A stretch of DNA of 64,000 nucleotides from Clostridia bacterium (GTDB lineage Bacteria > Bacillota > Clostridia > Acetivibrionales > DSM-2933). Below the pieces are notes generated by a model. That model was not told where the DNA came from, did no database searches, and worked only from the letters and a program-made list of their open reading frames with translations. A program made the translations under genes and the position numbers. Position 1 is the first letter of the stretch. Every line of letters begins with the position of its first letter. The stretch is taken from contig JAOAEJ010000090.1 of NCBI GenBank assembly GCA_026416815.1, positions 62,486 through 126,485 on the forward strand, read 5' to 3'. Below, one piece after another: positions 1 through 64,000 of this stretch.

Positions 1-1354
1 GAGCCTCGTTCCTTTTCAACGCCATTATTCCGCCAAGGCTTCCCACATGGGCTGACGCTACATATTCACCCCTGTACTTCCTCCGCATAATATCGGTAAC
101 TACATCTATCAGAGGATCATGGCTGCCTATTACCACCAAAGTATTTCTTATCTCATCCTCATTTTTCAACAGAGTAAGCTCTACCTCAGAGCCTGCCTCT
201 AGCCCTTCTGTATACATCGGTATATCTAATATCCCGTCAGCTTTTACAAAGGAAGTCACCACACCGGCGCCCCGGTTTAGGGGAGTCGCTATAAGCCTTC
301 CTCCAACGTCTCCAACCTTCATTCTCACAAACTCTCTATACTTAAGGGAGGACATAATCTTTCTTGATAAAGTAGCCTTTGCCTTTACACCTGATGGGTA
401 CTCAATCCTCATGAGGAACTCTAATACCCGCTTTACCACCTTCTCCATTACTATTATCCCCGACACAGGGTATCCGGGAACTCCAATAACAGGCTTATTG
501 TTTACAACACCTAAAATAGTAGGCTTACCTGGCCTTATAGCTATTCCGTGAATGATAACCTTCCCGGCTTCTGCAATAGCCCGCGCAGAAAAGTCTTCTC
601 TGCCTGCTGAGGAGCCAGCGTTTATAACTACTACATCACACTCCTCAGAAGCCTTCCGTATTGCTTGTACTATGCGCTCATACTTATCCGGCACTATATC
701 ATAACTCTCAGGCTCTGCTCCCCACTCCTTAAGCATCGAAGAGAATATTGAGGAATTGAATTCTATTATTTCACCTTCCTTCGGACTTCCGGTAGGGCTT
801 ACAATCTCATCTCCAGTAGGAATCAACCCAACTATCGGCTTTTTCCATACTCTTACCTTCAAAACTCCTCCTGCTAAAAGTGCACCTATTGCAGCAGGCC
901 GTATTTCAGTGTTTGACGGCAGTATCATCTCATTAGCGCAGATGTCCTCTCCTATCTGGCGTACATGCTGCCACGGTGTAGCTGCATTAAGAAGCTTTAT
1001 TGCACCACTCCCTATTTCAATTACATCCTCAATCATCACTACAGCATCGAATCTTTCGGGAAGCGGATCTCCGGTATCGACCCTCACAAAATCGGTATTT
1101 TCCTTTAGAATAACCGGAGTGGTTTCGGTAGCTCCGAAGGTACTACGTGCATAAAGAGCTATCCCATCCATTGCACACGCATTATAATGAGGTGAGGATA
1201 TTTTTGCATATACAGCCTCGGCTGTAATACGTCCAAAGGAGTCTTTTACTTCAATCTCTTCCGTCTCAATCACCTGGTCCAACAACTCCAGATTCTCTTT
1301 ATATATTTCAAGCGCCTTTTCAAGCTCAATGTTATTCAAATAATTAAACGCCAT
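1..1354 (-). CDS. moeA: MoeA-family molybdopterin molybdenum/tungsten-transferase, long form with a C-terminal PBP-like domain. N-terminal part only; the gene runs past the window start.
   Basis: My reverse-strand translation from ATG at 1354 reads MAFNYLNNIELEKALEIYKENLE...GIIVMEKVV...GSLGGIMALKRNEA with no stop before position 1. The MoeA core is followed by a periplasmic-binding-like extension. It is absent from the ORF track because it is open-ended. Translated by eye, so the frame is not verified. Confidence 0.55.
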   Translation of the reverse strand, partial: MAFNYLNNIELEKALEIYKENLELLDQVIETEEIEVKDSFGRITAEAVYAKISSPHYNACAMDGIALYARSTFGATETTPVILKENTDFVRVDTGDPLPERFDAVVMIEDVIEIGSGAIKLLNAATPWQHVRQIGEDICANEMILPSNTEIRPAAIGALLAGGVLKVRVWKKPIVGLIPTGDEIVSPTGSPKEGEIIEFNSSIFSSMLKEWGAEPESYDIVPDKYERIVQAIRKASEECDVVVINAGSSAGREDFSARAIAEAGKVIIHGIAIRPGKPTILGVVNNKPVIGVPGYPVSGIIVMEKVVKRVLEFLMRIEYPSGVKAKATLSRKIMSSLKYREFVRMKVGDVGGRLIATPLNRGAGVVTSFVKADGILDIPMYTEGLEAGSEVELTLLKNEDEIRNTLVVIGSHDPLIDVVTDIMRRKYRGEYVASAHVGSLGGIMALKRNEA

Positions 1355-1431
1355 ATTTTCACCCTTTAAATAATGAAGCTGTCAATTTCAATTATTCCTT
1401 CCATCCATGCTTTTCAGTTCAATACACAGTT

Positions 1432-1899
1432 CTATGGGTGTTTTACCCCATTTAAAAGCTTATTGATCGAATCCTCAAGTCTTTTGTTGCGAGTTTCCAC
1501 CCTCTTTGCACTTACTATCCACTGTACATACTCTCTTTTATTTGAATACGACAGTTCATTAAAGAACTTGTTTGCTGCCTCATTTTCTCCAAGCAGCTTC
1601 TCAAAATCCTCAGGGACTTCAACTACACGAGGCTGTTCATCACGCTTTATAATCACGTGAACTGTATCCCCCGGATTTTTACCTATAGTCTTCCTAATTT
1701 TTTGGGTTAGACCAAGGCAATGGCAGCGATACCCCATTTTAGCCAGCGAGCCTCTGTATTCATGCCCATCAAAGCTTGCGTGTACCTTTACCTGCCCCTT
1801 AGTGCCGAATTCCTGCTCCACATCATAAGGAAATTCTATAAAAGCTGCATCCATCCCATCATGCTTCTGTATGACTGCATTAAACTCGTAAATATCCAT
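1432..1899 (-). CDS. DUF1905/YdeI-type small protein
   Basis: ORF 1432..1926. An internal ATG at 1899 (MDIYEF...) is preceded by GGAGGA with 9-nt spacing. The domain call is from recollection of family sequence patterns. Confidence 0.5.
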   Translation of the reverse strand: MDIYEFNAVIQKHDGMDAAFIEFPYDVEQEFGTKGQVKVHASFDGHEYRGSLAKMGYRCHCLGLTQKIRKTIGKNPGDTVHVIIKRDEQPRVVEVPEDFEKLLGENEAANKFFNELSYSNKREYVQWIVSAKRVETRNKRLEDSINKLLNGVKHP

Positions 1900-1938
1900 A
1901 CAGTGTATCCTCCTACCTGTATTCAAAGCGCCCTCAAA

Positions 1939-3162
1939 TCAAAACAAGATAGCCTCAACTTCTTCCCCTGAAGCAATACCCTCGGAACCTCTGCTTATCC
2001 TTACATAGCCATCAGCAGTGGTCAACAGGGTTATTAGCCCTGACTTGCCGAATACAGGGTGAGCAACTACCCTACTGCCTTCCCGCTCCAACCTTACCGG
2101 CATAAACTCCTCCCTGCCATTATTAGATGGATAATTGTATGCCATTTCTACTCTTAACCGTTTCTCATACATGCCCTCCGAACCGTTTATTACATCCAAA
2201 AGATACCCTACAAATACTCTGAATATCATATAAGCTGAGGCTGGATGTCCCGGTAGGCCTACAACTGCTTTACCTCTTACTTTACCTATTATTGTGGGCT
2301 TGCCCGGCTTTACCGCAATACCGTGTACCAGAACACCGGGCTCTCCAAATGAATTTATCACATTGTATGTCTCATCCTTTGTCCCCACCGAACTACCGCC
2401 GGATACAAGCACTATATCGCATTCATCAAGGGCTTTTTCTACTACTCCCCTGATTTTACCATAGTCATCTCCTACTATACCGTATCTGACAGGTTCAGCA
2501 CCATAATCCTTCAACCCAGCATACAATGCGTAGGAATTTATATCCCTTACCTTGGCACCTATAACCTTATCATTTATATCTACAACTTCATCCCCGGTTG
2601 AGATTATTGCTACCTTGATTTTTTTCTTTACTTCCACCTGCTCATATCCCATAGCCGCAAGGGCCCCCACATCCTGGGGTCTTAATCTGCGATTGGGCTT
2701 GAGAATGGCACTTCCGACTTTAACATCATCACCCTTAAAAACCACATTATTACCCGGAGCTGAAGCCTTGTTTATATAAATATACCCATCTTTAAAATCC
2801 TCAGTATACTCTATCATAACCACCGAGTCGGCATTTTCCGGAAGCTCTCCCCCGGTAGGGATATAGGCTGCATGCCCCTTTTCAATAATCAAATCGGGCT
2901 TTTCCCCCATTTTGACCTCACCACCAAGCTTTAGCTGGGCAGGTAAAGAATCGGAAGCTCCAAAGGTATCGCTTGCTATAACAGCATATCCGTCTACCGA
3001 TGAACGGTTGAATGCCGGTACGTCTTCCCCTGCACAAACATCAACAGCCAGAATCCTTCCCACCGACTCCTCTATATCTATAACTTCATTCTCTAACTTG
3101 AAATTGCCAAAATAATTTTTTATAATCTCAAATACTTCATCTACACTTTTTACATTAAACAT
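1939..3162 (-). CDS. moeA: Molybdopterin molybdenumtransferase MoeA (second paralog, canonical ~400 aa)
   Basis: 407-aa ORF with the MoeA domain architecture; a GGxxxG-like SGGSSVG motif is present. Confidence 0.85.
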   Translation of the reverse strand: MFNVKSVDEVFEIIKNYFGNFKLENEVIDIEESVGRILAVDVCAGEDVPAFNRSSVDGYAVIASDTFGASDSLPAQLKLGGEVKMGEKPDLIIEKGHAAYIPTGGELPENADSVVMIEYTEDFKDGYIYINKASAPGNNVVFKGDDVKVGSAILKPNRRLRPQDVGALAAMGYEQVEVKKKIKVAIISTGDEVVDINDKVIGAKVRDINSYALYAGLKDYGAEPVRYGIVGDDYGKIRGVVEKALDECDIVLVSGGSSVGTKDETYNVINSFGEPGVLVHGIAVKPGKPTIIGKVRGKAVVGLPGHPASAYMIFRVFVGYLLDVINGSEGMYEKRLRVEMAYNYPSNNGREEFMPVRLEREGSRVVAHPVFGKSGLITLLTTADGYVRISRGSEGIASGEEVEAILF

Positions 3163-3168
3163 AAACCC

Positions 3169-3909
3169 TTATATCCTCCAGTTTTGCAAAAACTCTTTAG
3201 CTTCCTTACTCCGCGGGTTGTTCAGCATATCGGCAGCTTCCCCTTTTTCCATAACAACCCCACCCTGCATAAACACTATTTCGTCAGCTATTCTTGCCGC
3301 CTGGGAAGGGTTGTGGGTTGTAAAAATAATAGTAGAGCGGCTTTCACCGTTTACAGCCTTGATATAATCCTCTACAAGTCTCATACTGGAGATATCGGCC
3401 GCAGAAGCAGGCTCATCAAGCAGTATCAACCCTTTCCCCCCTGCCAGAGTCCTTGCAACAGCTACCCTCTGTGCCTCTCCTCCCGATAGTGAGCGCGCCC
3501 GTGCATTCGCAAATTCCTCCATACCTACGCACTCAAGAGCATGCTGTGCCAGCTTGTGCGCTTCAGGGATATTGCCAATTCCCAGCAGTATATTTTTCAA
3601 CACAGTCATATCAAATATATATGGCTTTTGCGGCATATACGCAATTCCATTATTGAGTATCCTTTCCGCCCCATTATAACAAACCTTTCCTCTATCACAC
3701 TTATCAACATTTGATATTATTCTCAGCATTGTAGTTTTACCCGAGCCATTAGGCCCGAGCACTGCATATATTTTTCCTCTTTCAAACTCAAGCTTATCTA
3801 TATTAAGCACAACTCTACCGTTGTATGCCTTTTCTACACCATTCAATTCAACCCTCATATATCCTCCTGAAACCTCTGCACTATCCAGTTTATGAGGAAG
3901 GAAATACAT
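3169..3909 (-). CDS. ABC transporter ATP-binding protein, tungstate/molybdate-type (TupC-like)
   Basis: Walker A GPNGSGKTT, signature LSGGEAQR, Walker B ILLDEP. Lies in an operon with a permease and an SBP. Confidence 0.75.
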   Translation of the reverse strand: MYFLPHKLDSAEVSGGYMRVELNGVEKAYNGRVVLNIDKLEFERGKIYAVLGPNGSGKTTMLRIISNVDKCDRGKVCYNGAERILNNGIAYMPQKPYIFDMTVLKNILLGIGNIPEAHKLAQHALECVGMEEFANARARSLSGGEAQRVAVARTLAGGKGLILLDEPASAADISSMRLVEDYIKAVNGESRSTIIFTTHNPSQAARIADEIVFMQGGVVMEKGEAADMLNNPRSKEAKEFLQNWRI

Positions 3910-4553
3910 AGAAGTATTATTCCCAAAGCCAAAGCCATGTCATAGTTGCCCTTACCCGTCTCAAGCACTATAGCAGTGGTCATAACACGGGTGGAAGATT
4001 CTATGTTGCCGCCTACCAGCATAACCGCACCAACCTCCGCTATGGCCCTTCCATAGCCTGCCAGAAGTGCTGAAACAATCGGATACCTGCATTCATAAAA
4101 GAGCAGCACAAGTGTCTTTTTCGTCCCTAATCCAAGACCCTTACACGTCTCCTGAACCGCAGCACTTTTAAGCTTTACAGCAGATATTGTCAGTCCTGTT
4201 ATTATTGGAAGCACAATCAGTACCTGCGCAATCACCATAGCTGTAGGAGTAAAAAGGAGTTGTAGTCCTCCCAGCGGCCCCTTACGGGATAAAAAAAGAT
4301 AAACAACAAGCCCCGCCACAACCGGCGGCAGCCCCATAAAGGTAAATATTATTCTTAATAACAATCTTTTTCCCCTAAAGTCCCGGCTTCCCACTCTAAT
4401 ACCAAAAGGCACCCCGGCTAAAGCCGAAATGCCTGTACTTAGTATTGTAACCACCAATGTAAGAGCTATTATCCGATAAACTTTCGGGTCGAAAAAAACA
4501 ACCAAATTCCAAGCGTTGATAAAACTCTTTAATATATCTTCCAAGTTAAACAC
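3855..4553 (-). CDS. ABC transporter permease (TupB-like)
   Basis: 232-aa polytopic ORF between the SBP and the ATPase. Its 3' end overlaps the ATPase ORF, suggesting translational coupling. Confidence 0.7.
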   Translation of the reverse strand: MFNLEDILKSFINAWNLVVFFDPKVYRIIALTLVVTILSTGISALAGVPFGIRVGSRDFRGKRLLLRIIFTFMGLPPVVAGLVVYLFLSRKGPLGGLQLLFTPTAMVIAQVLIVLPIITGLTISAVKLKSAAVQETCKGLGLGTKKTLVLLFYECRYPIVSALLAGYGRAIAEVGAVMLVGGNIESSTRVMTTAIVLETGKGNYDMALALGIILLCISFLINWIVQRFQEDI

Positions 4554-5438
4554 CTATTTTTTAGTATAGTTTACTTTAAACAAGCTTTCTCCATACTTAT
4601 CCTTACCAAACTCATTTACCAAATCAAGTACCTTGTCAGAAGTTATCCACTCTATAAATTTTTCTGCACCTTTACTGTTAATATCCTTATTCTTTTCAGC
4701 ATTTACCGCTATAACAGTATACTGGTTCAACAGGTCCTTAGCCTCACTTATCGCAATATCAAGGTCCAGCTTGTCCTTCATTGAGAGGTAGGTTGCCTTG
4801 TCGGTAAGAGTATAAGCCTTCTTTTCATTTGCCATTGAAAGAACGGCTCCCATTCCCTTTCCGGCAGAAACATACCATTCACCCTGAGGTTTGACTCCTG
4901 CACTTTCCCATAGGGTTAGCTCCTTCTTGTGAGTACCCGAGTCATCACCCCTGGATACAAAAGGTGCTTTGCTGCTCATTATCTTCTTGAGGGCATTTAC
5001 TGCATTAAGCTTCTCTCCCGAATTCTTACCGATACCGGCTGGATCATCCTTCGGGCCAACTACAACAAAATAGTTGTACATAAGCTCTATGCGCTTTACA
5101 CCGAAACCATCGGCAACAAACTTCTCCTCAGCCTTTTTGCTATGTACCAAAAGAACATCCGCGTCTCCGTTCTCACCGGTTTTAATAGCCTGTCCCGTTC
5201 CCTGAGCAATTATCTTTAAGGGTATCCCGGTGTCCTTTTCAAAAACAGGCTTAAGGTACTCTAGAAGGCCTGAATCGTTAACACTGGTAGTAGTGGCCAG
5301 TGTCAAAGGTGCGCTGCTTTTTTCACTGCTGCACCCTGTTAATGGGGCTAAGATAAGGATAAATGAAATTAAAAATAAAAAACCACTTTTAAGGAATAAA
5401 GTGGTACGTGAAGTACACATGGCTGTGCGCCTCGTCAT
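4554..5438 (-). CDS. Tungstate/molybdate ABC substrate-binding lipoprotein (TupA/WtpA-like)
   Basis: ORF 4554..5519. I place the start at ATG 5438 (MTRRTAM...) because AAGGAGG lies 8 nt upstream. Lipobox LTGC. The sequence resembles COG2998 tungstate-binding proteins. Confidence 0.7.
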   Translation of the reverse strand: MTRRTAMCTSRTTLFLKSGFLFLISFILILAPLTGCSSEKSSAPLTLATTTSVNDSGLLEYLKPVFEKDTGIPLKIIAQGTGQAIKTGENGDADVLLVHSKKAEEKFVADGFGVKRIELMYNYFVVVGPKDDPAGIGKNSGEKLNAVNALKKIMSSKAPFVSRGDDSGTHKKELTLWESAGVKPQGEWYVSAGKGMGAVLSMANEKKAYTLTDKATYLSMKDKLDLDIAISEAKDLLNQYTVIAVNAEKNKDINSKGAEKFIEWITSDKVLDLVNEFGKDKYGESLFKVNYTKK

Positions 5439-5457
5439 GACTAATTCCTCCTTTTCA

Positions 5458-5550
5458 AAATGGAAGGCAGAACCGTTTCCCGTTCTACCCGACGGCCTAA
5501 ATCCCATCGCATAATGCATTAGGGCTTAAGGCTCGGAGAATTTATTAAAT
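5458..5550 (-). promoter_or_regulatory. Candidate Moco (molybdenum/tungsten cofactor) riboswitch in the 5' leader of the tungstate transporter operon
   Basis: Minus-strand leader reads UCUCCGAGCCUUAAGCCC...GGCCGUCGGGUAGAACGGGAAACGGUUCUGCCUUCC and runs into the AAGGAGG RBS. It contains CCGAGCC, GGGAAAC and terminal GCCUUCC elements reminiscent of the Moco RNA motif. The placement, upstream of a tup/mod transporter, is typical. The consensus is recalled from memory. Confidence 0.4.
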
Positions 5551-5794
5551 TCTTATCACTAATGATACAATACCAGCCTTGACAGGTCAATATACACGTT
5601 GCTGAATAAATCGTAATAAGCCATAAATATTTTGTCACAGTTGTCCACAGTAAAACACTTAAAACTAAAAGTTATCCAGAATTTTTGAACTTAATCAACA
5701 ACAGCCTAGAATATGTATGATAAAATAGACTACAAATCCCCTTATATGGAGGAAACAAAATGATGGAAGTGTTCCGAACAGGAGGTTATGCTTC

Positions 5795-6286
5795 ATGATA
5801 ACGGTAGGAATTTTAACCGCAAGCGATAAAGGATCTATGGGAGAAAGACAGGATGAAAGCGGTAAAGTGATAGCAGAAATGATTAATGAGATAAACGGCG
5901 AAGTTTCCGACTACAGGATGGTACCCGACGAAAGAGAAATTATATCTGCTGCATTAAAGTCAATGGCCGATGACAAGGGTATAGACCTTATACTTACCAC
6001 TGGTGGTACCGGCTTCTCACCAAGGGACATAACTCCCGAAGCGACTCTGGATATCATTGAGAGACAAGTTCCCGGGATACCCGAAGCTATGCGTTCAAAA
6101 AGCCTTGAAATCACCCCAAAGGCTATGCTATCCAGAGCTATAGCAGGTATACGTGGAAAAACATTGATAGTCAATCTTCCCGGCAGTCCAAAGGGCGTAA
6201 AGGAATGTCTCAGCGTTATATTACCAGTCCTTCCCCATGCGATAGAAATACTCAAAGGACAAACCGGGGAATGTGCAGAAAAGTAA
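5795..6286 (+). CDS. mogA: Molybdenum cofactor biosynthesis protein MogA/MoaB
   Basis: 163 aa with a GGTGF motif typical of MogA/MoaB. Confidence 0.8.
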   Translation: MITVGILTASDKGSMGERQDESGKVIAEMINEINGEVSDYRMVPDEREIISAALKSMADDKGIDLILTTGGTGFSPRDITPEATLDIIERQVPGIPEAMRSKSLEITPKAMLSRAIAGIRGKTLIVNLPGSPKGVKECLSVILPVLPHAIEILKGQTGECAEK

Positions 6287-6372
6287 AAGTTACATTATCT
6301 TTTTCGTATTATAAACAAAGGGTGAATGTTTTGAATAACTATCCATCAAAACCTCACCCTTGCTATAGTTTA

Positions 6373-6615
6373 TCAACCGCCTATAATTGCCGGATAAACC
6401 TTCAGTCTGTCTCCATCGGTAAGAATGTACTGGTCATCGACAATCTTGTTCTCATTGTCCTTTATAACAGTGATAAAACCTATCTCCTCTTTGGGTATTC
6501 CTGCTGAAGACACAGCTTCCACAACTGGGGTACCTTCACTAATCTCCAGTTCAAGAGAGGCGTTGCCTCCAGTAAATCTTTTGAACCATGTCGTAACTTC
6601 TATATAAACCTTCAT
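6373..6615 (-). CDS. moaD: MoaD/ThiS-family sulfur-carrier protein
   Basis: ~80 aa, C-terminal GG, directly downstream of the AOR gene. Confidence 0.65.
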   Translation of the reverse strand: MKVYIEVTTWFKRFTGGNASLELEISEGTPVVEAVSSAGIPKEEIGFITVIKDNENKIVDDQYILTDGDRLKVYPAIIGG

Positions 6616-6637
6616 CAAACCACTTCCAGTACTGGCA

Positions 6638-8392
6638 TTACCGATTTTCAGCCGCCATAAATTCTTCTATCTTCTTATTATACATCCCTATAAGCTCATA
6701 AGCAATTTTCTCATCAAGCTGCCCAGACATACTAGGCGTTTCAAAAAATCTCTTTGGCAGCTTCACACTCATCTGATCAAAGCCCAGCGCTTTTTTGATA
6801 CGCAGCTTGGCCCTGTAAATTCGCTCCCCGATGGCAGTCAGTTCCTCATCAGTGAGATTATTTCCAATGGAATTCAGAGCAGCGAGTATAGTTTTCCTGT
6901 CATAAACCTTCCTGGCAAACAAGCATATAACCAGAGAGTTCAGCATACACCTTTCCTTTTCTTCAGCAAAAAGGGTGTCTACTATCTTTTCCTTATTGAA
7001 TTCCTTCATGGACTGGTCTAAGGAGTAACCTCCATTACACAGATGGGAGTGCCTTGCCCCAACAGCAGCACCTACAACAGCAGCATAGCCGGTATGGTAG
7101 CCTGCCATCTCATTCTTAGCAAGCGTCATAGCGAACTCCTTACCGCCGTAAACATCTGAAGCTTTATCCGCACCTTGGGCAAGAACACTATAGAAATCAT
7201 TTTCCTTATAAGCCATATATTCTATAGCCTTTTTATAACTTGCAACATTTCCGAAGGCCAGCGGAACTATCGTCTGTTCCTCGGTTATAAGCTTCTTCAT
7301 AAACGCCTCAGTCGCCCATCCGAGAACAACGCCGGTAGACATGGCATCAAGACCCATTTGCTCAACCACATCAATAAGATCAAGAATATCATTGGGTGTC
7401 TTTACACCAAGGAAGCTTCCGAGAGCGAAAATTAATTCGTAGTCGTATCCTACGCTTATAACCTCATACTCGTGTCCCTTATCAAACTCACGCCTCAGCT
7501 GACCTATATGTATACATCCTACCGGACAGCCTGTACAGGCCATTTTCCTCACGAGATTTTTCTGAGCAAAGGCTTCCCCGGAAATACTCTCACCGTGCTC
7601 AAACACATTCTGTCTGAGGTTTTTAGTGGGCAAGCCTCCTACAGCATTGAGCGGCTCAATGTTGATTGGAGTTCCTACATCATGGTATTTGGACATTATC
7701 TCGGTATCGGTAACTCTGTTGTATATTTCCTGATAAACCTTAAAGTAATCTTTAAAGTTTTTAATAGGCACACTTCTATCACCGACTATAGATATCGCTT
7801 TAAGGTTCTTACTCCCAAAAACGGCTCCAAGACCCAATCTTCCGAAATGCCTGTATGTATCGACGCATACGCTGGCAAAGCTGGACATATTTTCCCCACC
7901 GGGGCCAATCCTGATAATACTTCTCTTTCCGCCGCCGGGCTCTCTTTCCCTTATAATCCTTCCAACCTCGTCGGAAGTAGCACCCCATAAAGCCCTTGCA
8001 TCCTTGAATCCTACATCATTTCTGCTAATAGTGATATAAGAAGGCCTCTTAGCCTTACCGAGGATTACAACAGCATCATAGCCTGCGAGGAACAGTGTCA
8101 TGGCCATTCTTCCCCCAGCGTAACTTTCTCCCAGTTCTCCGGTAAGTGGAGAGCGAAACATCGCCACTGTCTTTGTCACAACAGGAAATACAGTAGAGGC
8201 CGCTCCTATGGCAAATATTATAGGCTGGTCTTCATGCAGAGGGTCCAACTCGGGTTTTATATTCTCCTCCAGCAGCTTGGTGGCAACACCTACTCCTCCA
8301 AGGTACTCACAAAGGTCTGCCCTGTTTTCTATTCGGATCTTATTTTCAGTCATATCTATGTACAAAACTCTAATATATTTCTCATAAATCAT
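6638..8392 (-). CDS. Tungsten-containing aldehyde:ferredoxin oxidoreductase (AOR family)
   Basis: 584 aa. Cys-rich AOR N-terminal and C-terminal domains (CTGCPVGC). GGAGG sits 10 nt upstream of ATG 8392. Confidence 0.85.
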   Translation of the reverse strand: MIYEKYIRVLYIDMTENKIRIENRADLCEYLGGVGVATKLLEENIKPELDPLHEDQPIIFAIGAASTVFPVVTKTVAMFRSPLTGELGESYAGGRMAMTLFLAGYDAVVILGKAKRPSYITISRNDVGFKDARALWGATSDEVGRIIREREPGGGKRSIIRIGPGGENMSSFASVCVDTYRHFGRLGLGAVFGSKNLKAISIVGDRSVPIKNFKDYFKVYQEIYNRVTDTEIMSKYHDVGTPINIEPLNAVGGLPTKNLRQNVFEHGESISGEAFAQKNLVRKMACTGCPVGCIHIGQLRREFDKGHEYEVISVGYDYELIFALGSFLGVKTPNDILDLIDVVEQMGLDAMSTGVVLGWATEAFMKKLITEEQTIVPLAFGNVASYKKAIEYMAYKENDFYSVLAQGADKASDVYGGKEFAMTLAKNEMAGYHTGYAAVVGAAVGARHSHLCNGGYSLDQSMKEFNKEKIVDTLFAEEKERCMLNSLVICLFARKVYDRKTILAALNSIGNNLTDEELTAIGERIYRAKLRIKKALGFDQMSVKLPKRFFETPSMSGQLDEKIAYELIGMYNKKIEEFMAAENR

Positions 8393-8801
8393 TGTCTACT
8401 TCCTCCATTCTCAAGCATTCATGAGGACAGAACTTAGCGCATACCCCACAGTGCTTGCAAATAATCGGCTTGTTTTCCTCTTCATCATAGTGCACTGCGC
8501 TTACAATACAGGCAGTCTCACATTTTCTACAGCCTATACATCTCTGTGCCTTAAATATAACACCGCCTCCAGGCCTCTTTTCCAAAGCCCCCGAAGGACA
8601 TGCTTCAGCACATGCTCTTTCATCCCTGCAGGCAAGGCACACAATAGATATAAATTTTCCTTGCAAACCACCACTGGTTTTAACTCTTATAGCACTTTTG
8701 GACAACGAATAATTTTGACGGTTAACCCCCGAACAGGCCAGCATACACGTAAAGCAACCAATGCACTTATTCATACCGTCTGCTCTCAGAACTTTTGGCA
8801 T
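8382..8801 (-). CDS. 4Fe-4S dicluster ferredoxin-domain protein
   Basis: 139 aa with multiple CxxCxxCxxxCP motifs. Overlaps the AOR start by 11 nt. Confidence 0.8.
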   Translation of the reverse strand: MPKVLRADGMNKCIGCFTCMLACSGVNRQNYSLSKSAIRVKTSGGLQGKFISIVCLACRDERACAEACPSGALEKRPGGGVIFKAQRCIGCRKCETACIVSAVHYDEEENKPIICKHCGVCAKFCPHECLRMEEVDNDL

Positions 8802-9016
8802 AAGATTCCCCCCTATTGATAGAATTACTAATCTAAATATCGAATCCTACTACTTATACATATTGTTATTATTTTAACATATCCAGATATTTTTGCATAT
8901 ATTTTAGTACAATTTATTAAAATATATGAATAAATTTATCGAATATGAAATATAAACTTTATACAAATTTAATAACCCAATCTATAGATACCCAAAGTTA
9001 GGGTCAAAGACATTTT

Positions 9017-9102
9017 GCCCCTTCCCGAGGAAGGGTATCTTCCATTTTGCGGCAAAGCCGCAATCAGGAGGGCTCTGCCCCCTGAACCCCCAGCTTAAAG
9101 TT
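9017..9102 (-). repeat. GC-rich ~60-nt conserved intergenic element (copy 1 of 2) plus an adjacent copy-specific hairpin, just 3' of the histidine kinase gene
   Basis: TTTTGCGGCAAAGCCGCAATCAGGAGGGCTCTGCCCCCTGAACCCCCAGCTTAAAGTT is near-identical to 53248..53306. Hairpins GCGGC/GCCGC and CAGGGGG/CCCUCCUG pair best on the minus strand, using a G:U pair. Confidence 0.6.
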
Positions 9103-9141
9103 TTAAGGTTCGTTATCTATATATAAAAAGCAGATAGGATT

Positions 9142-10551
9142 CTAACCTACCTGCTTTGGTAATGACACGACAACCTCCGTGCCCTCATTTACTTTACTTT
9201 GTACTGTTATATTCCCCTTATGAGCCTCTATAATAGCCTTAGTTATAGTAAGCCCTATCCCGGCACCGCCGGTCATCCTGTTTCTTGACTTATCAGCTCT
9301 GTAAAACCTCTCAAATATATGAGGTAAGTCATTGGCAGATATCCCGACTCCATTGTCCTTAACCACTATCTCGGTAATATCGTCTGCCCCTTTTACATTA
9401 ATCTCTATTTTACCACCTTCAGGAGTATATTTCAATGCATTTGATATAAGATTTACAAGTACCTGGCTCATTTTGTCCTTATCGGCAAATACCTGTTCAT
9501 TTTCCGTATGGAGTTCAACCTCTATCCCTTTGCCTATGAAGTCTCCCTCAAAGTTTTTTACAATACGCCCTACAAGCTCAGAAATATCAAACTCGGTACT
9601 GTTTAATATCAAGTTCTCACTTTCATATCTTGACAGCTTTTCAATATCTCCTACCAGTCTGCTAATCCTCACAATCTCTTCATGGCAGCTCTTGAGCCTT
9701 TCACTGTCAGGCTTCCATATACCATCTATCATGGCCTCCATATGGCTCTGGAGAGTAGCAAGAGGCGTCCTCAATTCGTGTGCTACATCTGCTGTAAGCC
9801 TTTTTCTTAAATTTTCCTGCTTCTCAAGGGTCTCAGCAAGACCGTTCACAGTCTCAGTAAGCTGGCATATCTCCCTGGTATCCGACTTTTCCGTTATCCT
9901 ATCGCCAAAATATCCTTTTGAAATCATCTGTGCCGTATTTATTACCCTCGATATAGGGGTACTCAGCTTTCGTGCCATAATTGCCCCCAAAGCCAGTGCA
10001 AAAAACAGCGACATTGCACCCACACCTATCAGCAGCTTATTTAAAGTATTAATAAACGTAAGATCGTTATCATTAAAATAAAATGGTCCGTAGTACCCAA
10101 TCTCTACACTTCCTACTTTCGCCATATCATGCATAAGAGGATAAGTGTTTATTACATATCCCCCATCGAAATTGGGGTATCGGCTGTACATATTGTGGGC
10201 CATATGTGCTATCATTTGCTTGCACAACCCGTTATTGTGTACAGTGGCATCCCATACCATCTTCCCCGATATATCTCTTACCTTAATGATCATCCCCTGT
10301 TCAAGGGCACTGACACCAATATGCTCTATGTTATTATTCTCCCACTTATCATCGCCTCTGTACTGCTGACTTATAAGATTTACAAACTCCTTATTCTTTC
10401 GCTCCTGATTGTTAATAACGTACTGCCTGAACTGTTTCTCCAAAAAGACATTCGTAAGGAAGCTGATAAGAGCAACACAAACCAGCGCAACAAGTATATA
10501 AGACACTGATAATTTTGTTCTTAAGCTGAGTCTTATGTTACTCACCCCCAA
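9142..10551 (-). CDS. Sensor histidine kinase (TM-HAMP-HisKA-HATPase)
   Basis: H-box AHELRTPL; N, G1 and G2 boxes present. Confidence 0.85.
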   Translation of the reverse strand: MGVSNIRLSLRTKLSVSYILVALVCVALISFLTNVFLEKQFRQYVINNQERKNKEFVNLISQQYRGDDKWENNNIEHIGVSALEQGMIIKVRDISGKMVWDATVHNNGLCKQMIAHMAHNMYSRYPNFDGGYVINTYPLMHDMAKVGSVEIGYYGPFYFNDNDLTFINTLNKLLIGVGAMSLFFALALGAIMARKLSTPISRVINTAQMISKGYFGDRITEKSDTREICQLTETVNGLAETLEKQENLRKRLTADVAHELRTPLATLQSHMEAMIDGIWKPDSERLKSCHEEIVRISRLVGDIEKLSRYESENLILNSTEFDISELVGRIVKNFEGDFIGKGIEVELHTENEQVFADKDKMSQVLVNLISNALKYTPEGGKIEINVKGADDITEIVVKDNGVGISANDLPHIFERFYRADKSRNRMTGGAGIGLTITKAIIEAHKGNITVQSKVNEGTEVVVSLPKQVG

Positions 10552-11239
10552 ATCTATAACCTAGCCCGTGTACAGTTAGAATGTATCTGGGCTTTCTAGG
10601 GTCGTCCTCAATTTTTTGTCTAAGGTTCTTTATATGGGTATCGATAGTCCTGTCATAGCCGTCGAAATCCTCCCCCAACACCATACAAATGAGTTCCTCT
10701 CTAGTGAAAGCTTTGCTGGGGTACTTTATCATAGTCATAAGGATTTTCCGTTCATTAGGTGTCAGATTGATAATAGCACCGTTTTTTCTCATCTCATGCT
10801 TTAGATTATCTATTACGAGATCACCATCGTTAAAGGATATACTATTGGCTAAAGGTACGGCCTCATCCTCAACCCTCCGAAGAAGTGCTGCCACCCTTGC
10901 CACAAGCTGTCTGGGACTGAAAGGCTTAGTCACATAATCGTCAGCACCGATGTCAAGCCCCTTAAGAATGTCCTCCTCCTCCACCTTAGCCGTAAGCATT
11001 ATAATAGGCACTCTTGATTTCTTCCTCAACGTTTTACATATTTCTTCTCCCGTAATATCAGGAAGCATTAGGTCGAGAATTACAAGTGATGGGTTTATTC
11101 TATCAAAAGCAGACAAGGCATCCTTTCCGTTGTATGCCTCACAAACGGTATATCCGCTGTTCTCAAGGTAAGACTTTACGACCTCTACAATCTTAACTTC
11201 ATCATCCACTACAAAGATTTTTTTAGTATTGCAGATCAT
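10538..11239 (-). CDS. OmpR-family response regulator
   Basis: Receiver domain (VVDDE...D) plus a winged-helix C-terminus. Confidence 0.85.
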   Translation of the reverse strand: MICNTKKIFVVDDEVKIVEVVKSYLENSGYTVCEAYNGKDALSAFDRINPSLVILDLMLPDITGEEICKTLRKKSRVPIIMLTAKVEEEDILKGLDIGADDYVTKPFSPRQLVARVAALLRRVEDEAVPLANSISFNDGDLVIDNLKHEMRKNGAIINLTPNERKILMTMIKYPSKAFTREELICMVLGEDFDGYDRTIDTHIKNLRQKIEDDPRKPRYILTVHGLGYRFGGE

Positions 11240-11317
11240 TTTAGCCTCCTTTACAAAATCTAAACCTACAGCTTACTTATTATATAAAAAGCTCCCTGCA
11301 TTAAGGAGCTTTTAAAA

Positions 11318-11530
11318 TCACTTCACATCATAACCCTGATCCTCTATGGCATCCTTTATAGTTTGTAATGTTACCTTATCGGAATCATATTCTACGGTAA
11401 CTTTTTTTGCATTTAGATCAACTACTACACTATTGATACCATCCAGCGCTCCTACAGATTTCTTCACACTATTTTCACAGTGGCTGCACGACATTCCCTC
11501 TACAGTCAGATTTGTAGTTTCTTTTGTCAT
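11318..11530 (-). CDS. copZ: Copper chaperone CopZ (heavy-metal-associated domain)
   Basis: GMSCSHC metal-binding motif. Start placed at ATG 11530, with GGAGG 7 nt upstream. Confidence 0.8.
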   Translation of the reverse strand: MTKETTNLTVEGMSCSHCENSVKKSVGALDGINSVVVDLNAKKVTVEYDSDKVTLQTIKDAIEDQGYDVK

Positions 11531-11796
11531 AATTCTACCTCCAATCAGCACTTTTTTTATCCTTTAAGAAGCAGTAAATTTTATAGAGTCTCCTCCATAT
11601 CATACTACACTTTTAGCAGCTATTTTATATTATAATAGCACAAAATCATCATTTTTTATACCCTACAAAACACCTCTAGGCTGATGGACTTGGCTGTTGC
11701 AATATACACTTCTTCTATTTCAATATGTGTAGCAATTATAACAACAATTTGTGAAGATTTTATGGAGAATGCAATATTGTCAACTTTTTATCCAAT

Positions 11797-11828
11797 CAAA
11801 AAGAGCTGCTCTTATTTGCAGCTCTCTC
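11797..11828 (-). terminator. Rho-independent terminator downstream of the 11894..12622 gene
   Basis: AGAGCTGC/GCAGCTCT hairpin followed by a U-run on the minus strand. Confidence 0.5.
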
Positions 11829-11893
11829 AAGCTTTTAAAACACATAATTAAAATGCAGGATGTATAGGGTAACTTTCAGCCTGTAGGACTACA

Positions 11894-12622
11894 CTATCCA
11901 CCTAATAGCTTGATGACTTCCAGTACAGCTATTATAACCGGCTGGTGTACTATATATATAATCAGTGTATTCCTACCCATCTTGCTTACTATGTTTTCCC
12001 CTATACTAAAATTGAAAACACTTTTCTTTTGCGAATATAAAACCTTGCTTATAGCCATACCATAGAGAAAAATACCCATCCATGGTATCAAGGGGTAATA
12101 GTCCGAAGAAAAAAACCTACTGCTATGGATTCCTAAAGGAAACAGAAGATTATGGCTAACAGTAATATTTTCTACAACTCTATCCAATAGAATTACCCCT
12201 GTGCCCAATACAGCCAGAACAGCGGCACCAAGCCTATTAAAAAGGGGGGCCAGCAGCATACATACTCCGAAGTAGTGAAGTACTCCGAATTTTATTCCAA
12301 GCTGCGGACCATAAGCATGTGTCACTATAGTAATAACCATAGCTATCCCCAGTACTTTAACTCCCCTTTTGATGTTACTTCTGCTAAGCGACGAGCTTAC
12401 CCCTGCCAACAGCATGAAAAGTATCACCGCAAATTTTCCTATAAAAAAGTTAATTCCACTGCCCTGATTTACATCATAACCATATATCACGTTCATATCA
12501 TAAATAACATGAAAATATATCATTGCTATCAGAGCTATACCTCTAAAAAAATCCAACTCCCAAATACGTGTTTTTCTTGTATCCTGTTGCATTTTGCACT
12601 CCCCACACTTTATCTCAGACAT
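11894..12622 (-). CDS. Polytopic membrane protein (DUF1624/acyltransferase-3-like)
   Basis: Hydrophobic profile. Domain assignment is tentative. Confidence 0.45.
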   Translation of the reverse strand: MSEIKCGECKMQQDTRKTRIWELDFFRGIALIAMIYFHVIYDMNVIYGYDVNQGSGINFFIGKFAVILFMLLAGVSSSLSRSNIKRGVKVLGIAMVITIVTHAYGPQLGIKFGVLHYFGVCMLLAPLFNRLGAAVLAVLGTGVILLDRVVENITVSHNLLFPLGIHSSRFFSSDYYPLIPWMGIFLYGMAISKVLYSQKKSVFNFSIGENIVSKMGRNTLIIYIVHQPVIIAVLEVIKLLGG

Positions 12623-12634
12623 AATCCAAACAAA

Positions 12635-13042
12635 CTATCGGTACCGCAGTATTTCTAATAGTTTTAGTACAACAAGACCTGCCGCTATAATCCATACTAG
12701 GATTATAACAGCTCCGGCAAACCAATTTTTAGGCTTACCTTTCTTAAAAACCTCTTCCGCCTCGAGCCTACATTCATTCATAATATTCTCCGGAATCAAC
12801 TTTACTGCCAAAGCAATACCTAGAGGTATCAGAATCAAATCATCGAGATAGCCCAGAATAGGTATAAAATCCGGCACCAAGTCAATGGGGCTTAAGGCAT
12901 ATGCTACAACAATTGCAACAAAAAGCTTTGCATACCATGGAACATCCGGTCTCTTGTAAGCCAGATACAAAGCTCGTATCTCTTTTTTGAGCGCTTTGGC
13001 TTTGGACTTTAAATTCGCCAAAAAGCTATTACTGTCACCCAT
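12635..13042 (-). CDS. DUF1232/YkvA-like membrane protein
   Basis: 135 aa with a PIDLVPDFIPILGYLDD motif. Confidence 0.5.
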   Translation of the reverse strand: MGDSNSFLANLKSKAKALKKEIRALYLAYKRPDVPWYAKLFVAIVVAYALSPIDLVPDFIPILGYLDDLILIPLGIALAVKLIPENIMNECRLEAEEVFKKGKPKNWFAGAVIILVWIIAAGLVVLKLLEILRYR

Positions 13043-13062
13043 TGTATTGCACCTCCAAACCC

Positions 13063-13806
13063 TTAATTTCCCGGTGAAGGCTCCTGGTTCCTTAGCCTGC
13101 AGTATTCTGCAACAGTGCTGTCCTCTTCTTCCTTACTATTCTTTATAATAACATATGAAGCTACCCCTGTCACAACAGCCAATAAAACTAATATTCCGGC
13201 TGTAACAGGCATACTGAAAAGCAGCTTCTGTGAAGCTACCTGGAAGCTTCCTATAAATCCGAATAAAATAAACGCTGCCGCTGAAACAAGCTTAATTGTC
13301 CTTTCGGGTATTCTTTTACACATTACTACACCTATTATTATACCTATAGCGTCAGCTATAAGCATACCTGTGGTAGTTCCCAATAGAATTCCTACGGGGT
13401 CTGTGGGAAACTTTGTTGCAAGAGCAATGGTCGCCAACTGTGTTTTGTCTCCCAGCTCTGCTATAAAAAACGCTATAGCTACTGTCATGACAGCACCAAA
13501 TCTGGTTTTTCTGTTTTCCTCTCCCTCAAGCTTGTCTCCACGGATGGTCCACAGCCCGAAGAATATAAATGATAAAGAAGCGATACCCTGTATCCACACC
13601 TCAGCCGAACTAAACTTGGTTATGTAATTGCCTGCCGCAACAGCCAGAGCATGATTTAAGACCGTAGCCAGAAAAACCCCAATTAACACCTTACTGGCTT
13701 TGTATTTTGTGGCGAAAGCCATCGCCAGCAGCTGCGTCTTGTCCCCCATCTCAGCTAATGTAACCGCACCTACCGAAACTATAAATGCAGCAAAAGTTAT
13801 TCCCAT
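13063..13806 (-). CDS. UPF0016/GDT1 (TMEM165) family putative Ca2+/Mn2+ transporter
   Basis: Two E-x-G-D-K-T motifs (AEMGDKTQ, AELGDKTQ). Confidence 0.75.
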   Translation of the reverse strand: MGITFAAFIVSVGAVTLAEMGDKTQLLAMAFATKYKASKVLIGVFLATVLNHALAVAAGNYITKFSSAEVWIQGIASLSFIFFGLWTIRGDKLEGEENRKTRFGAVMTVAIAFFIAELGDKTQLATIALATKFPTDPVGILLGTTTGMLIADAIGIIIGVVMCKRIPERTIKLVSAAAFILFGFIGSFQVASQKLLFSMPVTAGILVLLAVVTGVASYVIIKNSKEEEDSTVAEYCRLRNQEPSPGN

Positions 13807-14262
13807 ATTATCCTTCCTCTCTAAAAAATTATTAGTATTTGGAGATAGTTTAAGTTAAACTCAGTGAATTTTATAATTCACAATTAGAAACAAATAAAAA
13901 AGACTCCTAACATAACCCTACTTTACAAATAGAGCTATGTTAAAAGTCTCGTTGCCTAATTAATTAGGTTACAAAGCCAGGCTTTAATTTTTTCACCAAT
14001 GCCAGTATGTTGACTTTGTAATTAAAACTACTCCCTCTTAACAAATATATATTATAACAACAGCTATAGCCTGTCAATCCCTCCAAAACTAATTGCTTGA
14101 TAAATGATACCTATTATTTTCTTGTACCCATCTGCATATAACATAACCTTTCGCTATATACATTATTAAATCAAATATTTTGAAATGTCATTATTAACCT
14201 AAACTTTACAATACTTGAAATATACATATTCCAGCAAGAAAGTGAGGTGATTAAGTAGCTCA

Positions 14263-14365
14263 AGTGCCTTGTAACAGAATTCGTTTCTAGAGGCAAGGCA
14301 CAACAACTAAGGAAGTGTATTTTTAACATTTGATTGACTAGAAACTTGTAATGCTAAAAAGCACT
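14263..14365 (+). repeat. 103-nt double-hairpin interspersed element, family 1, copy A
   Basis: AGTGCCTTGTAACAGAATTCGTTTCTAGAGGCAAGGCAC...AGTGTATTTTTAACATT...AATGCTAAAAAGCACT. About 90% identical to the reverse complement of 47843..47945 and similar to 42045..42145. It sits ~200 nt upstream of the FN3 gene. Confidence 0.8.
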
Positions 14366-14571
14366 GGCCAACTTAATAAGGCTCTGCCAAAATACAAGAG
14401 GTTCAGCATGTTGATTGCTAAATTATTTCGGCGTTCTTGTGTTGAAATTTATAAAAGCCACCTTGCGGGTTTATTACTGCACTGCCTTAAATACAAAAGA
14501 TATGCAAAACGAAGGTATCCGATTTTTAACTAACCGGGAACTGCGTAATGCAAACTTAAGGAGGTTAATTA

Positions 14572-16655
14572 TGAAAAAACGGTTTTACAGATTAGCCTGG
14601 ATAACCTTATCGGCTTTACTACTGACATCAGTAGCTCTTCCACTTGGTGCAGCCAATGTTTATGCTGCGTCCTCGGGAATTATTCCAACCGATACAGCTC
14701 CATACTATGAGGACAGCTTACCTAGCGGCATAAAGATTCATAGAATAGAGCTCGACATTCCCTTTATCAAGCATAGTATATCTCTAACCCTTAATCCCTT
14801 TGCCGAAGCTTCCCCTGCTCGTTTATCGTCGGGGAGTACTATAGGGATATCCCCTATAGCTAGAATAGCTATGGCGCTGTTACCTAAAAACGCATATATG
14901 TATACACAACCCAGACAAAATAACGGTAACTTGGTACACTTTATCAAAGGTCTTACATTTGGGGTCTATTATTCATACAACGAGTCCCCAACATTAAGAG
15001 TTATATCTCCTTTACAAAATCGAACCGAATCATCTACTGTGTCTTCCTTTACACCGGTAATATCGGTATTAGATCCGGATAACGATCAATTAGTTTGCAA
15101 ATATTATTTAGATCATAAAAAAACACCGGAAGAATTTAAAATTGTTGAAGATACACAAACTGTTAAAATAGTACGTTTTAATACTATTAACCTATCCAAT
15201 GGCCGTCATACTTTAAAATTTGAGATAAATGACGGCTCTGAAACGATATCTAGGGAAATAGTTGTGTCGGTCAATGGGGAAGTACGTTCGGCAGTATCGG
15301 GAGATACAGACGTTCCTGTAGATAGCGCCAGCCCTTCAGCTCCTGTTATAAAGCCAAATACCCTTTTAACTAATGCCGAAAACATAACAGTAGATATTGA
15401 AAGCGGCCGAGATGGAGAATCGGGAGTAAACAGAACAGAATACCAGCTAACCGGCCCTGAGCAAAAGGTCTGGACCCGGTATAACGGCCCATTCAACATA
15501 ACAAGCGAAGGAGAAACAACAGTATTCGCCAGAACAGTTGATAATGCTGGAAATGCGAGCAGCATAACATCAGTGGCTGTAAAAATCGATAGAACAGCAC
15601 CTCCCGCACCAAATCTAACAGTAGATACAACAAGCCTCACAAACAAAGATGTTAACCTAACAATAGACAACTGGGCAAATGCGGAAATAGTAGAGTACAG
15701 GATAGATAACGGTCTCTGGCAGATACACACAGTAAATCCTACTTTAATATCCCAAAATTGCCTTGTGGAAGCTCGCTGTGCTGATATAGCCGGTAATTAC
15801 TCAGCTATAGCCAGCTTAAGAATTGCAAACATCGATAAAACACCCCCAACACAGCCGTCTAACCTCAAGTTGGAGACAGTTTCAGAAACATCAATCTGGT
15901 TTACATGGGAAGCCTCCAGCGACAATACAAAGGTAACGCATTATGAGATTTACCGTGATGGTGTGAGGCTGACTGCAACAACAGCGACATTACTTAACAA
16001 TACAGGCTTGATACCGGGGAAAACCCATGAATACTCCGTAAGAGCAGTTGATTCATTGGGCAACTTATCGGACGAAAGCATTAAAATTTCCGCCTCTACA
16101 CTTCCCGATACACTCTCCCCATCGGTACCGACAGCTATACAGGTCGATGGTGTAACCGAATCAACAGCCACTATATCCTGGCAGACCTCAACGGATAATT
16201 CAAGGGTAAGATACTATGAAATTTACCGGGACGGGGCAAAGGTAGGTACCTCAATTACAACAAGCTATACCGTAACAAGGCTTTTACCGGGTACTACCTA
16301 TAAAATCAGCCTAAAAGCCTGTGACCTCTCAGGTAATCTTTCGGATATGAGTACAGAAGCTTATGCGACTACCTTATCCGATACTCAAACTCCCTCCACT
16401 CCTGAGCAGCCAACAGCGTCATCTATAACCGAAACCTCAGTTATACTAACCTGGCTGCCGTGTACAGATAACGTGAAGGTAAAGGGTTATGAAATTTACC
16501 GCAACGGAATCAGACTAAAAGCAACAAGCATACCGACGTTGACCGTCACTGGCTTACTGCCGGGCCAAACCTATAGCTTTACTGTTAAGGCTTTTGACGA
16601 CTCGGGAAATACATCTGCCGAGAGCACCGCAGTGAGCGTCACAACCCTGAAGTAA
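14572..16655 (+). CDS. Secreted cell-surface protein with four C-terminal fibronectin type-III repeats
   Basis: The ORF track starts at 14415. I place the start at ATG 14572 (MKKRFYRLAWITL..., signal peptide ending ANVYA) because GGAGG lies upstream. The FN3 repeats are ~85 aa each (WxxSxDNxxVxxYEIYRDG). Confidence 0.75.
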
Positions 16656-16708
16656 TAAATAAAGCAGATAGAGGCGATCACATTATCTACCTCTATCTGC
16701 TTTACCCT

Positions 16709-19378
16709 TTAAATATTTTGTCCTCTTACTCTTATATTGTGAATTACTTTCCCTAGTTCTACTATTGGAATTATAGCCAGTGCAGCTGCTACAACAATCA
16801 GCCATTGCTGCATATTTAACTGCTTTACCCTGAATATATCATTCAGGAACGGAATAATTATTACCATTAACTGAAGAAGTGCCGATACAGCAATTGCACC
16901 AATCAGATACATATTGGTAAACAGCCCAATGGTTAACAAAGATTTGGTATTTGACCGTACATTCAGCGAATGGGTCAGCTGTATAAGCCCCAGGGTGGCA
17001 AAGGCCATAGTTATAGCTATATCCTGTGTATAGAGCCTTATTCCTATATAGTAAGCTAAGAGAGTAATAATACCTTTTAATATTCCCTGATATACTATAC
17101 TTACACCTACACCCTCCGAGAAGAAACTGGCATTAGCCTTTCTAGGCCTATTTTTCATTATATCTTTTTCTGCTTTCTCCACTCCTAGTGCCAATGCCGG
17201 TAAAGTATCTGTGACAAGATTTACCCACAGTATGTGGATAGGCATTAGTATTGTCCAGTTCAGCATAGTCGCAATAAAAAGTGTTACTACCTCTCCTAAG
17301 TTGGAGGATAATAAAAACTGTATGGTTTTACGTATATTACTGTAGATTTTTCGCCCTTCCTCCACAGCTACAACTATAGTTGCAAAGTTATCATCGGCTA
17401 ATACCATATTCGATACTCCCTTTGCAACATCAGTGCCGGTTATTCCCATACCTATACCTATATCCGAAGCCTTTAATGCGGGAGCGTCGTTTACACCATC
17501 CCCCGTCATTGCAACAACTTTCCCCTTCTTCTTCCATGCCTCTACTATCTTTACCTTATGTTCCGGGGCTACCCTGGCATAAACCGAGTACTTTTCCACA
17601 CTTTTTTCAAAGCGCTCATCGGGGATAGCATTTAACTCACTTCCAGTTATTACTTCACTGTCGTCCTTTATAATATTGAGTTCCTTCGCAATAGCCGCTG
17701 CCGTATCCCTATGGTCACCGGTTATCATAATGGCTCTAATGCCTGCCTCCCTACATACCCTTACCGCTTCTTTAGCTTCCTCTCTCGGAGGGTCTATCAT
17801 ACCCACAAGTCCTGCAAATATAAGTTCACTTTCAACATGCTGCGAAGTAACCTTCTGCGGAATTTCACCAATATCTTTAAATGCTACTGCAAGTACCCTT
17901 AAAGCTTTACTGGCCATACTCTTGTTCGCCTTAGCAACCGCATCCGACAATTCTTTAGTTATAGGCTTTACTTCTCCATTGACGAATACACCGCTGCATC
18001 TTTCCAGTAGTATGTCAGGAGCTCCTTTGGTCATAGACCTCAGCTTCCCGTCCACTTTATTTATAGTAGTCATGAGCTTTCTCTCGGAATCAAAGGGTAT
18101 CTCTTCTACCCTGGGATTTTCCTTATCCATCACATCCTTGTAAATGCCTTTATCTACAGCAAAATTGACTAACGCGGTCTCGGTAGGGTCCCCTATAGCA
18201 CTAAGGCTATGCTTATCCACCCTTTTAACCTTGGAATCATTACACAAAACCATCGCCTGAATAAATGCCTTAAAGCTGCTGTTTTCAACCGAAACATCCT
18301 CAACTTTTCTGAGGCTCCCGTCAACATATACCTCTTTCACAGTCATTTTATTTTGTGTAAGGGTACCGGTCTTATCGGAACATATTATTTCAGTACTTCC
18401 AAGTGTCTCAACCGCCGAAAGCTTTCTTATAATCGCATTTCTTTTAGCCATTTTCTGGACACCCATTGCCAGTACTATGGTTATTACTGCAGGGAGCCCT
18501 TCGGGTATAGCTGCAACTGCAAGGCTTACGGCGATTAAAAACATTTCAAAATAACTTCTCCCTTGGAGTATTCCTGCAAGAAAAATAAATATAGATATTA
18601 TAACTATGCCTATAGTCAGGTACTTGCTCATTTCATGCAGCTTTCTTTGGAGAGGAGTCTGTTTATCTTCAGCTTTTGAAATATGCGCGGCAATTTTCCC
18701 TACTTCCGTCTTCATACCTATAGCTGTAACAACTCCCATTCCTCTCCCATAGGTTACGCTACTGCTGGAGTAAGCCATGTTTCGCCTATCACCTGTTACT
18801 AAATCAGCCTTCTCAAGCTTTTCGGTCATTTTTTCAGCAGGAACCGATTCCCCCGTAAGGGCTGCTTCTTCAATCTTTAAGCTTGCTACCTGAAGTAGTC
18901 TCATGTCAGCTGGCACAATATCGCCGGCTTCCAGCAAAACTATATCCCCCGGAACTATCTCCTCGGTTTTTACCTGCTTTACCTCTCCATTTCTTCTAAC
19001 CTTTACAAATGGTGATGACATCTTTTTAAGAGCTGCAAGTGCTTTTTCAGCTCTGCTCTCCTGCATGACCCCAAGTACTGCATTGATTATAACTACCGTA
19101 AGGATAATAGCAGTATCTGCAAGCTCGTGCATAAAGCCTGATATTGCTGCCGCTACAAGTAGGATTATAACCATAACATCCTTAAACTGCTCAAGCAGCA
19201 TTCCCAGAACAGTCTTTCGTTCGCCTTCCTCAAGCTCGTTTTTTCCATAGGTTTGAACTCTTCTACCGGCTTCCTCCTCAGCTAGCCCATCTATGCTTGT
19301 ATTAAGATACCCCAGAACACTTTTCTCATCCTGTGTATGAAAGAGCATATCGTTTAATGGGCGGTTCTCTTTTGACAT
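16709..19378 (-). CDS. P-type ATPase, Ca2+-transporting (type IIA)
   Basis: DKTGTLT phosphorylation motif, TGDN and GDGVNDAP motifs. AAAGGAGGAA RBS. Confidence 0.85.
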   Translation of the reverse strand: MSKENRPLNDMLFHTQDEKSVLGYLNTSIDGLAEEEAGRRVQTYGKNELEEGERKTVLGMLLEQFKDVMVIILLVAAAISGFMHELADTAIILTVVIINAVLGVMQESRAEKALAALKKMSSPFVKVRRNGEVKQVKTEEIVPGDIVLLEAGDIVPADMRLLQVASLKIEEAALTGESVPAEKMTEKLEKADLVTGDRRNMAYSSSSVTYGRGMGVVTAIGMKTEVGKIAAHISKAEDKQTPLQRKLHEMSKYLTIGIVIISIFIFLAGILQGRSYFEMFLIAVSLAVAAIPEGLPAVITIVLAMGVQKMAKRNAIIRKLSAVETLGSTEIICSDKTGTLTQNKMTVKEVYVDGSLRKVEDVSVENSSFKAFIQAMVLCNDSKVKRVDKHSLSAIGDPTETALVNFAVDKGIYKDVMDKENPRVEEIPFDSERKLMTTINKVDGKLRSMTKGAPDILLERCSGVFVNGEVKPITKELSDAVAKANKSMASKALRVLAVAFKDIGEIPQKVTSQHVESELIFAGLVGMIDPPREEAKEAVRVCREAGIRAIMITGDHRDTAAAIAKELNIIKDDSEVITGSELNAIPDERFEKSVEKYSVYARVAPEHKVKIVEAWKKKGKVVAMTGDGVNDAPALKASDIGIGMGITGTDVAKGVSNMVLADDNFATIVVAVEEGRKIYSNIRKTIQFLLSSNLGEVVTLFIATMLNWTILMPIHILWVNLVTDTLPALALGVEKAEKDIMKNRPRKANASFFSEGVGVSIVYQGILKGIITLLAYYIGIRLYTQDIAITMAFATLGLIQLTHSLNVRSNTKSLLTIGLFTNMYLIGAIAVSALLQLMVIIIPFLNDIFRVKQLNMQQWLIVVAAALAIIPIVELGKVIHNIRVRGQNI

Positions 19379-19458
19379 ATTTCTATTCCTCCTTTAAAAG
19401 ATACCAATAAACTATGTATATGCTGCAATGAGGATTTTGATTTTCCTTATAAAATCTA

Positions 19459-19560
19459 TGTAGATAGTTTAGGTTGAAACTGATTTTATTCAGCCAAGCA
19501 AATCGAACTTATCATAGCTCATTGCCTAGCTGGAAATCACTAAGTTCAACCTAAACTATC
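19459..19560 (+). repeat. Nested-hairpin interspersed element, family 2, copy F1
   Basis: Outer 18-bp inverted repeat TAGATAGTTTAGGTTGAA/TTCAACCTAAACTATCTA encloses a conserved core ...TCGAACTTATCATAGCTCATTGCCTAGCTGGAAATCACTAAG shared with 29621.., 37846.. and (reverse complement) 33621... Confidence 0.75.
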
Positions 19561-19725
19561 TATATTACAGCGTATATAGTAGTTATAGACAAAAATCTTA
19601 TCCTGCCACATTACATAATAGTTTCTTCCTTTTTATCGAAATTTATTTATAATGCAAAAAGACCCTGTAGCCAGCCTTGAAAGGCCGATTACAAAGTCTT
19701 TTAGATAACCACTGTTAGTTTTTAT

Positions 19726-21111
19726 TTAGAAAAGAATATCCACTATAAAATATGACACTATAGCAATTGCTGCGGCTATTGCCGTAATAACCTTATCCTT
19801 AATCGTAAGACTTACTCGGCTTCCGCTACGCTTAATTATTCCAAAGTTTTCAACAGTTGCCGCCGCAGCCCATCCCAATACAGGATTTAAAGCTATGCCT
19901 ACTACTATACATATAGCAGCTACTATCGAGTCCTCAGCATTTTTTACTGCATTTAGCCCAACTTCCATAAGCGGGATATATACCCCAAAAATCAACACCA
20001 GCCATATTAGCGGCGGGAAAACTGCAATGTCCAGAGGCGCTCCCAGTATACCAAATAGTATTCCAACCACTCCAAGCAGTAGAGCGCTCCCGCCTATAGG
20101 TCTTCTCACCGTTGCTAAGGGGATCATAAAGCTTCTCCATACAGCCGAAGTTTGTGCCCCTCCTAAAAACGCTCCAATAAGGTTCCTTAGAGATACTGCA
20201 ATAAAAGTTGAATTCATATCAAATACAGCTTTCTCTGAGCCTTCACCATAGTTTGCTTCCTGTATGGTTCTTATAGCCAAAGCATCGGTAGGCCACATAA
20301 CTATCGCCAGCAGCGCAAAAGGCAGAGCTCTAATAAAGTTTTCCACACTTATACCCCAGCCTATGCCCCATACCTTATTCCACCAAAAATCCGGATTAAT
20401 TGTAGGAAACGAGATAGACGTACCTATAGATGGATAAATATTAAACACTGCTGGTATTATTAGGGCTGCAAGTGCACATGAAGGTATCATCAGCCACCTT
20501 ACACCAAGCCTGCTTAATATTACAAAAAGTATGAGCCCGACTATGATCAAAACTTCAAACAGCATATAAGTATTATTTTGCACAGCCCACCCCTTTAAGC
20601 TTTGCAGCGAGCTGCTTATGCCCATAAACCCGAAAAGTAATATAATACCGCCTTTTGTCCCAGGGCCGTTTATCTTTACTATTGCCTCTATGTACCCCGA
20701 TATGGATATCAAAAATCCAATTACTCCTATAAGTATACCTAGAGCCAAAGGATGCACACCTGCTGCAGCCATGACCGGAATAAGCGAGACAAGTGGAGCA
20801 AGCGTTCCCGGAGGAGCCATATAAGGATTTAATAATGCACAAAATATTATTGTTATAATACTTCCTACTATGATTTCCAACCTGACATTTTCAATAACGA
20901 ACGCAGGATTATCTATGCCCAGTGCTTTAGCCCAAGCGACAGCAAATGCCGCAGCCATAGCAACCTTACCGATAGCACCGGATAACGCAGGAATAATGTC
21001 CTCAAATCGCAGGTTATAATTTATCAAAGGAAAATTTACAGCCCATTTCTTAGGGCTATATGCTATCAAATCCTCTTGCAACGTCTCTTGTCGTAATGTA
21101 TCCTTCCTCAA
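19726..21111 (-). CDS. NCS2-family permease (AzgA/PbuG-like purine/xanthine-uracil permease), divergent
   Basis: 461-aa polytopic protein. Its C-terminal half follows the PbuG pattern (GAFLGGAQTSA...GGSALLLGVVG...APL). Confidence 0.45.
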   Translation of the reverse strand: MRKDTLRQETLQEDLIAYSPKKWAVNFPLINYNLRFEDIIPALSGAIGKVAMAAAFAVAWAKALGIDNPAFVIENVRLEIIVGSIITIIFCALLNPYMAPPGTLAPLVSLIPVMAAAGVHPLALGILIGVIGFLISISGYIEAIVKINGPGTKGGIILLFGFMGISSSLQSLKGWAVQNNTYMLFEVLIIVGLILFVILSRLGVRWLMIPSCALAALIIPAVFNIYPSIGTSISFPTINPDFWWNKVWGIGWGISVENFIRALPFALLAIVMWPTDALAIRTIQEANYGEGSEKAVFDMNSTFIAVSLRNLIGAFLGGAQTSAVWRSFMIPLATVRRPIGGSALLLGVVGILFGILGAPLDIAVFPPLIWLVLIFGVYIPLMEVGLNAVKNAEDSIVAAICIVVGIALNPVLGWAAAATVENFGIIKRSGSRVSLTIKDKVITAIAAAIAIVSYFIVDILF

Positions 21112-21221
21112 TCAAGCACATCCCTAATTATATTATGATATGATAAAGATTTTACACCTTGAGGAAAGTAATTACCTTACTCTGTGTAAAATCCTTATCG
21201 CTTTTGTATAGATTAAAATTA

Positions 21222-23102
21222 TTACAGCTTCATCGGAATAAGATTAATATAATCATCCAAAGTACCATCGTTCAGGCAGCATTCAATAATTTGTCTGCCT
21301 AGCGGGTTGAGTTCAGGGGACATAAATTGTGCAAGCTCTTCCTTAAAGAAGTTGGTTAGAATCTTCGCACCTTCATCATACGCCTCATTTCCAACCTCAG
21401 GCTGGTGATTGGTCTGCAAGTAACCCTTAGGTAAGAATGTACCGTCCACCTTTAATGTTTCAAGCGCATAACCTAAAAGTGTACATCTTGATTCCGTTAC
21501 CTGCTCCGGCCTAAACCTTGCACTGCCACGTCTAGCAAGATATTCTCTTGCAATCCACTCCGACATAAACCCTACCTTATGAGCACCCACGTGCTGGTTA
21601 GGTATCAGTATATACCTTGTACTCGGAGTATTAATAATCTGTTCAAGCAGAAGGTTCGCCTGATCTACCATCCTACCTGTAGCAAAAGGCCAGTAGGATC
21701 CTACACCTTCACTGCTCATACCTTCGTCACCTATAATGCTAGGGTTATCATATCCCCTTGGAGCTACCAGTCTCCACAGCCAAGCAAGTGCTGGAGGCAG
21801 AATGTGGAATACACCCATAATACCATAGCTAGGATTAGCTTTTGTACATGGAGGAGTCCTTACCCCAAAGCTTCTTACATCAACTGCTACAGGCTCGTTA
21901 ATTATATCCGGCACAAACCTTCTCGGCATTATAACCCTTGGGTTTGGGCATGGTTTACCCGGTGCATCCATAGTATGTTCCCATATGAGGCATGTAGATC
22001 CGGGAACACCCTGAAGATTCAGGAATATCAATGGCTCTTTAGGATGTACGCAAAGTGTCTCATAATGAGGATCGGTACCATATTTAGTGATATGATTAAT
22101 TCTTAAGAACCATCCCTCTTCTGCATCCTTTACCACCAGTCTAGTGTGCCCATTCTGCAGCGAAGGATGGCATATAGCCATATCGTCAGTTACCGGCAGA
22201 AGCTCACAGGTTTCCTTCAACTCAATATAACTCTTTTCACCTGTAACAACATTTTTTCCAAGTACAATTCTTCCGTCAAGTTCCTTATGTATCTGCTCCA
22301 GCATTTCGCTCTTACCGCCACCGCTGGCTCCCTCATGCATTATAGTTATAACATTTTCATAAGGAGTAATTACCTTTACGGTAGAAGCATGTACAGTAAT
22401 CCAGCCTTCAAGCTCGCCTATATTTAGCAGAACACCGTAAATTCCCTTCTTTGCACTTGGTCCGGGATACAAGTTGTATGAAAAGAGCTCATGCATATCC
22501 TCAAGCCTGTTGTGTACAACAATCTGCTTGCCATCAAAATGTGTGTGTCTGAAAGGTGGTGCAAGATAAATTACTGCCTTTGGTTTAAAACCTTGAGGAA
22601 TTTGGCTCTTTGGTATGAAGCCCTGCAAATCCGCGAGTCCTGCAGCAAAGAAGCCTGCATTAGACGGTGCTACAAGTAAAGCTTGATAACCAAGCTCATC
22701 TCCGCCCGCCATAAACGGCATAACAATCAGATCTTGCTCAGCGATCCAGTCAAACGTTACCTTACGAAGAGGCATAAAGTCCTCTCCATAAACATCCTTA
22801 TATCTAGGTTTATCGGTTTCCCCACTGTCGGCAACCACCATACAGTCTGGGTCCCTTCTTCTCATATATACATCGCTATAATTTACAACAGCACCATTCT
22901 TGCATTTTGCTACTGTAGCTTCAACAACTCTTCCGGTACCCGGTACCTCATATGCTACCTCATAAAGCCCGTCTTCTGCGTCCCCCATAGCGAGTGTAAG
23001 CAATTCATCTCTGCTTTCGGGAATTATAAGACCAGCCTTGGACTTGAGTAAATCTCTTAATTCATCCGGGAGTATAAACTTTTCTAATAATAAATCTTCC
23101 AC
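21222..23102 (-). CDS. HPr-kinase-like P-loop protein (DUF4914-like), 626 aa
   Basis: P-loop HEGASGGGKSE matches the HprK GxSGxGKSE signature. No other recognisable domain. Confidence 0.4.
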   Translation of the reverse strand: MEDLLLEKFILPDELRDLLKSKAGLIIPESRDELLTLAMGDAEDGLYEVAYEVPGTGRVVEATVAKCKNGAVVNYSDVYMRRRDPDCMVVADSGETDKPRYKDVYGEDFMPLRKVTFDWIAEQDLIVMPFMAGGDELGYQALLVAPSNAGFFAAGLADLQGFIPKSQIPQGFKPKAVIYLAPPFRHTHFDGKQIVVHNRLEDMHELFSYNLYPGPSAKKGIYGVLLNIGELEGWITVHASTVKVITPYENVITIMHEGASGGGKSEMLEQIHKELDGRIVLGKNVVTGEKSYIELKETCELLPVTDDMAICHPSLQNGHTRLVVKDAEEGWFLRINHITKYGTDPHYETLCVHPKEPLIFLNLQGVPGSTCLIWEHTMDAPGKPCPNPRVIMPRRFVPDIINEPVAVDVRSFGVRTPPCTKANPSYGIMGVFHILPPALAWLWRLVAPRGYDNPSIIGDEGMSSEGVGSYWPFATGRMVDQANLLLEQIINTPSTRYILIPNQHVGAHKVGFMSEWIAREYLARRGSARFRPEQVTESRCTLLGYALETLKVDGTFLPKGYLQTNHQPEVGNEAYDEGAKILTNFFKEELAQFMSPELNPLGRQIIECCLNDGTLDDYINLIPMKL

Positions 23103-23650
23103 TTAAAAAATCCCCCTCTTATAATTTCTTTTCGTTTTTATTTAATTAAATTATTGATACTATACTTTATTTGTTCTGAAACAGTATTTAATCTGAGAGT
23201 TAAATAAGAAATATGGCTAACTACAAACATCTGATTAAGCTTTTAGAGTTTATGTTTTTTCTAATTCATAGTTAAATAAATCATCTATGTTTACTGTGTT
23301 ATATACAGTTTTTGGATTTACCACGCTTAGTCTCAGGCTGCCTCTTGGTGAGAGCTGATAAAATCCTATAAGTACATATAGATTTGTTAATGTAAAAATG
23401 AAATTAACCATTAACTAAATTGCATTATTTCGATTTATACTTTTGCAACCCAACATATTTTCTTAATATTAACATGTTTTTTGCAACTAATCAAGTGTAA
23501 TATTTCATTTTCACAAACTCATCTCATTTTTTTACATAAACATAACAATCCTAATAAATATATTTCTCCAGCCAGCTCTTATATATACCAAGTAAGCATT
23601 CCATATTTGCTTTAACTGGTGTTTAACATCCAGCGGTAAATACAAATAAT

Positions 23651-23712
23651 TAAAAAGACCTTTAACATAACTATCTATGTCTATAGAGTTATGTTAAAGG
23701 TCTTACTTTTTA
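23651..23712 (-). terminator. Bidirectional Rho-independent terminator downstream of dut
   Basis: 16-bp perfect stem GACCTTTAACATAACT/AGTTATGTTAAAGGTC flanked by an A-run and a T-run. Confidence 0.7.
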
Positions 23713-23776
23713 ACTTATAAGCGTATAGCCAAATAGTAAATTATGTGCGATATATGTATACACATACATAATTAAA

Positions 23777-24274
23777 TTATCGCACCCCTGTTGAACCGAA
23801 GCCTCCACCGCGGTCTTCGCCTATGTTTCGTACTGATTCTACTACTGTAAGCTGCATTTTTGGTACTACCTGTAGCACTATTTGAGCAATCCTGTCACCC
23901 TTGCTGATCTTGTATATACCCTTTTGGTTTCCGGTGCTTCCCACCGTCAATATCTCAGCTTCATCATAATCATAAGCCTCTGAAGTATTACTCATGATTA
24001 CTCCAAGCTCGTCCCTATAGCCACTGTCTATAGTCCCCGGTGAATTGGACAGCCTTAAAGGGGTCTTTAACGAAATACCGCTTCTAGGCCTTACCTGTAT
24101 CTCGTAGCCTTCAGGTATAGCTAGCTTCAGACCTGTAGGAACCACAACAGTTTCTCCCGGCCTTATTATTACATCCTCCGCAGCGCAAATATCCATACCT
24201 GCGTCTCCGGGCTTAGCATATGCAGGTAAGGTAGCACCATCCCTGCAAATTTCTATAAATACCTCAACAGACAT
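23777..24274 (-). CDS. dut: dUTP diphosphatase
   Basis: dUTPase motifs (AGMDI, RSG, GTIDSGYRDE, RGGGFGSTG). Confidence 0.85.
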   Translation of the reverse strand: MSVEVFIEICRDGATLPAYAKPGDAGMDICAAEDVIIRPGETVVVPTGLKLAIPEGYEIQVRPRSGISLKTPLRLSNSPGTIDSGYRDELGVIMSNTSEAYDYDEAEILTVGSTGNQKGIYKISKGDRIAQIVLQVVPKMQLTVVESVRNIGEDRGGGFGSTGVR

Positions 24275-24450
24275 CTTACTCCTCCTTATTAAAAATTGTA
24301 TACACCACTTCCCTAATCTTGTACGTCAGAACTTTGCCAACTTAAAGAAATGTTGTAAAAACGCATTTTTAAGATTTATTTTGAAAATTTAAACATCATT
24401 CGACCATTTCCCAGGAAATAATACATAGTCATACAGGAAATTTGTCTAAT

Positions 24451-26955
24451 TTACACTCCCCTGAAGAAATGACCTTTTGTAAATCCCCGTGCCTTCACTT
24501 TCTCTGCCAATTCATTGTATTTACTTACTGCCCCGGTACCACTGGAGGCAATATCCCTGTGCATTACTATCAACCCTTTTATTTCTTCATAGCTTTCGTC
24601 GCTTATATTCAAGCGAACAGTCGCTATCCCGCCCTTCTTTAGTTTCCCTAAAATATCCGGCACAAATATAACATTGGAGTTTAAAATGGTACTTCTGCAA
24701 TCTATCCTGTCGCACAAAACGGGAAACTCCATACCCAGCCTGTCCTTCAGCCTGTATACTCCCTTACTGCAGGCCTCTTTGCATTTGGTCCCTGTTTTGA
24801 AGTCACCGGCAATACTGCCAACGGGGCAATACTCACTGTTCATAACAGTAATCCTGCCATAGGCAACAACCTCTGTTTCCAACGTATCAAAGCCCTCCAG
24901 GTTAGTAATTTGGCTAAGCGTAAGCTCCGGAGACAGGGTTATTCCGCTAAGCCCTAAGCTCCGTAAAGTCTCTGCCGAGAAGCTATTGAACACATTTAAA
25001 GAGTAATCTCCCACAACTTTTAATTCGGGAAATTTAGAGGTGTAATCAATAGACCCAAGGTTACCTACAAGTACCCCATCTATACCGGCCTCAACAAATT
25101 CCCCGAGCCTTGACTCAATCAACCGATCATAATTCCCCCGGGTAATTGGCGGAAGCCAGATAAAAACCTCACAGCCATTCTTCCGGCATTTTTCAACAAC
25201 TTCTTTAATATCTTTACCAACTAACTCTCCAAAGGGTAAATATAGCCTGTCCAATCCAAGACTTCCGTAATCTATTTCTTCGCTCCATGTGTAAAAGAAT
25301 GCCGAAAGATTCAACTCCTTCGTTTCCCTTCGACCATTTCCCAGGAAATACAACATCTTTTTCTCTTCGTCTGCTTTTTCTTTCGATATTTTTCTTACCC
25401 GTTGATTAGCTCTTTTGGACTCCATTCGTTCCAGAACTTCACGCCTTATATTATTTAGCTCACTGATTGGCAAAGCCAAATCTTCGTCCAGTATGATATC
25501 AATTTCTTTAAATTCAAAGGGTGTTGCTCCGGTTTTCTTTAGTTGTTCCATTATCCGCTCTTCGGTTAGCGGTCTATTCAGTGCTTTTTCAGGTACAGTG
25601 CTGCCTGTAACGGTGACTTCATTTCCGTCATTATCCCATACAGTGAAAACCACAGGTTCCAGGCTTTTTATTTCTATTTTACCTCTTAAAATGGCCCTCC
25701 TGAAAAACTTTCCCCCAAAGGTTTCCCGAGCAGCAGCATTTAGCCTTTTATCCGAGGTCTTATAAACTTTATTCCCCTTGGATATACGACCGCTTACACT
25801 CCCCACTGCCGCTATCTGTCCCGCATTTACCAAAGATTCATTTTTACCGTTCACTTTAATTTCACTTACAACATTTCCTGGGCTCTCGCCCTCTCCATTC
25901 CAGATTTCAATTCCATCCCCTATGGACAACTCGTCTTGAAGCTTGATTTGAACCATCCTTGAAGCCTTGTCATAGGAAACAACTTCGCCTAAATAAATGC
26001 CCCAGTTTTTAGGCTTTTCATAACACATCATGTCCCTCCCCTGCTTACCCTTGAGATAGCCGGCAGAGAAGCCTCCCCTGTTAAAAATCTGTGACAGTTC
26101 CTTTATGTCCTTTTTATCTGCGCAAACTTCCCCTGAAGCACCTTTATTATTTTCACCAAGCGCCATATCCAAATATTTTCTATATATCCTTACAACAGTA
26201 GCAACGTATTCCGGGCTTTTCATCCTTCCCTCAATCTTGAAGGACTTTACTCCGGCACTGACCAATTCTCTCAGCTCATTAATCGAACATAAGTCTTTTG
26301 GGCTCATAATATATCCCTTGTCGGATTTCGTTCTTTCACCCGCAAGCTCATACTGGAGTCTGCAAGGCTGTGCACACTTTCCCCGGTTTCCGCTCCTTCC
26401 TCCTATGATACTGCTCATAAGACACTGCCCTGAGTAGCTTATACACAAAGCCCCATGTATAAACACCTCAATCTCCATCGGAGTACCCTTCGCTATATGC
26501 CCTATTTCTTTTATTGAAAGTTCCCTCGCAAGCACCACCCTGCCAAATCCAAGGCGTTCCAACTGCTTTACCCCCTCAAGGTTATAGGTTGTCATCTGGG
26601 TGCTTGCATGAATGGAAATGTCTGGAAGGAACTTATGAAGCATAGAAGCCAGCCCTAAATCCTGCACGATTATACCGTCAACGCCCATCAAATAAGCTTC
26701 TTCGGCAAAATCAACAGCATGTCTCATCTCCTCATCCGACACCAGTGTATTCATCGCAAGATATATGTTTGTCCCTCTTATATGAGCATAATCAAGGGCC
26801 TCCTTTATCTGCTCGCTGTCAAAATTTCCTGCAAACTGTCTTGCGTTAAAAAGCTTCCCTCCAAGATAAACCGCATTTGCCCCATTTTCTACAGCAGCAA
26901 CAAATGCTTCCCAGTCACCGGCAGGAGCCAGAAGTTCTATTTTATCTTTAGTCAT
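24451..26955 (-). CDS. U32-family peptidase (collagenase-like), long form
   Basis: N-terminal ELLAPAGDWEAFVAAVENGANAVYLGG and the E..Y.MG..RS..G.C U32 signature. 834 aa. Confidence 0.8.
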   Translation of the reverse strand: MTKDKIELLAPAGDWEAFVAAVENGANAVYLGGKLFNARQFAGNFDSEQIKEALDYAHIRGTNIYLAMNTLVSDEEMRHAVDFAEEAYLMGVDGIIVQDLGLASMLHKFLPDISIHASTQMTTYNLEGVKQLERLGFGRVVLARELSIKEIGHIAKGTPMEIEVFIHGALCISYSGQCLMSSIIGGRSGNRGKCAQPCRLQYELAGERTKSDKGYIMSPKDLCSINELRELVSAGVKSFKIEGRMKSPEYVATVVRIYRKYLDMALGENNKGASGEVCADKKDIKELSQIFNRGGFSAGYLKGKQGRDMMCYEKPKNWGIYLGEVVSYDKASRMVQIKLQDELSIGDGIEIWNGEGESPGNVVSEIKVNGKNESLVNAGQIAAVGSVSGRISKGNKVYKTSDKRLNAAARETFGGKFFRRAILRGKIEIKSLEPVVFTVWDNDGNEVTVTGSTVPEKALNRPLTEERIMEQLKKTGATPFEFKEIDIILDEDLALPISELNNIRREVLERMESKRANQRVRKISKEKADEEKKMLYFLGNGRRETKELNLSAFFYTWSEEIDYGSLGLDRLYLPFGELVGKDIKEVVEKCRKNGCEVFIWLPPITRGNYDRLIESRLGEFVEAGIDGVLVGNLGSIDYTSKFPELKVVGDYSLNVFNSFSAETLRSLGLSGITLSPELTLSQITNLEGFDTLETEVVAYGRITVMNSEYCPVGSIAGDFKTGTKCKEACSKGVYRLKDRLGMEFPVLCDRIDCRSTILNSNVIFVPDILGKLKKGGIATVRLNISDESYEEIKGLIVMHRDIASSGTGAVSKYNELAEKVKARGFTKGHFFRGV

Positions 26956-26957
26956 TT

Positions 26958-27851
26958 TTATCTCCTTGCTTCAAAAATCTTTAGCACTGTAGGCATTATA
27001 TCAATCAATGAATCAATTTCCACAGATATATTGTCGGGCAATTTACCCATAATTATCGTAGGAACCTTGTTGTAAGTATGGGTCTTTACACTTATGTCTT
27101 CAATATTCCCATGGTCACTTGCTATAAAAATTATATCCTCATCGAAATTGACATGGCTTATCAACTCCCCTAAAAAGGCATCCAAAAGTTCTATTTCCTT
27201 TAAAGCAAGGTCGAAATCGGTGGTATGTCCTATTATATCAGTCATAAAATGCTCATATAAAGTAAAATCAAAATCCCTGCTTATGTTATAAAGCCTCCTG
27301 GCAGCCTCCTGAGGGCTTATCAATTCTACATCATCGTATCCACTGTCTTTAATTATTTGCCCTGTAATGTCGTGATATACCCCATTACCTGCTTTATAGT
27401 CTTCCACAGTCCTGAATTTAATCCCACATGACATACACATCACTGTAGTAACCGATGGCCTATAGCGTTTATCCGATGAGTCAAGTATTTTACTTAGGTA
27501 TTCATCCCTGTATACATTGGAGTTAGTTACCTTAAACCCTCTCTCAATTAGCTCCTTAAACAGGCTATTATTATTTATTATGTTCTTAAGAGTCGGTGTA
27601 GGCTGCCCGCTCACATGATTTCCCATTATCTGAGAAGCATTGGCGCCCGTAAAAATGGCTGTTTGCCCGGTTGCACTCTGTGGAAGTCCTTTGACACCAA
27701 GAGAAGCATCTGTGGGTAATACTATAGAATTTTCAAAAATATAATTTAGGCTTGGTGTATCGGCTGCATAAATGGGATTTTTCTTCTTATCATGCTCGCC
27801 AAGACCAAAACCATCAATAAATATAAATATCATTTTCATAATAATCACCAT
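26958..27851 (-). CDS. Metalloenzyme-superfamily protein (phosphopentomutase/iPGM/alkaline-phosphatase-like)
   Basis: FIDGFGLG N-terminal motif and a C-terminal DHGN motif. The true start is probably ATG 27839. Confidence 0.45.
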   Translation of the reverse strand: MVIIMKMIFIFIDGFGLGEHDKKKNPIYAADTPSLNYIFENSIVLPTDASLGVKGLPQSATGQTAIFTGANASQIMGNHVSGQPTPTLKNIINNNSLFKELIERGFKVTNSNVYRDEYLSKILDSSDKRYRPSVTTVMCMSCGIKFRTVEDYKAGNGVYHDITGQIIKDSGYDDVELISPQEAARRLYNISRDFDFTLYEHFMTDIIGHTTDFDLALKEIELLDAFLGELISHVNFDEDIIFIASDHGNIEDISVKTHTYNKVPTIIMGKLPDNISVEIDSLIDIMPTVLKIFEARR

Positions 27852-27933
27852 ATTCTAATATTATTTTATACAGCCATTTTCTACTTCTCATTATATATTA
27901 CCCTCAAAAAGCTTCACAATAATGATTGCATTA

Positions 27934-29577
27934 TCAATTCCATGAATTTCCCGATTCATAATAGGACTGGGTGTTATCGTGCTTGTATATTTGTCCTATA
28001 GCATTATTTCTGCAGTCATTTCCTATTAACCTGGCATTACTCACCTTGGTAGTCACCAGGTATATACCGTAATCCTGCGTTTTTGCCGATTGGTCGTCAT
28101 AGCATACATTGTATTCAAACAGGCTGTCGTATACTGCTACTATATCACTGGTATTGGCTATACGTATGCCCGCCGAAATCTTAGAAGCATTCTGACCGTT
28201 ATTCTTGCAGGTATTGCTTTGTACCTGCACCCTCCAGGCACCTTCTGCAACTTTTATCCCATCGTTAAAGCACCTGCTTATATTATTATTCTTGATCAGA
28301 ACATCAGTACCCGAGACAAATATACCACTTAGTTGCGCCGCTTCTATAGTGTTTCCGATTACCCTTATGCCAACATTGTCTGTAGGAGACGGGGTAGTAC
28401 CGTTGTTATCATTCACCTCTATGCCCGAAATAACCGACCCCAGAATTGTATTGTTTTCTATTGTCACATCGTAAGAGTCATAAGCTGATATCTCTCCCGC
28501 ATTTCTCACCATATTTTCAGTAATGGTAATACGCCTTGAACCAAGGCCCACACCTACTGCAGCCGGAGCATAGCCTTGAGTCTTGGTAGTTGTCTCAATT
28601 ACATTTTTATTTATAATTATACTTTCACAACCATGCACATGTATACCATACTTACCCATATTTTTTATTATATTATTGGATATATCGGCATTAATCGCTT
28701 TACCACCGTAACTATCGAATTTTATACACTCATTTTCTATTGAATCAAATGTATTGGTATATATTTTTATTCCGTTTGCTGCACTAAATACAGCTATACC
28801 GTAGTGTGCAGTTCCTGTAAACGCATTAAAGAGGCAACTCGTTATAGTAGCTTGAGTTGCAAAGTTAACTACAACACCGGCATAGGCACTAGTACCGCTC
28901 CTGAGATTTTTAAACTCGCAGTTTTCAACTGAAACATTTGTAGTTCCGCTTTTTGCTATCTTAATGCCGAAATGGGCTCTATTAGAAAAATCAAAGGTTA
29001 TATTTGATATCTTTACATTACTGACAGCAGCAGCATCTTTTAGAAATGCCTCTGCTCTGCTTGTAGAGGTAGACATAAAAATAGTTTTTCCTATACCCTC
29101 ACCGGATATTTGTACATTGCTCCTGTAATAGAGTGGATTATTGTTTCCTCCTATCATATATGTGCCCGCAGGTATAACAACCGTTCCTCCGGCCGCCGCA
29201 GCCCTATCGATTAACTGCTGTAAAGCCACAGTATCATCATGCCTGATAATGGTATTAGTGGTTGTAGTTCTTGCACGTTTTTTAAGGGTAATATCATTGC
29301 CCTTAATTGCAGTAATTACTGTAACTAGACTTGCACCTGAAGGGCCTGCATTGGCTACATTTATGCCCTGATTAATCCTAAAATCTCCGATATCGCTAAC
29401 CGTTAGTACATTGTCTCCCTTTGTTATGGAACCGATTGTTACCATGCTACTTGCCGATACTCGAACTTCCTCAGTCCTACCTTTTTTCGGACTTGCCTGA
29501 ATAGTTGAGTTTAGTTTGGCAATTGTTTTTAACTTATTCCAAAAACCGCTGATAAAAGACTTAATGAAACTCAACAT
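27934..29577 (-). CDS. Right-handed parallel beta-helix repeat protein (pectate-lyase/tailspike-like)
   Basis: Repeated N-rich ~22-aa PbH1-like repeats. No signal peptide at the annotated N-terminus. Confidence 0.55.
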   Translation of the reverse strand: MLSFIKSFISGFWNKLKTIAKLNSTIQASPKKGRTEEVRVSASSMVTIGSITKGDNVLTVSDIGDFRINQGINVANAGPSGASLVTVITAIKGNDITLKKRARTTTTNTIIRHDDTVALQQLIDRAAAAGGTVVIPAGTYMIGGNNNPLYYRSNVQISGEGIGKTIFMSTSTSRAEAFLKDAAAVSNVKISNITFDFSNRAHFGIKIAKSGTTNVSVENCEFKNLRSGTSAYAGVVVNFATQATITSCLFNAFTGTAHYGIAVFSAANGIKIYTNTFDSIENECIKFDSYGGKAINADISNNIIKNMGKYGIHVHGCESIIINKNVIETTTKTQGYAPAAVGVGLGSRRITITENMVRNAGEISAYDSYDVTIENNTILGSVISGIEVNDNNGTTPSPTDNVGIRVIGNTIEAAQLSGIFVSGTDVLIKNNNISRCFNDGIKVAEGAWRVQVQSNTCKNNGQNASKISAGIRIANTSDIVAVYDSLFEYNVCYDDQSAKTQDYGIYLVTTKVSNARLIGNDCRNNAIGQIYKHDNTQSYYESGNSWN

Positions 29578-29620
29578 TTAAATCACCCACCTCTAAAGAC
29601 AACGAAGTCCAAACCAGGGA

Positions 29621-29690
29621 TTCCCAGCTAGGAAAATCGCATTTACCACAGCACATTGTCTAACTGAAAATCACTTAGTTTACATCAAAC
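29621..29690 (+). repeat. Family 2 element, degenerate copy F2 (core only)
   Basis: TCCCAGCTAGGAAAATCGCATTTACCACAGCACATTGTCTAACTGAAAATCACTTAGTTTAC aligns with the F1 and F3 cores but has mismatches in the inner stem and lacks a long outer inverted repeat. Confidence 0.55.
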
Positions 29691-29823
29691 TACCTTTAAT
29701 ACTATTGTATTTTCTGTGCCCTAATGGTGTTACACTTTCGGTGGGTTAGCAAAGGTGACTTTGCCATTTTGTTTGCATATGTTCGTCTGTGAGAGCAAGG
29801 AATCCTGAAACGCATATAAGTTC

Positions 29824-29846
29824 AAAAAAATGAGCCTTTCGGCTCA
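29824..29846 (-). terminator. Rho-independent terminator after the 29862..30230 gene
   Basis: On the minus strand, UGAGCC-GAAA-GGCUCA is followed by U7. Confidence 0.65.
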
Positions 29847-29861
29847 CTGTTGTAAATCAGT

Positions 29862-30230
29862 TTATATCTTTAGTGTTAGCTTTAATACCGTTTTATCGTC
29901 TTTTTCTATTATATAGGCATTCACTCCGGTGTCCTTGGCTATTTTATCCCTATCACTTACCTTATATCCACCATCTGCTTCCGTTCCTATAGATATCATA
30001 CCGTTTTCATCCCTCTGAGCGGTAGGATTTTCCCAGTCAAATTCTTCAAATGTGTTGCCGCAGCATGACGGCAGCTTGACGTATACTTCACAGCTCCTAG
30101 CGCTACTTAATTCATTAATCAACTCTTCCAATCCCATCCCCATGAATTCACGCTCCCTTTGCCTTGCATTTTGGTAGTCTAAATCTTTACGACAAAAATT
30201 CGGCTTATATATCGTCCATCTCCCTATCAA
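29862..30230 (-). CDS. Hypothetical protein (122 aa)
   Basis: ORF only. Overlaps the upstream small ORF by 26 nt in a different frame. Confidence 0.3.
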   Translation of the reverse strand: MIGRWTIYKPNFCRKDLDYQNARQREREFMGMGLEELINELSSARSCEVYVKLPSCCGNTFEEFDWENPTAQRDENGMISIGTEADGGYKVSDRDKIAKDTGVNAYIIEKDDKTVLKLTLKI

Positions 30231-30426
30231 TCTGGGGCCTGCCTACCATCTCGTCATAATACCGCCCGATTATAGAGTATTGTTCCTGATACCTCTTATT
30301 GCTTTCGTCGCTCAAGAAATTTGTTATATCTCCTACACTGCTAAACTCATACGGGTAATCGGTAGCTTCCATCATCTCATTTATTTCCTTAAATATCTTC
30401 TTTTCATCCATAATACTACCTCCCAA
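30205..30426 (-). CDS. Hypothetical acidic small protein (73 aa)
   Basis: GGGAGG RBS 7 nt upstream of ATG 30426. A perfect palindromic operator lies immediately upstream. Confidence 0.35.
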   Translation of the reverse strand: MGGSIMDEKKIFKEINEMMEATDYPYEFSSVGDITNFLSDESNKRYQEQYSIIGRYYDEMVGRPQIDREMDDI

Positions 30427-30436
30427 AGATAGTTTA

Positions 30437-30463
30437 CTGTAAACTATCTTTAATATTTATTGT
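30437..30463. promoter_or_regulatory. Perfect 13-bp-arm palindrome AAAGATAGTTTAC-TG-TAAACTATCTTT abutting the RBS of the 73-aa ORF; candidate operator
   Basis: Seen directly. The half-site AGATAG/CTATCT matches the termini of family 2 elements and the AAGATAATATCTT palindrome at 49004. Confidence 0.5.
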
Positions 30464-30492
30464 AATATTATTAGGTGGTTTAACTGTTTTTA

Positions 30493-30553
30493 TGCGATAT
30501 AAAGGAAGGAGCCTGCACAAAGCAAGCCCCTTCCTTTATATCGCATAAGCACC
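30493..30553. other. Long GC-clamped hairpin (GCGATATAAAGGAAGG...CCTTCCTTTATATCGC) without a U-tract, between the zapA-like gene and the small ORFs
   Basis: 16-bp perfect stem with no flanking T/A run on either strand. Function unclear; possibly an RNA stability element. Confidence 0.4.
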
Positions 30554-30566
30554 ACTTATATTCTAC

Positions 30567-30992
30567 TTAGAATTCCCCTTCCCTTTTAACAGCCTTGTTA
30601 AGGGAATTTCTCACTTCATTAAGCTCTGCCTCTTTTTTTACCAGCTCAATCTGTATACCCGCAGCCTTATTATTCAATGCAGAATTTTCTTCCATAAGAC
30701 GCTTATTCTCTGCCCTCAGTCTCTCAAGCTCATCAACCGAACGCTTCAAATCTCTTTTTAAATTCATTTCATTCTCACGGGTTTTGAAACAATCATCGGC
30801 AACATTTATAGCAGTAAGGACAGCTGCCATAGATGTACTCAACTTACTGTTAACCCTCATTATTTCATTCATTTTTTTATCTATATAATAGCCTATTTTT
30901 TGTAAATACTCCTCCGACTCTGTACCAACCAGAGTGTAATCAACACCGGCAATTCGTATCTCTACTTTGTTCTTTGAGGCCACAAGAACCAA
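30567..30992 (-). CDS. zapA: Cell-division protein ZapA-like
   Basis: N-terminal VEIRIAGVDYTLVG...EEYLQKIGYYIDKKMNEI followed by a coiled-coil C-terminus. Confidence 0.55.
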   Translation of the reverse strand: MVLVASKNKVEIRIAGVDYTLVGTESEEYLQKIGYYIDKKMNEIMRVNSKLSTSMAAVLTAINVADDCFKTRENEMNLKRDLKRSVDELERLRAENKRLMEENSALNNKAAGIQIELVKKEAELNEVRNSLNKAVKREGEF

Positions 30993-31169
30993 CTCCTTTA
31001 CAAAAACAAAAACGCTTCAGCCTTAGCTTGAAATAAAGGCTGAATTAATTCTAAAACCAATAGTAAATCATGTTCCTATATTATACAATATTACACTATA
31101 ATTCGGCAAACAAATAATGCAATTTATAAATGTCGGTTTTAATTTTTGTTAATTATCCTCGAAATATGC

Positions 31170-31207
31170 AAAAAAGGAACCGCTGGATACAGTTCCTTTT
31201 TGTTTTC
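31170..31207 (-). terminator. Bidirectional terminator downstream of the flotillin gene
   Basis: AAAAAAGGAAC...GTTCCTTTTTGTTTT. Confidence 0.65.
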
Positions 31208-31271
31208 TATAAATTCAATTAAGTTTATCCCCTAAATCTTACGCAACATTATAGAGATTTTCCTCTCACTT

Positions 31272-32738
31272 TTAGTATATATCATTATTCTTTATATCCT
31301 TTACATCAATTGTTTTATCTACTGCTTTATCTATCTTAGCATAATTTCTTATAATATCTGTCAGGTCAATACCTGTAAGGCTTTTTACCGTTTCAGGCAG
31401 TTGTGCCATTACGTTTGTAACATCCTTTGTAATCTTTGAAGCGCCGGAATCTCCAATCATAACAATCTTTTCAGTCTTAGCCAAAGGCTGTGCCACAGCT
31501 GAAGCGATTTCAGGAAGCTTTTCAATAATCATCTGTGCCATTGCAGCGTCATTAAACATCTTATATGCCTCTGCCTTCTTAATCATAGCTGCCGCTTCCG
31601 CTTCACCCTTTGCCTTGATGATTTCCGCTTCGGCAAGACCTGCAGCCTTTATAGCCTCAGCTTTAGCTAGACCCTCAGCTTTTATGGCGTAGGAGTAACC
31701 TTCTGCTTCCTTAGACCTCTTGACACGTTCCGCTTCCGCCTGTACCTCAGTTTTAAACCTTTCAGCTTCAGCAGGTTTCTTTACAGTAGCTTCGAGTTCT
31801 CTTTCCTTTCTTAATGCTTCCTGCTCTTGCAGTTCAATCTCTTTTTGCTTCTTGACGATTTCAACCTTCATTGCTTCCGCTTGAACTTCCTGCTCAATAA
31901 CATATTTCTTCTTATCATAGGATAGGTCAGATTCGGCTTTTCTTTCATTGATAGACGCCGTATAATCGGCTACCTTCATTTCCTTATCCCTATTAGCCTC
32001 GGCAACCTTGGTTTCTGCGAGGAATTTTGCTGTCTGTCCGGCCTGCATAGCTTCTGCGCTCTTAATGTCTGCGTCCCTTTTGGCTTCTGCCTGACCTATA
32101 ACCGCATCCCTCTGTACTCTTGCAATCTGTGCCTTACCCAAGCTTTCAAGGTATCCGTTCTTATCAGCGATTTCTCTGATGGTAAAGGATATAATCCTAA
32201 GACCCATGTTTGCGAGATCGGCAGCCGCCAATTCCTGTACCTTCTGAGCAAAAACATCCCTGTTCTGGTTTATCTCTTCAACAGTAAGGTTACCAACAAT
32301 AGAACGCAGGTGACCTTCAAGTGTTTGTGTAGCAATCCTTCTTATTTCTTCCTCTTTAAGGCTTAAAAACTGTTCTGCAGCAGTAGCTATCGCTTCCTGG
32401 CTGGAATCTATCTTTACTTGAGCTATACCGTCAACAGTAACCTGTACACCCTGAGCTGTATAGGCACTGGAGTTTACATCCAAAGGCATAATTCTCAACG
32501 ATATTGTCTTTGCCACTTCAAAAATCGGCCATACAAAGGTTGCTCCACCCCGTACAATTCTAAATCCTACAGTCTGACCGTTAGGAAGCTTTTTCTTACG
32601 ACCGGAAACTATAAGAGCTTCGTCCGGCCCAACCTTAACATACCTGCTTACAAATACCGATACCATGATAAACAGTACAAGCACCAGAAGCCCTGCAACC
32701 AAAATAGTAATACCACCATTAAAACTCATTAACTTCAA
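31272..32738 (-). CDS. Flotillin-like SPFH/band-7 protein (FloT/YuaG-like)
   Basis: N-terminal TM segment, SPFH domain, and a long EA-rich coiled coil. Confidence 0.8.
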   Translation of the reverse strand: MKLMSFNGGITILVAGLLVLVLFIMVSVFVSRYVKVGPDEALIVSGRKKKLPNGQTVGFRIVRGGATFVWPIFEVAKTISLRIMPLDVNSSAYTAQGVQVTVDGIAQVKIDSSQEAIATAAEQFLSLKEEEIRRIATQTLEGHLRSIVGNLTVEEINQNRDVFAQKVQELAAADLANMGLRIISFTIREIADKNGYLESLGKAQIARVQRDAVIGQAEAKRDADIKSAEAMQAGQTAKFLAETKVAEANRDKEMKVADYTASINERKAESDLSYDKKKYVIEQEVQAEAMKVEIVKKQKEIELQEQEALRKERELEATVKKPAEAERFKTEVQAEAERVKRSKEAEGYSYAIKAEGLAKAEAIKAAGLAEAEIIKAKGEAEAAAMIKKAEAYKMFNDAAMAQMIIEKLPEIASAVAQPLAKTEKIVMIGDSGASKITKDVTNVMAQLPETVKSLTGIDLTDIIRNYAKIDKAVDKTIDVKDIKNNDIY

Positions 32739-32743
32739 CCTCC

Positions 32744-33352
32744 CTAGATATTTTTATTTCTTTCACTTTTTCTAGATTCACCTTTTTCACTTTCCAACAG
32801 CTCCAAATCATCTATAGTCAATTTTCTTGCTATGTAGGCGATGCCGCCCGATACCTCCTTTATCTTTGCAATCTCACCCTTTGCTATTTTCTCCTTATAT
32901 ATAGACTTTGCCGGCATACTGTGCCTCACACCGCCAATAACATACACTATCTCACCCATACCACCCTCCGGTACGGGCGTTGCTACTTCCGCATCCATTT
33001 CTATAAGATCGCTTTGAGAGAAGCTTGAGTTGGATTGAGAATTATACATTAGCTTAACTACCCCAAAAAACATCCCCGCTCCAACTATACCTGAAAAAGT
33101 AAGTGCAAGTAGTGAGCTTATAAGCTCACCCATACCGAAACCAAGTTTGCCTATTGTCCCTGCAGCTCCAAAAGCTGTTATCGCGCTGGCAATAACTAAA
33201 GGGTTGAATAGTGAAGGCAAATCAGCGGAATCACCCCCTCCATGACCGCCATGGTCACCTCCACCGTGGTCAAAGCCGTGCCCACTAAGTAAGGCTGATC
33301 CTATGGAATATAAAAGTCCGAATGCAAGACATCCGATATATACGTACAGCAA
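32744..33352 (-). CDS. NfeD-like membrane protein (YuaF-like flotillin partner)
   Basis: TM N-terminus plus a C-terminal OB-fold-like region. TTG start with GGAGGTG 6 nt upstream. Operonic with the flotillin gene. Confidence 0.65.
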   Translation of the reverse strand: MLYVYIGCLAFGLLYSIGSALLSGHGFDHGGGDHGGHGGGDSADLPSLFNPLVIASAITAFGAAGTIGKLGFGMGELISSLLALTFSGIVGAGMFFGVVKLMYNSQSNSSFSQSDLIEMDAEVATPVPEGGMGEIVYVIGGVRHSMPAKSIYKEKIAKGEIAKIKEVSGGIAYIARKLTIDDLELLESEKGESRKSERNKNI

Positions 33353-33373
33353 GGCTACACCTCCTAGTATAAT

Positions 33374-33495
33374 ACTACTTTGTTATTTACCTTAGTTATG
33401 GCAAATTCAAAGCTTAAGTTGCCGATGAAGAAATAATCAACAACGTTTTTGGGTTGTTATTTCTTCATCAGAAATTCCAAAATAACAAAGTAGTA
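33374..33495. repeat. Family 3 palindromic element (E1): outer 16-bp arms TACTACTTTGTTATTT/AAATAACAAAGTAGTA enclosing a 17-bp-stem inner hairpin
   Basis: Partial copies are at 39531..39554 (5' arm) and 46621..46665 (3' part). It starts 22 nt upstream of the nfeD start codon. Confidence 0.6.
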
Positions 33496-33620
33496 ATAAA
33501 TTAGTTCAACTACACTTCTCTATATATTATTAACTAAATATCCGCAACTGAACTGATTTAGCTAGTTTTATAATATATTCCAGTTTGTTTCCTCACCATT
33601 GCCTACTCCAATTCAAGTTT

Positions 33621-33729
33621 ACTATAGATAACCAAATTAAACTTAGTGATACCGAGCTAGGCAACAAGCTGTGATAAGTGCTACTTGCCTAGCCAGATAA
33701 AATCAATTTTAAATTTGGTTATCTATATA
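33621..33729 (-). repeat. Family 2 element, copy F4 (reverse orientation)
   Basis: Outer inverted repeat CTATAGATAACCAAATTAAA/TTTAAATTTGGTTATCTATA. The core reverse-complement TTTATCTGGCTAGGCAAGTAGCACTTATCACAGCTTGTTGCCTAGCTCGGTATCACTAAG matches the F3 core. Confidence 0.7.
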
Positions 33730-34040
33730 CTGCAGTGAGTTGGGTATATAATAAAACTGCAAATTCAGATATACGCTCTCCTCCTATTATATCAAAGCAT
33801 CCTACCTCATTGTATATATCTATTTCTTGCATTTAAAATTCGCACATCATCGTGCTATACTCTATATATAATGTATTGCAACACTACATACAATGTTACA
33901 CTCTTTTATAACTCTCCGCAACTGCCAATTAATGTATTAGTAACGAACCTATGGCAGTAGGCCGACATTTATTACACTAATCTCTCTGTATCTAACCCTA
34001 TCTACTATTTTCTTAGCATACCTTACTTATGTAGCATATA

Positions 34041-34080
34041 AAATAAAAAAGTCCCTGTGTTTAATTTATAACAGGGACTT
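34041..34080 (-). terminator. Rho-independent terminator after the 34091..34669 gene
   Basis: On the minus strand, AGUCCCUGU...ACAGGGACU is followed by a U-run. Confidence 0.65.
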
Positions 34081-34090
34081 GCCTTTATAT

Positions 34091-34669
34091 CTATTTCTTT
34101 ATATATTCTTCTAAGATACCGTTAACCAGATCCTTCATTGCTATAGTCTCAGCCATAGTAGTAAGTGCTATCATAAAAGCAGTAGCTACATTTTTCTCAT
34201 TTTCCTTAATGCCGTCTTCGTCCAGCAGTTTTTTTATGCTATCAAACAGATAAGGCAATGACTCTTTCCATCTATCGAGAGCTTCCTTTCTCATTGTCAG
34301 ATAATTCTTATACACATCGGTGGTCTTTATTATATCGTCTTCAAATATATCAGGGTTATTACGTATAGGCTCCAGGACAGTTCTTATTTCGTCCAGGGAA
34401 TAAATTGATTTCAGGTTGTCTATTAAAGTTAAAAGTACCAGATGATTTTTTGTGTAATACCTTTTATCTACTGGGGGAGGAAGTACACCCACCCTGATAT
34501 AGTTTTGAATCATTGTTTTTGTAAAGCTTCTGCCTTGCCTTTCAAAGAACTTTACCACTTGAGATATAGTAAGCTCGTCACTCAGTGTAATAATTTTCAC
34601 CTGATCGTCTTTATCTATTATGTTGTTCGCAAGCTTCAAAAGCGAATCTTTATCAATATTTGTGTCCAT
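34091..34669 (-). CDS. DUF1836-like protein
   Basis: 192 aa. Family assignment is from memory of the pattern, at low confidence. Confidence 0.35.
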   Translation of the reverse strand: MDTNIDKDSLLKLANNIIDKDDQVKIITLSDELTISQVVKFFERQGRSFTKTMIQNYIRVGVLPPPVDKRYYTKNHLVLLTLIDNLKSIYSLDEIRTVLEPIRNNPDIFEDDIIKTTDVYKNYLTMRKEALDRWKESLPYLFDSIKKLLDEDGIKENEKNVATAFMIALTTMAETIAMKDLVNGILEEYIKK

Positions 34670-34769
34670 AAACTTTCACCTCTTTACTTCGTATATTATA
34701 CATCTATAGAATGAAGTGTATAACTCTATACTATTTTAATAATATACTTTATGTACTTCCATGTCAATA

Positions 34770-34805
34770 AAAAAGGCAGGCAATACACTTTGACCTGCAT
34801 TCATG
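34770..34805 (-). terminator. Terminator after the DUF2007 gene
   Basis: On the minus strand, GCAGG...CCUGCC is followed by U6. Confidence 0.5.
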
Positions 34806-34836
34806 CCTACCCCACGATTATCTTTAATATTTATTT

Positions 34837-35181
34837 TCACTTTTCATCTTCTACACTCTCAACTAAATCTTCCTCATCCACCGGAGTACTGATTAATTGA
34901 ACAGCTTCCTCGTATCTGTCTTTCGGCACTAGTACATCTATACCCGCCAAAGGTGTCCCCAGTACAATCTGTAAAAAGTTATCTACGCCTCTTACTTTTC
35001 TTATTACAGGTATATCAGCTATTTCCAAAAGGCTTTTCAACATTCCGAATTCCATATCGTCACCAACTGTAGTCAGTATATCCCAATTTTCTTCTACACG
35101 TACTCCTGCCTCGCTCTGTACAGGACTGCACTTAGGACATTCACCCTCATAATCCACCTTGCAACCAGGACAAAAAGTCAT
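34837..35181 (-). CDS. Zinc-ribbon + DUF2007 (PII-fold) putative signal-transducing protein
   Basis: N-terminal CxxC...CxxC. A C-terminal ~70 aa fits the DUF2007 pattern (L..A.....L...GI...). Located at the position GlnK normally occupies, 3' of amtB. Confidence 0.45.
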   Translation of the reverse strand: MTFCPGCKVDYEGECPKCSPVQSEAGVRVEENWDILTTVGDDMEFGMLKSLLEIADIPVIRKVRGVDNFLQIVLGTPLAGIDVLVPKDRYEEAVQLISTPVDEEDLVESVEDEK

Positions 35182-35255
35182 ACAAAAACACCTCTTAATT
35201 GTTTAATATCTATAATATTACCATATTTATATGCAGCTAGACAGAATTATGCACA

Positions 35256-35290
35256 TAAAAATAAGCCTCACGGAAAGGCTTATTTTTATG
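35256..35290 (-). terminator. Bidirectional terminator/attenuator between amtB and the DUF2007 gene
   Basis: AAAAATAAGCCT-cacggaa-AGGCTTATTTTTAT. Confidence 0.6.
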
Positions 35291-35315
35291 CTTATATATA
35301 CTTTTTATGATTTGT

Positions 35316-36665
35316 TTACACTACATCCCCAACTTTGACCTTTTTTATACCGCTTGTTGCTGCTTTTTCATTTGAAAGCTTTATACCATCATCCTCAAGC
35401 ACAATACTATCATCAATTGCAGACTGAGCATATGCTCTCATACCGTGTTCACTGATGTCGAGCCCTTCTATCTCTTCCTCGGTACTTACTCTTATACCAA
35501 CAGTTGCTTTCATAATCTTAAATACTATAAATGTTGTTGCAAAAGCCCATATAGAAACGGCCAGGAGACCTGCAGCCTGGATACCTAATAGTTTAAATCC
35601 GCCACCAAAGAAAAGTCCTTTAGCACCGTTTACCGAACCAAAAAGGCCTACTGCCAACGTTCCGAAGGAACCGCATACTCCGTGTACCGCAATTGCTCCT
35701 ACAGGGTCATCAGCACGTACCTTATCTATCATTTCTACAGCTATTACAACCAATACACCACCAATGGCACCTATAACAACAGCACTTGCCATATTTACAT
35801 ATCCACAGCCTGCAGTAATTGATACAAGACCTGCAAGCGCACCGTTTATTGTCATACTTGCATCTACTTTACCATACCTCAGCAGTGTAAATATTGCAGT
35901 CGCAAATCCTCCAGCTGCTGCGGCAAGGTTTGTTGTCACAACTACATGAGCTATATTGCCGTCAAGACCGTTCAGTGCACTACCCGGATTGAAGCCGAAC
36001 CACCCGAACCACAGTATGAATGCTCCCAGAGCAGCCAGCGGTATGTTGTGCGCCGGTATAACATTTGCAGTACCATCTTTTTTATATTTACCTATCCTTG
36101 GTCCTAAAACTATAACTGCCGCAAGAGAAGCCCATCCGCCTACAGCGTGAACAGCAGCCGAACCGGCAAAATCCAGCATACCCATTTTTGCAAATATACC
36201 TTCAGGATTCCATACAACGTGTCCGGCAACAGGGTAAATTATTGCTGTCGCCAAAAAGCTGAATACCATATAAGGTACAAACTTCATTCTCTCTGCAACT
36301 GCACCCGAAACGATGGTAGCAACTGCAACAGCAAATGCCGCCTGGAACATCCAGTAAACCTCAACCGGGAGTCCGAATTGAGCCAGCACAGGCAGGTTGC
36401 TCATAGAGCCCTGGGCAAAAAATCCTGTAGTACCGAATATACCGAACTTATCAGCTCCATACATTACAGCAAATCCGAGTACCCAATAACCTAACAAACC
36501 GGCACAGCAATCAATAAAAACCTTCATAATTATATTCAATGAGTTCTTAGCCCTTACAAAGCCAGCCTCAAGCATAGCAAATCCTGCTTCCATAAAAAAA
36601 ACCAACGCCGCTGCGAGAAGTATCCATACGGTATTTATACCATGTGCGAGATAATCCATAGTCAT
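35316..36665 (-). CDS. amtB: Ammonium transporter (Amt family)
   Basis: Typical Amt N-terminus WILLAAALVFFMEAGFAMLEAGFVRAKN. 11 TM. Has a ~50-aa C-terminal extension. Confidence 0.9.
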   Translation of the reverse strand: MTMDYLAHGINTVWILLAAALVFFMEAGFAMLEAGFVRAKNSLNIIMKVFIDCCAGLLGYWVLGFAVMYGADKFGIFGTTGFFAQGSMSNLPVLAQFGLPVEVYWMFQAAFAVAVATIVSGAVAERMKFVPYMVFSFLATAIIYPVAGHVVWNPEGIFAKMGMLDFAGSAAVHAVGGWASLAAVIVLGPRIGKYKKDGTANVIPAHNIPLAALGAFILWFGWFGFNPGSALNGLDGNIAHVVVTTNLAAAAGGFATAIFTLLRYGKVDASMTINGALAGLVSITAGCGYVNMASAVVIGAIGGVLVVIAVEMIDKVRADDPVGAIAVHGVCGSFGTLAVGLFGSVNGAKGLFFGGGFKLLGIQAAGLLAVSIWAFATTFIVFKIMKATVGIRVSTEEEIEGLDISEHGMRAYAQSAIDDSIVLEDDGIKLSNEKAATSGIKKVKVGDVV

Positions 36666-36847
36666 AATTCATATCACCTTTCTTAAAACTTTTTTAATTT
36701 TTGAATGAAGTATACTTCGCATATTTTTGTATGCGAAAAGAAGTTAAAGGTACTTATTTTCTCTCAACGCCATTGTTTCAAGAAGAAATGATTTTTGAAC
36801 AGAAATGGAAGGGTATAGACAGCCGTTGTGTATATCTCCCATGAACA

Positions 36848-36886
36848 TAAAAAGCCCTGCATACAGTAAAAAACTGCATACAGGGC
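36848..36886 (-). terminator. Terminator after the hemerythrin gene
   Basis: On the minus strand, GCCCUGUAUGCAG...CUGUAUGCAGGGC is followed by UUUUUAUG. Confidence 0.6.
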
Positions 36887-37116
36887 ATCGTTACCCTAGG
36901 TGGTGTGCATCAGTGCAATAACAACATCGTAGGCAAAAAGCGTCCACGGTTTTTGCCACGATACAATTATATAATATAAACATAAAAAATGCAATCTCTA
37001 TAAATGAAAATTGCATTTTTTTATATTTTTACTATAATATTATTATTTTTTTGGTTTTTTTGAATAATAAAAAACAAGATTTTATCAATTAATTTAATAC
37101 AAAATAGGCTATATAC

Positions 37117-37554
37117 CTATTGCTTAGCCTTTAAAAATGCTCCGAGGGCTTTATCAGAGCTTCCTATATGCTTGATTAGCCAATCAACTACTGTACGGTT
37201 TATGTTTGAAACGAAATAAACTGTAGGACCTTCTTCCTCAAATCTATTTTTTAACTCTGAGAAATCCTTTATAAATTGCTCATGCTGCTGCTTATGAGCA
37301 TCGTACTGCGGATAATCACAATTTTGCATTATTTTTTCTTCATCATTAAAGTGTGTAACTACGTAATCCTCTAAAAACTTTACTGTATTACCCACCTCTT
37401 CCTTACCTTTTCTCTCTGTACATGCAGTAAAAAGCTTGTCAACCGCTTCAAACAGTTGCTTATGCTGATTATCAATCTCCCCTACCCCTATTGCCAAACT
37501 ATCCTTCCATTGTACTCCCATTGATAATTCCTCCTTTGAAAAGTAGGTTGCCAA
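37117..37554 (-). CDS. Hemerythrin-like (HHE cation-binding) protein
   Basis: H..H..E spacing pattern, WLIKHI C-terminal motif. 145 aa. Confidence 0.65.
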   Translation of the reverse strand: MATYFSKEELSMGVQWKDSLAIGVGEIDNQHKQLFEAVDKLFTACTERKGKEEVGNTVKFLEDYVVTHFNDEEKIMQNCDYPQYDAHKQQHEQFIKDFSELKNRFEEEGPTVYFVSNINRTVVDWLIKHIGSSDKALGAFLKAKQ

Positions 37555-37845
37555 CTTGATAAAAATAGCAAGCTTACAACCTGTAAGAATATATTTCGTC
37601 TATGAACTAAATTGAATTTAACCTCCACGCTAATCAGTCACAGGCTAGCTTTACTCCTAGAACTACTTATGAAACAAAAAATATTTAAAATTATTCTACA
37701 TTCTACATAAAACAACAATATTTCAATTATAACAATTTGCAAAGGCTTGTTCAAGCTTTTTAAAGGTTTCGGTTTTTCAGTTATTTCGCAAATCAGTACT
37801 ACATTTTGACCAATTGTCTGTGTATAAAGTTTTGCTCCATAAAAA

Positions 37846-37979
37846 TTCAAGCCCGGATTTAAAGATAAGTCACTGCAAAAGTGTTTTTATCCAGTTAGGC
37901 AAGTCGCACTTACCACAGCTCATTGCCTAACTGGATAACACTAAGTTCACACTGACTTATCTATAACCCGGGCTTGAAT
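37846..37979 (+). repeat. Family 2 element, copy F3 (best-preserved)
   Basis: Outer ~30-bp inverted repeat ATTCAAGCCCGGATTTAAAGATAAGTCACTG/CACTGACTTATCTATAACCCGGGCTTGAAT. Middle stem AGTGTT/AACACT. Inner perfect 12-bp stem CCAGTTAGGCAA/TTGCCTAACTGG with a 20-nt loop. Confidence 0.8.
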
Positions 37980-37984
37980 AAGGT

Positions 37985-39415
37985 TCAATTTACTTTTAAC
38001 AACTTTCCTGTCTTTGGCTCTATATATACAAGCCAGTAGCCAAATGCCCCGTACTTGGGCTTATATCCTTCCAGTTGCACCCATCTGCACATTTCACCGA
38101 AAGGATTCTCATCCAGACCATATACTCCGGGCACACCGAAAACTATATATTCCCTTCTTCTAATCCTATCAATATAAATACCTGCTATCAGGTGCCTATA
38201 CTTGAAGTGTGCCATTAGAACCTTGGGGTTGAATAGAAGAGGGGTCTTTATGTTGCATTGATATAAAATATTATTTAAATATACAGGGCTGCTAATCTTC
38301 CACCATTTGTAGTTTCCTCTCCTGATTCCAAAAGGATTATATGGCTCAAAATATTTATTTAGGGACTCCCTTAACTTTTCAATATCCCCATCCTTTTTAC
38401 CATCTCTGCTATCCTCTTGTTTATGGCTGTTTGGAACACAGTCCGAGCAAGGATTATACCCGCTGGAGGGTGGTGTATAATAGTTGTTATTATATGTATA
38501 ATTGGGAGTATTTTTTTCCGGCTCACTTTTTGTTTCATTTACTGTTCCGTTTGGGTAGCCATAGTCTTCCATGCCCGGGTACATATTTGCCATAGTATCT
38601 TGAGTCATTTCCATTCTCTTATCTTCTATGCTGTTTTCCTGCTGCATTGAGTTTTCTGCTTTAAAACCGTCTTCATCGGTTTTATCCGGTCTATCCGGCT
38701 CCATATCCTGTTTAAAAGTTACTGCTTCCTGGGTTGGAGTTTGCATTAATGCACTTTGATTATCTTCATGTAGAGATTTTTCACGTTCATCAACTAATTG
38801 ATTTGCAAAATTTTGTCTAGAAGCAGTATATTTGCTTTCAAGCTCCTCATCAGTATACTTTCCTAAACCCACCTGTGCCTCTATTACCTTTTCACTAGTA
38901 TTTCCAGGCTTCACTGCATTAATTGTTTTATTTGCTGACTCGGTCACCAGCTTCTGTATCTGCTCATTTCTGAGGGAATATATTTGTGCCTTTGCTTGTT
39001 CTCTCCAATTGAGCTTCTTATCCTTATATGCTGCTAAAGGACAGGTTATAGTATTGTTTTCCCTATCTTTATATTCTACAAGTACTGCTACTATATTAAA
39101 CTGATCAATAGGTATTCCGGTTGAAGCCACATTCCCCGGTTCAAACTCCCACTCCAGCTCTCCACGATTTTTTTGCATCGTAATTTCCCCGATGACTACA
39201 GGATAAGTTTTTTTCTCTTCGTGCTTTAGAATATATAATTTATAACAAGTTTGCCCTTCGACTTCCTTTAAGTTTTGAACCGTTGCATGCAGCTTCCCCT
39301 TGCCATCCTTAACTTCAATTTTTGCATATCCCGATGGCTCCTGAGTACTCCCAAAACCAGCATCTTCTCTGCTGAATATAAAGAATAAACGTTTATATTG
39401 GACTTTGCTTTCCAC
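37985..39415 (-). CDS. Hypothetical protein with a central N/Y/Q/E-rich low-complexity region (476 aa)
   Basis: GTG start with GGAG upstream. No recognised domain. Confidence 0.45.
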   Translation of the reverse strand: MESKVQYKRLFFIFSREDAGFGSTQEPSGYAKIEVKDGKGKLHATVQNLKEVEGQTCYKLYILKHEEKKTYPVVIGEITMQKNRGELEWEFEPGNVASTGIPIDQFNIVAVLVEYKDRENNTITCPLAAYKDKKLNWREQAKAQIYSLRNEQIQKLVTESANKTINAVKPGNTSEKVIEAQVGLGKYTDEELESKYTASRQNFANQLVDEREKSLHEDNQSALMQTPTQEAVTFKQDMEPDRPDKTDEDGFKAENSMQQENSIEDKRMEMTQDTMANMYPGMEDYGYPNGTVNETKSEPEKNTPNYTYNNNYYTPPSSGYNPCSDCVPNSHKQEDSRDGKKDGDIEKLRESLNKYFEPYNPFGIRRGNYKWWKISSPVYLNNILYQCNIKTPLLFNPKVLMAHFKYRHLIAGIYIDRIRRREYIVFGVPGVYGLDENPFGEMCRWVQLEGYKPKYGAFGYWLVYIEPKTGKLLKVN

Positions 39416-39593
39416 AAAATTCGCTCCATTCTTTTACTCGCCTGATACTGCATTATCACTTACGATATTTGTTGTTGTAAAAAAGGTAAGCAACAATGTA
39501 GTATTGATTCCTATTATATGTATATGAATAGTACCACTTTGTTATTTACCTTATATTTGAAATTAATATGAAATTTTTATTGTGTCATAACTT

Positions 39594-40463
39594 TTATTTT
39601 TGCGAAAACACATTTGCTAATTGGGCAAATTGTGAAATAGTGAGAGTTTCTCCTCTTTGTTTTTCGTCAATCCCCATACTTTCAAGTATTTGTTTAATTT
39701 CTTCCTTACCCTTCATAAAACACCCTGAGTTTGACAATGCATTTACCAGTGTCTTCCGCCTTTGTCCGAAGGATGCTTTGACAGTCTTAAAAAACATATC
39801 CTTATCCAACAACTCTACAGGGGGAGATTTTAAAATGCTTAATTTGATTACTGTGGAATCCACATCAGGCTGGGGAACAAAACAATGGGGAGGGACATTA
39901 AATACTCTTTCAGGCTTGGAATAGTATTGTACAGCAACGGATAGTGCACCATAGTCCTTACCCCCAGGGCTTGCACTCATCCTTTCAGCAACTTCCTTTT
40001 GAACCATAAATACCATAACATCAATATCAAGATTTTCCTCAAGAAACTTCATTATAATAGGCGTAGTGATATAATACGGTAGGTTCGCTACTACTTTAAC
40101 CGTATCAATGGCAGTTCCGTCTGAATTGTTCCTTAGCCTCTCGTCAATAATCTTCTTTAAATTAACTTTCATTATATCTGCATTTATTAATTCAACGTTA
40201 TCATAGTCTTTTAGCACGTCGGATAAAGCAGGAATAAGGTGCTTATCTATTTCTACAGCAACTACTCTTCCGGCCCTTTCAGCCAGCTCTACTGTCATAC
40301 TACCTGCTCCGGGACCTACTTCTATTACAAGGTCATTCTTTCCTACATCGGCAGCATCTACTATGCGCTTTACAATATTGTGGTCGGTTAGAAAGTTTTG
40401 TCCAAGTGATTTTGTAAGTCTTATATTATGTTTTTTGATAATCTCTCTTGTATCTCTAGCCAT
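39594..40463 (-). CDS. rsmA: 16S rRNA (adenine1518/1519-N6)-dimethyltransferase RsmA/KsgA
   Basis: SLGQNFL and VIEVGPGAG motifs. Confidence 0.9.
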   Translation of the reverse strand: MARDTREIIKKHNIRLTKSLGQNFLTDHNIVKRIVDAADVGKNDLVIEVGPGAGSMTVELAERAGRVVAVEIDKHLIPALSDVLKDYDNVELINADIMKVNLKKIIDERLRNNSDGTAIDTVKVVANLPYYITTPIIMKFLEENLDIDVMVFMVQKEVAERMSASPGGKDYGALSVAVQYYSKPERVFNVPPHCFVPQPDVDSTVIKLSILKSPPVELLDKDMFFKTVKASFGQRRKTLVNALSNSGCFMKGKEEIKQILESMGIDEKQRGETLTISQFAQLANVFSQK

Positions 40464-40621
40464 TTAGTGTTTACACTCCCTGCCTTATTTTTTTCTTTAA
40501 GTTTAAATCTATATATGTTGCAATAAATGTTTTACATGTTGAGTAAAGTATTTATTACATTTTATATATTAAACATATTTTATCAAATCTACTATAAACA
40601 ATTCCTACAAATAATGAAATT

Positions 40622-40653
40622 AAAACAAAATGGCCGGAATACTAATTCCGGCC
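40622..40653 (-). terminator. Terminator after the 3D-domain gene
   Basis: GGCCGGAAU/AUUCCGGCC 9-bp stem followed by a U-rich tract on the minus strand. Confidence 0.6.
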
Positions 40654-40784
40654 CATAATTTTAGTCCCTTTTAAATTGGTTTAAGTAAAAAGTCATCTCC
40701 TCTTTTGCTTGGTCAATGTTTCAAGGGTTTTACCCTTAAAGATTGTGACCCAATGCAATAACGAAACTGGTAATGGTTTATTAC

Positions 40785-41843
40785 TTAGTCACGGAGGATA
40801 TAGACTTTTACTCTCCTACGGCCCCAGTTTTTAACAGTCTCTGAGCTATCAAAGTACAGGTCTATCAGATTTCCTTTTATAGCTCCTCCGATATCCCCTG
40901 CTATTGCATACCCGTAATCAGGAGCATCTCCTGCTACCTCTATATACATTCTGGTACCTAAAGGTATTACTCTCGGGTCTACTGCAATAACACCTTTTCT
41001 TGCTCTCATACCGGTGTATGTTATACCAAAGCCAGGATCACCTGGACGCTTTCCGGTATCTGCATAAGAAGCTGTATAAGCGGTAGCCTTCATGTTGAGT
41101 ACTTTCTTGTATCTTATGGTATCGCCCCTGGCAGTCTTATAGTTTGATACAGTACCATACTCAACAATTTTGTCAATTGGATTGGAAACTACCATATCTT
41201 TAATTAGTTCTCTTGCTACTTCTTTGCCATCTTCCAAAACAATCTTGAATAATTTTTCGCGTATTCCTTGCTTACCCTCTTTAAGCACTTTTTCGGTGCC
41301 TTGGTCCAGACGATCACTTCCTCTTTTCGTCACCCTGTAAGGTATAGAAGTTTTTTCACTAACTACTTCTTCCTTTACCCTTACCACTTTGATTTTCATG
41401 TCTTTGACAACCTTATCAAAGGCGTTGACACCTTCCAAACGATCGGTGCTGGTTACTTTTACAGGGCTATTTGCAAGTGCATCTTTAACGGTATTCCTGT
41501 AAGTCATTAACTTTATGTCTTGTCCGTCAACTAGAACGCTAATTGGTACAGCTCTTTTTATGTATAGTTCGTTTTTTCTTATCTTCTGTAGTTTTGTCTC
41601 AAGTGGTAAACTAATGTAGTCCTCAGGTTTTACCTTAATCCCGTTTTGCTCCAGAACTTCTTTTACGGTAGTTTTCATAGTCTTTACAACAATCTGCTTC
41701 CCGTCATCGTCTATTACCACTTCCTTCTTTAAGGAAAGGAAAACACCGACTCCGGCAGTTGCAGAGATTACAATTGCCAAAACAACAATCACAAACTCTT
41801 TTAATGAAAAATACCTTTTAATACTTTCCGCAAGCGGTATCAA
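40785..41843 (-). CDS. YabE-like cell-wall protein (DUF348-G5-3D domain architecture)
   Basis: TTG start with GGAGG upstream. C-terminal 3D-domain motifs (ATAY...G..A..G.IAVDP..IPLGT...I). The position next to ksgA matches B. subtilis yabE. Confidence 0.7.
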   Translation of the reverse strand: MIPLAESIKRYFSLKEFVIVVLAIVISATAGVGVFLSLKKEVVIDDDGKQIVVKTMKTTVKEVLEQNGIKVKPEDYISLPLETKLQKIRKNELYIKRAVPISVLVDGQDIKLMTYRNTVKDALANSPVKVTSTDRLEGVNAFDKVVKDMKIKVVRVKEEVVSEKTSIPYRVTKRGSDRLDQGTEKVLKEGKQGIREKLFKIVLEDGKEVARELIKDMVVSNPIDKIVEYGTVSNYKTARGDTIRYKKVLNMKATAYTASYADTGKRPGDPGFGITYTGMRARKGVIAVDPRVIPLGTRMYIEVAGDAPDYGYAIAGDIGGAIKGNLIDLYFDSSETVKNWGRRRVKVYILRD

Positions 41844-42005
41844 TACATCAACCTCCTGTTTTAAATACTTAAAGGGACTGTGACTATTTTATTCCATGCT
41901 GGCAAATTTGTCAAATTTATTGCCACATAGCTCCTTCTATTGAGATTATTTACCTTAAACTTATATATTATACTTCAGTTTGTAACTTTTTATGTATGCT
42001 GTATC

Positions 42006-42040
42006 AAAAAAAATTAAGCAGGTGCTTTTTAAACACCTGC
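42006..42040 (-). terminator. Rho-independent terminator (GCAGGTG...CACCTGC + U8) located 3' of element D
   Basis: On the minus strand the hairpin is followed by UUAAUUUUUUUU. Confidence 0.7.
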
Positions 42041-42044
42041 CTAT

Positions 42045-42145
42045 TGCTTTTTAACATTATAAAATTCTATTCACTCTAATATAAGAAATGCACTTCTTCT
42101 ATTGTTGTACCTTGTTGCTAGAAACAAATTCTATTACAAGGCAGT
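42045..42145 (-). repeat. Family 1 double-hairpin element, copy D, sitting between the stop codon of 42165..42554 and its terminator
   Basis: The reverse complement ACTGCCTTGTAATAGAATTTGTTTCTAGCAACAAGGTACAACAATAGAAGAAGTGCATTTCTTATATT...AATGTTAAAAAGCAA aligns with copy A. Confidence 0.7.
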
Positions 42146-42164
42146 AGTATAAATAACTCCGTTA

Positions 42165-42554
42165 CTACTGCTGCATTCCGCCTATTGGGCTATAGTACAT
42201 ATATGGGTTATACATATATGGGTTTGGCATATATGTATTAATCATTGCCGGGCTCATAGCTTGCTGGCTCATCATGCTGCCCGATCCAGCTGTATCCTGT
42301 CCGTAAAGCATAGGGCATTGCATATTAATAAGATAGGGACAGCACACAAATGGCATTTGTGGCATTGGGGTTACTCCCGGCATTTGCTGAGTCATCGGCA
42401 TTTGTTGAATATAAGGCAGCTGCATCTGTGGCATTTGTGGCATTGATTGCATTTGTGGTATTTGCTGCTGCATGTGTTGTCCGCATCCACAATCGTCATC
42501 ATACATAATATTTGCTGGCATTTCCTCGTTAACCATATCCCTTTCATCACTCAT
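42165..42554 (-). CDS. Met/Gln/Pro-rich low-complexity small protein (spore-coat-like composition)
   Basis: Repeats of QMPQMPQM and PYMYNPYMY. No domain. Confidence 0.45.
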   Translation of the reverse strand: MSDERDMVNEEMPANIMYDDDCGCGQHMQQQIPQMQSMPQMPQMQLPYIQQMPMTQQMPGVTPMPQMPFVCCPYLINMQCPMLYGQDTAGSGSMMSQQAMSPAMINTYMPNPYMYNPYMYYSPIGGMQQ

Positions 42555-42643
42555 ATAAACTAACCTCCAGTAACAAACTCTCTTTCCCTAACATTATATG
42601 AGTGATGAAGAAAATGGTGATATTACCCATTATGTTAACCATT

Positions 42644-43333
42644 CTATCGTGTAGAGGAAACTTCCCAAATAGCCCACCTCTCTTTTAGAGGTTCGTAGGT
42701 CATTTTGAAGAACACTTGGTTTAATCCGCTAATAAATATAGTTTCGCTTGAGTTCTCCAGTTTTTCCACATCCAGTACCACTTTGAACGTTATACCACCT
42801 CTGTTCTGATTGCTACCGGCTTCATTGTCCAGTTTTATTGATTTTAGCTTCATACTTTTTATTGAATTTTTATAGCTGCTTATAAAATCAAAGAGTTCAA
42901 ACTTACTATCCTCTACTTGATTTATTTGCAACTCGTAGGCAGCTTCATACTTTGTACTATCAATATTTTCCACCCATTTTTTCACTATTGCTTCAAGTGA
43001 AGCAGTATCCATCTCCTGTTTGAGTTTGTTTATAACCTCGTTTTTCTGTTCAAGTTCTCCTTTAATTGCCTGACTCGCTTCCTCGGCCTGCTTCTTCTCG
43101 GAGCGGAGCCTAGTATTCTGATCATCAAGGTCGCTTATATCTTCTCTTAACTGTTTGTTGATATAATCAAGGGTTTCTATTTTTTTTTGAAGGTCTTCAA
43201 TTTTAACACTACTGCTGGAATTCAGACTCTCTATACTTTTTATCTTATCCTCCCTGTCCCAGAGAAGATAATTGAATGCAATAAAAACAGTCAGTATAAG
43301 AGTGCAAATAAGTATCAGAACCAATTTCTTCAT
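42644..43333 (-). CDS. Membrane-anchored coiled-coil protein
   Basis: N-terminal TM segment followed by a long coiled coil. Confidence 0.5.
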   Translation of the reverse strand: MKKLVLILICTLILTVFIAFNYLLWDREDKIKSIESLNSSSSVKIEDLQKKIETLDYINKQLREDISDLDDQNTRLRSEKKQAEEASQAIKGELEQKNEVINKLKQEMDTASLEAIVKKWVENIDSTKYEAAYELQINQVEDSKFELFDFISSYKNSIKSMKLKSIKLDNEAGSNQNRGGITFKVVLDVEKLENSSETIFISGLNQVFFKMTYEPLKERWAIWEVSSTR

Positions 43334-43384
43334 AATACCCCCACCCCTCGGATGAAAATGAGAAAAATTTTATAGCCTGTCCGG

Positions 43385-44152
43385 CTATACTATCCTAAAC
43401 AGAGTCTTTGCATTATTTGCCGTGATTTTTGCAACCTCTTCCACACTAATTCCCTTAATTTCAGCTACTTTCTCAGCTACATACCTTATATATCCCGAAT
43501 CATTCCTTTTTCCTCTGTGAGGTTCCGGAGTGAGATAAGGACAATCGGTTTCGATAAGCATTCTGTCGTTTGGAAGCATTTTTACTACCTCTATTAGTTT
43601 TTTGGCATTCTTAAAGGTAACTGCTCCGCCTATTGAAATATAAAAGTTATGTTTTAATACTTCTCTGGCCATCTCTACACTTCCTGAATAGCAGTGGAAA
43701 ACGCCCCCTACCTCTTCAGCTCTTTCAACCTTTATTATATTTAGTGTATCCTCATGGGCATCTCTATCATGGACTATTATCGGGAGTTTAAGGTCCTTTG
43801 CTAAATTGATTTGTTTGGCAAACCAATATTTCTGTATTTCCCTTGGTGAATAGTCGTAGTAGTAATCAAGCCCTATCTCGCCGATAGCCACTACCCTCTC
43901 ATGTCCTGCAAAGTCTGCTAGGGTCACAATAGTATTATCATTGCTTTCACTTACATTATGAGGATGTATGCCCACTGCTGCATATACAAAATCAAACTCC
44001 TGGGCTAGCCCTATACATTCAATGGAAGAGGCTATGTTGGAAGCAGCATTTATTATATAAGAAACTCCGCCCTCATGTACTCTTTTCAAAACCTCATATC
44101 TATCATTATCAAATTTTTCATCATCATAGTGGGCATGGGTATCAAACAACAT
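43385..44152 (-). CDS. tatD: TatD-family metal-dependent DNase (YabD-like)
   Basis: N-terminal DTHAH motif, 255 aa. Confidence 0.85.
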   Translation of the reverse strand: MLFDTHAHYDDEKFDNDRYEVLKRVHEGGVSYIINAASNIASSIECIGLAQEFDFVYAAVGIHPHNVSESNDNTIVTLADFAGHERVVAIGEIGLDYYYDYSPREIQKYWFAKQINLAKDLKLPIIVHDRDAHEDTLNIIKVERAEEVGGVFHCYSGSVEMAREVLKHNFYISIGGAVTFKNAKKLIEVVKMLPNDRMLIETDCPYLTPEPHRGKRNDSGYIRYVAEKVAEIKGISVEEVAKITANNAKTLFRIV

Positions 44153-44290
44153 TATTCTCTCCTGTAGTTTGTGTAAATTTTACATTACTTTGTCTGTTTT
44201 TAAGTCAATTACATATAATTACTGTATATATTATATATTATTATCGTCGGTTCAACAATTATAATCACATTATTCAGTATTTAAATTTGT

Positions 44291-44338
44291 ACAACAACAA
44301 AGCGCCATAATTGTGCTAAATGCTCCAATTACGGCGCC
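44291..44338 (-). terminator. Putative terminator after metG
   Basis: GCGCCAUAAUUG/CAAUUACGGCGC stem followed by a U-rich tract on the minus strand. Confidence 0.4.
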
Positions 44339-44366
44339 TAATACTTATGTTAACTTATACAAGTAC

Positions 44367-46352
44367 CTATCTTACTCTTGAACCGCTACCCATATCCTTA
44401 TCTAACGCTGCAAGTGCAAGATCGCTATCATCTGAGGCTGCAAGAATCATACCTTGAGATTCTATTCCCCTTAGCTTAACCGGCTTGAGGTTTGCAACCA
44501 GAATTACATTTTTGCCTATAATACTTTCAGGTGAATAATGCTTCGCGATTCCCGATACAACCTGACGTATCTCATTGCCCATCTGCAGCTTAAGCTTTAG
44601 AAGCTTATCAGCTCCCTCAACCTTCTCAGCCTCAAGTACCTTTGCAACCCTTAGGTCTATTTTTGCAAAGTCCTCAATAGTAATCAACTCGCTAGCTTCT
44701 TCAACTTTTTCCTTTTTATCGCCTTTGGAGCTTTTCGGAGCTTCCTTTGTCTCCTTCTTCTCTTTTTCGGCGGTATTCTGTCCCGACAGTTTTTCCAGCT
44801 CTTCCAGCTCTTTTTTGACATCTATCCTGGGGAAAATAACTTCGCCTTTATTTACCGAAGCTCCATGAGGATATCTGCCCCATACTTTTGCACTTTCCCA
44901 AGATACGGTTTCATCGTTTTTTAAGCCAAGCTGTCCCCATATTTTTTCCGGAGTCTGGGGCATAAACGGCTGTATCAATATAGAGATTATCCTGATACTT
45001 TCGGCAAGATTGTACATTACGCCCGCTAATCTTGCTTTGTTTGACTCATCCTTTGCCAATATCCACGGTGCGGTTTCATCGATGTATTTATTGGTTCTGG
45101 ATACCGCTTTCCAGATTTCCGTCAGGGCAGTATTGAACTGCAGCTTATCCAGCAGCTCCTCCACTTTTATAGGGGTCTCCATTACAATCTTTTTCAAGTC
45201 TTCATCAAAATCACCCTGCTGAAGTTCTGAAGGCATAACACCTCCAAAATACTTATCTATCATGGCAACAGTTCTGCTTACAAGGTTTCCGAGGTCATTT
45301 GCCAAATCGGAATTTATCCTGTTTATAAGTGCTTCATTTGAGAATATACCATCGGAACCAAAGGGTACTTCTCTGAGCAGGAAGTACCTTATAGCGTCCA
45401 GCCCGTATTTTTCTACCAGGATCACAGGGTCAACTACATTGCCCTTGGATTTTGACATTTTGCCTCCCTCAAGGAGCAGCCACCCATGACCGAATATCTG
45501 CTTGGGAAGCGGTTCTCCCAGAGCCATGAGCATCGCGGGCCATATTATTGTATGGAAACGTATTATCTCTTTACCTACAAGGTGTACATCTGCAGGCCAG
45601 AATTTTTTATAGTCTTCATTGTTTTCCGTCATATACCCTAACGCAGTTATATAATTGGACAGCGCGTCTATCCATACATATACCACATGTTTCTCGTCAA
45701 AGCTTACGGGTATTCCCCAATTGAAGGTGGTTCTTGAAACGCATAAATCTTCCAGACCCGGCCTGAGGAAGTTATTGAGCATTTCATTCTGCCTGGTTAC
45801 AGGTTGTATAAAGTCAGGATTTTCCTCTATGTGTTTTATGAGCCTATCCTGATACTTCGAAAGCCTGAAGAAATAGCTTTCCTCTTTTGTAAGTTCAACC
45901 TCTCTGGCGCAGTCGGGGCACTTGCCTTCCACTAGCTGGGTTTTTGTCCAGAAGGACTCACAGGGTGTACAATACCAGCCTTCATACTCGCTCTTGTATA
46001 TGTCACCTTGATCATAGAGTTTTTTAAATATTTTCTGGACTATTTCTTCATGGTACTTGTCTGTGGTCCTTATAAACTTATCGTTTGTTATCTTCATAAG
46101 CTTCCACAGCTCTTTTATACCTGCAACTATATCATCAACATATTGCTTTGGAGTAATCCCTTTTTCTTCAGCTTTTCTTTGAATTTTTTGTCCGTGTTCA
46201 TCAGTGCCTGTAAGAAACATCACATCATATCCCTTAAGCCTCTTATACCTTGCAACGGCATCTGCCGCAACGGTGGTATATGAATGCCCTATATGCAGCT
46301 TGTCACTGGGGTAGTATATGGGGGTAGTGATGTAATACGTATTATTACCCAT
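44367..46352 (-). CDS. metG: Methionine--tRNA ligase with C-terminal tRNA-binding (EMAP-like) domain
   Basis: HIGH-type signature HIGH(SYTT), KMSKS, Zn knuckle CPDC. Start taken at the internal ATG (MGNNTYYITTPIYY). Confidence 0.9.
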   Translation of the reverse strand: MGNNTYYITTPIYYPSDKLHIGHSYTTVAADAVARYKRLKGYDVMFLTGTDEHGQKIQRKAEEKGITPKQYVDDIVAGIKELWKLMKITNDKFIRTTDKYHEEIVQKIFKKLYDQGDIYKSEYEGWYCTPCESFWTKTQLVEGKCPDCAREVELTKEESYFFRLSKYQDRLIKHIEENPDFIQPVTRQNEMLNNFLRPGLEDLCVSRTTFNWGIPVSFDEKHVVYVWIDALSNYITALGYMTENNEDYKKFWPADVHLVGKEIIRFHTIIWPAMLMALGEPLPKQIFGHGWLLLEGGKMSKSKGNVVDPVILVEKYGLDAIRYFLLREVPFGSDGIFSNEALINRINSDLANDLGNLVSRTVAMIDKYFGGVMPSELQQGDFDEDLKKIVMETPIKVEELLDKLQFNTALTEIWKAVSRTNKYIDETAPWILAKDESNKARLAGVMYNLAESIRIISILIQPFMPQTPEKIWGQLGLKNDETVSWESAKVWGRYPHGASVNKGEVIFPRIDVKKELEELEKLSGQNTAEKEKKETKEAPKSSKGDKKEKVEEASELITIEDFAKIDLRVAKVLEAEKVEGADKLLKLKLQMGNEIRQVVSGIAKHYSPESIIGKNVILVANLKPVKLRGIESQGMILAASDDSDLALAALDKDMGSGSRVR

Positions 46353-46620
46353 TCTTTTGCCTCCTTTATGTAAAAGCATACCTTAATTATTATTTCGTAA
46401 TTAACTCCAAACTCACATCCAATACCATTTGAGACAACTTAAGTTGAACTTGTGCGAATCATATGGTTTGTAAAGTAAGTATACCAAATATTATTAACCT
46501 GCATGAATTTATTTAATAATACTATACATATTTAAAGACCTTTTTTCAAGGAATTTTAATATATCAATCCTAAATTAGGGCTGTATTATTTATGTACTTG
46601 CAGTGCAGATAATTTACTTC

Positions 46621-46703
46621 AGTTGTTATTTTTTCATCATAAGTCCCAAAATAACAAAGTAGTACTAACTGGAAACTACTAAGTGTACAGTAAACTATCT
46701 TTA
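46621..46703. repeat. Composite of repeat fragments: the 3' part of a family 3 element (46621..46665) followed by a family 2 3'-terminus-like fragment (ACTAAGT...GTAAACTATCTTTA)
   Basis: GTTGTTATTTTTTCATCATAAGTCCCAAAATAACAAAGTAGTA matches the E1 3' half. AGTAAACTATCTTTA matches the right half of the 30437 palindrome. Confidence 0.5.
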
Positions 46704-46797
46704 GCTTATCAGGTTATAAATAATTAATACCCTGGAAAAAATTATTGTATAAGTTAACAAGGAGGTTTTTAATATCAAGACTAAGTATATTAGTGGA

Positions 46798-47835
46798 ATG
46801 AAACTGATATTTGAATTTGTGCATAAAGTTTTCCCCGAAGTATCAAAGGAGCTCAACCGCTGGTCATCAATATGCTGTACTTCGGAAGATAAAGTACTGG
46901 GCAAACAAGCTTTGTCGAGTATCAGATTAAAGAAATTTCATGCTCAGGGTGGCAGCGTATATGCCCTTTATCCCGGCGTAGACATGGAAAGTACAATAAA
47001 ATTTATTGTTGCGCTACAGACCATTAGCGATTACCTTGATAATCTCTGTGATAGAGCCGGGGTCCAAAGTGAAGCTGCATTCCGTCAGCTGCACTATTCA
47101 ATGCTGGACGCAGTTGACCCGGAACGCAGTATTAATGATTATTATTTCTTTTATCCGTTTCAGAGGGATAATGACTACCTCAGGAGGCTTGTTGAGGAGT
47201 GCAGAAGTCAAGTAAGCAAAATTCCTTCCTATAATAAGGTAATTGAACCTATAAAAAAATATATTATGATGTATTCCGATTTGCAGACTTATAAACATTT
47301 GCCCCATGACATAAGGGAAAAACGTATGCTTGAATGGTCGCGAAGCTACCTTGGGCAATATCCCGAAATATCCTGCTGGGAGTTTTCAGCGGCCACCGGC
47401 TCTACTCTCGGCATTTTTGTATTGGCGGCGGCGGCTCACGATCCATACCTTACTACTGAAGACGTTATGTGTCTTGAAGCTGCATATTTCCCGTGGATAT
47501 GCGGCCTGCACATTCTCCTTGACTACTATATAGATTCCCAGGAAGATATGAAGGAGGGTGACTTGAATTTTACTCACTATTATGACAACTTAAAGCAGTG
47601 TGAAGAAAGGCTTTGTCTATTTATTGAACGCTCTCTGGAAAATTGCATGAAATTGCGATACCCAAAGTTTCATACTACTGTTGTAAAAGGCCTTCTTGCC
47701 ATGTACTTGTCTGACCCTAAGGCACTATTCGGTTTAAACAGACTTGCCAGTTGGAATCTAATCAAAAATGGGGCCCATGGTACCACCCTTTATTACAGGC
47801 TATGCAGATTGCTTAGATTCGCAGGAGCACTTTAG
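46798..47835 (+). CDS. DUF2600-family protein (YtpB/tetraprenyl-beta-curcumene synthase-like), tentative
   Basis: 345 aa. The N-terminal VFPEVSKELNRW pattern recalls YtpB homologs. Low confidence. Confidence 0.35.
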   Translation: MKLIFEFVHKVFPEVSKELNRWSSICCTSEDKVLGKQALSSIRLKKFHAQGGSVYALYPGVDMESTIKFIVALQTISDYLDNLCDRAGVQSEAAFRQLHYSMLDAVDPERSINDYYFFYPFQRDNDYLRRLVEECRSQVSKIPSYNKVIEPIKKYIMMYSDLQTYKHLPHDIREKRMLEWSRSYLGQYPEISCWEFSAATGSTLGIFVLAAAAHDPYLTTEDVMCLEAAYFPWICGLHILLDYYIDSQEDMKEGDLNFTHYYDNLKQCEERLCLFIERSLENCMKLRYPKFHTTVVKGLLAMYLSDPKALFGLNRLASWNLIKNGAHGTTLYYRLCRLLRFAGAL

Positions 47836-47842
47836 TGCAGCT

Positions 47843-47945
47843 AGTGCTTTTTAACATTACAAATTTCTAGTATATGAAATGTTAAAAATGCACTTCCTTG
47901 GTTGTTGTGCCTTGCCTCTATAAACGAATTCTGCTACAAGGCACT
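47843..47945 (-). repeat. Family 1 double-hairpin element, copy B (reverse orientation), in a convergent intergenic region
   Basis: Reverse complement is ~90% identical to 14263..14365. Confidence 0.8.
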
Positions 47946-48074
47946 ATTCTGCTATAGTCAAACCTGCTTATATAGCACAATGCCGGTGTGGTCCTCCCCT
48001 CCCACATCCGGCATCGTGTCACTGTTGAATATTTAAAGTACAAACGTACCAACAGCCTCTAATATATGTGTAAA

Positions 48075-48506
48075 TCAGCCAGCCTGATCCAAAAAACTGA
48101 AATATTCTTCAATAACTCTGGCAAACTTCCTGCCCGAATACTCCCCAACCTCTTTTATAAAGTCTTCCAACTGAATACTCCATCTAATCTTTAAAACTCT
48201 TTCCAACTCACAGCTGTCAATCGGTATCAAAAATAACTCTTCCAGCAGTACCTTCAACTTGGACTTGTCCTTTTGGGCTATACATTGCTTAACCTGCATA
48301 GTAGTAATTTCTTTACCTCTGCCTGTAGCCTTCAAATAGCTTTGAAACTCAAATAAAGAATGTTCCAGATCGTATACATCCAGATAACTGCTTACAAACA
48401 AGTCAAAGTATTCCTCGGTATTACAAAGCAATTTCATCCATCTTTTCAGATACCTGCTCTGGGTGTTTAAAATCATTTTAATATGCTTTTCCTTAATATC
48501 CCCCAT
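48075..48506 (-). CDS. Hypothetical protein (143 aa)
   Basis: ORF only. Confidence 0.4.
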   Translation of the reverse strand: MGDIKEKHIKMILNTQSRYLKRWMKLLCNTEEYFDLFVSSYLDVYDLEHSLFEFQSYLKATGRGKEITTMQVKQCIAQKDKSKLKVLLEELFLIPIDSCELERVLKIRWSIQLEDFIKEVGEYSGRKFARVIEEYFSFLDQAG

Positions 48507-48615
48507 AAAACTCCCCTGCCTAAATAAAATAAATATAATTGATTAAAGGTTAAACCAAACATTCAAATATTTATATCGAAGTACCAATTTATTACATATA
48601 CAGTTTTTATACCTG

Positions 48616-48906
48616 CTATAAATCTATATAATCTTCAAAATTTATATTTTTGTCCTTACAAAACCTCATAACTCCACCTAGTACTTTTTTACCACCACCT
48701 ATACCTTTATTAACAAATCTGTGAAGATGAGAGGTATCAATGTCCACTTCCCGCGCAAACCTGGCATAATTGCCCTCACAGTACGTATCTATTAATTGTT
48801 TGATTTTCTCTCTATTTACCTTCATCGTGTGTCCATCTCCTATTTTAACTAACTTGCCGCGGTACATTTCGTCTACTTTTATATTATATTCCCCTATGCG
48901 TATCAT
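48616..48906 (-). CDS. Small HTH-containing protein (96 aa)
   Basis: YARFAREVDIDTSHLHRFVNKG resembles an XRE-type helix-turn-helix. Confidence 0.4.
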   Translation of the reverse strand: MIRIGEYNIKVDEMYRGKLVKIGDGHTMKVNREKIKQLIDTYCEGNYARFAREVDIDTSHLHRFVNKGIGGGKKVLGGVMRFCKDKNINFEDYIDL

Positions 48907-49003
48907 GTCAATATATAACAGAACATGATTTTACAGTAATATACTTCAAATTTCATTTAACTGCTAAAGTATTGGAAATATTAGAAAATCATTGCTTTGA
49001 GCT

Positions 49004-49016
49004 AAGATAATATCTT
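49004..49016. promoter_or_regulatory. Perfect palindrome AAGATAATATCTT overlapping a TATAAT -10 hexamer just upstream of the XRE regulator gene; candidate autoregulatory operator
   Basis: Seen directly. TATAAT at 49015..49020. RBS GGGGGTGA at 49033..49040. Confidence 0.5.
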
Positions 49017-49044
49017 ATAATAAATGCAAACAGGGGGTGAGCTT

Positions 49045-49677
49045 GTGTCAAATTTCGGTGAGAGATTGAAGGCTTTAAGAGAGGAAAAAGGCTATAAGCA
49101 GGAAAACATAGCAAAAATACTCGGTGTCAGCAGAGGAGCAATCTCAAAATATGAAAACAATGAAAGAGAACCGGACATAAAGATTATTACTGCCCTTACA
49201 AACCATTTTGAAGTATCTGTAGACTACTTGTTCGGAAAGACAGATATAAGGAGTACGCCGGATTTTATACCTCTAAACATCAAGCTCATTATGGGCGATT
49301 TGAGTGTTGAGGAGTTTATCGCCGAGCTAAGAAAAAAAATTGGTATAACTTTAAAAAAAGAGGATATGGAAAGCTTTATAAAAGGTAGAACAATTCCTTC
49401 CATGGGAATTCTTCAAGCAATTGCCGACTATGCCAATGTTACCCTGGACTTCTTTTTTACCAGGAATACTTCTCAAAGCCTTGAGAAGGAAAAGAACAGC
49501 ATTAAGGAATATTACGCTGCTCTGCCTGATAGGGAAAAGGTTGATCATATTATTAAAAATCGTACCTTTATACGCCTTGCCCTAAAGATATTGGAAAACG
49601 GCCTTGATCTCGAGGACGTAGAAAGACTGCTAGACACTGCCATAAGTATGAAAAGAAATCACAAAGACCCTAAATAA
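49045..49677 (+). CDS. XRE-family HTH transcriptional regulator with a ~140-aa C-terminal domain
   Basis: The ORF track starts at ATG 49024, which sits inside the -10 element. A GTG at 49045 with an upstream GGGGGTGA RBS is the more likely start. HTH: QENIAKILGVSRGAISKYENNER. Confidence 0.65.
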   Translation: MSNFGERLKALREEKGYKQENIAKILGVSRGAISKYENNEREPDIKIITALTNHFEVSVDYLFGKTDIRSTPDFIPLNIKLIMGDLSVEEFIAELRKKIGITLKKEDMESFIKGRTIPSMGILQAIADYANVTLDFFFTRNTSQSLEKEKNSIKEYYAALPDREKVDHIIKNRTFIRLALKILENGLDLEDVERLLDTAISMKRNHKDPK

Positions 49678-49720
49678 AGGGTATTTGTGATTTGCTGATT
49701 ACAGTACACAATAAATATCA

Positions 49721-49843
49721 TTACTTTAAACTCTTAGGCTGTTTTGGCTGGTAGAAAAATAATCCGCTTGCTGAAGCCGTAAATGCCATGGCTGCAAGTG
49801 TCACAATTGTACTTATAATCCCAATTGCCTTAGTTTTTAACAT
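49721..49843 (-). CDS. AgrD-like autoinducing-peptide precursor (40 aa), with Ser in place of the usual Cys; not in the ORF track
   Basis: My translation is MLKTKAIGIISTIVTLAAMAFTASASGLFFYQPKQPKSLK. RBS GAGGGGG lies 7 nt upstream. It parallels C. perfringens AgrD (…ATSACLWFTHQPEEPKSLRDE): an amphipathic leader, a candidate S-G-L-F-F lactone core, and a charged Q-P-x-x-P-K-S-L tail. Confidence 0.45.
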   Translation of the reverse strand: MLKTKAIGIISTIVTLAAMAFTASASGLFFYQPKQPKSLK

Positions 49844-49869
49844 TTAAATACCCCCTCTCTTTGCAGAAG

Positions 49870-50559
49870 TTAGCCCTTCTCTTGTGAAATCATTATTATT
49901 ACCTTACATGCCAGAAAATTGATTAGCGCAAACATAACGCTTGCTATTGAGCATGCAATTCTAAAAGCTGGTGACATTTTGTCAATGTAATGCACAAACG
50001 CGTAAATAAAAGTAACCTCTGCACTGAAAAGCAGGACTGCAAATAACGAGAAGGTATATAATATTTTCTTATTTCTTAAAAGGTTAAAGTACACTATGTC
50101 CCATCTCCATAGAGATACGATTACGATTAACTGTATAATCCTCTCGGGTATGCTGTAAAGAAGCCTGACTATATCATTGGAGAAAAATGTTCCTGCGCTT
50201 TTATTAATAAAGCCGGCAAACTGGTGCACGTATGTGGCTTCTACAGTTATCAAGAATCCATAAATAATTAGGGTGCTTAAAATGGACTCCCGCCACTTCA
50301 ATGTATATACAAACTTTAATATGATTATAAAGAACAGTATATTTGCCAATAGAACAAAAAGCAGATTGGGGAGTACAGCTCTAGCGGTTACTTGTGCTAT
50401 GACTAAAAGGGGTACAGCAATAAAAAGCCGTAATAGATTTAGCTTGTCATCCAGATAAAGCCTGCTCCTCTGGCCTATTAATACGAAACCGAGGTATATA
50501 TCAAGTATTACTTCCGGCATCGATACCGTCAGTATACTAAATAGGCTCATTTTATCCAT
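49870..50559 (-). CDS. Polytopic (~6 TM) membrane protein in the position usually occupied by agrB, but lacking the AgrB His/Cys motif
   Basis: 229 aa. No G.H......C catalytic signature. Function unknown. Confidence 0.45.
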   Translation of the reverse strand: MDKMSLFSILTVSMPEVILDIYLGFVLIGQRSRLYLDDKLNLLRLFIAVPLLVIAQVTARAVLPNLLFVLLANILFFIIILKFVYTLKWRESILSTLIIYGFLITVEATYVHQFAGFINKSAGTFFSNDIVRLLYSIPERIIQLIVIVSLWRWDIVYFNLLRNKKILYTFSLFAVLLFSAEVTFIYAFVHYIDKMSPAFRIACSIASVMFALINFLACKVIIMISQEKG

Positions 50560-50624
50560 ATCTTGCGGGCACCTCCTCCCTAAACAACTACCTGTTAGGT
50601 ATATTGTAGATTAAGTCTCCCGCA

Positions 50625-50660
50625 TTGTAAACATAATGTAACATAACTGTAAACTGTCAA
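50625..50660. promoter_or_regulatory. Three direct repeats of TGTAAAC with 11-bp period upstream of the membrane-protein/peptide operon
   Basis: The sequence reads cattGTAAACataaTGTAACAtaacTGTAAACtgtc. Confidence 0.35.
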
Positions 50661-50726
50661 TAAATACAAAAGGATAGCTCCACCATAGGAACCACCCTCT
50701 TATGATTATTATTGACTTTATCGGAT

Positions 50727-52046
50727 CTATTGATTCATATAATCAGTTACTTCACGGTCTAATGATTTTGCTATCTGCTCCGGTGATTTTCCACCGCTTA
50801 CAAATTGATTTATGTGTTCAAGTAGTATCATATATACCTCATAATCCCAAACTTCATATCTCTCCGCTCTATTGATTATCCTATCTATTTTGTCAACCTG
50901 CTCTTTATCTACACCCTTCGAAAGGGCAGCCTGTTTTTTTGAATCTTCATACACCTTTTTATTTACCGGAATTATAATTTGGTAAAAATCATCCCTCCTT
51001 TGTTGTAACTCCTCCGAGAGCAACAATTTTATGTATTCAAATGCCTCTTTCTTATAAATGCTCTTGGCATTTATAGATACAGTAACAGGCTCTATGACCT
51101 GCACTGATTTCTTAGCGCTATATGTAGGGAAGGCAACAAAGTCCGTTCCCTGTCCCAAACTCCTGGCTGATAAACGATACGCTTCAAAGGGCCCTCCATT
51201 TATAGCTCCGATGTTGTTTATCATTACAGCTACATCATAAGTTAGGAGGTCGTCACCCGTATAACCTAATTCATTTTCCGGGCAAATCGCTCTGTTGATA
51301 TCCCTCTTGAAAGTCTTTAGCATATCTATAAATTCCGGCGAATTGAAGCTAGTCTTTTTATTTTCAAAATCAACGAAATCAACACCGCTATTTTTAAGTA
51401 ATTGTTCAACTCTTATCATCCACCCCGCGAATAGATATCTTGCTCTGTCCTTCACTTTAGGATTATATTCTCTGGCTACTTGCGTAAGATCGTTCCAAGT
51501 CCAGTTTTCGGTGTCTATTTTTATGCCGTTTTTTTTCATTATGTCCTTTGTAGTAGTCATAATGTCAGCCCTGAAGGACAGGGGAACGAAGTATCTCTTA
51601 CCTTTGTAGACACCGCACTCCATTACTTTTTCATTATAATCAGCCATATTGAAGCTCTTATCTGAGGCTATCAGCCCATTTAAGTCTTCAAGTACTCCAC
51701 TCTCCATAGTCTTATATATGGAGTTAAAGCTCGATACAAAGCTGTTACCCATATCCATTATGATGTCCGGGCCTTGCCCCGACATCAATTCGGTTGTCAA
51801 TCTATTCCTAAATTGCTCATAATCTTCGAAGCTTGTCACCTTAATACTTGAGTCCTTATGAGATTCATTATACTTCACTAAGGCTGCTGACGTAAGTACA
51901 TCTTGGTTTTGGGTATACAGCTTCAGTTCAATCTTATGGTCATTCACCTTCTGCTTTTCTGCCTCTTTCACCTTATCCGAGCACCCTGTGCTGCCTATTA
52001 AAAGTACAGCAGTTACAAATAACGGTATAATCTTTCTTACTAACAT
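50727..52046 (-). CDS. ABC-type substrate-binding lipoprotein (family-1 extracellular solute-binding protein), paralog 1
   Basis: Start taken at the internal ATG (MLVRKIIPLFVTAVLLIGSTGCS), giving a lipobox. Paralogous to 62190..63530. Confidence 0.65.
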   Translation of the reverse strand: MLVRKIIPLFVTAVLLIGSTGCSDKVKEAEKQKVNDHKIELKLYTQNQDVLTSAALVKYNESHKDSSIKVTSFEDYEQFRNRLTTELMSGQGPDIIMDMGNSFVSSFNSIYKTMESGVLEDLNGLIASDKSFNMADYNEKVMECGVYKGKRYFVPLSFRADIMTTTKDIMKKNGIKIDTENWTWNDLTQVAREYNPKVKDRARYLFAGWMIRVEQLLKNSGVDFVDFENKKTSFNSPEFIDMLKTFKRDINRAICPENELGYTGDDLLTYDVAVMINNIGAINGGPFEAYRLSARSLGQGTDFVAFPTYSAKKSVQVIEPVTVSINAKSIYKKEAFEYIKLLLSEELQQRRDDFYQIIIPVNKKVYEDSKKQAALSKGVDKEQVDKIDRIINRAERYEVWDYEVYMILLEHINQFVSGGKSPEQIAKSLDREVTDYMNQ

Positions 52047-52106
52047 ACATTCACTCCCTCTACTTGCTGGTTTTTTTATTACAAGTATAATAATATCACC
52101 CAATTA

Positions 52107-52133
52107 GTCATATGATAACTGCCGTTAGTCATA
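52107..52133 (-). promoter_or_regulatory. GTCATA direct-repeat operator, site S3: two GTCATA copies spaced 21 bp
   Basis: AGTCATATGATAACTGCCGTTAGTCATAAG, about 60 nt upstream of the SBP start. Near-identical to sites at 58182.. and 63588... Confidence 0.6.
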
Positions 52134-52246
52134 AGAAAAGTAATAATATGCAAAAATGCCCAATAAATAAAGCAATAGCACCAGGAGTTAGCCTAGTGCC
52201 GTTTTAGCTTTTTATCTTACTGCGTCTATTTATTTATAAATAGAAT

Positions 52247-53149
52247 CTAAGCGCCTCTTTCAGCAATTTCTTCCGGCACAGCCAATACTATGCGCCCGTC
52301 GTTCAACTCTACCTTGACTTTATTCCTATTTTTAAGCCCCAACGCTTCAATATATTCCCTGGGTATTTGCAGCCGCCCTGACTTATCCAGAACCGCAAGC
52401 TCTACATGAGACTCCTCATCTGCTTCTCCCTTGGTATCTGACGCGATTTCAGCCAACTCTTCGGCATAGGATTTTTTTCTTATAAACTCACTGCTGGTAC
52501 GCCCGTCACGGATTGCCACCACTCTGTCCACCTCTCTGGATAGCTGCCTGTCATGGGTAACAATGATAATGGTAAGCCCTAAGGATTTATTTAGCTCCCT
52601 GAAAATATCCAGTATCAGTGCTGAAGTTTTGGTGTCTACTGCACCGGTGGGTTCGTCAGCTAACAGCAGTTTGGGATTGTTGGCAAGGGCTATTGCTATG
52701 GCAGTTCTCTGCTGCTCGCCCCCTGAAAGCTGGTACAATTTACTGTTTTGCCTGTGGGAAAGCCCTACCATATCTAATAATTCCTTTGCTCTCTCTCTTT
52801 TCGCCTTACCCGATAAAAGCATAGGAAGTTCTACGTTTTCAAGGGCTGTCAGGTAGGGTATGAGATTCCTTGCATTATTCTGCCATACAAAGCCTACTGT
52901 GTCCCGTTTGTAATTTATCAGCTGGGAGTTGGTAAATTTAAAAAGGTCTTTTCCATCTACCATAAGCTTACCTGCTGAGGGCTTATCCAATCCTCCCAGC
53001 ATGTTCAGAAGAGTTGACTTCCCGCTTCCGCTGTTGCCTATTATGCCCATTAATTCGCCTTGCTCTACTACAAGGTCCAGTCCTTGAAGAGCGACTACCT
53101 CTATATCAGCGGTTTTATATATCTTAACAAGATTTTCACAAGTGATCAT
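52247..53149 (-). CDS. MacB/LolD-type ABC ATP-binding protein with a C-terminal AbrB/SpoVT-like swapped-hairpin domain
   Basis: Walker A GNSGSGKST, signature LSGGEQQR. The C-terminal ~60 aa (GRLQIPREYIEALGLKNRNKVKVELNDGRIVL) resembles the AbrB/MazE fold. Confidence 0.7.
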   Translation of the reverse strand: MITCENLVKIYKTADIEVVALQGLDLVVEQGELMGIIGNSGSGKSTLLNMLGGLDKPSAGKLMVDGKDLFKFTNSQLINYKRDTVGFVWQNNARNLIPYLTALENVELPMLLSGKAKRERAKELLDMVGLSHRQNSKLYQLSGGEQQRTAIAIALANNPKLLLADEPTGAVDTKTSALILDIFRELNKSLGLTIIIVTHDRQLSREVDRVVAIRDGRTSSEFIRKKSYAEELAEIASDTKGEADEESHVELAVLDKSGRLQIPREYIEALGLKNRNKVKVELNDGRIVLAVPEEIAERGA

Positions 53150-53210
53150 AATTATGCCTCCTTTAGCTTTAAAGCTGTGGGTAGTTTACTATAACATTGA
53201 AAATACTTTG

Positions 53211-53306
53211 CCACCACCCCTGCCCCTCCTCAAAGGAGCGAAGCTTTTGTTTTGCGGCAAAGCCGCAAGCAGGAGGGCTACACCCCCTGCACCCCCAATT
53301 TAAAGT
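53211..53306 (-). repeat. GC-rich ~60-nt conserved intergenic element, copy 2, between the two ATPase genes
   Basis: TTTTGCGGCAAAGCCGCAAGCAGGAGGGCTACACCCCCTGCACCCCCAATTTAAAGTT matches copy 1. It is preceded by a different, copy-specific hairpin. Confidence 0.6.
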
Positions 53307-53317
53307 TTCATAGTTAA

Positions 53318-54001
53318 CTAACTATGTTCAACTACAACCTGCCCGTCCTGCAAGGCGATTACCCGGTCTGCAAGCTCCATTATATTAGGATCGTGGGATG
53401 TCATCACTATTGTAAGCCCTTCCTTTTCCACCAAATCTCGAAATACCTTCATTACCTGCAGGCCCATATGGGTGTCCAATTCAGCTGTAGGTTCATCAGC
53501 AAAAATTATTCTCGGTTTATGAGCTATTGCCCTTGCAATAGCCACACGCTGCTGTTCACCACCTGAAAGCTCATGGGGACGGTGGTGCATACGTTTTTGA
53601 AGCCCAACAAAGGAGAGGCATTCTTCGGCACGTTCTTTTCTTGCCTTGGTGCTATAGCCTGCTACCCGCAGGCCAAATTCTACATTTTCATAAGCCGACA
53701 TTAGAGATATGAGGGCTACGGCTTGGAATACAAAACCCATCTGCTGCCGCCTCAGCTCGTCACGGCTTGTTTCATTGATACAGGCAATATCTCTGCCGTC
53801 CAGATAAATCTTCCCCGTACTAGGCTTATCAAGCGCCCCCAGCAGATTGAGCAGTGTCGTTTTTCCCGAACCGGAACGCCCCTTTAGGACAGTCAGCGTT
53901 CCGGAATTTATTGATATATTAATATCCCTGAGGGCATACACCGTTTCCCTTCCCGACTGAAATTGGCGGTTTATACCCTCTGTGCTGATTATCGGTATCA
54001 T
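53318..54001 (-). CDS. MacB/LolD-type ABC ATP-binding protein
   Basis: Walker A GRSGSGKTT, signature LSGGEQQR, Walker B IIFADEP. Confidence 0.8.
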   Translation of the reverse strand: MIPIISTEGINRQFQSGRETVYALRDINISINSGTLTVLKGRSGSGKTTLLNLLGALDKPSTGKIYLDGRDIACINETSRDELRRQQMGFVFQAVALISLMSAYENVEFGLRVAGYSTKARKERAEECLSFVGLQKRMHHRPHELSGGEQQRVAIARAIAHKPRIIFADEPTAELDTHMGLQVMKVFRDLVEKEGLTIVMTSHDPNIMELADRVIALQDGQVVVEHS

Positions 54002-54003
54002 AC

Positions 54004-56946
54004 TTATTCCTCCCCTAGCTTGATTGCCTGGTTTATATTAATTCGTGACAGCAGTGTTCTTAATGCCAAAAGCCCTATTATCATAGTAACCGTCACCAGC
54101 AGGTAAACATTCATACGGTCACTTGCAAAGGATACTACCTTAAAAGGTATAACCTGTGTAGAAGCATTAAATGCAATCTGGAAGAAAGGTACAAACAATT
54201 GGCTCGCAACCAAACCAATAATCACACCTATAATTGCTGCTGCACCGGAAGTAAGAGCCTGCTCCCATACCATCATGGAATTCAATTTCCTTACAGACAG
54301 CCCTATAGCACGGAATATACCAAACTGAAGTGTTCTGGCATTTATGGACAAAACCCAGTAAATAAGGAAGCCAAGGAAGCATATCATACCGCTTATAATA
54401 AATCCAAGGGTCAAGGCGCCATTAATGGCAAGGTTAAAGGGGTTATTTTTAAGTTTAATGACTTCCTGCCTTGCATTATCCAATCTCGTCACGCTGATAC
54501 CTTTTTCTTTTATTGTGTTGTAAATTGGCTCACTGCCTGCCTTAGGCTCTAGCTTAAGCCATACATCGTAAGGCTCCAGACGGGAATGATTTCGTATATA
54601 AGGAAGGTTCGCCACTACCAGCTTTGGGTCAGGCATACTAGGATTTAATTCCATATCTTTGTTGGGATTCCATGAAGGCCAGTAGTCCACAATGCCATAC
54701 ACAGTAAAACTTATCTTTTGGTTCTCCTCCCACATAATATGTATATAGTCACCTACCTTAAGCTTGGATGATTCACTCAGCGATTTGGAAATCAGACATG
54801 CGCTTGGCTCCACAGCCAGCAAGTTAATGTATTCATTAATATGGTGAGGCATTAAGCCATCCCTGTACCATACAACGTTTCCAAAGTCGTAAGGCTCTAT
54901 TCCCATCAATCTCGCTCCGGTAGGCCGCTGCCCACCTTCAGATATCACCGTCACATCATCTTTATTAAATACCTTTGCAGCATGCTTTACACCGAGCATT
55001 TGCGTATAAGGTAAAAATGACGGTTCAAAGTAGTTGGGTTTTTTATTAGGAGGAGGCTCTAAAGGTCTACGGGGCTTAACATCAGTTTGCCATAGTGTCT
55101 TAATCACCATATCACTGCCTATCGCATAATTAACTCTCTCCTCTGTATTGCTGTTAATTGTCCTTGCAGCAGTGGAACTAAAAAGTCCTATTGATAAGGT
55201 CATTACCATAAAAATCATTAAGAAATGATAGCTCTCAAGAGACCTTCCCACCTGAATCAAGGTAGCATAGACAGACGGCGGCCATAGCTTTCTCCCTATC
55301 CAATATATAGCTTTCACTATCAAAGGATATAGTCTTAGCGTCACCAGCCCTACACCAAGGATAAACATAGCCGGTACAAAGAACAGCATTGGGTCTATTT
55401 GAATATCTTTAGAGGCTGCCCCGGTAATCTTCATTACCTCCTGCCTCTTGCCAAAGGAATAATAGCCATATAGAGATACTGCAATCAATACCAGGTCAAT
55501 AAAGTACTTTTTCCAGAAGGGTGTAGATTTTTTTCTGGCTATGCTTGTTTTATAGCTTATTATGTTGGTTTTGCTGGCAAGATACGCCGGTATAAGCATG
55601 GTGAGTAATGATAGTCCAGCGGCCACAGCGGCGAAAGCATAGGCATTGGAGCTGACCGCTGCAGGAAGTGATGCTCTGCTGGTGAATTCAAGAAAGCCGT
55701 TTGAAGCTCCAAGAATTTTGCTTATGAGCATGCCTATCCACGGTCCTACAGCGAAAGCAATTCCACCGAGTATCAGACCCTCTATAAAATACCCCAGTAC
55801 AATCTGGAATCGGTTGGCCCCCCGGCTGTTTAGGAGCGCTATCTCATTTTTCTCTCTATCTATGATAAGCTTCGATACCATGAAAAGGTATAGAAAAAGC
55901 ATTATTATTACCGGAATATTTAAAGCCAGAAGTATAACGTTCAACTGATTTTCTTTCAAAAGAAAGTTGTTTATTATATCCATCGATGGAGCTTCTATAT
56001 CTACATTATTTCCTCCGATAATCCTTCTCAATCCCTTTGAAAAGCTCCTGTGCCCTCCCAGCATATCCCCTACACCTATACTATCTATTGCATGATAATC
56101 ATAAGCATACAGCCATTTCATGCTCTGCAGCATTGTAGGCTCCGTATTTATAAAATCCTTTTCCATCAAGCCCTCATCTATAAAAAAGCTTTTATCATAT
56201 ATAGTGGTTCCTGCAAGGGACCAGTACATGTTCTGATCATCCTTTATTGTGAAGACTCCTACAGGCTTAATCTTCACGCCTTCCAATTCCTCATACCTAT
56301 TGTCGATTAAAACGAATACCTCTCCCAGCACCATCCCCAGTTTCTTTAAAGCTTCTTCTGTCACAAGGGCTTCATATACTCCATTTTCAGCCTTATTAGA
56401 AGGTAATTTGCCGTCAAGAAGGTTGATGTTTTTATAGAGGCCACTCATAGATTCAATAGTGGCATATCTGCTCCCCCCTGTAGGACTCGTTTTTTTTGGG
56501 TCTTCGGAGTGCATACGTCTGATATCGGTGGAATAAGTATGGATTTGTTCTATTATCGGCAGTCCCAATCTTTGTTTGATATTCTCCTCTGTGTATTGTC
56601 TTGCTTCATTAACCGTTTTTAGCTTTCCTTTATAAAAATCCAAAACCTTCTCGTTTTTTATTAGTGACTGTTTTCGTGTCTTCAACTCGTATACAGTATT
56701 TGAAATACCGCTATAGTCCATAGATATATTTATCCTGTAGATACCGGGAAAGATATTATTTTCTTGCTGGTAATTCTCCAGGTCTCTTACTATCATCTTC
56801 TGCAAAGCTCCCTGGGTATAAATAGGGATACTACTTACTAATGCAACACAAATCACCAATCCTAGGAGAAGGCATAAAACAAGCCACAGGTTCTTTTTCA
56901 TTTTTCTAAGTATCATTAATAACAAAGCCATTATACCCCTCCTCAA
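54004..56946 (-). CDS. FtsX/MacB-type ABC permease with two FtsX domains and large extracellular loops (980 aa)
   Basis: About 10 TM in two 4-TM FtsX-like blocks, each preceded by a large extracytoplasmic domain. Confidence 0.7.
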   Translation of the reverse strand: MRRGIMALLLMILRKMKKNLWLVLCLLLGLVICVALVSSIPIYTQGALQKMIVRDLENYQQENNIFPGIYRINISMDYSGISNTVYELKTRKQSLIKNEKVLDFYKGKLKTVNEARQYTEENIKQRLGLPIIEQIHTYSTDIRRMHSEDPKKTSPTGGSRYATIESMSGLYKNINLLDGKLPSNKAENGVYEALVTEEALKKLGMVLGEVFVLIDNRYEELEGVKIKPVGVFTIKDDQNMYWSLAGTTIYDKSFFIDEGLMEKDFINTEPTMLQSMKWLYAYDYHAIDSIGVGDMLGGHRSFSKGLRRIIGGNNVDIEAPSMDIINNFLLKENQLNVILLALNIPVIIMLFLYLFMVSKLIIDREKNEIALLNSRGANRFQIVLGYFIEGLILGGIAFAVGPWIGMLISKILGASNGFLEFTSRASLPAAVSSNAYAFAAVAAGLSLLTMLIPAYLASKTNIISYKTSIARKKSTPFWKKYFIDLVLIAVSLYGYYSFGKRQEVMKITGAASKDIQIDPMLFFVPAMFILGVGLVTLRLYPLIVKAIYWIGRKLWPPSVYATLIQVGRSLESYHFLMIFMVMTLSIGLFSSTAARTINSNTEERVNYAIGSDMVIKTLWQTDVKPRRPLEPPPNKKPNYFEPSFLPYTQMLGVKHAAKVFNKDDVTVISEGGQRPTGARLMGIEPYDFGNVVWYRDGLMPHHINEYINLLAVEPSACLISKSLSESSKLKVGDYIHIMWEENQKISFTVYGIVDYWPSWNPNKDMELNPSMPDPKLVVANLPYIRNHSRLEPYDVWLKLEPKAGSEPIYNTIKEKGISVTRLDNARQEVIKLKNNPFNLAINGALTLGFIISGMICFLGFLIYWVLSINARTLQFGIFRAIGLSVRKLNSMMVWEQALTSGAAAIIGVIIGLVASQLFVPFFQIAFNASTQVIPFKVVSFASDRMNVYLLVTVTMIIGLLALRTLLSRININQAIKLGEE

Positions 56947-58136
56947 TTTAGAATTACGTTTTGTCCCTCACTCAAGCCCGATATAATCTCCACTTCCATT
57001 GGAGTTGTTATCCCCTCTTCTACATCAACTTCCCTCTTATTATCCCCTTCTAAAATCTGCACATATTTCTTCTCCAGTATCTGCTTTAGCGCCATTTTTG
57101 GGATTACGATGGTATTGTTCTTGCTCTTTATAGGTATTGAGATAACTATAGGGTCTCCCAGCTTCATTCTCTCCTCTAAGCCTTTAGCGTCTATAACAAT
57201 GGCTCCCTTATATGCTTCACCTGCATCCTCAGGTACATTATCCGGGGATAACACTACTTTTCCGGTATATTTCTTGTTTTCGTATGTAAGTTCCGCCGTC
57301 ATGCCCGTCTTTACTTTACCAACCTCCGCAGTAGGCGGTCTAAAATATATCTGTTTTTGCCTGGTATCAGCTACCCTGACAAGCTCTTTAAAAGCTATAA
57401 CCGTATCACCGTCTCTAATATCCTCTACAAAAACTACCTGTCCGTCCATCGGAGATACAAGCTGTGACTTTTCACGCTCATTTTTCAGCTCTTCAAGGGT
57501 TTCCTGTACATTAATCAAGTCCAGGCGGGCTGATTCCTTCTGCTTACTCATTTGCTCCAGCATTACCTTTGCTTTCTCCACAGCGTACTCCTGCACTGTA
57601 ATACCATTTTTCATTTCACGTATTGGAGGCCTTGAAGCTGCCGGAAGCTTCATAGAGGAGTCATACTCCTCTTTCATATTTTTTAATACCGTCTGCATAC
57701 TCTTTAGATCTATCCTTGCCGCTTCCTCCTGCTTCTCCAACTGTTCCAACTGAATCTGTGCCTTACTTACCATGTACTGCTGCTGTTTGATACGGCTTTC
57801 TATGTCACCTACATCAATTCGCGCCAGTACATCACCTTTTTTGACTACCTGCCCAATCCGAGCATCAACGCTTTTTATTCTTCTTCCTTCCTCTTTAAAA
57901 TACAGTGGAACCGATTTAATCGGTATTGCCTCTCCAGATCCTTTCACAGAATCCACGATGTCCCGCTTAGCAACCTTATAAAGCTCATATTTTTGCCTCT
58001 TAGGCTGTATAAGCGGCGGCGCCAGCGGCTTTTCTTCCTTTGGAAGCACCCCGCATCCGCTCATCAATCCCATTCCAACAGCTATAACACTTGCCACCCC
58101 TAATGTCCTGAAGCTTATTTTCTTATTCATTGACAT
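56943..58136 (-). CDS. HlyD/MacA-family periplasmic adaptor (membrane-fusion) protein
   Basis: Lipoprotein-like N-terminus (LMSGCG), coiled-coil hairpin and a beta-barrel C-terminus. Overlaps the permease gene by 4 nt. Confidence 0.75.
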   Translation of the reverse strand: MSMNKKISFRTLGVASVIAVGMGLMSGCGVLPKEEKPLAPPLIQPKRQKYELYKVAKRDIVDSVKGSGEAIPIKSVPLYFKEEGRRIKSVDARIGQVVKKGDVLARIDVGDIESRIKQQQYMVSKAQIQLEQLEKQEEAARIDLKSMQTVLKNMKEEYDSSMKLPAASRPPIREMKNGITVQEYAVEKAKVMLEQMSKQKESARLDLINVQETLEELKNEREKSQLVSPMDGQVVFVEDIRDGDTVIAFKELVRVADTRQKQIYFRPPTAEVGKVKTGMTAELTYENKKYTGKVVLSPDNVPEDAGEAYKGAIVIDAKGLEERMKLGDPIVISIPIKSKNNTIVIPKMALKQILEKKYVQILEGDNKREVDVEEGITTPMEVEIISGLSEGQNVILN

Positions 58137-58169
58137 CCCCCCTGTATGTTTCTCTATATGGTAAAATTA

Positions 58170-58224
58170 TCATATATGACGGTCATATGATAAGTAGCGC
58201 AGGTCATAAATAAAGTCATATATG
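58170..58224 (-). promoter_or_regulatory. GTCATA direct-repeat operator, site S1, upstream of the HlyD-permease-ATPase operon
   Basis: GTCATATGATAAGTAGCGCAGGTCATAAATAAAGTCATATATG. GTCATA copies at 58182, 58203 (+21) and 58215 (+12), plus an inverted copy at 58170..58180. Confidence 0.65.
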
Positions 58225-58730
58225 TTTAACTTCAGTACATTAGGAACAAAAAAGTAAAAGTAGTTAAAAAAAGTGCTGCAAGCCTTTTTTCATTTCTATA
58301 CACTTCCCATATTAGTAATAAGCGGCTCACATTCCAGCATTTAAAAAAGGTGCGGAAATACTTTAGTTTCTTATACTTTAGTTGGATAATTATGATATAC
58401 TTAATATAGGAAGATCAATATATATCCTATGGGAATGCCTAACTGTAGTAAGTAATGTAACCTATCAATGCATTCTCAAGCTGTCTGTATAAAAAGTGAT
58501 GGGTGGTGGTGATGCTATTTCTTATACCGCCGTTATAAATTGAGCGGTAATTCAGAATCTTGTGTATCTGCATACTATTGCACAGCTGTACGCCACACAA
58601 AATGCCTGCCTTTGTCTGCAATGTGATTACTGTCTATTAACATTTTGCAAGTGAACCCAGATTTGCATAATCATGTAAAATTTTCATAGGCGAAATCCCT
58701 ATAGCTTAAAGGGCTTCAGTATTTTAGACT

Positions 58731-58838
58731 AATGCCTCGTAACGTAATTTTTTTGTTAAGGTATGCAGAGCAATACTAATCAAGGAAGTGTATTTTTAAC
58801 ATTAGTAATGAATAGAAATTTGTAATGTTAAAAAACGC
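58731..58838 (+). repeat. Family 1 double-hairpin element, diverged copy C, upstream of the 1,071-aa secreted-protein gene
   Basis: The second hairpin AAGGAAGTGTATTTTTAACATT...TTGTAATGTTAAAAAACGC is nearly identical to copy A. The first hairpin has diverged. Confidence 0.6.
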
Positions 58839-58875
58839 TAGATAGTTTTTGTTATTTCGGGAGGTGTTTAAAAGT

Positions 58876-61800
58876 ATGTTACTAAAATCAGAGAGACTTA
58901 AAAAGAAGATTAGCCTCTTTCTAGCCTTTGTTTTTTTAGCATTTGTCTGTTTCGGTGTTCCTACGTCATATACCCTATCATCTTCTGTCTTTCCTCAATT
59001 AGGCCCATTGAGGATACTTGAGGTAGAGCCGGGAACTACTTTTGACATTACAAGCAACATGAAATCGTCGCTGGAAACCTATTTTGGCAGAACGATAGAA
59101 CTTACACAAATGCCCATGCCCTTGTTTATTTCAAAGGTGGAGCAGGTTAACGGATATTATGACATCGTATACATAGGCAACAATCAAACCGGCGCGGATG
59201 GAAACCAGAATATATACGGGGGAGACAAATATAGCCAATTTGGACCCAGTAAAAAACTCAACGGTACTGATTTGCCAAATGTTAACCTGGCAAGAACTGT
59301 GGCAAACAACAAGGAATTTTACAGCGGTAATGATATTACAAACAAAACTGCTGCGAACCTAAAAAGCTTTATTAACTCCAACCAGCTGGTTGTTTTTGAC
59401 TCAGGCATTTTTACCTCTGCTATGCAAAAAACAAAGCTTTATACCAATTTCAACGCATATCAGGGAAGAGCCAATGTAAAGGTAGGCACCACTTCAACAT
59501 TGCTGAACAATCTAAAGGCCTATAGTAATAGTGCAATATTGAAAAGGCCTGCGCTTCAGCTTACCAGCAGCCCGGTGCAATACGACGGTACCAATATTGA
59601 CGCAAATGGGGAACTTCTCAGCTTTGCTATGAATCTTAAAAACATGAACAGCGATGACCTGATGACTGTCAATCTATTCATTGATAAGAATGGGGATGGC
59701 ATATACAAGGATTCAGAGATGGTACGTCAATATAACAATGTAGGAGAGACTAACGGATATACTATCAATTATCTCATTCCTTCAGGCTTTACCGGCGTTG
59801 TCCCATGGAAGCTTGAGATAACTGATAAGTTTGGCGTCAAATCCTATAAGACAGGTTTTACAGCCTATAAAGGAACCGAACTAAGAATCAGAGTTCTGCA
59901 GCTTTTGTCCGATAGGACCACTTCTACCTTAAACTTATCAAGTCTCAGCAATTATAATAATAACGGACAGCGCTTGAATCTGTTATATAAGCCCGGTGAA
60001 TATAAAGTAGAAGTCACCGAAATGAATATTAGAGAATTTAACAATAATTACGGTTCTTTGGTGAACGGAAAGCCTACAACCTTAAACGGCAACTACGATA
60101 TGGTTATTTTCGGTTTCGATGATTCATATATCGGTGACCTTAGCGGAAGGGCATTAAGTGACGTGGTTGCCTTTGCGGATTCCAAACAAAGTATCATGTT
60201 TACTCACGATACCATTGGCTACCAAAGTACAAATCACAATTTAACCAATGCATTCAGAAACCGTTTGGGCCTTAATGCATTTGCAACAGACCCGTCACTG
60301 CCTACAGGCATTACTGCTTCTACCGGTATAACCAGAATTGTACTATACGTCTCAAGCAGCTACCGGGACCCATATGGATTTCCCAATACCATACTGACTC
60401 GCAAAATCAACCAAAGCAACCTCACAATGTATCCCTATGTTTTAGGTGATATCACAGTGTCCCCTACCCATGTACAGTATTTGCGGCTGGATATGGAAGA
60501 CCCGGATGTGGCGACTGCATTTACTTACAAAAATGAAAAAAAATATAGCAATGGATTCAGGACTGCTAACCTGATAACGCCGGTTCAGCAGGAGACAATA
60601 TACCACGACTACGACGCAGCGAATGACTATTATACCTTCTTCAAGGGAAACCTGACATTTTCAGGTACAGGTCATAGTAATATTACATCTCTTGACGAAT
60701 TGAAAATGTTCGTCAATACTATCATTAAGGCTTCAACCGGCTCCAACCATGCTCCTACAGTGGAGATAAAAGATTTAAGCGATAATCAGGATATTGCCAA
60801 TACTCTGCAAAACCTGAATTTTTCGATTGTTGCTTCTGACTATGAGGATGCTAAGTTGAAAGGGCAGATATATATCGACCTCAACGGTAATGGCAACTAC
60901 GAGGAAGCTCCGGCGGCAACTTTCGACGGAGACGATTCGCTGCTTAGCGGTGTTGAAAAAGCTGTTTCGTTAGCAAAGAGTGTACCAAACTCTGTTACAA
61001 GGTTTGGAATCAAGGTAGTAGCCACTGACTCCCAGAATGCCCAGGGTGTTTGTGTTATAAATATCAATAACAAGAATACACCAACGCTCACCTTAAATAC
61101 CAATGCAAGCAATTGCCTTCTGGGCGATACAGCAAACATTGACCTAAATGTTAGTGCTCAGCCTACCACCTTGAATACCAGATATAGAAATATATCGCTA
61201 AGAATGACTCTTGACACCGATGCTTTCAGTTCCATTAACGCCAGTGGATGGACATCAACGGGTAACGGTAACTATTCTAAGAGTCTGCAAGATGTAATAT
61301 TTGCTCCACAGCCCAACATCACCACTCAAAGCAGCAGCATTAACTTTGTATGCAGCAGGGTCGGCACACATACAGTTAACGCCAATGTATCGTATACCGA
61401 TGGATACGGAAATGCCGTTACCTCAAATGGCAATTTCACTTTGGGGGTAAGATCTGGTGAAGTGAATGCCGAGATAAAAGATGCATTTGGGCAGAGTGTC
61501 GGCAGCCTTCCGGTTATATTGAATAGCACTACTCCTAACAGTGGATTTGTTCCACTCACTATAGCTACCGACAGTACAGGTGTTGCAAAGTTCAACAATA
61601 TACCGACAGGCTATTATGGAGCTACCGTACAACTCCCTGCCGGTTATACAGCTTTAGGCATAGGGAGCGGAAATAGGAGCCTGTCAGTGATGGCTGATGG
61701 CATTTTGCACTATGATAATAGTACAAGAGTAATTTCATTCCCCGAGCTTTACCCACTTGTCAGCCTTAGTATTCAGGGCAGCAACAGTGTCGGAGTATGG

Positions 61801-62064
61801 GAGAGCATTAGGTATACTTCTACAGTTAATGCAGATACTTATAAAAATCATCCTGAATTGGTAGGACCTGTAGTGTGGAGCGTTATTCCTGGTTCAGGCA
61901 ATGGTACTATTAATAGCTCCACAGGGGGCTTTACAGCTACAAGACCCGGGGATGTAACTATCGTTGCTACAAGGAAACTTAAGGATAAATATGGCCATGA
62001 GCTTCCAGACGGATTTCGAGGTGAGAAAAGGGTAACTATTTCAAACATTATAGATATAAACTAA
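58876..62064 (+). CDS. Large secreted protein (1,062 aa from this start) with a C-terminal Big_2-like Ig domain; function unknown
   Basis: Start placed at ATG 58876 (MLLKSERLKKKISLFLAFVFLAFV...), with GGGAGGTG 9 nt upstream. Signal peptide present. No dockerin or SLH motif seen. Confidence 0.65.
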   Translation: MLLKSERLKKKISLFLAFVFLAFVCFGVPTSYTLSSSVFPQLGPLRILEVEPGTTFDITSNMKSSLETYFGRTIELTQMPMPLFISKVEQVNGYYDIVYIGNNQTGADGNQNIYGGDKYSQFGPSKKLNGTDLPNVNLARTVANNKEFYSGNDITNKTAANLKSFINSNQLVVFDSGIFTSAMQKTKLYTNFNAYQGRANVKVGTTSTLLNNLKAYSNSAILKRPALQLTSSPVQYDGTNIDANGELLSFAMNLKNMNSDDLMTVNLFIDKNGDGIYKDSEMVRQYNNVGETNGYTINYLIPSGFTGVVPWKLEITDKFGVKSYKTGFTAYKGTELRIRVLQLLSDRTTSTLNLSSLSNYNNNGQRLNLLYKPGEYKVEVTEMNIREFNNNYGSLVNGKPTTLNGNYDMVIFGFDDSYIGDLSGRALSDVVAFADSKQSIMFTHDTIGYQSTNHNLTNAFRNRLGLNAFATDPSLPTGITASTGITRIVLYVSSSYRDPYGFPNTILTRKINQSNLTMYPYVLGDITVSPTHVQYLRLDMEDPDVATAFTYKNEKKYSNGFRTANLITPVQQETIYHDYDAANDYYTFFKGNLTFSGTGHSNITSLDELKMFVNTIIKASTGSNHAPTVEIKDLSDNQDIANTLQNLNFSIVASDYEDAKLKGQIYIDLNGNGNYEEAPAATFDGDDSLLSGVEKAVSLAKSVPNSVTRFGIKVVATDSQNAQGVCVININNKNTPTLTLNTNASNCLLGDTANIDLNVSAQPTTLNTRYRNISLRMTLDTDAFSSINASGWTSTGNGNYSKSLQDVIFAPQPNITTQSSSINFVCSRVGTHTVNANVSYTDGYGNAVTSNGNFTLGVRSGEVNAEIKDAFGQSVGSLPVILNSTTPNSGFVPLTIATDSTGVAKFNNIPTGYYGATVQLPAGYTALGIGSGNRSLSVMADGILHYDNSTRVISFPELYPLVSLSIQGSNSVGVWESIRYTSTVNADTYKNHPELVGPVVWSVIPGSGNGTINSSTGGFTATRPGDVTIVATRKLKDKYGHELPDGFRGEKRVTISNIIDIN

Positions 62065-62101
62065 AATCACCCGATTTAAAGATAATAAGTAAGAATCATT
62101 A

Positions 62102-62155
62102 CAGGGAGTTGAGTGCCCTAATCAAGGCGCTCAACTCCCTGTTGTTATTTTTATT
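62102..62155. terminator. Bidirectional terminator between convergent genes
   Basis: CAGGGAGTTGAGTGCC...GCGCTCAACTCCCTG followed by a T-run. Confidence 0.75.
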
Positions 62156-62189
62156 ATAGCATGAGCCATCTGCAGCTTCCAGTGGTCAT

Positions 62190-63530
62190 CTAATCTTTAA
62201 GATATTGAACAATAATTTCATCCAATTCCTTAGCTGTCTGCTCTGCTGATTTACCGCCCCTCGAAAACTCATCTAACTTCTCGTCCACGATTTTATGAAT
62301 CTCCCTATCCCACACCTCATACTTTTCAGTATCTTCAATAATTTTATCCAACTGGTTAATTATATTGGAGTATTTAATTTTTGTTGAACCTCCGAATCGA
62401 GGTTTTTCCTTTATATTTTTATAAGCCTGTTTATTTACTTGTATTCTTATACCTGAGTAATTTTGTATTTCATCTGATAGTAAAAGCTTTATGTAATCAA
62501 AGGCTTCTTTTGTAAATTTACATTTTGAATTTACAGCTACAATTATTGGTTGAATTACGTAAGACTCTCTTTTTGAGTTATATGTAGGGTAAGGATAAAC
62601 TTTTGCACGTCCTTCTACAAAGTTATTGATACTTTCCAGACACTCTACATACCTACCAGATTGTTGCATTTCATAAGGATCTGCAAACAGTACAAGGTTT
62701 TCCAACGTTGCCTTACCAAACGTAGTATAGGAAAAGCTAACATCTTGATTCTTATTTATTACATCTCCAGTAACAGTTTCAGGTTTAAAAACACTCTTAT
62801 ATGTATTGAGCATTTGTATAAATTCAGGTGAATTAAACCTAGTCTTCTTTTCCTCAAAATCTATAAGTGATTCACCACAATTTTTTACTAGCTGATTTAA
62901 TGTTACCCTATCATTAAAAATGTAGTTGGCTTTACCTTGCTTATTCATATTACGTTTTCTTATAATCTCCAAAACGCTATACCATGTCAAACTGTCCCCC
63001 TCTATCTTTACATTGTTTTTATCAAGCATATAGTCAACAGCCCCAATAATGTCTAGTGAATAGGATATAGGTATAAAGTATCTTTTACCCTTATATACCC
63101 CGGAGTCCATCACCTTCTCATTGTAGTCTGACAATTTGAAGCTTTCATCCTTAGATATAAGTTCATTTAAATCCATCAGTATTCCACTTTCCATAGCTTT
63201 ATGTATGGAAGGAAAATTCTCTGCACTACTTACTATGATATCTGGACCTTTCCCGGAAAAAAGCTCTGAGATAAGTCTGTCGCTGAACTCATTATCTATG
63301 CTAAAGCTTGTCACATTTATAGTCCTATCAGGATACTTCTCTTTGTATTTCTTTACAGCCACAGTATTAACCATATCGCTGTCGGTTTTATAGAGTGTCA
63401 GCACAGCCTTCTCACTCGCTTGATAGCCCTTATCCTTATTGTCCTTCTCTTTAGAACACGCAGCACTACTTCCAGCCAAAACCGTACACATTAATAAAAT
63501 AGCAGCAGCTTTACGTATTAACATAATCAA
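62190..63530 (-). CDS. ABC-type substrate-binding lipoprotein, paralog 2
   Basis: Lipobox LAGSSAAC. Collinear similarity to 50727..52046. Confidence 0.65.
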   Translation of the reverse strand: MIMLIRKAAAILLMCTVLAGSSAACSKEKDNKDKGYQASEKAVLTLYKTDSDMVNTVAVKKYKEKYPDRTINVTSFSIDNEFSDRLISELFSGKGPDIIVSSAENFPSIHKAMESGILMDLNELISKDESFKLSDYNEKVMDSGVYKGKRYFIPISYSLDIIGAVDYMLDKNNVKIEGDSLTWYSVLEIIRKRNMNKQGKANYIFNDRVTLNQLVKNCGESLIDFEEKKTRFNSPEFIQMLNTYKSVFKPETVTGDVINKNQDVSFSYTTFGKATLENLVLFADPYEMQQSGRYVECLESINNFVEGRAKVYPYPTYNSKRESYVIQPIIVAVNSKCKFTKEAFDYIKLLLSDEIQNYSGIRIQVNKQAYKNIKEKPRFGGSTKIKYSNIINQLDKIIEDTEKYEVWDREIHKIVDEKLDEFSRGGKSAEQTAKELDEIIVQYLKD

Positions 63531-63587
63531 CCATCCCCTTTAAACTTTATTCATATCATTTATGGGCTAATACTATCATAGTTAGGA

Positions 63588-63630
63588 GTCATATGATAAG
63601 TAGCCTTAGTCATAAGTATAGTCATATCAC
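63588..63630 (-). promoter_or_regulatory. GTCATA direct-repeat operator, site S2
   Basis: GTCATATGATAAGTAGCCTTAGTCATAAGTATAGTCATATCAC. GTCATA copies at 63588, 63609 (+21) and 63621 (+12). A TATGAT -10-like hexamer follows toward the gene. Confidence 0.65.
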
Positions 63631-63690
63631 AAAAAGCTGCAAAAAGCATTGTGATAATCCGCAAGCTCTTACAGCTTTTTAAGCTATTCC

Positions 63691-64000
63691 TTATTTTGCT
63701 TTGCTTAATCCCTGCAAATACTCCATCAGCTTTACAGGATTGACTACTTTTCTTAGCCTATACTTGTAGTTTACATTAGTATTCACAACTTCAACTATAT
63801 CACTGGTTGCTAGGACTCCCTCGAAGAAAACCTCCTGCGTAAGATTGGGCTTTACCTTACATCCAAGGGCATATAATCCTGCTGCATATGCTGCCGGGAA
63901 CATCCGATCTCCTATAGAGTAAAAGGCATAGTCATCCTGCCCTGTGGGGCTGGCAACACATCTTGAGTCCATGGGAAGAAGTAAAGTTTCTTTTGCAAAG
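63691..64000 (-). CDS. Hypothetical protein, C-terminal part only; the gene continues beyond the window end
   Basis: The frame stays open upstream of the annotated Met (…FAKETLLLPMDSR…) with no stop before the window edge. Confidence 0.4.
   Translation of the reverse strand, partial: FAKETLLLPMDSRCVASPTGQDDYAFYSIGDRMFPAAYAAGLYALGCKVKPNLTQEVFFEGVLATSDIVEVVNTNVNYKYRLRKVVNPVKLMEYLQGLSKAK

Follow-up and report, generated by a model that had tools for sequence, protein, structure and literature searches.

A short repeat with long inverted ends, probably a MITE-like mobile element, in uncultured cellulose-degrading Clostridia

Described short repeats and the present family

The bcr1-type repeats of the Bacillus cereus group are interspersed, hairpin-forming intergenic Firmicute repeats of 100-155 bp with MITE-like features and a reported TTTAT duplication. 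The family described here, present in four copies in the 64-kb stretch of DNA that was analysed (the window), is likewise an interspersed, hairpin-forming intergenic repeat of a Firmicute chromosome, but its sequence is unrelated to bcr1 and its junctions are of the TA/CTAG type. Among other short repeats, RUP is a 107-bp MITE of Streptococcus pneumoniae that is thought to be mobilised by IS630-Spn1 (PMC2229807). The present family resembles RUP in belonging to the Firmicutes, in its length (about 107 bp in RUP), in being non-coding, intergenic and multicopy, and in having stop codons in all frames, terminal inverted repeats (TIRs) and TA at the junction (PMC2229807). The two show no sequence similarity, and the present family has no known partner IS; each of its ends folds locally, whereas those of RUP pair into one long stem, and its TA duplication is putative.

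The Correia/NEMIS elements of Neisseria are also comparable, with a length of ~100-155 bp, TIRs of about 24-26 bp, TA termini and frequent co-transcription with neighbouring genes, whose transcripts they are able to alter (PMC2229807). They differ in host phylum and sequence, their transcripts form one long end-to-end hairpin, and an IHF site and promoter function are known, in this comparison, for the Correia side only. The closest architecture is that of the Caulobacter/Brucella intergenic repeat (CIR), which is strictly intergenic, has TA at its termini and consists of independent 5' and 3' stem-loops joined by a linker (PMC2229807); CIR, however, has no TIRs and carries the CcrM GANTC methylation motif, whereas in the present family the TIRs are long, if imperfect, and the GANTC motif is lacking. 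With the REP/BIME/REPIN repeats it shares NTAG-tagged palindromic units, inverted doublets, arrays, proximity to stop codons and a structure that is kept better than the sequence (PMC3733652). Its units are nevertheless 46-55 nt long, AT-rich and tagged with CTAG, as opposed to the GC-rich units of 20-40 nt with GTAG or CGTC tags; a RAYT gene was not among the genes of the window or the annotated loci, and the repeat belongs to a Clostridium-like Firmicute.

Copies in the window and architecture of the element

A profile search with nhmmer found the four copies where an earlier note on this DNA had placed them (E 1e-27 to 1e-35; Table 1), and no further full or partial copy was detected in the 64 kb window at E < 0.05. 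The identities estimated in that note also held: copies A and B (~90%) were 90.6% identical over 106 nt, copy D (~75%) was 80% identical to A over 100 nt and 76% identical to B, and copy C, described as keeping its second hairpin, was 88.7% identical to A over the 53 nt of that hairpin. The 17-mer left arm AGTGCATTTTTAACATT, with up to three mismatches, matched six times in the window, four of these within the four copies, against 0.68 matches expected, and six matches were reached in none of 100 shuffles. The proposed two-hairpin fold was found in copies A, B and C, while in copy D the second hairpin is degraded.

Table 1. Repeat copies, hairpin arms and adjoining terminator in the window
Feature	Position	Strand	nhmmer match	Remarks
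Copy A	14263..14367	+	14260-14371(+), E=3e-35	full length, AGTGCC...GCACTGG
Copy A, hairpin 1 arms	14264-14271 and 14294-14301	+		
Copy A, hairpin 2 arms	14314-14330 and 14350-14365	+		
Intrinsic terminator abutting copy D	42005..42043	-		hairpin GCAGGTGTTTAAAAAGCACCTGC, read directly from sequence
Copy D	42041..42146	-	42036-42152(-), E=2e-30	full length, diverged (76-80% identity), hairpin 2 degraded
Copy B	47841..47946	-	47838-47953(-), E=3e-35	full length, TAGTGCC...GCACTAG
Copy B, hairpin 1 arms	47937-47944 and 47907-47914	-		
Copy B, hairpin 2 arms	47878-47894 and 47843-47858	-		
Copy C	58730..58841	+	58723-58845(+), E=7e-27	hairpin 1 decayed, hairpin 2 intact

The element is non-coding, with stop codons in all six frames, and measures ~105-110 bp, within the size of <200-300 bp given for bacterial MITEs. 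A single stem-loop unit occurs in it twice, in inverted arrangement and with diverged sequence. The opening ~30 nt (TAGTGCCYCGTAACAGAATTAATTTCTAG) and the closing ~30 nt (CTAGAAATTAGTAATGTTAAAAAGCACTA) form an imperfect inverted repeat (66.9% of cells complementary, against 24-42% when slid), far longer than the AGTGC/GCACT originally recognised. These tips are nearly invariant across copies; a stretch inside the element pairs with each of them as well, and this yields the two hairpins noticed at first reading; the hairpins start at the first base of the element and finish at its last. The motif AGTGCNTTTTAACAT occurs three times per element, twice in direct and once in inverted orientation. 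The flank pattern is palindromic (aCTA/GTGC...GCAC/TAGt, with slashes at the boundaries), and in most copies TA is found outside GTGC...GCAC on both ends, although TA may itself belong to the element; the TAG of the 3' side is more conserved than the TA of the 5' side. In hairpin 1, pairing is kept by compensatory changes while the sequence drifts, as in the variants GCCTTG/CAAGGC, GCCTCG/CGAGGC, GACCCG/CGGGTC and GTTCTG/CAGAAC. This upkeep goes beyond the needs of a plain DDE mechanism.

Regarding the gene surroundings, copies A and C had been described as lying 100-200 nt upstream of two large secreted-protein genes. Copy A is 204 nt from the ATG of a gene that encodes a secreted-type product, with fn3/Ig domains and a signal-like N-terminus, and starts at 14571 instead of 14572; copy C is just 35 nt from the ATG (58876) of a gene for a DUF5057 protein, and is probably within the 5' UTR of that gene. 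Copy D was correctly placed between a stop codon and the terminator of the same gene: it lies 17 nt past the stop, at 42165, of gene 42165-42554(-), and immediately precedes the terminator (hairpin at 42043-42015 plus a T-run), which holds a second, partial copy of the 3'-end motif of the element, TGTT(T)AAAAAGCAC. The distance of ~200 nt from copy D to the YabE-like gene was also accurate, with 197 nt to this DUF348/G5/3D gene. Copy B is flanked by convergent genes, and its 3' end is 5 nt beyond the stop of a DUF2600 gene (46798-47835, +), with a duplicated TAGTGC tip in the gap between stop codon and copy. Three of the four copies thus flank genes of exported or wall-associated proteins, as had been noticed, but a tie to that gene class was unsupported elsewhere, and the placement next to secreted-protein genes looks coincidental. 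The window also holds at least two other repeat families.

Occurrence, junctions and orthologous sites

At least 25 further copies came to light when public genomes and metagenomes were scanned by pattern, and they belong to four or more other uncultured Clostridia that are Acetivibrio-like, among them ADurb.Bin419, OH_SBrB_95 and Betzabe_MAG022. Full copies were present in two other MAG species among the GTDB genomes and on many metagenome contigs; one digester metagenome had copies on nine contigs, and one MAG had four copies on three contigs. In about 150 kb of sequence taken from relatives, A. cellulolyticus among them, there were zero copies, and the distribution across genomes is patchy and multi-copy. 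No match came from blastn searches (distant mode) of plasmid and phage collections or from a pattern scan of viral contigs. Two candidates (L015 and L025) were dropped because the pattern had matched an unrelated palindrome by chance; the indel between the two is also unrelated. One short-read contig terminates inside the element, which is expected of a dispersed repeat. The nearest relatives of the window's lineage share about 66% amino-acid identity at most.

All 31 copies and arrays examined were intergenic. Between co-directional genes, 10 copies were in sense and 7 in antisense orientation, and thus without bias, and many copies were located between convergent genes or were antisense to both neighbours. 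The neighbouring genes in other genomes included those for AgrB, a sigma factor, Dam methylase, ThrC, HrcA, PilZ, a cellulase, a phosphorylase and a pilin, and the gap to the next start codon ranged from about 18 to >600 nt.

At the junctions, five loci (L016, L028, L010, L023 and L021) showed direct tandem or partial arrays with one common TA, and all arrays were head-to-tail. In five copies, the terminal C-TAG-TGC provides the in-frame stop codon of the neighbouring gene (Dam methylase, AgrB, PilZ, HrcA and one unknown), and the Pfam domain reaches near the C-terminus; the same end of the element was involved in 5/5 cases. The direct-only arrays and one-end stop-codon junctions amount to an asymmetry that is unexpected for a symmetric TA-targeting transposase. 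The sequence CTAG itself is rare in the window, with 73 occurrences observed versus 221 expected.

Orthologous loci were compared at thrC, cellulase and YabE in relatives that are 68-90% identical and have diverged spacers, so that the comparison shows element absence only, and no base-exact empty site was found at any of the three. The thrC site is occupied in ADurb.Bin419 and without element in two relatives, and the YabE site (copy D) is occupied in the window and without element in the syntenic locus L046, with spacers of 321 and 219 nt, respectively. The presence of the element therefore differs at orthologous loci (thrC and YabE, compared between species only), a comparison which the earlier note had proposed; with regard to the polymorphism with target-site duplication that it took as the mark of a plain MITE, the presence/absence difference was found, while the duplication (TA) is suggestive only. 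A 420-nt indel between loci L042 and L043, considered as an element site, was a small gene. At another orthologous site, occupied in two genomes with flanks 85-90% identical, the elements were in opposite orientations, and the copy at L030 was 95% identical to its same-genome paralogs but 76% identical to its counterpart at L002. Copies cluster by host genome and not by locus, forming genome-specific subfamilies.

Probable mobility of the family and alternative readings

Its multi-copy, patchy and intergenic occurrence in both orientations, the long inverted ends with TA, the arrays, the clustering of copies by genome and the orthologous-site differences support the MITE-like reading, which was one of the two offered in the earlier note. 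We therefore consider it probable that the repeat is a small non-coding, non-autonomous MITE-like mobile DNA family spread through several uncultured cellulose-degrading Clostridia. Under this model, a transposase encoded elsewhere in the genome would recognise the ends and insert the element, moved or copied, at the TA of (C)TA(G)-like sequences, which are rare and include TAG stop codons. As the element begins with G and ends with C, insertion would rebuild C-TA-G on both sides, and this would keep a targeted stop codon and make new targets, which would explain the tandem arrays with one common TA. The enzyme would be a DDE transposase that targets TA and belongs to the IS630/Tc1-mariner type, in line with the proposal for pneumococcal RUP; we favour this type over an HUH/REP-like one, and the presumed activity may be current. 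Neither the window, the fetched loci nor the plasmid, phage or viral collections yielded a transposase or an autonomous element with such ends, and an ORF framed by a left and a right end standing apart was found neither in the window nor in the first 30 fetched loci. The four window copies would be insertion products. They would put hairpins into the 5' UTR of gene 14571, that of gene 58876 and the 3' UTR of gene 42165-42554, where any effect on neighbouring genes would be incidental.

An alternative that we regard as unlikely is that of a selfish REP/REPIN or IS200/IS605-derived repeat. An HUH (Y1) transposase would then bind its CTAG-tagged stem-loop ends in folded, single-stranded form and insert it 3' of CTAG, without target duplication. 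Both ends indeed consist of NTAG followed by a stem-loop (CTAG-TGCC...GGCA and, on the other strand, CTAG-TGCTTTTTAACATT...AATGTTAAAAATGCA), which parallels the GTAG-tagged REPs in inverted doublets (PMC3733652), and the compensatory upkeep of the hairpins, the exclusively head-to-tail arrays, the exact stop-codon junctions at one end and the lack of a clear duplication apart from the constant TA are consistent with such an enzyme. Unit length and tag, however, differ from those of REPs as given above, and the text of PMC3733652 has no match to Clostridi-, Firmicutes or CTAG. The palindromic flank consensus ACTAGT, in turn, fits symmetric double-strand integration, and no Y1 transposase was found in the window or the annotated loci. 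IS608-type ends have roughly 10-20 nt of guide and cleavage spacing, for which hairpins at the very ends leave no room; an IS608-type architecture was set aside, and so was a PATE derived from IS200/IS605, which would have subterminal hairpins at a distance from the cleavage sites, guide tetranucleotides 5' of the hairpin foot and ends that are not inverted, whereas the hairpins here are not set back and the ends are inverted repeats. A replication-direction bias is typical of single-strand transposons, whereas the orientation counts (10 vs 7) show no bias with gene direction, which served as a stand-in for the direction of replication. It is doubtful that the family is a Firmicute counterpart of REP/REPIN, not described before, in which an inverted CTAG-tagged doublet is recognised as folded single-stranded DNA by an HUH/Y1-type (or other) enzyme. 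If this were true, integration would be directional, right 3' of C-TAG, TAG stops would be preferred, harmless targets, and each insertion would make the next target and lead to head-to-tail arrays.

The other reading of the earlier note, a cis-acting RNA or promoter module, was not sustained, given the diverse neighbours, variable spacing, unbiased orientation, symmetric mismatches and lack of an Rfam match. A structured regulatory RNA, either cis-acting in 5' leaders or 3' UTRs or a multicopy sRNA, that controls secreted or cell-wall protein genes is very improbable. It would account for the exported or wall-associated neighbours of three window copies, for the fact that each of the four can be taken as sense relative to a neighbouring gene, for the compensatory changes in hairpin 1 and for the fold of copy B, which is well past shuffled controls (z = -4.4). 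The fold z-scores of A, C and D were nevertheless unremarkable (-0.35 to -1.7), and the stem mismatches are strand-symmetric (27 G.U-type vs 23 A.C-type), favouring no strand. No Rfam match was found around copy A even at E <= 10, and the only match in the whole window at the gathering threshold was an unrelated Moco riboswitch. The unrelated housekeeping and regulatory neighbours elsewhere, the highly variable start-codon spacing, the copies located between convergent genes or antisense to both neighbours, the tandem arrays, truncated copies and presence differences also argue against an RNA function. Promoter-like hexamers are located just upstream of A and C, but such matches were not above shuffled controls, and a promoter module was rejected. 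An intrinsic terminator was likewise rejected as the identity of the element, with no U-run after either hairpin.

Hardly any likelihood is left for a host DNA-level module, whether a repeated site bound by a regulator or nucleoid protein or a small switch inverted by a site-specific recombinase: the threefold AGTGCNTTTTAACAT and the opposite orientations at one orthologous site would suit it, but the two copies at that site (L002 and L030) belong to different subfamilies (76%), which indicates replacements and not a flipped segment, no recombinase gene is nearby, and the patchy spread, arrays and decayed copies suit a selfish element better than a regulon site. Recombinase-mediated inversion would moreover act on ~50 bp between ~30-bp repeats, which is very short for such a reaction; an invertible promoter switch was also considered as the identity of the element and set aside. 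Finally, an integron attC site was rejected, as the arms TTTTAAC/GTTAAAA are no more than approximations of the RYYYAAC/GTTRRRY cores and the copies lie among ordinary housekeeping genes, where neither a cassette array nor an integrase was present.

The probable MITE-like family adds an element of this kind to the poorly studied, uncultured Acetivibrio-like cellulolytic Clostridia from digesters, and it is unusual in its inverted stem-loop doublet, in the compensatory upkeep of its structure and in a terminal TAG that doubles, in five copies, as the stop codon of an intact gene. Together with the at least two other repeat families of the window, the repeat breaks short-read assemblies, and such repeats could be mistaken for regulatory RNAs or terminators; recognition as a mobile repeat guards against over-reading the placement beside secreted-protein genes. 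The mobilising enzyme, if identified, would show whether selection has made TAG stops a safe harbour, and whether transposition or the mRNA ends of the host are affected by the hairpins.

The double-hairpin repeat and its four copies in the window

Reading and aligning the stretches supported the earlier note's claim of one repeat family in four copies (A-D), and an nhmmer profile built from copies A-D themselves and run over the window confirmed these copies as its only matches. Copies A and B were 90.6% identical in the alignment (claimed ~90%) and D was 76-80% identical to both (claimed ~75%), while C keeps mainly the second hairpin, indeed nearly intact, with 88.7% identity over 53 nt. The 17-nt arm AGTGCATTTTTAACATT, allowing ≤3 mismatches, gave 6 matches in the window against 0.68 expected, 4 of the 6 being in copies A-D. 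The proposed two-hairpin fold was recovered in A, B and C but not in D, whose second hairpin has decayed. Compared with shuffled controls, B was the sole clear excess of folding (z = -4.4), with z = -0.35 to -1.7 for A, C and D.

The gene context was overall as first described, except that copy C ends 35 nt from the start codon instead of ~100-200 nt upstream, and that the start codon downstream of A is at 14571, not 14572. Copy A probably lies within the 5' UTR of an fn3-domain gene, and C probably within that of a DUF5057 gene. Copy B, whose site is also restated, is located in a convergent spacer, 5 nt past the DUF2600 stop codon, and D in the 3' UTR of the gene at 42165-42554, before its terminator. 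The terminator hairpin immediately after D holds a second partial copy of the 3'-end motif TGTTTAAAAAGCAC and may derive from, or have merged with, a fragment of the element. A duplicate of the tip separates copy B from the DUF2600 stop codon (TAG-TGCAG-CTAGTGC) and could have been left by an insertion or excision event that took place earlier at this stop codon.

Coordinates of repeats and other features in the window
Feature	Position	Strand	Support
Copy A	14260-14371	+	nhmmer E 3e-35
Copy B	47838-47953	-	nhmmer E 3e-35
Copy D	42036-42152	-	nhmmer E 2e-30
Copy C	58723-58845	+	nhmmer E 7e-27
Terminator hairpin after D	42015-42043	-	
Duplicated tip beside B	47820-47846		
Second repeat family	19458-19565, 29611-29698, 37859-37966		
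Third repeat family	9016-9120, 53221-53325		
Direct-repeat motif	52106-52145, 58155-58221, 63561-63627		
Moco (molybdenum cofactor) riboswitch	5432-5550	-	Rfam, 77 bits, E = 6e-17

In alignment A2 (23 full copies, 116 columns), the tips AGTGC...GCACT were nearly invariant, and the first and last 30 columns form imperfect inverted repeats, with 66.9% of cells complementary versus 24-42% when slid (consensus TAGTGCCYCGTAACAGAATTAATTTCTAG versus the reverse complement of CTAGAAATTAGTAATGTTAAAAAGCACTA). Each tip additionally pairs with an internal segment. The resulting hairpin 1 has 8 bp and a further short stem distally, hairpin 2 has 16-17 bp with one bulged A, and the element thus consists of two diverged versions of a single stem-loop unit in inverted arrangement, with a purine-rich linker between. 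Pairing over both hairpins involved 91.7% of cells versus 41-50% when slid. The sequence of hairpin 2 is almost invariant; that of hairpin 1 drifts with its pairing kept, through compensatory changes at three positions (16 cells). Among the loci fetched from other genomes and metagenomes (L-numbers), more distant variants have a wholly different hairpin 1 stem, such as GTTCTG/CAGAAC in L010 and GTGATT/AGATCAC in L023.

Other features of the window

A second, unrelated repeat family has three intergenic copies, ~108 nt long and 68-80% identical. Each forms a long palindrome, TAGATAAGT...TTGCCTAACTGG, whose 44-nt arms enclose a spacer of 20 nt, and the family resembles a further MITE-like or foldback element. 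The third family is GC-rich, with two copies of ~85-105 nt (76-80% identical) that carry the hairpins TTGCGGCAAAGCCGCAA and CAGGAGGGC...CCCCCTG, and had no Rfam match at the gathering threshold. Three transporter genes or operons on the minus strand (solute-binding proteins, HlyD/FtsX/ABC exporter) are preceded by the direct-repeat motif GTCATATGATAAGTAGC...GTCATAAG...GTCATA, which may be a common operator site. The Moco riboswitch precedes a molybdate/tungstate-type ABC transporter operon, in a region adjoining moeA, mog-like and aldehyde:ferredoxin oxidoreductase genes.

Distribution and sites of the family

A 24-nt degenerate pattern revealed, in GTDB, four full-length copies on three contigs of OH_SBrB_95 (Bacillota bacterium) and two in Betzabe_MAG022. 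Of the 21 metagenome stretches matched by a two-arm pattern, 19 were genuine members of the family, and the digester metagenome Ga0208826 alone had nine different large contigs with copies. ThrC from one Ga0208826 contig matched the protein of 'Firmicutes bacterium ADurb.Bin419' exactly and shared 90% identity with its counterpart in Acetivibrio cellulolyticus; the window belongs to an uncultured Clostridia MAG, and its DUF2600 protein had one identical database entry, the next relatives being at 66%. Copies group by host genome, and the distribution is patchy, since ~150 kb fetched from relatives, including 21.5 kb of A. cellulolyticus, held no copy. The plasmids, phages and viral contigs searched gave no family match, and one short-read contig breaks off inside an element.

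All copies and arrays examined (31/31) were intergenic, with the junction consensus aC-TA-GTGC...GCAC-TA-Gt. Abutting units have one TA in common (L016, L028, L010, L023, L021), and such arrays are all head-to-tail; truncated solo ends were also found. In five copies, the neighbouring gene takes its in-frame stop codon from the terminal C-TAG-TGC (L004, L017 (Dam), L007a (AgrB), L020 (PilZ), L021 (HrcA)), and these genes are not truncated, as their Pfam domains reach near the C-terminus. At that same element end, four more copies overlap a stop codon or have one at a distance of 0-7 nt. The window is poor in CTAG (73 seen versus 221 expected).

Comparing orthologous loci for presence or absence, as the earlier note had proposed, revealed that the thrC and copy-D spacers are filled in one lineage and element-free in relatives. 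The post-thrC spacer is occupied in three independent assemblies of ADurb.Bin419, while an OH_SBrB_95-like genome and A. cellulolyticus have unrelated palindromes instead. These palindromes (L031 11500-11807, L032 11094-11420) are long, of two kinds and mutually unrelated. The copy-D spacer measures 321 nt in the window versus 219 nt in the syntenic relative L046, where the terminator directly follows the stop codon. In this group, spacers after stop codons seem to receive hairpin repeats recurrently. In the orthologous loci L002 (OH_SBrB_95) and L030 (ADurb.Bin419), with flanks 85-90% identical, the elements occupy the same position within ~5 nt in opposite orientations and are 76% identical; that of L030 is 95% identical to paralogs of its own genome.

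At L007 2097-2961 (identical in L034), agrB is flanked by two same-orientation copies, with a GH48-GH9-CBM3 cellulase gene shortly downstream, and the relative L036 has the cellulase gene without agrB or copies. In L010, positions 1627-2108 hold four head-to-tail units of a divergent subfamily, immediately upstream of a pilin-like gene; a different element of ~180 nt, which has inverted ends of its own (CCTGTGAAATAGG...CCTATTTCACAG), splits one of the units at ~1700-1880.

Probable mode of mobility and relation to neighbouring genes

The family is very likely a selfish dispersed repeat, whichever enzyme class moves it, HUH included, and probably a non-autonomous, MITE-like mobile DNA element, the half of the earlier interpretation that stood. 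In the favoured mechanism, a DDE transposase of IS630/Tc1-mariner type would mobilise the element in trans, with integration at TA within CTAG-like sites. With G as its first base and C as its last, the element would restore C-TA-G on both sides upon insertion, which would explain the preserved TAG stop codons and the self-targeted arrays. The closest precedent for this mechanism is RUP, a pneumococcal repeat of 107 bp with TA junctions and IS630-Spn1 (PMC2229807). We infer the enzyme, the TA duplication and the current activity of the family, the duplication because the relatives' loci offered no base-exact empty site. The window, an ordinary piece of chromosome with 49/54 ORFs on the minus strand, has no transposase or recombinase gene among its ORFs, and no separated element end pairs were found in it or in the first 30 fetched loci.

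The compensation-kept pairing of hairpin 1, the invariably direct arrays and the use of one end at 5/5 exact stop-codon junctions fit a symmetric DDE model poorly and leave room for a REP/REPIN-like element, whose CTAG-tagged stem-loop an HUH enzyme would recognise as single-stranded DNA. This alternative is nevertheless unlikely: unit size and tag are unlike those of defined REPs (PMC3733652), the hairpins, in contrast to IS608-type ends, sit strictly at the termini, orientation is without bias and no Y1 gene was seen in the window or the annotated loci.

The other half of the earlier interpretation, an RNA or promoter module of secreted-protein genes, was not supported, the copies showing strand symmetry, mixed orientation, variable spacing and diverse neighbours. 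G.U-type stem mismatches were equally common on the 'sense' (27) and opposite (23) strands, and copies between co-directional genes were 10 sense and 7 antisense. The next start codon is ~18 to >600 nt away, and several copies lie between convergent genes. The window's link to secreted or wall proteins does not generalise, since neighbours elsewhere include AgrB, a sigma factor, Dam methylase, threonine synthase, HrcA, a PilZ protein, GH48-GH9 cellulase, glucan phosphorylase and pilin. At Rfam gathering thresholds the Moco riboswitch was the sole match in the whole window, with none for the repeat; relaxed thresholds around copy A gave nothing relevant, and promoter-like hexamers near A and C did not exceed their frequency in shuffled sequence. 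Any regulatory effect of the window copies on their neighbours would be incidental, and the repeat, a probable mobile element, adds a new family to a known kind, its architecture being unusual in some details.

Follow-up and report, generated by a model that had tools for sequence, protein, structure and literature searches.

Results

A family of palindromic elements between genes

The window that we analyzed is a 64-kb stretch of DNA from a Clostridia bacterium, with 37-44% GC, a GC skew of -0.1 to -0.3 throughout, a G-rich minus strand and almost every gene on the same strand. About ten members or fragments of a family of small palindromic elements lie in it (Table 1), every one of them intergenic, between called ORFs, and in both orientations. 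They are 25-147 nt in size, below the 300-400 bp that bounds a bacterial MITE, and leave room for no ORF of at least 20 aa. The limits of the four type I copies (101-102 nt each) were set from the conserved termini.

An earlier note on this DNA had reported four copies with a shared core. A 23-nt core probe matches precisely these four sites and finds nothing in 100 shuffles. The view of the family as four core-bearing copies is too narrow, since six further members or fragments are present in the window, several of them without the core. Among these, c7 is probably a second type II composite, now decayed.

Table 1. Elements of the family and the terminator that hosts c3 (window positions)
Feature	Position	Strand	Type and content	Arms or stems	Flanks	Context
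c1	19461..19562	+	Type I, 102 nt: carrier arms, stem 2 and core hairpin	TAGATAGTTTAGGTTGAA / TTCAACCTAAACTATCTA, perfect pairing (18/18)	TG and TA	Between DUF3360 gene 3' end and Ca-ATPase gene start
c2	29596..29696	+	Type I, 101 nt	Left c4-like, AGACAACGAAG; right c1-like, AAACTACCT	TA/TA	Adjoins RBS of beta-helix gene
c3	37862..37963	+	Type I, 102 nt		TA/TA (37860-61, 37964-65)	Within terminator hairpin loop
c4	33625..33725	-	Type I, 101 nt, inverted orientation	TAGATAACCAAATT(T)AAA / TTTAATTTGGTTATCTA	TA/TA
c5	46606..46701	+	Type II, 96 nt; right half and termini as type I (CTAACTGGAA-ACTACT-AAGT-arm); left core arm and loop deleted, different 36-nt hairpin X at 46622-46657		TG/TA
c6	13843..13881	-	Fragment without core and left arm: stem 2 hairpin GTGAATT-ATAA-AATTCAC, CTGAG, right arm	Right, TTTAACTTAAACTATCT		In GDT1 gene 5' leader
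c7	33418..33540 (limits approximate)	+	Hairpin X at 33453-33488 and AGTAGT...ACTAC
c8	30426..30450	.	Bare carrier: 25-nt perfect palindrome, arms alone, no interior	AAGATAGTTTAC-T-GTAAACTATCTT		Directly adjoins RBS (GGGAGG) of downstream minus-strand gene
c9	8985..9119	-	Type III, 135 nt; GC-rich three-hairpin module as interior	c4-type, TAGATAACGAACC... / CTAAC-TTTGGGTATCTA	TA/TA
c10	53178..53324	-	Type III, ~147 nt; GC-rich module as in c9	Degenerate c1/c5-type, TAGTTAGTTAACTAT / ATAGTAAACTACCCA, 12/15 complementary		Ends 15 nt from ABC ATPase gene RBS
Host intrinsic terminator of gene 37985-39415	37846..37978	-	Split by c3; then TTTTTAT on minus strand	TTCAAGCCCGG (37846-37856), CCGGGCTTGAA (37968-37978)

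Carriers with several interiors

The defining unit of the family is a carrier, not the core. It reads TA, (T/A)AGATAR-arm ... CTAAG-arm'-YTATCT(A/T), TA, and is made up of short conserved termini, TA borders, self-complementary arms of 10-12 nt and a conserved CTAAG bulge. The termini (T/A/C)AGATAR ... YTATCT(A/T) are found in c1-c5, c8 and c9 and are degenerate in c10. Arm pairs that match at 11 or more of 14 positions number five in the window versus 0-4 in shuffles, and no arm pair of the family type that matches at 12 or more of 14 was found in 333 kb of other loci. Four carriers hold the core hairpin, and two have a rearranged interior that includes a different hairpin; in two others the interior is a GC-rich three-hairpin module, and the 25-nt palindrome has no interior at all. 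The core reported in the earlier note is the commonest among at least three interiors. The core interior occurs with G-TTT, A-GTC and A-CC arms and the GC-rich module with A-CG and G-TTT arms. Identity by segment is 62-81% in the interior and 64-93% at the termini versus 32-47% in the variable arms; the sample is four full copies (three intact), with 2-4 copies per type.

Because c5 keeps the right core arm CTAACTGGAA, type II is a deletion or rearrangement derivative of type I, and the diversity of interiors can therefore come from ordinary rearrangement and recombination between copies. Alternatively, each interior (the 60-nt core with its stem 2, hairpin X or the GC-rich module) could itself be a still smaller mobile unit that inserts into the middle of the carrier palindrome, which we think quite unlikely. 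Their route would depend on structure, through either a single-stranded DNA hairpin and an HUH/Y1 enzyme, as for REPIN/RAYT, or an RNA intermediate, with the complementary arms regenerated in each round; we give this route just as little credit. The association of one interior with different arm types, the far stronger conservation of the interior than of the enclosing arms, and the existence of an empty carrier (c8) would all suit such units. The A-T to T-A flips and the near-perfect arms of c1 and c4 fit templated copying better than two independent hits, and there are precedents in REPINs and, reportedly, in the nested SDR elements of Nostoc. However, the boundaries between carrier and interior show neither a target duplication nor a conserved junction, the core and the GC-rich module were never found free-standing outside a carrier in the window, and no HUH/Y1, RAYT or RT gene was found in these 64 kb. 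There are also just a few copies of each type, and ordinary rearrangement suffices for c5, which is plainly a type I derivative. In its full form this would be a two-level system, with carriers as landing pads for cargo hairpins and spread via a folded single-stranded DNA or RNA intermediate that re-templates one arm, and we regard it as a long shot. Re-templating of one arm from the other would explain why the arms are hypervariable between copies and near-perfect within a copy. If true, the system would be for Firmicutes what REPINs are for other bacteria and SDRs for cyanobacteria.

Borders and insertion sites

TA is found at 11 of the 16 borders versus a background of 12% (P ~2e-7), and the left border is TG or CA in three to four elements. 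Homology ends sharply at the termini, and local alignments of flank to flank score 5-13, which is background. The earlier note had taken flanking target-site duplications as a sign of ordinary MITE behaviour. As far as this can be tested, the TA borders agree with it, but TA is its own reverse complement, so that a TA duplication is indistinguishable from an extension of the inverted repeat by 2 bp. We also looked for a longer target duplication or shared flank. A TGCAGT motif that precedes c4 and c5 on the left does not rise above background. Likewise, the arms were not copied from the target flanks, since the flanks show no resemblance to them.

The one piece of indirect evidence for movement is at c3, which splits the terminator of its host gene. 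When c3 and one TA are deleted in silico, a canonical terminator is restored, with a 14-bp hairpin of -22.2 kcal/mol that lies 11 nt past the stop codon and is like other terminators of the source genome. Whether c3 is deleted alone, with one TA or with both, the loop that is left is plausible for a terminator. This also amends the outer repeat of 30 bp that had been assigned to this copy: the repeat is a composite, in which the stem of the host terminator supplies the outer 11 bp. A second element, c9, lies in the T-tail of the terminator of a histidine-kinase gene (9157-9127), 5 nt past the scanned stem. Overall, the placement is mixed and includes 5' leaders, 3' ends, a terminator loop and a divergent promoter region.

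In outline, the elements, which are palindromic over the whole length and have conserved ends and stems that vary but stay complementary, are like sites recognized by structure. They could be cruciform or hairpin sites in the DNA on which a site-specific recombinase acts (attC-like, dif-like or a hairpin-binding enzyme), in which structure is conserved over sequence. We consider this most improbable. No integrase or recombinase gene was found in the 64-kb window, the AGATAR/YTATCT termini are unlike the R''/R' cores of attC (RYYYAAC/GTTRRRY), and the elements are not arranged one per gene cassette. Moreover, they occur in both orientations and at the heterogeneous sites listed above, and decayed and truncated copies are tolerated. 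Integron attC sites are rejected on the same grounds of core motif, integrase, placement and orientation. REP/RAYT was also rejected (the termini are AT-rich AGATAA, and the window has neither a GTAG/CGTC tag nor a Y1/RAYT gene), as were ends of the IS200/IS605 type, whose defining motifs are absent and for which there is no conserved left target of 4-5 nt.

Pairing and divergence of the arms

Nested hairpins over the whole length are formed by c1, c3 and c4 (-41 to -75 kcal/mol, z -6 to -12), and none of 200 shuffles is equally stable. On the plus strand, c2 has nine A.C mismatches and its fold is no better than that of shuffles (z -1.4); on the minus strand, which is transcribed, the nine are G.U. 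The outer repeat had been described as always self-complementary, which is right for c1, c3 and c4 but not for c2, and as different in every copy, which goes too far. An alignment of the arms is possible and shows a few types, and paired transitions make up much of the difference in arm type between c1/c6 and c4. Two further observations of the earlier note stand. Pairing is kept while the sequence diverges, for the arms of c1, c3 and c4 are still complementary despite their low identity, and the compensatory flip in the second stem (A-T to T-A, c1 versus c3) is genuine. The second stem of c5, AGTAGT/ACTACT, differs from that of c3 by two pairs altered on both sides.

Covariation was assessed on an alignment of only four sequences, in which 9 of 36 pairs are changed on both sides versus 4.8 +/- 1.7 in shuffles, with nine reached by 9 of 500; with slid-partner controls, this double-change signal collapses. 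The compensatory changes in the arms are real and, for four sequences, statistically modest. The same signal of covariation is equally expected from a DNA palindrome. Binding of both ends by a transposase does not by itself account for arms that are hypervariable and yet complementary beside an interior that is 62-81% identical. The earlier note had taken such divergence as the signature of a structured RNA or a cruciform site and not of a MITE. This was a false choice, since the hallmarks of a MITE are present, and divergence that preserves pairing is already shown by mobile repeats such as REPINs and bcr1.

Strand of the wobbles and the question of an RNA

The evidence speaks against a dedicated structured RNA gene. 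At Rfam gathering thresholds, the only match in the window is a Moco riboswitch away from the elements, E-value scans of c1, c3 and c9 give chance-level matches only, a promoter or terminator of their own was sought in the elements and none was found, and the wobbles follow the genome strand. The wobble-type mismatches in type I stems are distributed 14:3 in favor of the minus strand of the window, whatever the orientation of the element, and this is the transcribed strand of all neighbouring genes. The inverted copy, c4, has three G.U and no A.C on it.

These data bear on the possibility that the elements, however they arose, are exapted as cis-acting RNA hairpins that are retained in place for their use in host mRNA and whose stems are kept paired by selection on the RNA. 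Possible roles, by analogy with Correia/NEMIS and ERIC, would be a 5' stabilizer by the RBS, an extension of a terminator, or a processing site for RNase III or RNase J. The wobble asymmetry fits such hairpins, as does c2, which is broken on the plus strand though 29 of its 33 scored (ungapped) pairs are Watson-Crick or G.U on the mRNA strand. The positions of c2 and c8 next to an RBS and of c3 and c9 in or at terminators, together with the covariation in excess of shuffles, also agree with this, and effects at the RNA level are documented for NEMIS and ERIC (PMC2229807). However, mutation bias alone predicts the strand asymmetry, given the G-rich minus strand. The minus strand folds better, but so do the shuffles, and the z-scores are the same on both strands; thus folding energy gives no evidence for an RNA strand. 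The heterogeneous positions relative to genes also count against exaptation, truncated and cargo-swapped copies speak against a single conserved RNA function, and conservation in related genomes is not demonstrable. We consider exaptation unlikely and favor a MITE family.

Occurrence in other genomes

The nearest relatives are 46-76% identical at the protein level, and no copy of the family was found in ~50 kb of their DNA that surrounds Ca-ATPase genes of 75% identity. For the gene in whose terminator c3 lies, homologues reach no more than 46% identity along their full length. A degenerate core pattern has 4 matches in GTDB species genomes, scans of metagenomes give 0 and 20 pattern matches, and two patterns have 11 and 2 matches in viral contigs. 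All of these are due to chance, since on inspection and with nhmmer they fit the pattern alone, without a partner arm. Searches of plasmid and phage collections with blastn found nothing, and neither a transposase nor a full-length IS with matching ends was found in the 64-kb window. The absence from the relatives' loci and the collections searched fits a young, lineage-restricted selfish element. A cyanobacterial origin, with membership in the Nezha or SDR families, was rejected on the GC content, strong negative GC skew and gene orientation of the window and on the 100% identity of its proteins to those of a Clostridia MAG.

Discussion

We suggest that the elements are probably a MITE family like RUP, Correia, ERIC and bcr1, consisting of a carrier with varying hairpin interiors that is mobilized in trans. 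The family is lineage-specific and of an ordinary, already known kind. Its hallmarks are observed directly in the anatomy of the elements: short conserved TIRs, TA borders with sharp boundaries to unrelated flanks, both orientations, and truncated, rearranged, empty and cargo-swapped derivatives, in addition to the copy that splits a terminator hairpin, the restoration of that terminator and the covariation of the arms. The derivatives are of the kind seen in transposon families, namely the bare-arm palindrome c8, the right-end fragment c6, the rearranged type II and one GC-rich cargo in two arm types.

Palindromic MITEs of ~100 nt with 5'-TA-3' termini include RUP, Correia and ERIC (PMC2229807). 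RUP of Streptococcus pneumoniae is 107 bp, non-coding and intergenic, with contiguous TIRs of 9 bp, TA target sites and a stem-loop over the whole element, and its mobilization in trans by IS630-Spn1 has been proposed (PMC2229807). Insertion of one pneumococcal repeat into another is also known (PMC10969869). The present family is likewise from a Firmicute and of similar length (101-102 nt), with short TIRs, TA termini and a whole-length stem-loop. However, a relation in sequence is not demonstrable, and RUP copies are highly similar, whereas the present copies differ by 20-40% and have arms that are hypervariable yet complementary. Alternative interiors are not described for RUP, whereas the carriers here hold several.

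The Correia/NEMIS elements of Neisseria are 100-155 bp, with TIRs that start TATAG..., a TA duplication and subtypes with internal deletions; they lie in gene leaders and 3' ends, and the long hairpins in their transcripts are processed by RNase III (PMC2229807; PMC3184786). Size, TA at the ends, deletion subtypes, placement and long hairpins are all shared with our elements. Unlike the latter, Correia elements belong to another phylum, have sequence-conserved TIRs of 24-26 bp and an interior that is not a nested palindrome, and carry an IHF site and promoters, neither of which is seen here. ERIC/IRU of the Enterobacteriaceae is an imperfect whole-length palindrome of ~127 bp with a conserved 7-bp TIR and TA termini, is co-transcribed with its neighbours and affects mRNA stability (PMC2229807). 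The whole-length palindrome, short conserved TIR and TA termini are features of our family too. Sharp reportedly described in 1997 ERIC variants that have extra sequence at fixed internal sites. ERIC is kept at orthologous sites across species, whereas our family, which has no sequence relation to it, is known from one MAG.

In the Bacillus cereus group, bcr1 is a non-autonomous mobile repeat that is transcribed and whose structure is kept by compensatory changes, though some copies lose stability (PMC3184786). It resembles our family as an interspersed, mobile-like Firmicute repeat with compensatory base-pair changes. It differs in its length of ~155 bp, 5-bp direct repeats instead of TA and cruciform-like fold, and it is unrelated in sequence. 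The REPINs of Pseudomonas and others have conserved inverted ends and a less conserved middle that is limited in length and hairpin ability, with common compensatory changes, and are interpreted as mobile DNA rather than an RNA gene (PMC3116915). Conserved inverted ends and a hairpin kept by compensatory changes are common to both. However, REPINs are formed of GC-rich REP units of 20-40 bp with a GTAG/CGTC tag, a RAYT (Y1) transposase and no TA borders, whereas our elements conserve both the ends and the central interior and vary in the region between. Elhai et al. are said to have described in 2008, for Nostoc punctiforme, SDR hairpins of 21-27 nt nested in mini-transposons, in which compensatory changes keep a shared fold. 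The tiny hairpin units in MITE-like hosts, the compensatory changes and the nesting recall our family, but SDRs are cyanobacterial, of that shorter length and unrelated in sequence, and an independent mobility of interiors in our family would be hypothetical.

If our reading is right, an uncultured and poorly sampled lineage of Clostridia has a MITE family not described before, which opens no new class of system. The family is instructive in that one carrier has exchangeable hairpin interiors, in the co-variation of the arms, which is much faster than change elsewhere in the element, and in its insertions in or against intrinsic terminators and ribosome-binding sites. The family is a compact test case for whether arm complementarity arises by fold-back selection or by hairpin-templated correction, and it bears on how palindromic repeats are tolerated or recruited in transcripts. 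For annotators there is a caution, since covariation in an interspersed hairpin is insufficient for calling a structured RNA gene.

The type of transposase, the actual mobility and the cause of the arm co-variation are what we infer. A transposase encoded elsewhere in the genome would recognize the termini in trans and use TA sites in AT-rich intergenic DNA as insertion targets; from the TA signature, an enzyme of the IS630/Tc1-mariner type is likeliest, as proposed for pneumococcal RUP. Being palindromic from end to end, the element would form a long hairpin in any read-through transcript, and so may be tolerated in or beside terminators and in 5' leaders, not destroying them. In the propagating lineage, the complementarity of the arms may be maintained by fold-back selection, by hairpin-templated correction or by both. 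After insertion, decay would proceed mainly by transitions, and on the transcribed strand, which is rich in G, these would give wobbles of the G.U type.

Family members and their common ends

The four copies claimed by the earlier note are all present in the window. A 23-nt core probe with up to three mismatches matches precisely these four sites (c1 to c4) and finds nothing in 100 shuffles. Their limits were set by the conserved termini. Profile searches and arm-pair scans found six more pieces in the window (c5 to c10). The family is larger than four copies, and its ends, rather than its core, define it. The common denominator is TA / (T/A)AGATAR-arm...CTAAG-arm'-YTATCT(A/T) / TA with a variable interior; we refer to the termini, the self-complementary arms and the CTAAG bulge as the carrier. 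The arm-pair scan, based on an AGATA...TATCT pair with complementary extension, recovers c1, c3, c4, c5 and c8 in the window, while shuffles give 0-4 pairs. In 333 kb of other loci, it finds no pair at 12/14 or better.

Members and fragments of the repeat family, with the arm type following AGATA
Copy	Position	Strand	Description	Arm type
c1	19461-19562	+	Type I, 101 or 102 nt	G-TTT, both arms
c2	29596-29696	+	Type I, 101 or 102 nt	A-CG, left; G-TTT, right
c3	37862-37963	+	Type I, 101 or 102 nt	A-GTC, both arms
c4	33625-33725	-	Type I, 101 or 102 nt	A-CC, both arms
c5	46606-46701	+	Type II, family termini and right half (CTAACTGGAA-ACTACT-AAGT-arm)	G-TTT, right
c6	13843-13881	-	Right-end fragment, stem 2 with short loop	G-TTT, right
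c7	~33418-33540	+	Type II, decayed second copy of the c5-like composite	
c8	30426-30450		Bare 25-nt perfect palindrome, AAGATAGTTTAC-T-GTAAACTATCTT; two arms, empty between	G-TTT, both arms
c9	8985-9119	-	Type III, family arms and CTAAG/CTAAC bulge, GC-rich three-hairpin interior	A-CG, left
c10	53178-53324	-	Type III, family arms and CTAAG/CTAAC bulge, GC-rich three-hairpin interior	Degenerate G-TTT, right

In type I, the carrier holds the core hairpin and stem 2. In c5, whose site is a divergent promoter region, the core is without its left arm and loop, and a different 36-nt hairpin, hairpin X, is found instead. Hairpin X (GTTGTTATTTT...AAAATAACAA), followed by AGTAGTA, occurs at 46622-46657 within c5 and at 33453-33488 within the decayed paralogue c7, and the two are 89% identical. 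At c7, an upstream segment (33423-33443) is complementary to the left arm as well. The GC-rich module of type III shows 76% identity between c9 and c10. It spans ~95 nt (9016-9120 and 53221-53325, minus strand), is conspicuous against the AT-rich genome and has no match in Rfam. Its first two hairpins are CAGGGGGC..GCCCTCCTG and TTGCGGC-TTT-GCCGCAA; the third differs in sequence between the copies with its pairing kept.

Folding and covariation

Nested whole-length hairpins form on both strands of c1, c3 and c4 (-36 to -75 kcal/mol, z -6 to -12), with a stability equalled by no shuffle. The self-complementarity ascribed to every copy holds for these three but not for c2, where z is only -1.4 for the plus strand and -1.95 for the minus strand. 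For the four type I sequences, RNAalifold gives four helices, i.e., an outer stem, stem 2, a 15-bp core stem and a 2-bp loop closure, and 9 of the 36 pairs are changed on both sides (n = 4 sequences), 7 of these in the outer stem. The compensatory changes reported earlier are thereby borne out: column shuffles give 4.8 +/- 1.7 double-changed pairs, 9 of 500 shuffles reach nine, and the signal is lost when partners are slid by 1-3 columns. In stem 2, c1 and c3 differ by an A-T to T-A flip, and c5 carries two double changes. The observation is real, and the covariation statistics are modest because they come from just four related sequences.

Variable arms, interiors and strand asymmetry

Among the four type I copies, identity is 64-93% in the termini, 62-81% in the interior, 65-85% in the loop and only 32-47% in the variable arms, which, judged by their sequence, are homologous despite this low figure. 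The arm types of c1/c6 and c4 differ mostly by paired transitions and an indel, and the best non-self matches of the c4 arms in the window are the arms of c9 (18/22 and 14/15). The left arm of c2 is c4-like and its right arm c1-like, which leaves nine A.C mismatches on the plus strand that are G.U on the minus strand. Interiors that are separate, smaller mobile hairpins, landing in carrier palindromes and spreading via a folded single-stranded intermediate, would account for the mixing and matching of arm types and interiors, for the empty carrier c8 and for an interior conserved far better than the arms. We nevertheless consider this quite unlikely, since rearrangement of type I plainly gave type II, the window has no interior outside a carrier, and the carrier/interior junctions show no duplication.

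Wobble-type (G.U/G.T) mismatches in all type I stems, noted in c1, c2 and c4, number 14 on the minus strand of the window and 3 on the plus strand. Because this asymmetry is independent of orientation, being seen also in the inverted copy c4, because shuffles likewise fold better on the minus strand, which is transcribed and G-rich, and because z-scores are equal on both strands, it is an in-situ effect of the genome strand, not a sign of the element's own sense strand. Its cause could be a C-to-T mutation bias or G.U tolerance in read-through transcripts.

Insertion signs and placement

Similarity between copies ends at the termini, and flank-versus-flank local scores are at background. TA is found at 11 of 16 ends (right 7/8, left 4/8; the remaining left borders are TG, TG, CA and CA), an excess with P about 2e-7 given the 12% TA frequency in these intergenic regions. 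At such borders, a TA duplication and a TA-extended inverted repeat are indistinguishable. Copy c3 interrupts a GC-rich inverted repeat, TTCAAGCCCGG...CCGGGCTTGAA, at its centre. When c3 and one TA are removed in silico, the minus strand reads ATTCAAGCCCGGGTTAAATCCGGGCTTGAAT and then TTTTTAT, a 14-bp hairpin (-22.2 kcal/mol) 11 nt past the stop codon of gene 37985-39415 that resembles this genome's other intrinsic terminators. Since removal restores a host terminator, the "30-bp outer repeat" attributed to this copy is a composite of 11 bp of host terminator stem and the element's own arms. Copy c9 starts 5 nt past a terminator stem from the terminator scan (9157-9127), within that terminator's T-tail, and ribosome-binding sites adjoin c2 and c8. 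Five or six members are in plus orientation and four in minus. Weak solo matches to the terminal arm occur at 19700-19721 (TTTAGATAACCACTGTTAG, 15/22) and 30864-30886 (TATAGATAAAAAAATG / TTTTTTTATCTATAT); these may be chance or old solo ends.

By analogy with NEMIS/ERIC, copies could be retained for an RNA-level role in host mRNAs, as a stabiliser, terminator extension or RNase III site. The placement at ribosome-binding sites and terminators and the 14:3 wobble asymmetry would fit such a role, but both are explicable neutrally, and we regard it as possible but doubtful. A MITE origin would not conflict with it.

A new family of a known kind

When compared with RUP, Correia and ERIC (PMC2229807; PMC3184786; PMC10969869), the anatomy of the family is that of a MITE of this type: ~100 nt, non-coding, AT-rich and intergenic, with short conserved TIRs and terminal TA, able to form a stem-loop along its whole length, and occurring in subtypes with deletions or insertions. 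The key feature invoked in favour of a structured RNA or cruciform site, pairing kept while sequence changes, is genuine and has already been described for mobile repeats. REPIN ends are conserved, the length and hairpin capacity of the spacer are constrained, and compensatory changes are common (PMC3116915); bcr1 of the B. cereus group is mobile, transcribed and carries compensatory changes (PMC3184786). Cruciform or attC-like recombination sites are highly improbable, as no recombinase is encoded in the window, the end motifs do not fit and the copies are placed heterogeneously.

We suggest that the termini are recognised in trans by a transposase whose gene lies elsewhere and which inserts the element at TA; given the TA signature, the best guess is an IS630-type enzyme. 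Palindromy would make the insert a self-contained hairpin, tolerated by host transcripts even inside a terminator loop. In the propagating lineage, arm complementarity may be kept via fold-back selection or hairpin-templated correction, and established copies would subsequently decay by transitions. This MITE explanation, with its trans-acting transposase, tolerated hairpin and maintained arm complementarity, is the most likely mechanism and, in our judgement, a probable one, with the small number of copies in one window among the main limits on the reading. The exchangeable interiors and fast co-varying arms are noteworthy to bacterial-repeat specialists, not surprising.

The 64-kb window contains no transposase, integrase or reverse transcriptase. 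Its GC content is 37-44%, its GC skew stays between -0.1 and -0.3, and almost every gene is on the minus strand. These are ordinary chromosomal genes, metG, rsmA, tatD, zapA, amtB and transporters among them. Their products match the proteins of a Clostridia bacterium MAG (locus tags N3B21_) at full identity, and the closest non-identical protein relatives are at 76% (Ca-ATPase) and 46% (DUF7922 protein). When 185,579 species genomes, JGI metagenomes (in two scans) and viral contigs were scanned with patterns, no true copy emerged, the hits matching the pattern alone without the rest of the element. There was no match to the family in plasmids and phages by blastn, no copy in ~50 kb from the nearest relatives and no matching family in Rfam. 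Because these collections and relatives gave no further copies, all conclusions on the family are drawn from a single 64-kb window. The family itself is new, since it is without a sequence relative in any collection searched; its kind is already known.

Other features of the window

A molybdenum-cofactor (Moco) riboswitch (RF01055, 77 bits) at 5432-5550 on the minus strand precedes a molybdate-type ABC transporter (PBP_like_2 gene 4554-5519) and has moeA/MoCF genes beside it. The motif AGTCATATGATAAGTAGC..TAGTCATAAG..AGTCATA occurs three times (52106-52145, 58155-58221 and 63561-63627; 75-83% identical), each time a short way ahead of the point where a transporter operon begins on the minus strand (with the solute-binding protein gene 50727-52103, the HlyD-like gene 56943-58136 and the solute-binding protein gene 62190-63530, respectively). 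The three transporter operons probably form one regulon that shares this motif as its operator or promoter. Another intergenic repeat pair of ~106-170 nt (42041-42146 and 47841-47946, 76% identical) may represent an additional repeat family; both copies contain a CCTTG..CAAGG hairpin as well as one that looks like a terminator (GCAGGTGC..). The interval from the zapA-like gene to c8 holds a long near-perfect palindrome, TATGCGATATAAAGGAAGG...CCTTCCTTTATATCGCATA (30486-30548), with a T-run only on its plus-strand side.

Follow-up and report, generated by a model that had tools for sequence, protein, structure and literature searches.

The closest described relatives of the regulatory sites considered here are the operators of DesR-type response regulators. 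The published DesR operator is an inverted repeat, ATGACA-N2-TGTCAT, and that of RR11 is ATGACATTTGTCAT-N7-AGTGACA, with offsets of 8 and 22 (PMC11034029). DesR-type activation involves two dimer sites, both of which are required (PMC4251995), and promoters located beside DesK-like systems contain three binding regions, organized as an inverted repeat plus a direct repeat (PMC7726353). In the 64-kb stretch of DNA analyzed here (hereafter, the window), three sites share the half-site ATGAC with the published DesR and RR11 operators and, judged by half-site sequence together with layout, match operators of the DesR type (NarL/FixJ family).

The motif GTCATATGATAANTRSCNNWRGTCATAA is found on the plus strand at positions 52107, 58182 and 63588 and nowhere else in the window, even with up to 3 mismatches allowed; 0.00 occurrences of the 28-nt pattern are expected in 64 kb (100 dinucleotide shuffles), against the 3 observed. 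When scored with a weight matrix built from the sites of other genomes alone, the three sites, denoted S1, S2 and S3, reached 36.4, 42.7 and 40.5 bits, respectively, compared with 6.2 bits for the best non-operator position in the window and a shuffle maximum of 11.3 bits. No further promoter with the operator block was detected by the matrix scan of the 64-kb window. The three near-identical motifs reported in an earlier, sequence-only reading of this DNA are, accordingly, real.

All three operators are on the minus strand and share one geometry, with element R0 at -12, RA at 0, an inverted RB at +8, and RC at +21. Operator S3 (63588..63627), in the SBP2 promoter, reads ATATGAC-tatac-TTATGAC-taag-GCTAC-TTATCA-TATGAC in gene orientation and comprises R0 (63621-63627), RA (63609-63615), a degenerate RB position (63600-63604), the -35-like TTATCA (63594-63599), and RC (63588-63593). 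Operator S2 (58182..58221), in the promoter of the MFP-permease-ATPase-ATPase operon, comprises R0 (58215-58221), RA (58203-58209), the RB position (GCTAC, 58194-58198), TTATCA (58188-58193), and RC (58182-58187). Operator S1 (52107..52146), in the SBP1 promoter, has a degenerate R0 (TTATTAC, 52140-52146), RA (52128-52134), a degenerate RB position (GCAGT, 52119-52123), TTATCA (52113-52118), and RC (52107-52112). The spacing of 21 and 12 bp between GTCATA repeats holds as originally described (63588/63609/63621 and 58182/58203/58215). The SBP1 site, previously delimited as 52107..52133, begins where claimed but extends to 52146, with a degenerate third repeat, GTAATA, at 52140.

TATGAC is perfect at RA and RC in all three sites and also at R0 in S2 and S3. 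The RB position is occupied by GCTAC (S2 and S3) or GCAGT (S1), as opposed to GTCAC, and the window sites look like 3 or 4 direct repeats; the DesR inverted repeat ATGACA-N2-TGTCAT (that is, ATGAC-N4-GTCAT) is not intact in any of them. We therefore regard the window sites, on sequence grounds, as a variant of the DesR-type operator plan in which RB is degenerate. The distance between RA and RC in DesR-type operators accounts for the 21-bp spacing that had suggested a LytTR-type regulator. Conservation among the three upstream regions is confined to the ~40-nt block and a -10-like element, whereas the flanks diverge, and SBP1 and SBP2 are only 39% identical; hence, the block does not stem from a recent duplication.

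The predicted targets of these operators are two solute-binding proteins and an exporter, all encoded on the minus strand. SBP2 (62190..63524; identical to MCX7923772.1) is a 444-aa family-1 solute-binding lipoprotein (Pfam SBP_bac_1) with the lipobox SAAC. The exporter operon starts with an HlyD/YknX-type membrane-fusion lipoprotein (MFP; 56943..58136; Pfam HlyD_3 and HlyD_D23; NCBIfam RND_mfp; lipobox MSGC), followed by a 980-aa FtsX/MacB-type permease (54004..56946; MacB_PCD and FtsX domains), which has a full-length identity of 41% with the 949-aa permease encoded at a related locus, L125. Next are ABC ATPase 1 (53318..54001; 227 aa; MacB/DevA/LolD-like; 66% identical to its L125 counterpart) and ABC ATPase 2 (52247..53149; 300 aa; identical to MCX7923767.1), which has an AbrB/MazE-like C-terminal domain. 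ATPase 2 is the final gene of this conserved four-gene exporter module, the order of which is also found in L125-L127, and a terminator-like hairpin comes next (52177-52200). SBP1 (50727..52046), a monocistronic 439-aa family-1 solute-binding lipoprotein (SBP_bac_1; lipobox present) of the same length as P0002 / MCX7923766.1, is likewise followed by a terminator-like hairpin (50666-50703). The gene content given in the sequence-only reading stands: the HlyD-type MFP, the 980-aa FtsX/MacB_PCD permease, the two ABC ATPases, the two SBP_bac_1 lipoproteins, and a 1071-aa DUF5057 protein are all encoded here. Genuine shared operators link SBP2, the exporter operon and SBP1 into the small regulon that it proposed, but the DUF5057 protein, which it had included among the regulated genes, lacks a site.

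The three operators overlap the -35 region of the SBP2, MFP-FtsX-ATPase-ATPase, and SBP1 promoters, and the promoter-proximal end of the site is separated from the ATG by 46 nt (MFP, 58136), 61 nt (SBP1, 52046), or 64 nt (SBP2, 63524). A promoter scan based on consensus matches took TTATCA for the -35 hexamer in two operators, namely, S2 (TTATCA-16-GATAAT, 58193 to 58166) and S1 (TTATCA-17-TATTAT with TG, 52118 to 52090). The SBP2 promoter contains an extended -10-like element, TGaTAGTAT (63570..63578, minus strand), which was read from the sequence 12 nt downstream of RC and scores under the 9/12 threshold of the scan. Both here and in related loci, RC is followed at 12-13 nt by the pattern TGnTAnnnT. 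The sites are thus predicted to cover the -35 region of sigma-A-type promoters, which is the position of an activator.

A genome-wide scan with the pattern GTCATATGATAA-N9-GTCATA yielded 118 loci, of which 54 are coding matches inside beta-ketoacyl synthase genes and were used as controls. A REC+GerE regulator is encoded within 8 kb of 36 of the 64 non-coding loci and of one of the 54 controls, and a HisKA_3 kinase within the same distance of 36 of the 64 and of none of the controls (Fisher p about 1e-11); these domains were confirmed by Pfam for representatives. The regulator is invariably on the strand to which the motif points (36/36). The other 28 non-coding loci have no two-component system within 8 kb, some being cut by contig ends and some probably representing chance matches. 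The cross-genome consensus, which is conditioned on the 18 bases fixed in the scan pattern, is ATGAC-N4-GTCAC-N8-TGAC, with offsets of 8 and 21; RA and RC are 21 bp apart in each of the three window sites and in 40 related sites, and RB is intact (GTCAC or GTAAC) in most of the latter. As negative controls, loci that lack such a two-component system but contain S8-family genes or the exporter module score at most 1 bit.

All 36 regulators have in common the DesR-like (GTVKNYIS) recognition helix GT[VAT]KNY[ILVMT]S.IY.K; the respective helix is GTVRNYISMILEK in DesR (4LDZ) and KTVKTHVSNILAK in LiaR. By overall sequence, the best solved match of these regulators is LiaR/VraR (E 1e-39), with DesR behind (1e-30); among solved kinases, a match spanning the DHp domain is given by DesK entries only. 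We consider it likely that the three sites are operators of one NarL/FixJ regulator with a LuxR-type HTH, DesR-like in DNA recognition and paired with a polytopic HisKA_3 kinase, the genes for both being located beyond base 64000.

The original proposal, a LytTR-type regulator (AgrA/ComE/BlpR/PlnC-like) that answers a secreted peptide pheromone and acts on the 21-bp direct repeats, now appears very improbable. Two 6-7-bp repeats in direct orientation, 21 bp apart, would suit such a protein, and a 40-aa ORF after a polytopic membrane ORF (49721-50559, minus strand) resembles an AgrBD layout. However, the LytTR plan consists of two 9-bp imperfect direct repeats with 12-13-bp spacers, which the additional 12-bp repeat and the palindromic TCATATGA do not fit, and the half-site ATGAC belongs to DesR and does not correspond to a LytTR consensus. 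The motif in 36 other genomes is flanked by GerE-type, not LytTR, regulators. No LytTR, AgrB or AgrD domain was detected in the 52 window ORFs scanned (at least 100 aa), nor, at E up to 5, in the 40-aa ORF and its membrane partner. The "AgrD-like peptide" of the sequence-only reading probably corresponds to this 40-aa ORF (49721-49843, minus strand), which comes after the 229-aa membrane ORF; neither is assigned to AgrD or AgrB by Pfam or NCBIfam, and the pair, with its own promoter-like sites, lies past the terminator that follows SBP1 and has no operator. Given the DesR-type half-site and layout (PMC11034029, PMC7726353), along with the cross-genome co-occurrence of the motif with HisKA_3 and REC+GerE proteins and the lack of a LytTR, AgrB or AgrD domain in the window ORFs scanned, the LytTR/AgrA assignment is not supported.

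Very little weight can be given to an OmpR/PhoB-family regulator acting on the GTCATA repeats, exemplified by the protein encoded at 10538-11239 (minus strand) next to its kinase (9142-10551, minus strand). Although no other complete two-component system is encoded in the window, OmpR-family proteins recognize direct repeats in tandem, and GTCATA is similar to the E. coli pho-box half-site (CTGTCAT), the system is 40 kb distant, the spacings of 12 and 21 bp depart from the 10-11-bp periodicity of the family, and no winged-helix regulator is tied to the motif in other genomes, where the neighbor is always of the GerE type. It is also highly unlikely that the regulator is the product of a neighboring gene, either ATPase 2, through its AbrB/MazE-like C-terminus (transporter self-regulation), or the 217-aa XRE protein (49024-49677), which has a strong HTH_3 domain. 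The weak SpoVT/AbrB-type match of ATPase 2 is backed by homologs, many of which, at 75-85% identity, have PF04014 recorded, but the AbrB-like C-terminus claimed for the window protein itself scores 19.8 bits, below the cut-off of 24.7. Against regulation by either protein, L125-L127 encode the exporter module with the same ATPase and have no operator (best matrix score, -0.6 bits), and dozens of motif loci lack both ATPase 2 and XRE proteins; moreover, AbrB-type domains are not known to perform this kind of sequence-specific repeat recognition. Finally, it is extremely unlikely that the block is shared only as promoter core (-35 plus spacer), through inheritance or convergence, and lacks a dedicated regulator, because, even if TTATCA can act as a -35 hexamer and some of the conservation could be promoter signal, the repeated TATGAC units are conserved 30 nt upstream of that hexamer, the same units are kept at the same offsets in other phylum-level lineages beside one regulator family, and the block is in no other window promoter.

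A DesR-like regulator with a HisKA_3 kinase thus remains the preferred reading, and the very end of the window indicates where the two genes might be found. Positions 63691..64000 (minus strand) contain the 3' end (102 codons) of a gene that leaves the window. Its product matches the C-termini of lipoproteins encoded after the kinase and regulator (HK-RR) in L055, L025, L028, L062 and L101 at 46-54% identity (E 5e-24 to 9e-35), and that of the L124 lipoprotein at 54%; it has Met at the catalytic Ser221 position. It is identified as the C-terminal part of a subtilisin-like lipoprotein that is catalytically dead (pseudoprotease). Such a lipoprotein is encoded after HK-RR and before an operator and an SBP gene in L025, L055, L062, L028, L119 and L124, and in relatives the pseudoprotease gene comes third in the kinase-regulator operon. 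From this kinase-regulator-lipoprotein synteny, the cognate system is predicted just beyond base 64000, its regulator and kinase genes probably falling a short way outside the window.

In the proposed circuit, the kinase, regulator and pseudoprotease genes would, by synteny, form one operon. Activation of the kinase would lead to the binding of phosphorylated regulator dimers to two sites, one distal (R0/RA plus a weak RB) and one proximal (TTATCA-TATGAC, RC). The occupied sites would span about -25 to -65 in promoters with a good extended -10 and a poor -35; the bound regulator would recruit RNA polymerase, as DesR does at Pdes, and SBP2, the MFP-FtsX-ATPase-ATPase exporter operon and SBP1 would be turned on together. 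Binding of the regulator to the three sites is inferred, and activation, as opposed to repression, is suggested by analogy and by the weak -35 element. Positive autoregulation is likely, given that the kinase operon has an operator in front of it in L028, L101 and L124; the four operators of L124 precede this operon, the permease operon and two SBP genes. A compound acting on the membrane or envelope is the probable signal, or else a peptide sensed via the accessory lipoprotein. The circuit is of a known kind, in an uncharacterized three-component variant.

More tentatively, and with considerable doubt, the pseudoprotease lipoprotein could be the extracellular receptor, most plausibly for a peptide, of a DesK-like intramembrane kinase, and the SBPs and the MacB-type exporter could constitute an immunity module through which a ribosomal peptide is sensed, sequestered and exported. 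This possibility is suggested by L119 and L124, where a CcpM-type radical-SAM Cys-rich peptide cluster immediately precedes the HK-RR-pseudoprotease-SBP block. The system may, then, be linked to a peptide signal after all, on the basis of these two related loci, unlike the argument of the sequence-only reading.

These findings turn an anonymous repeat into a testable circuit: the regulator family is named, its genes are predicted to be the next three on the contig, four half-site positions are available to mutate, and the local regulon is delimited to three promoters. The DesK/DesR-type theme of a two-component system beside an ABC transporter, so far known from Bacilli and streptococci, extends to Clostridia and other lineages, in which the operator is conserved and the genes recur in three arrangements; one of these features a pseudoprotease lipoprotein as the likely co-sensor and solute-binding proteins as constant targets. 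If the co-sensor binds a peptide, this would be a new coupling of peptide recognition to an intramembrane kinase.

Compared with known systems, the sites resemble LytTR operators (AgrA P2/P3, ComE, BlpR, PlnC) in having ~21-bp direct repeats just upstream of or over the -35 and in their association with export and peptide-related genes, but differ in regulator family, repeat sequence and repeat length, as well as in the extra 12-bp-spaced repeat and the palindromic proximal element; neither the window nor any related locus examined encodes a LytTR protein. The three-component envelope-stress systems LiaFSR and VraTSR likewise have operons that encode an accessory protein along with a NarL-type regulator and an intramembrane-sensing HisKA_3 kinase, and likely positive autoregulation is a further parallel, but the accessory protein here would be a subtilisin-fold lipoprotein, not LiaF or VraT, and the recognition helix and operator half-site differ from those of LiaR/VraR (PMC11034029). 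Overall, regulators of the present type are about equally distant from DesR and LiaR/VraR. Among the DesK-like systems beside ABC transporters (YvfTU-yvfRS, SA1313/1314, BA5598/5597, and S. pneumoniae TCS11), the RR11 motif of TCS11 has matching half-site offsets (8 and 22 vs 8 and 21 here; PMC11034029). Those systems control one ABC-2 type transporter operon, whereas three separate promoters are involved here, with a tripartite MacB-type exporter and two orphan solute-binding lipoproteins among the targets, and the present lineage has an accessory pseudoprotease. DesK-DesR and the des promoter of Bacillus subtilis share with the predicted system a polytopic HisKA_3 kinase with a NarL-family regulator, the half-site ATGAC(A), distal and proximal dimer sites over the -35 region, and the helix GTV(R/K)NYIS (PMC4251995, PMC11034029). 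The differences are a target other than a desaturase, the degeneracy of the inverted half-site in the window sites, the additional direct repeat that these carry upstream at 12 bp from RA, and a third, extracytoplasmic lipoprotein component that the present system appears to include.

The block GTCATATGATAANTRSCNNWRGTCATAA was found by pattern search of the 64-kb window at 52107, 58182 and 63588 on the plus strand and nowhere else, even when up to three mismatches were allowed (shuffle expectation 0.00). All three sites precede genes on the minus strand: S1 (52107) lies before the solute-binding lipoprotein gene SBP1 (50727-52046; MCX7923766.1), S3 (63588) before SBP2 (62190-63524; MCX7923772.1), and S2 (58182) before an exporter operon consisting of genes for an HlyD/YknX-type membrane-fusion protein (MFP; 56943-58136), an FtsX/MacB permease (54004-56946), ATPase 1 (53318-54001) and ATPase 2 (52247-53149; MCX7923767.1). 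Terminator-like hairpins after ATPase 2 (52177-52200), SBP1 (50666-50703) and DUF5057/SBP2 (62101-62142) delimit three transcription units. When the three upstream regions were aligned, conservation was restricted to an approximately 40-nt block and a -10-like element; because SBP1 and SBP2 are merely 39% identical, this block is kept by selection and is not a recent copy.

A weight matrix built exclusively from sites of other genomes assigned 42.7 bits to S2, 40.5 to S3 and 36.4 to S1, compared with 6.2 bits for the runner-up window position, an overlapping register, and a maximum of 11.3 bits over 20 shuffles. These scores and the null shuffle expectation bear out the claim of the sequence-only reading that the three operons share sites, and the small co-regulated regulon that it proposed, comprising SBP1, SBP2 and the exporter operon, is judged right. 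The same reading had counted the 1071-aa DUF5057 protein (58849-62064, plus strand), encoded divergently from the exporter operon, among the controlled products; this part is not supported, there being no site in its upstream region (about 700 nt; 58225-58848). Rfam gave no match in that region, and no small ORF there was convincing. The matrix scan of the window detected no sites for the XRE gene or the AgrBD-like gene pair either, Rfam yielded no matches in the operator region, and searching the literature for the motif as written brought up nothing but cloning primers with NdeI sites.

In the gene direction, S3 reads ATATGAC-tatac-TTATGAC-taag-GCTAC-TTATCA-TATGAC, S2 reads ATATGAC-tttat-TTATGAC-ctgc-GCTAC-TTATCA-TATGAC, and S1 reads TTATTAC-ttttc-TTATGAC-taac-GGCAG-TTATCA-TATGAC. 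We denote the elements R0, RA, RB and RC, with offsets from RA of -12, 0, +8 (RB being inverted) and +21. RB is degenerate in the window sites, and R0, an extra upstream repeat that is also present in many relatives, is well conserved; judging from these elements, the sites are a variant of the DesR-type operator whose defining inverted repeat is not intact. In the promoter scan, TTATCA was taken as the -35 hexamer at S2 and S1, with the -10 hexamer 16-17 nt downstream, and an extended -10 element, TGnTAnnnT, follows RC by 12-13 nt in each of the three sites as well as in relatives. On these promoters, whose -35 element is poor, the sites would thus span about -25 to -65, the position of an activator, and by analogy the regulator would activate transcription from them.

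Species-representative genomes were scanned for GTCATATGATAA-N9-GTCATA, a pattern that fixes 18 bases, resulting in at least 118 loci. Among the matches listed, 54 were coding and fell on the ..ADAYHMT.. motif within beta-ketoacyl synthase genes; these were used as the control set for linkage counts. Such beta-ketoacyl-ACP synthase matches, which come from Bacteroidota and cyanobacteria (L004, L009, L011, L012, L015 and about 50 more; L-numbers denote loci from other genomes), make up about half of the exact 18-base matches listed, showing that a conserved coding motif can pass for an operator pattern in database scans. The 64 remaining loci among the matches listed are mostly intergenic, belong to Clostridia, other Bacillota, Paenibacillus, a Chloroflexota and a Sumerlaeota genome, and share the consensus GTCATATGATAAGTGACnnnnGTCATAtnnnnGTCATAt, which is conditioned on the 18-base search pattern.

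Among the matches listed, each taken as an 8-kb locus, a REC+GerE response regulator is encoded in 36 of the 64 non-coding loci vs 1 of the 54 controls, and a HisKA_3 kinase in 36 vs none (Fisher p ~1e-11 for the regulator/kinase linkage); 28 of the 64 lack a two-component system within the 8 kb. In the 36 regulator-containing loci listed, the regulator is invariably encoded on the strand to which the motif points, and all 36 of these proteins carry the recognition helix GT[VAT]KNY[ILVMT]S.IY.K. The corresponding helices are GTVRNYISMILEK in DesR (the sequence used was checked as identical to PDB 4LDZ), KTVKTHVSNILAK in LiaR and RTVEKYVSSLLRK in the single control-locus regulator among the matches listed.

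Three arrangements of the kinase-regulator gene pair (HK-RR) recur. In the first, HK-RR is followed after 65-150 nt by the operator and by the gene for a small PLDc_N membrane protein, together with those for an ABC ATPase and an ABC-2 permease. In the second, the operator precedes a gene for a 258-261-aa membrane protein and HK-RR; we read this protein as a CPBP-type protease, an identity that Pfam did not confirm. In the third, HK-RR and a lipoprotein gene are followed by the operator and one or more SBP genes, or else the operator lies upstream of HK-RR-lipoprotein. The kinase of the third arrangement has five to six hydrophobic segments within its first 160 residues, and its sole solved-structure match across the DHp domain is DesK. 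One operator subclass has R0 = ATTACC and RB = GTAAC (L014, L024, L052, L057, L063, L068, L069, L080, L081, L088, L098 and L103); here, within the 60 nt next to the motif, the -10 hexamer TATACT is followed after 4-5 nt by the ATG of a short ORF (MVKPEA.., MEKPE..), which hints at a transcript with no leader, or a very short one, in front of the PLDc_N/ABC operon.

The linkage to one regulator family across genomes, together with the negative controls, contradicts four other explanations of the sites. Binding by a LytTR regulator, the class assigned in the sequence-only reading from the 21-bp repeat spacing, is not supported: the window ORFs scanned gave no hit to a LytTR, AgrB or AgrD domain. 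The AgrD-like peptide gene invoked by that reading is likely the 40-aa ORF MLKTKAIGIISTIVTLAAMAFTASASGLFFYQPKQPKSLK (49721-49843, minus strand), which follows a 229-aa polytopic membrane ORF. The layout of this pair (49721-50559, minus strand) resembles AgrB-AgrD; it lies past a terminator and has promoter-like sites of its own, and the AgrB/AgrD identity of both ORFs was rejected because Pfam and NCBIfam models gave no support, even at E <=5. A distant OmpR-type regulator would be supplied by the only complete two-component system of the window, located 40 kb from the sites, and a local DNA-binding protein by the AbrB-like tail of ATPase 2 or by the XRE protein; the same linkage and controls contradict both. 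The remaining alternative, that the block is a plain shared promoter core, accommodates the -35-like hexamer and is contradicted likewise.

The DesR-like system linked to these operators is predicted to be encoded immediately beyond the window. The last window ORF (63691-64000, minus strand), which runs off the end, encodes the C-terminal part of the third-arrangement lipoprotein (46-54% identity at six loci, E 5e-24 to 9e-35), and the order lipoprotein-operator-SBP is exactly that of L025, L055, L062, L028, L119 (Ruminiclostridium herbifermentans CP061336) and L124, where the lipoprotein gene follows HK-RR. L124 has four operators, before the kinase operon, two SBP genes and a BPD_transp_1 permease operon. 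Because the numbering of MCX7923766.1, MCX7923767.1 and MCX7923772.1 fits the gene order, MCX7923773-775 are predicted to be the lipoprotein, regulator and kinase.

This lipoprotein has a subtilisin fold without the catalytic His64 and Ser221 and the oxyanion Asn155 (Met takes the place of Ser221 in the window fragment), and is probably a pseudoenzyme co-sensor; genuine S8 proteases of adjoining clusters retain the triad. The pseudoprotease is encoded at L119 10001-11224 and L124 8001-9245, and also at L025, L055, L062, L028 and L101. The S8 family as a whole is no marker of the system, because relatives from Fusibacter, C. tunisiense and C. omnivorum have neither the two-component system nor an operator; the window's own S8-like protein was not among the best 120 homologs of the L055 protein. 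A CcpM-type radical-SAM Cys-rich peptide cluster stands immediately ahead of the block at L119 and L124 but not at L028 and L101. This CLI_3235-family cluster (L119 2600-7912; L124 1-5995, with TIGR04065/04066/04068/04069 all above cut-offs), located upstream of HK-RR-pseudoprotease-SBP, encodes a precursor, a maturase, a TIGR04066 protein, an ACP-like protein, an S8 protease and an ABC exporter. Its S8 protease was rejected as the parent of the pseudoprotease, there being no significant similarity. Obvious candidates for the signal would be a stress on the membrane or envelope, or a peptide perceived through the pseudoprotease.

Across relatives, the predicted targets that stay constant are family-1 SBP lipoproteins, in many cases accompanied by BPD_transp_1 permeases. 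The conserved four-gene exporter module (YknX/HlyD-type MFP, 950-980-aa FtsX permease, ATPase, and second ATPase with an AbrB/MazE-like tail) also occurs in one Eubacteriales genome, with 32%, 41%, 66% and 76% identity, respectively, to the window proteins, and there it has no adjoining two-component system or operator (best matrix score -0.6 bits); evidently, it was wired into the regulon in the lineage of the window. L119 and L124 have HlyD-type genes whose orthology to the window MFP was rejected (no match at 1e-5). The tailed ATPase (52247-53149, minus strand; L125 6001-6903), always the fourth gene of the module, shows 75-85% identity among many Clostridia and is far better conserved than its neighbors. 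No solved ABC ATPase matches ATPase 2 past residue 238 of 300, so that its C-terminal tail is without a solved counterpart.

Elsewhere in the window, a molybdenum/tungsten cofactor (Moco) riboswitch (5432-5550, minus strand, 77 bits) lies upstream of a PBP_like_2/BPD_transp_1/ABC_tran transporter, near MoeA and aldehyde ferredoxin oxidoreductase. Because this riboswitch extends over the 5' end of the longest ORF called for the binding protein, that gene probably starts further downstream.

Among characterized systems, the DesR motif is ATGACA-N2-TGTCAT and that of S. pneumoniae RR11 is ATGACATTTGTCAT-N7-AGTGACA (PMC11034029). In the consensus ATGAC-N4-GTCAC-N8-TGAC, the half-sites are offset by 8 and 21, compared with 8 and 22 in RR11, and the proximal element of the operators described here, TaTCAT|ATGAC, contains these half-sites back to back. 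Given these offsets, the 21-bp spacing of the sequence-only reading is the one that separates RA from RC in a DesR-type operator. Pdes contains a high-affinity distal and a lower-affinity proximal site, each bound by one DesR dimer, and its activation requires dimer-dimer contact of DesR (PMC4251995). By sequence, the circuit is of a familiar type, in which a DesK-like two-component system, here predicted, controls transporter genes through a DesR-type operator; the window circuit is an uncharacterized three-component variant with multiple operators.
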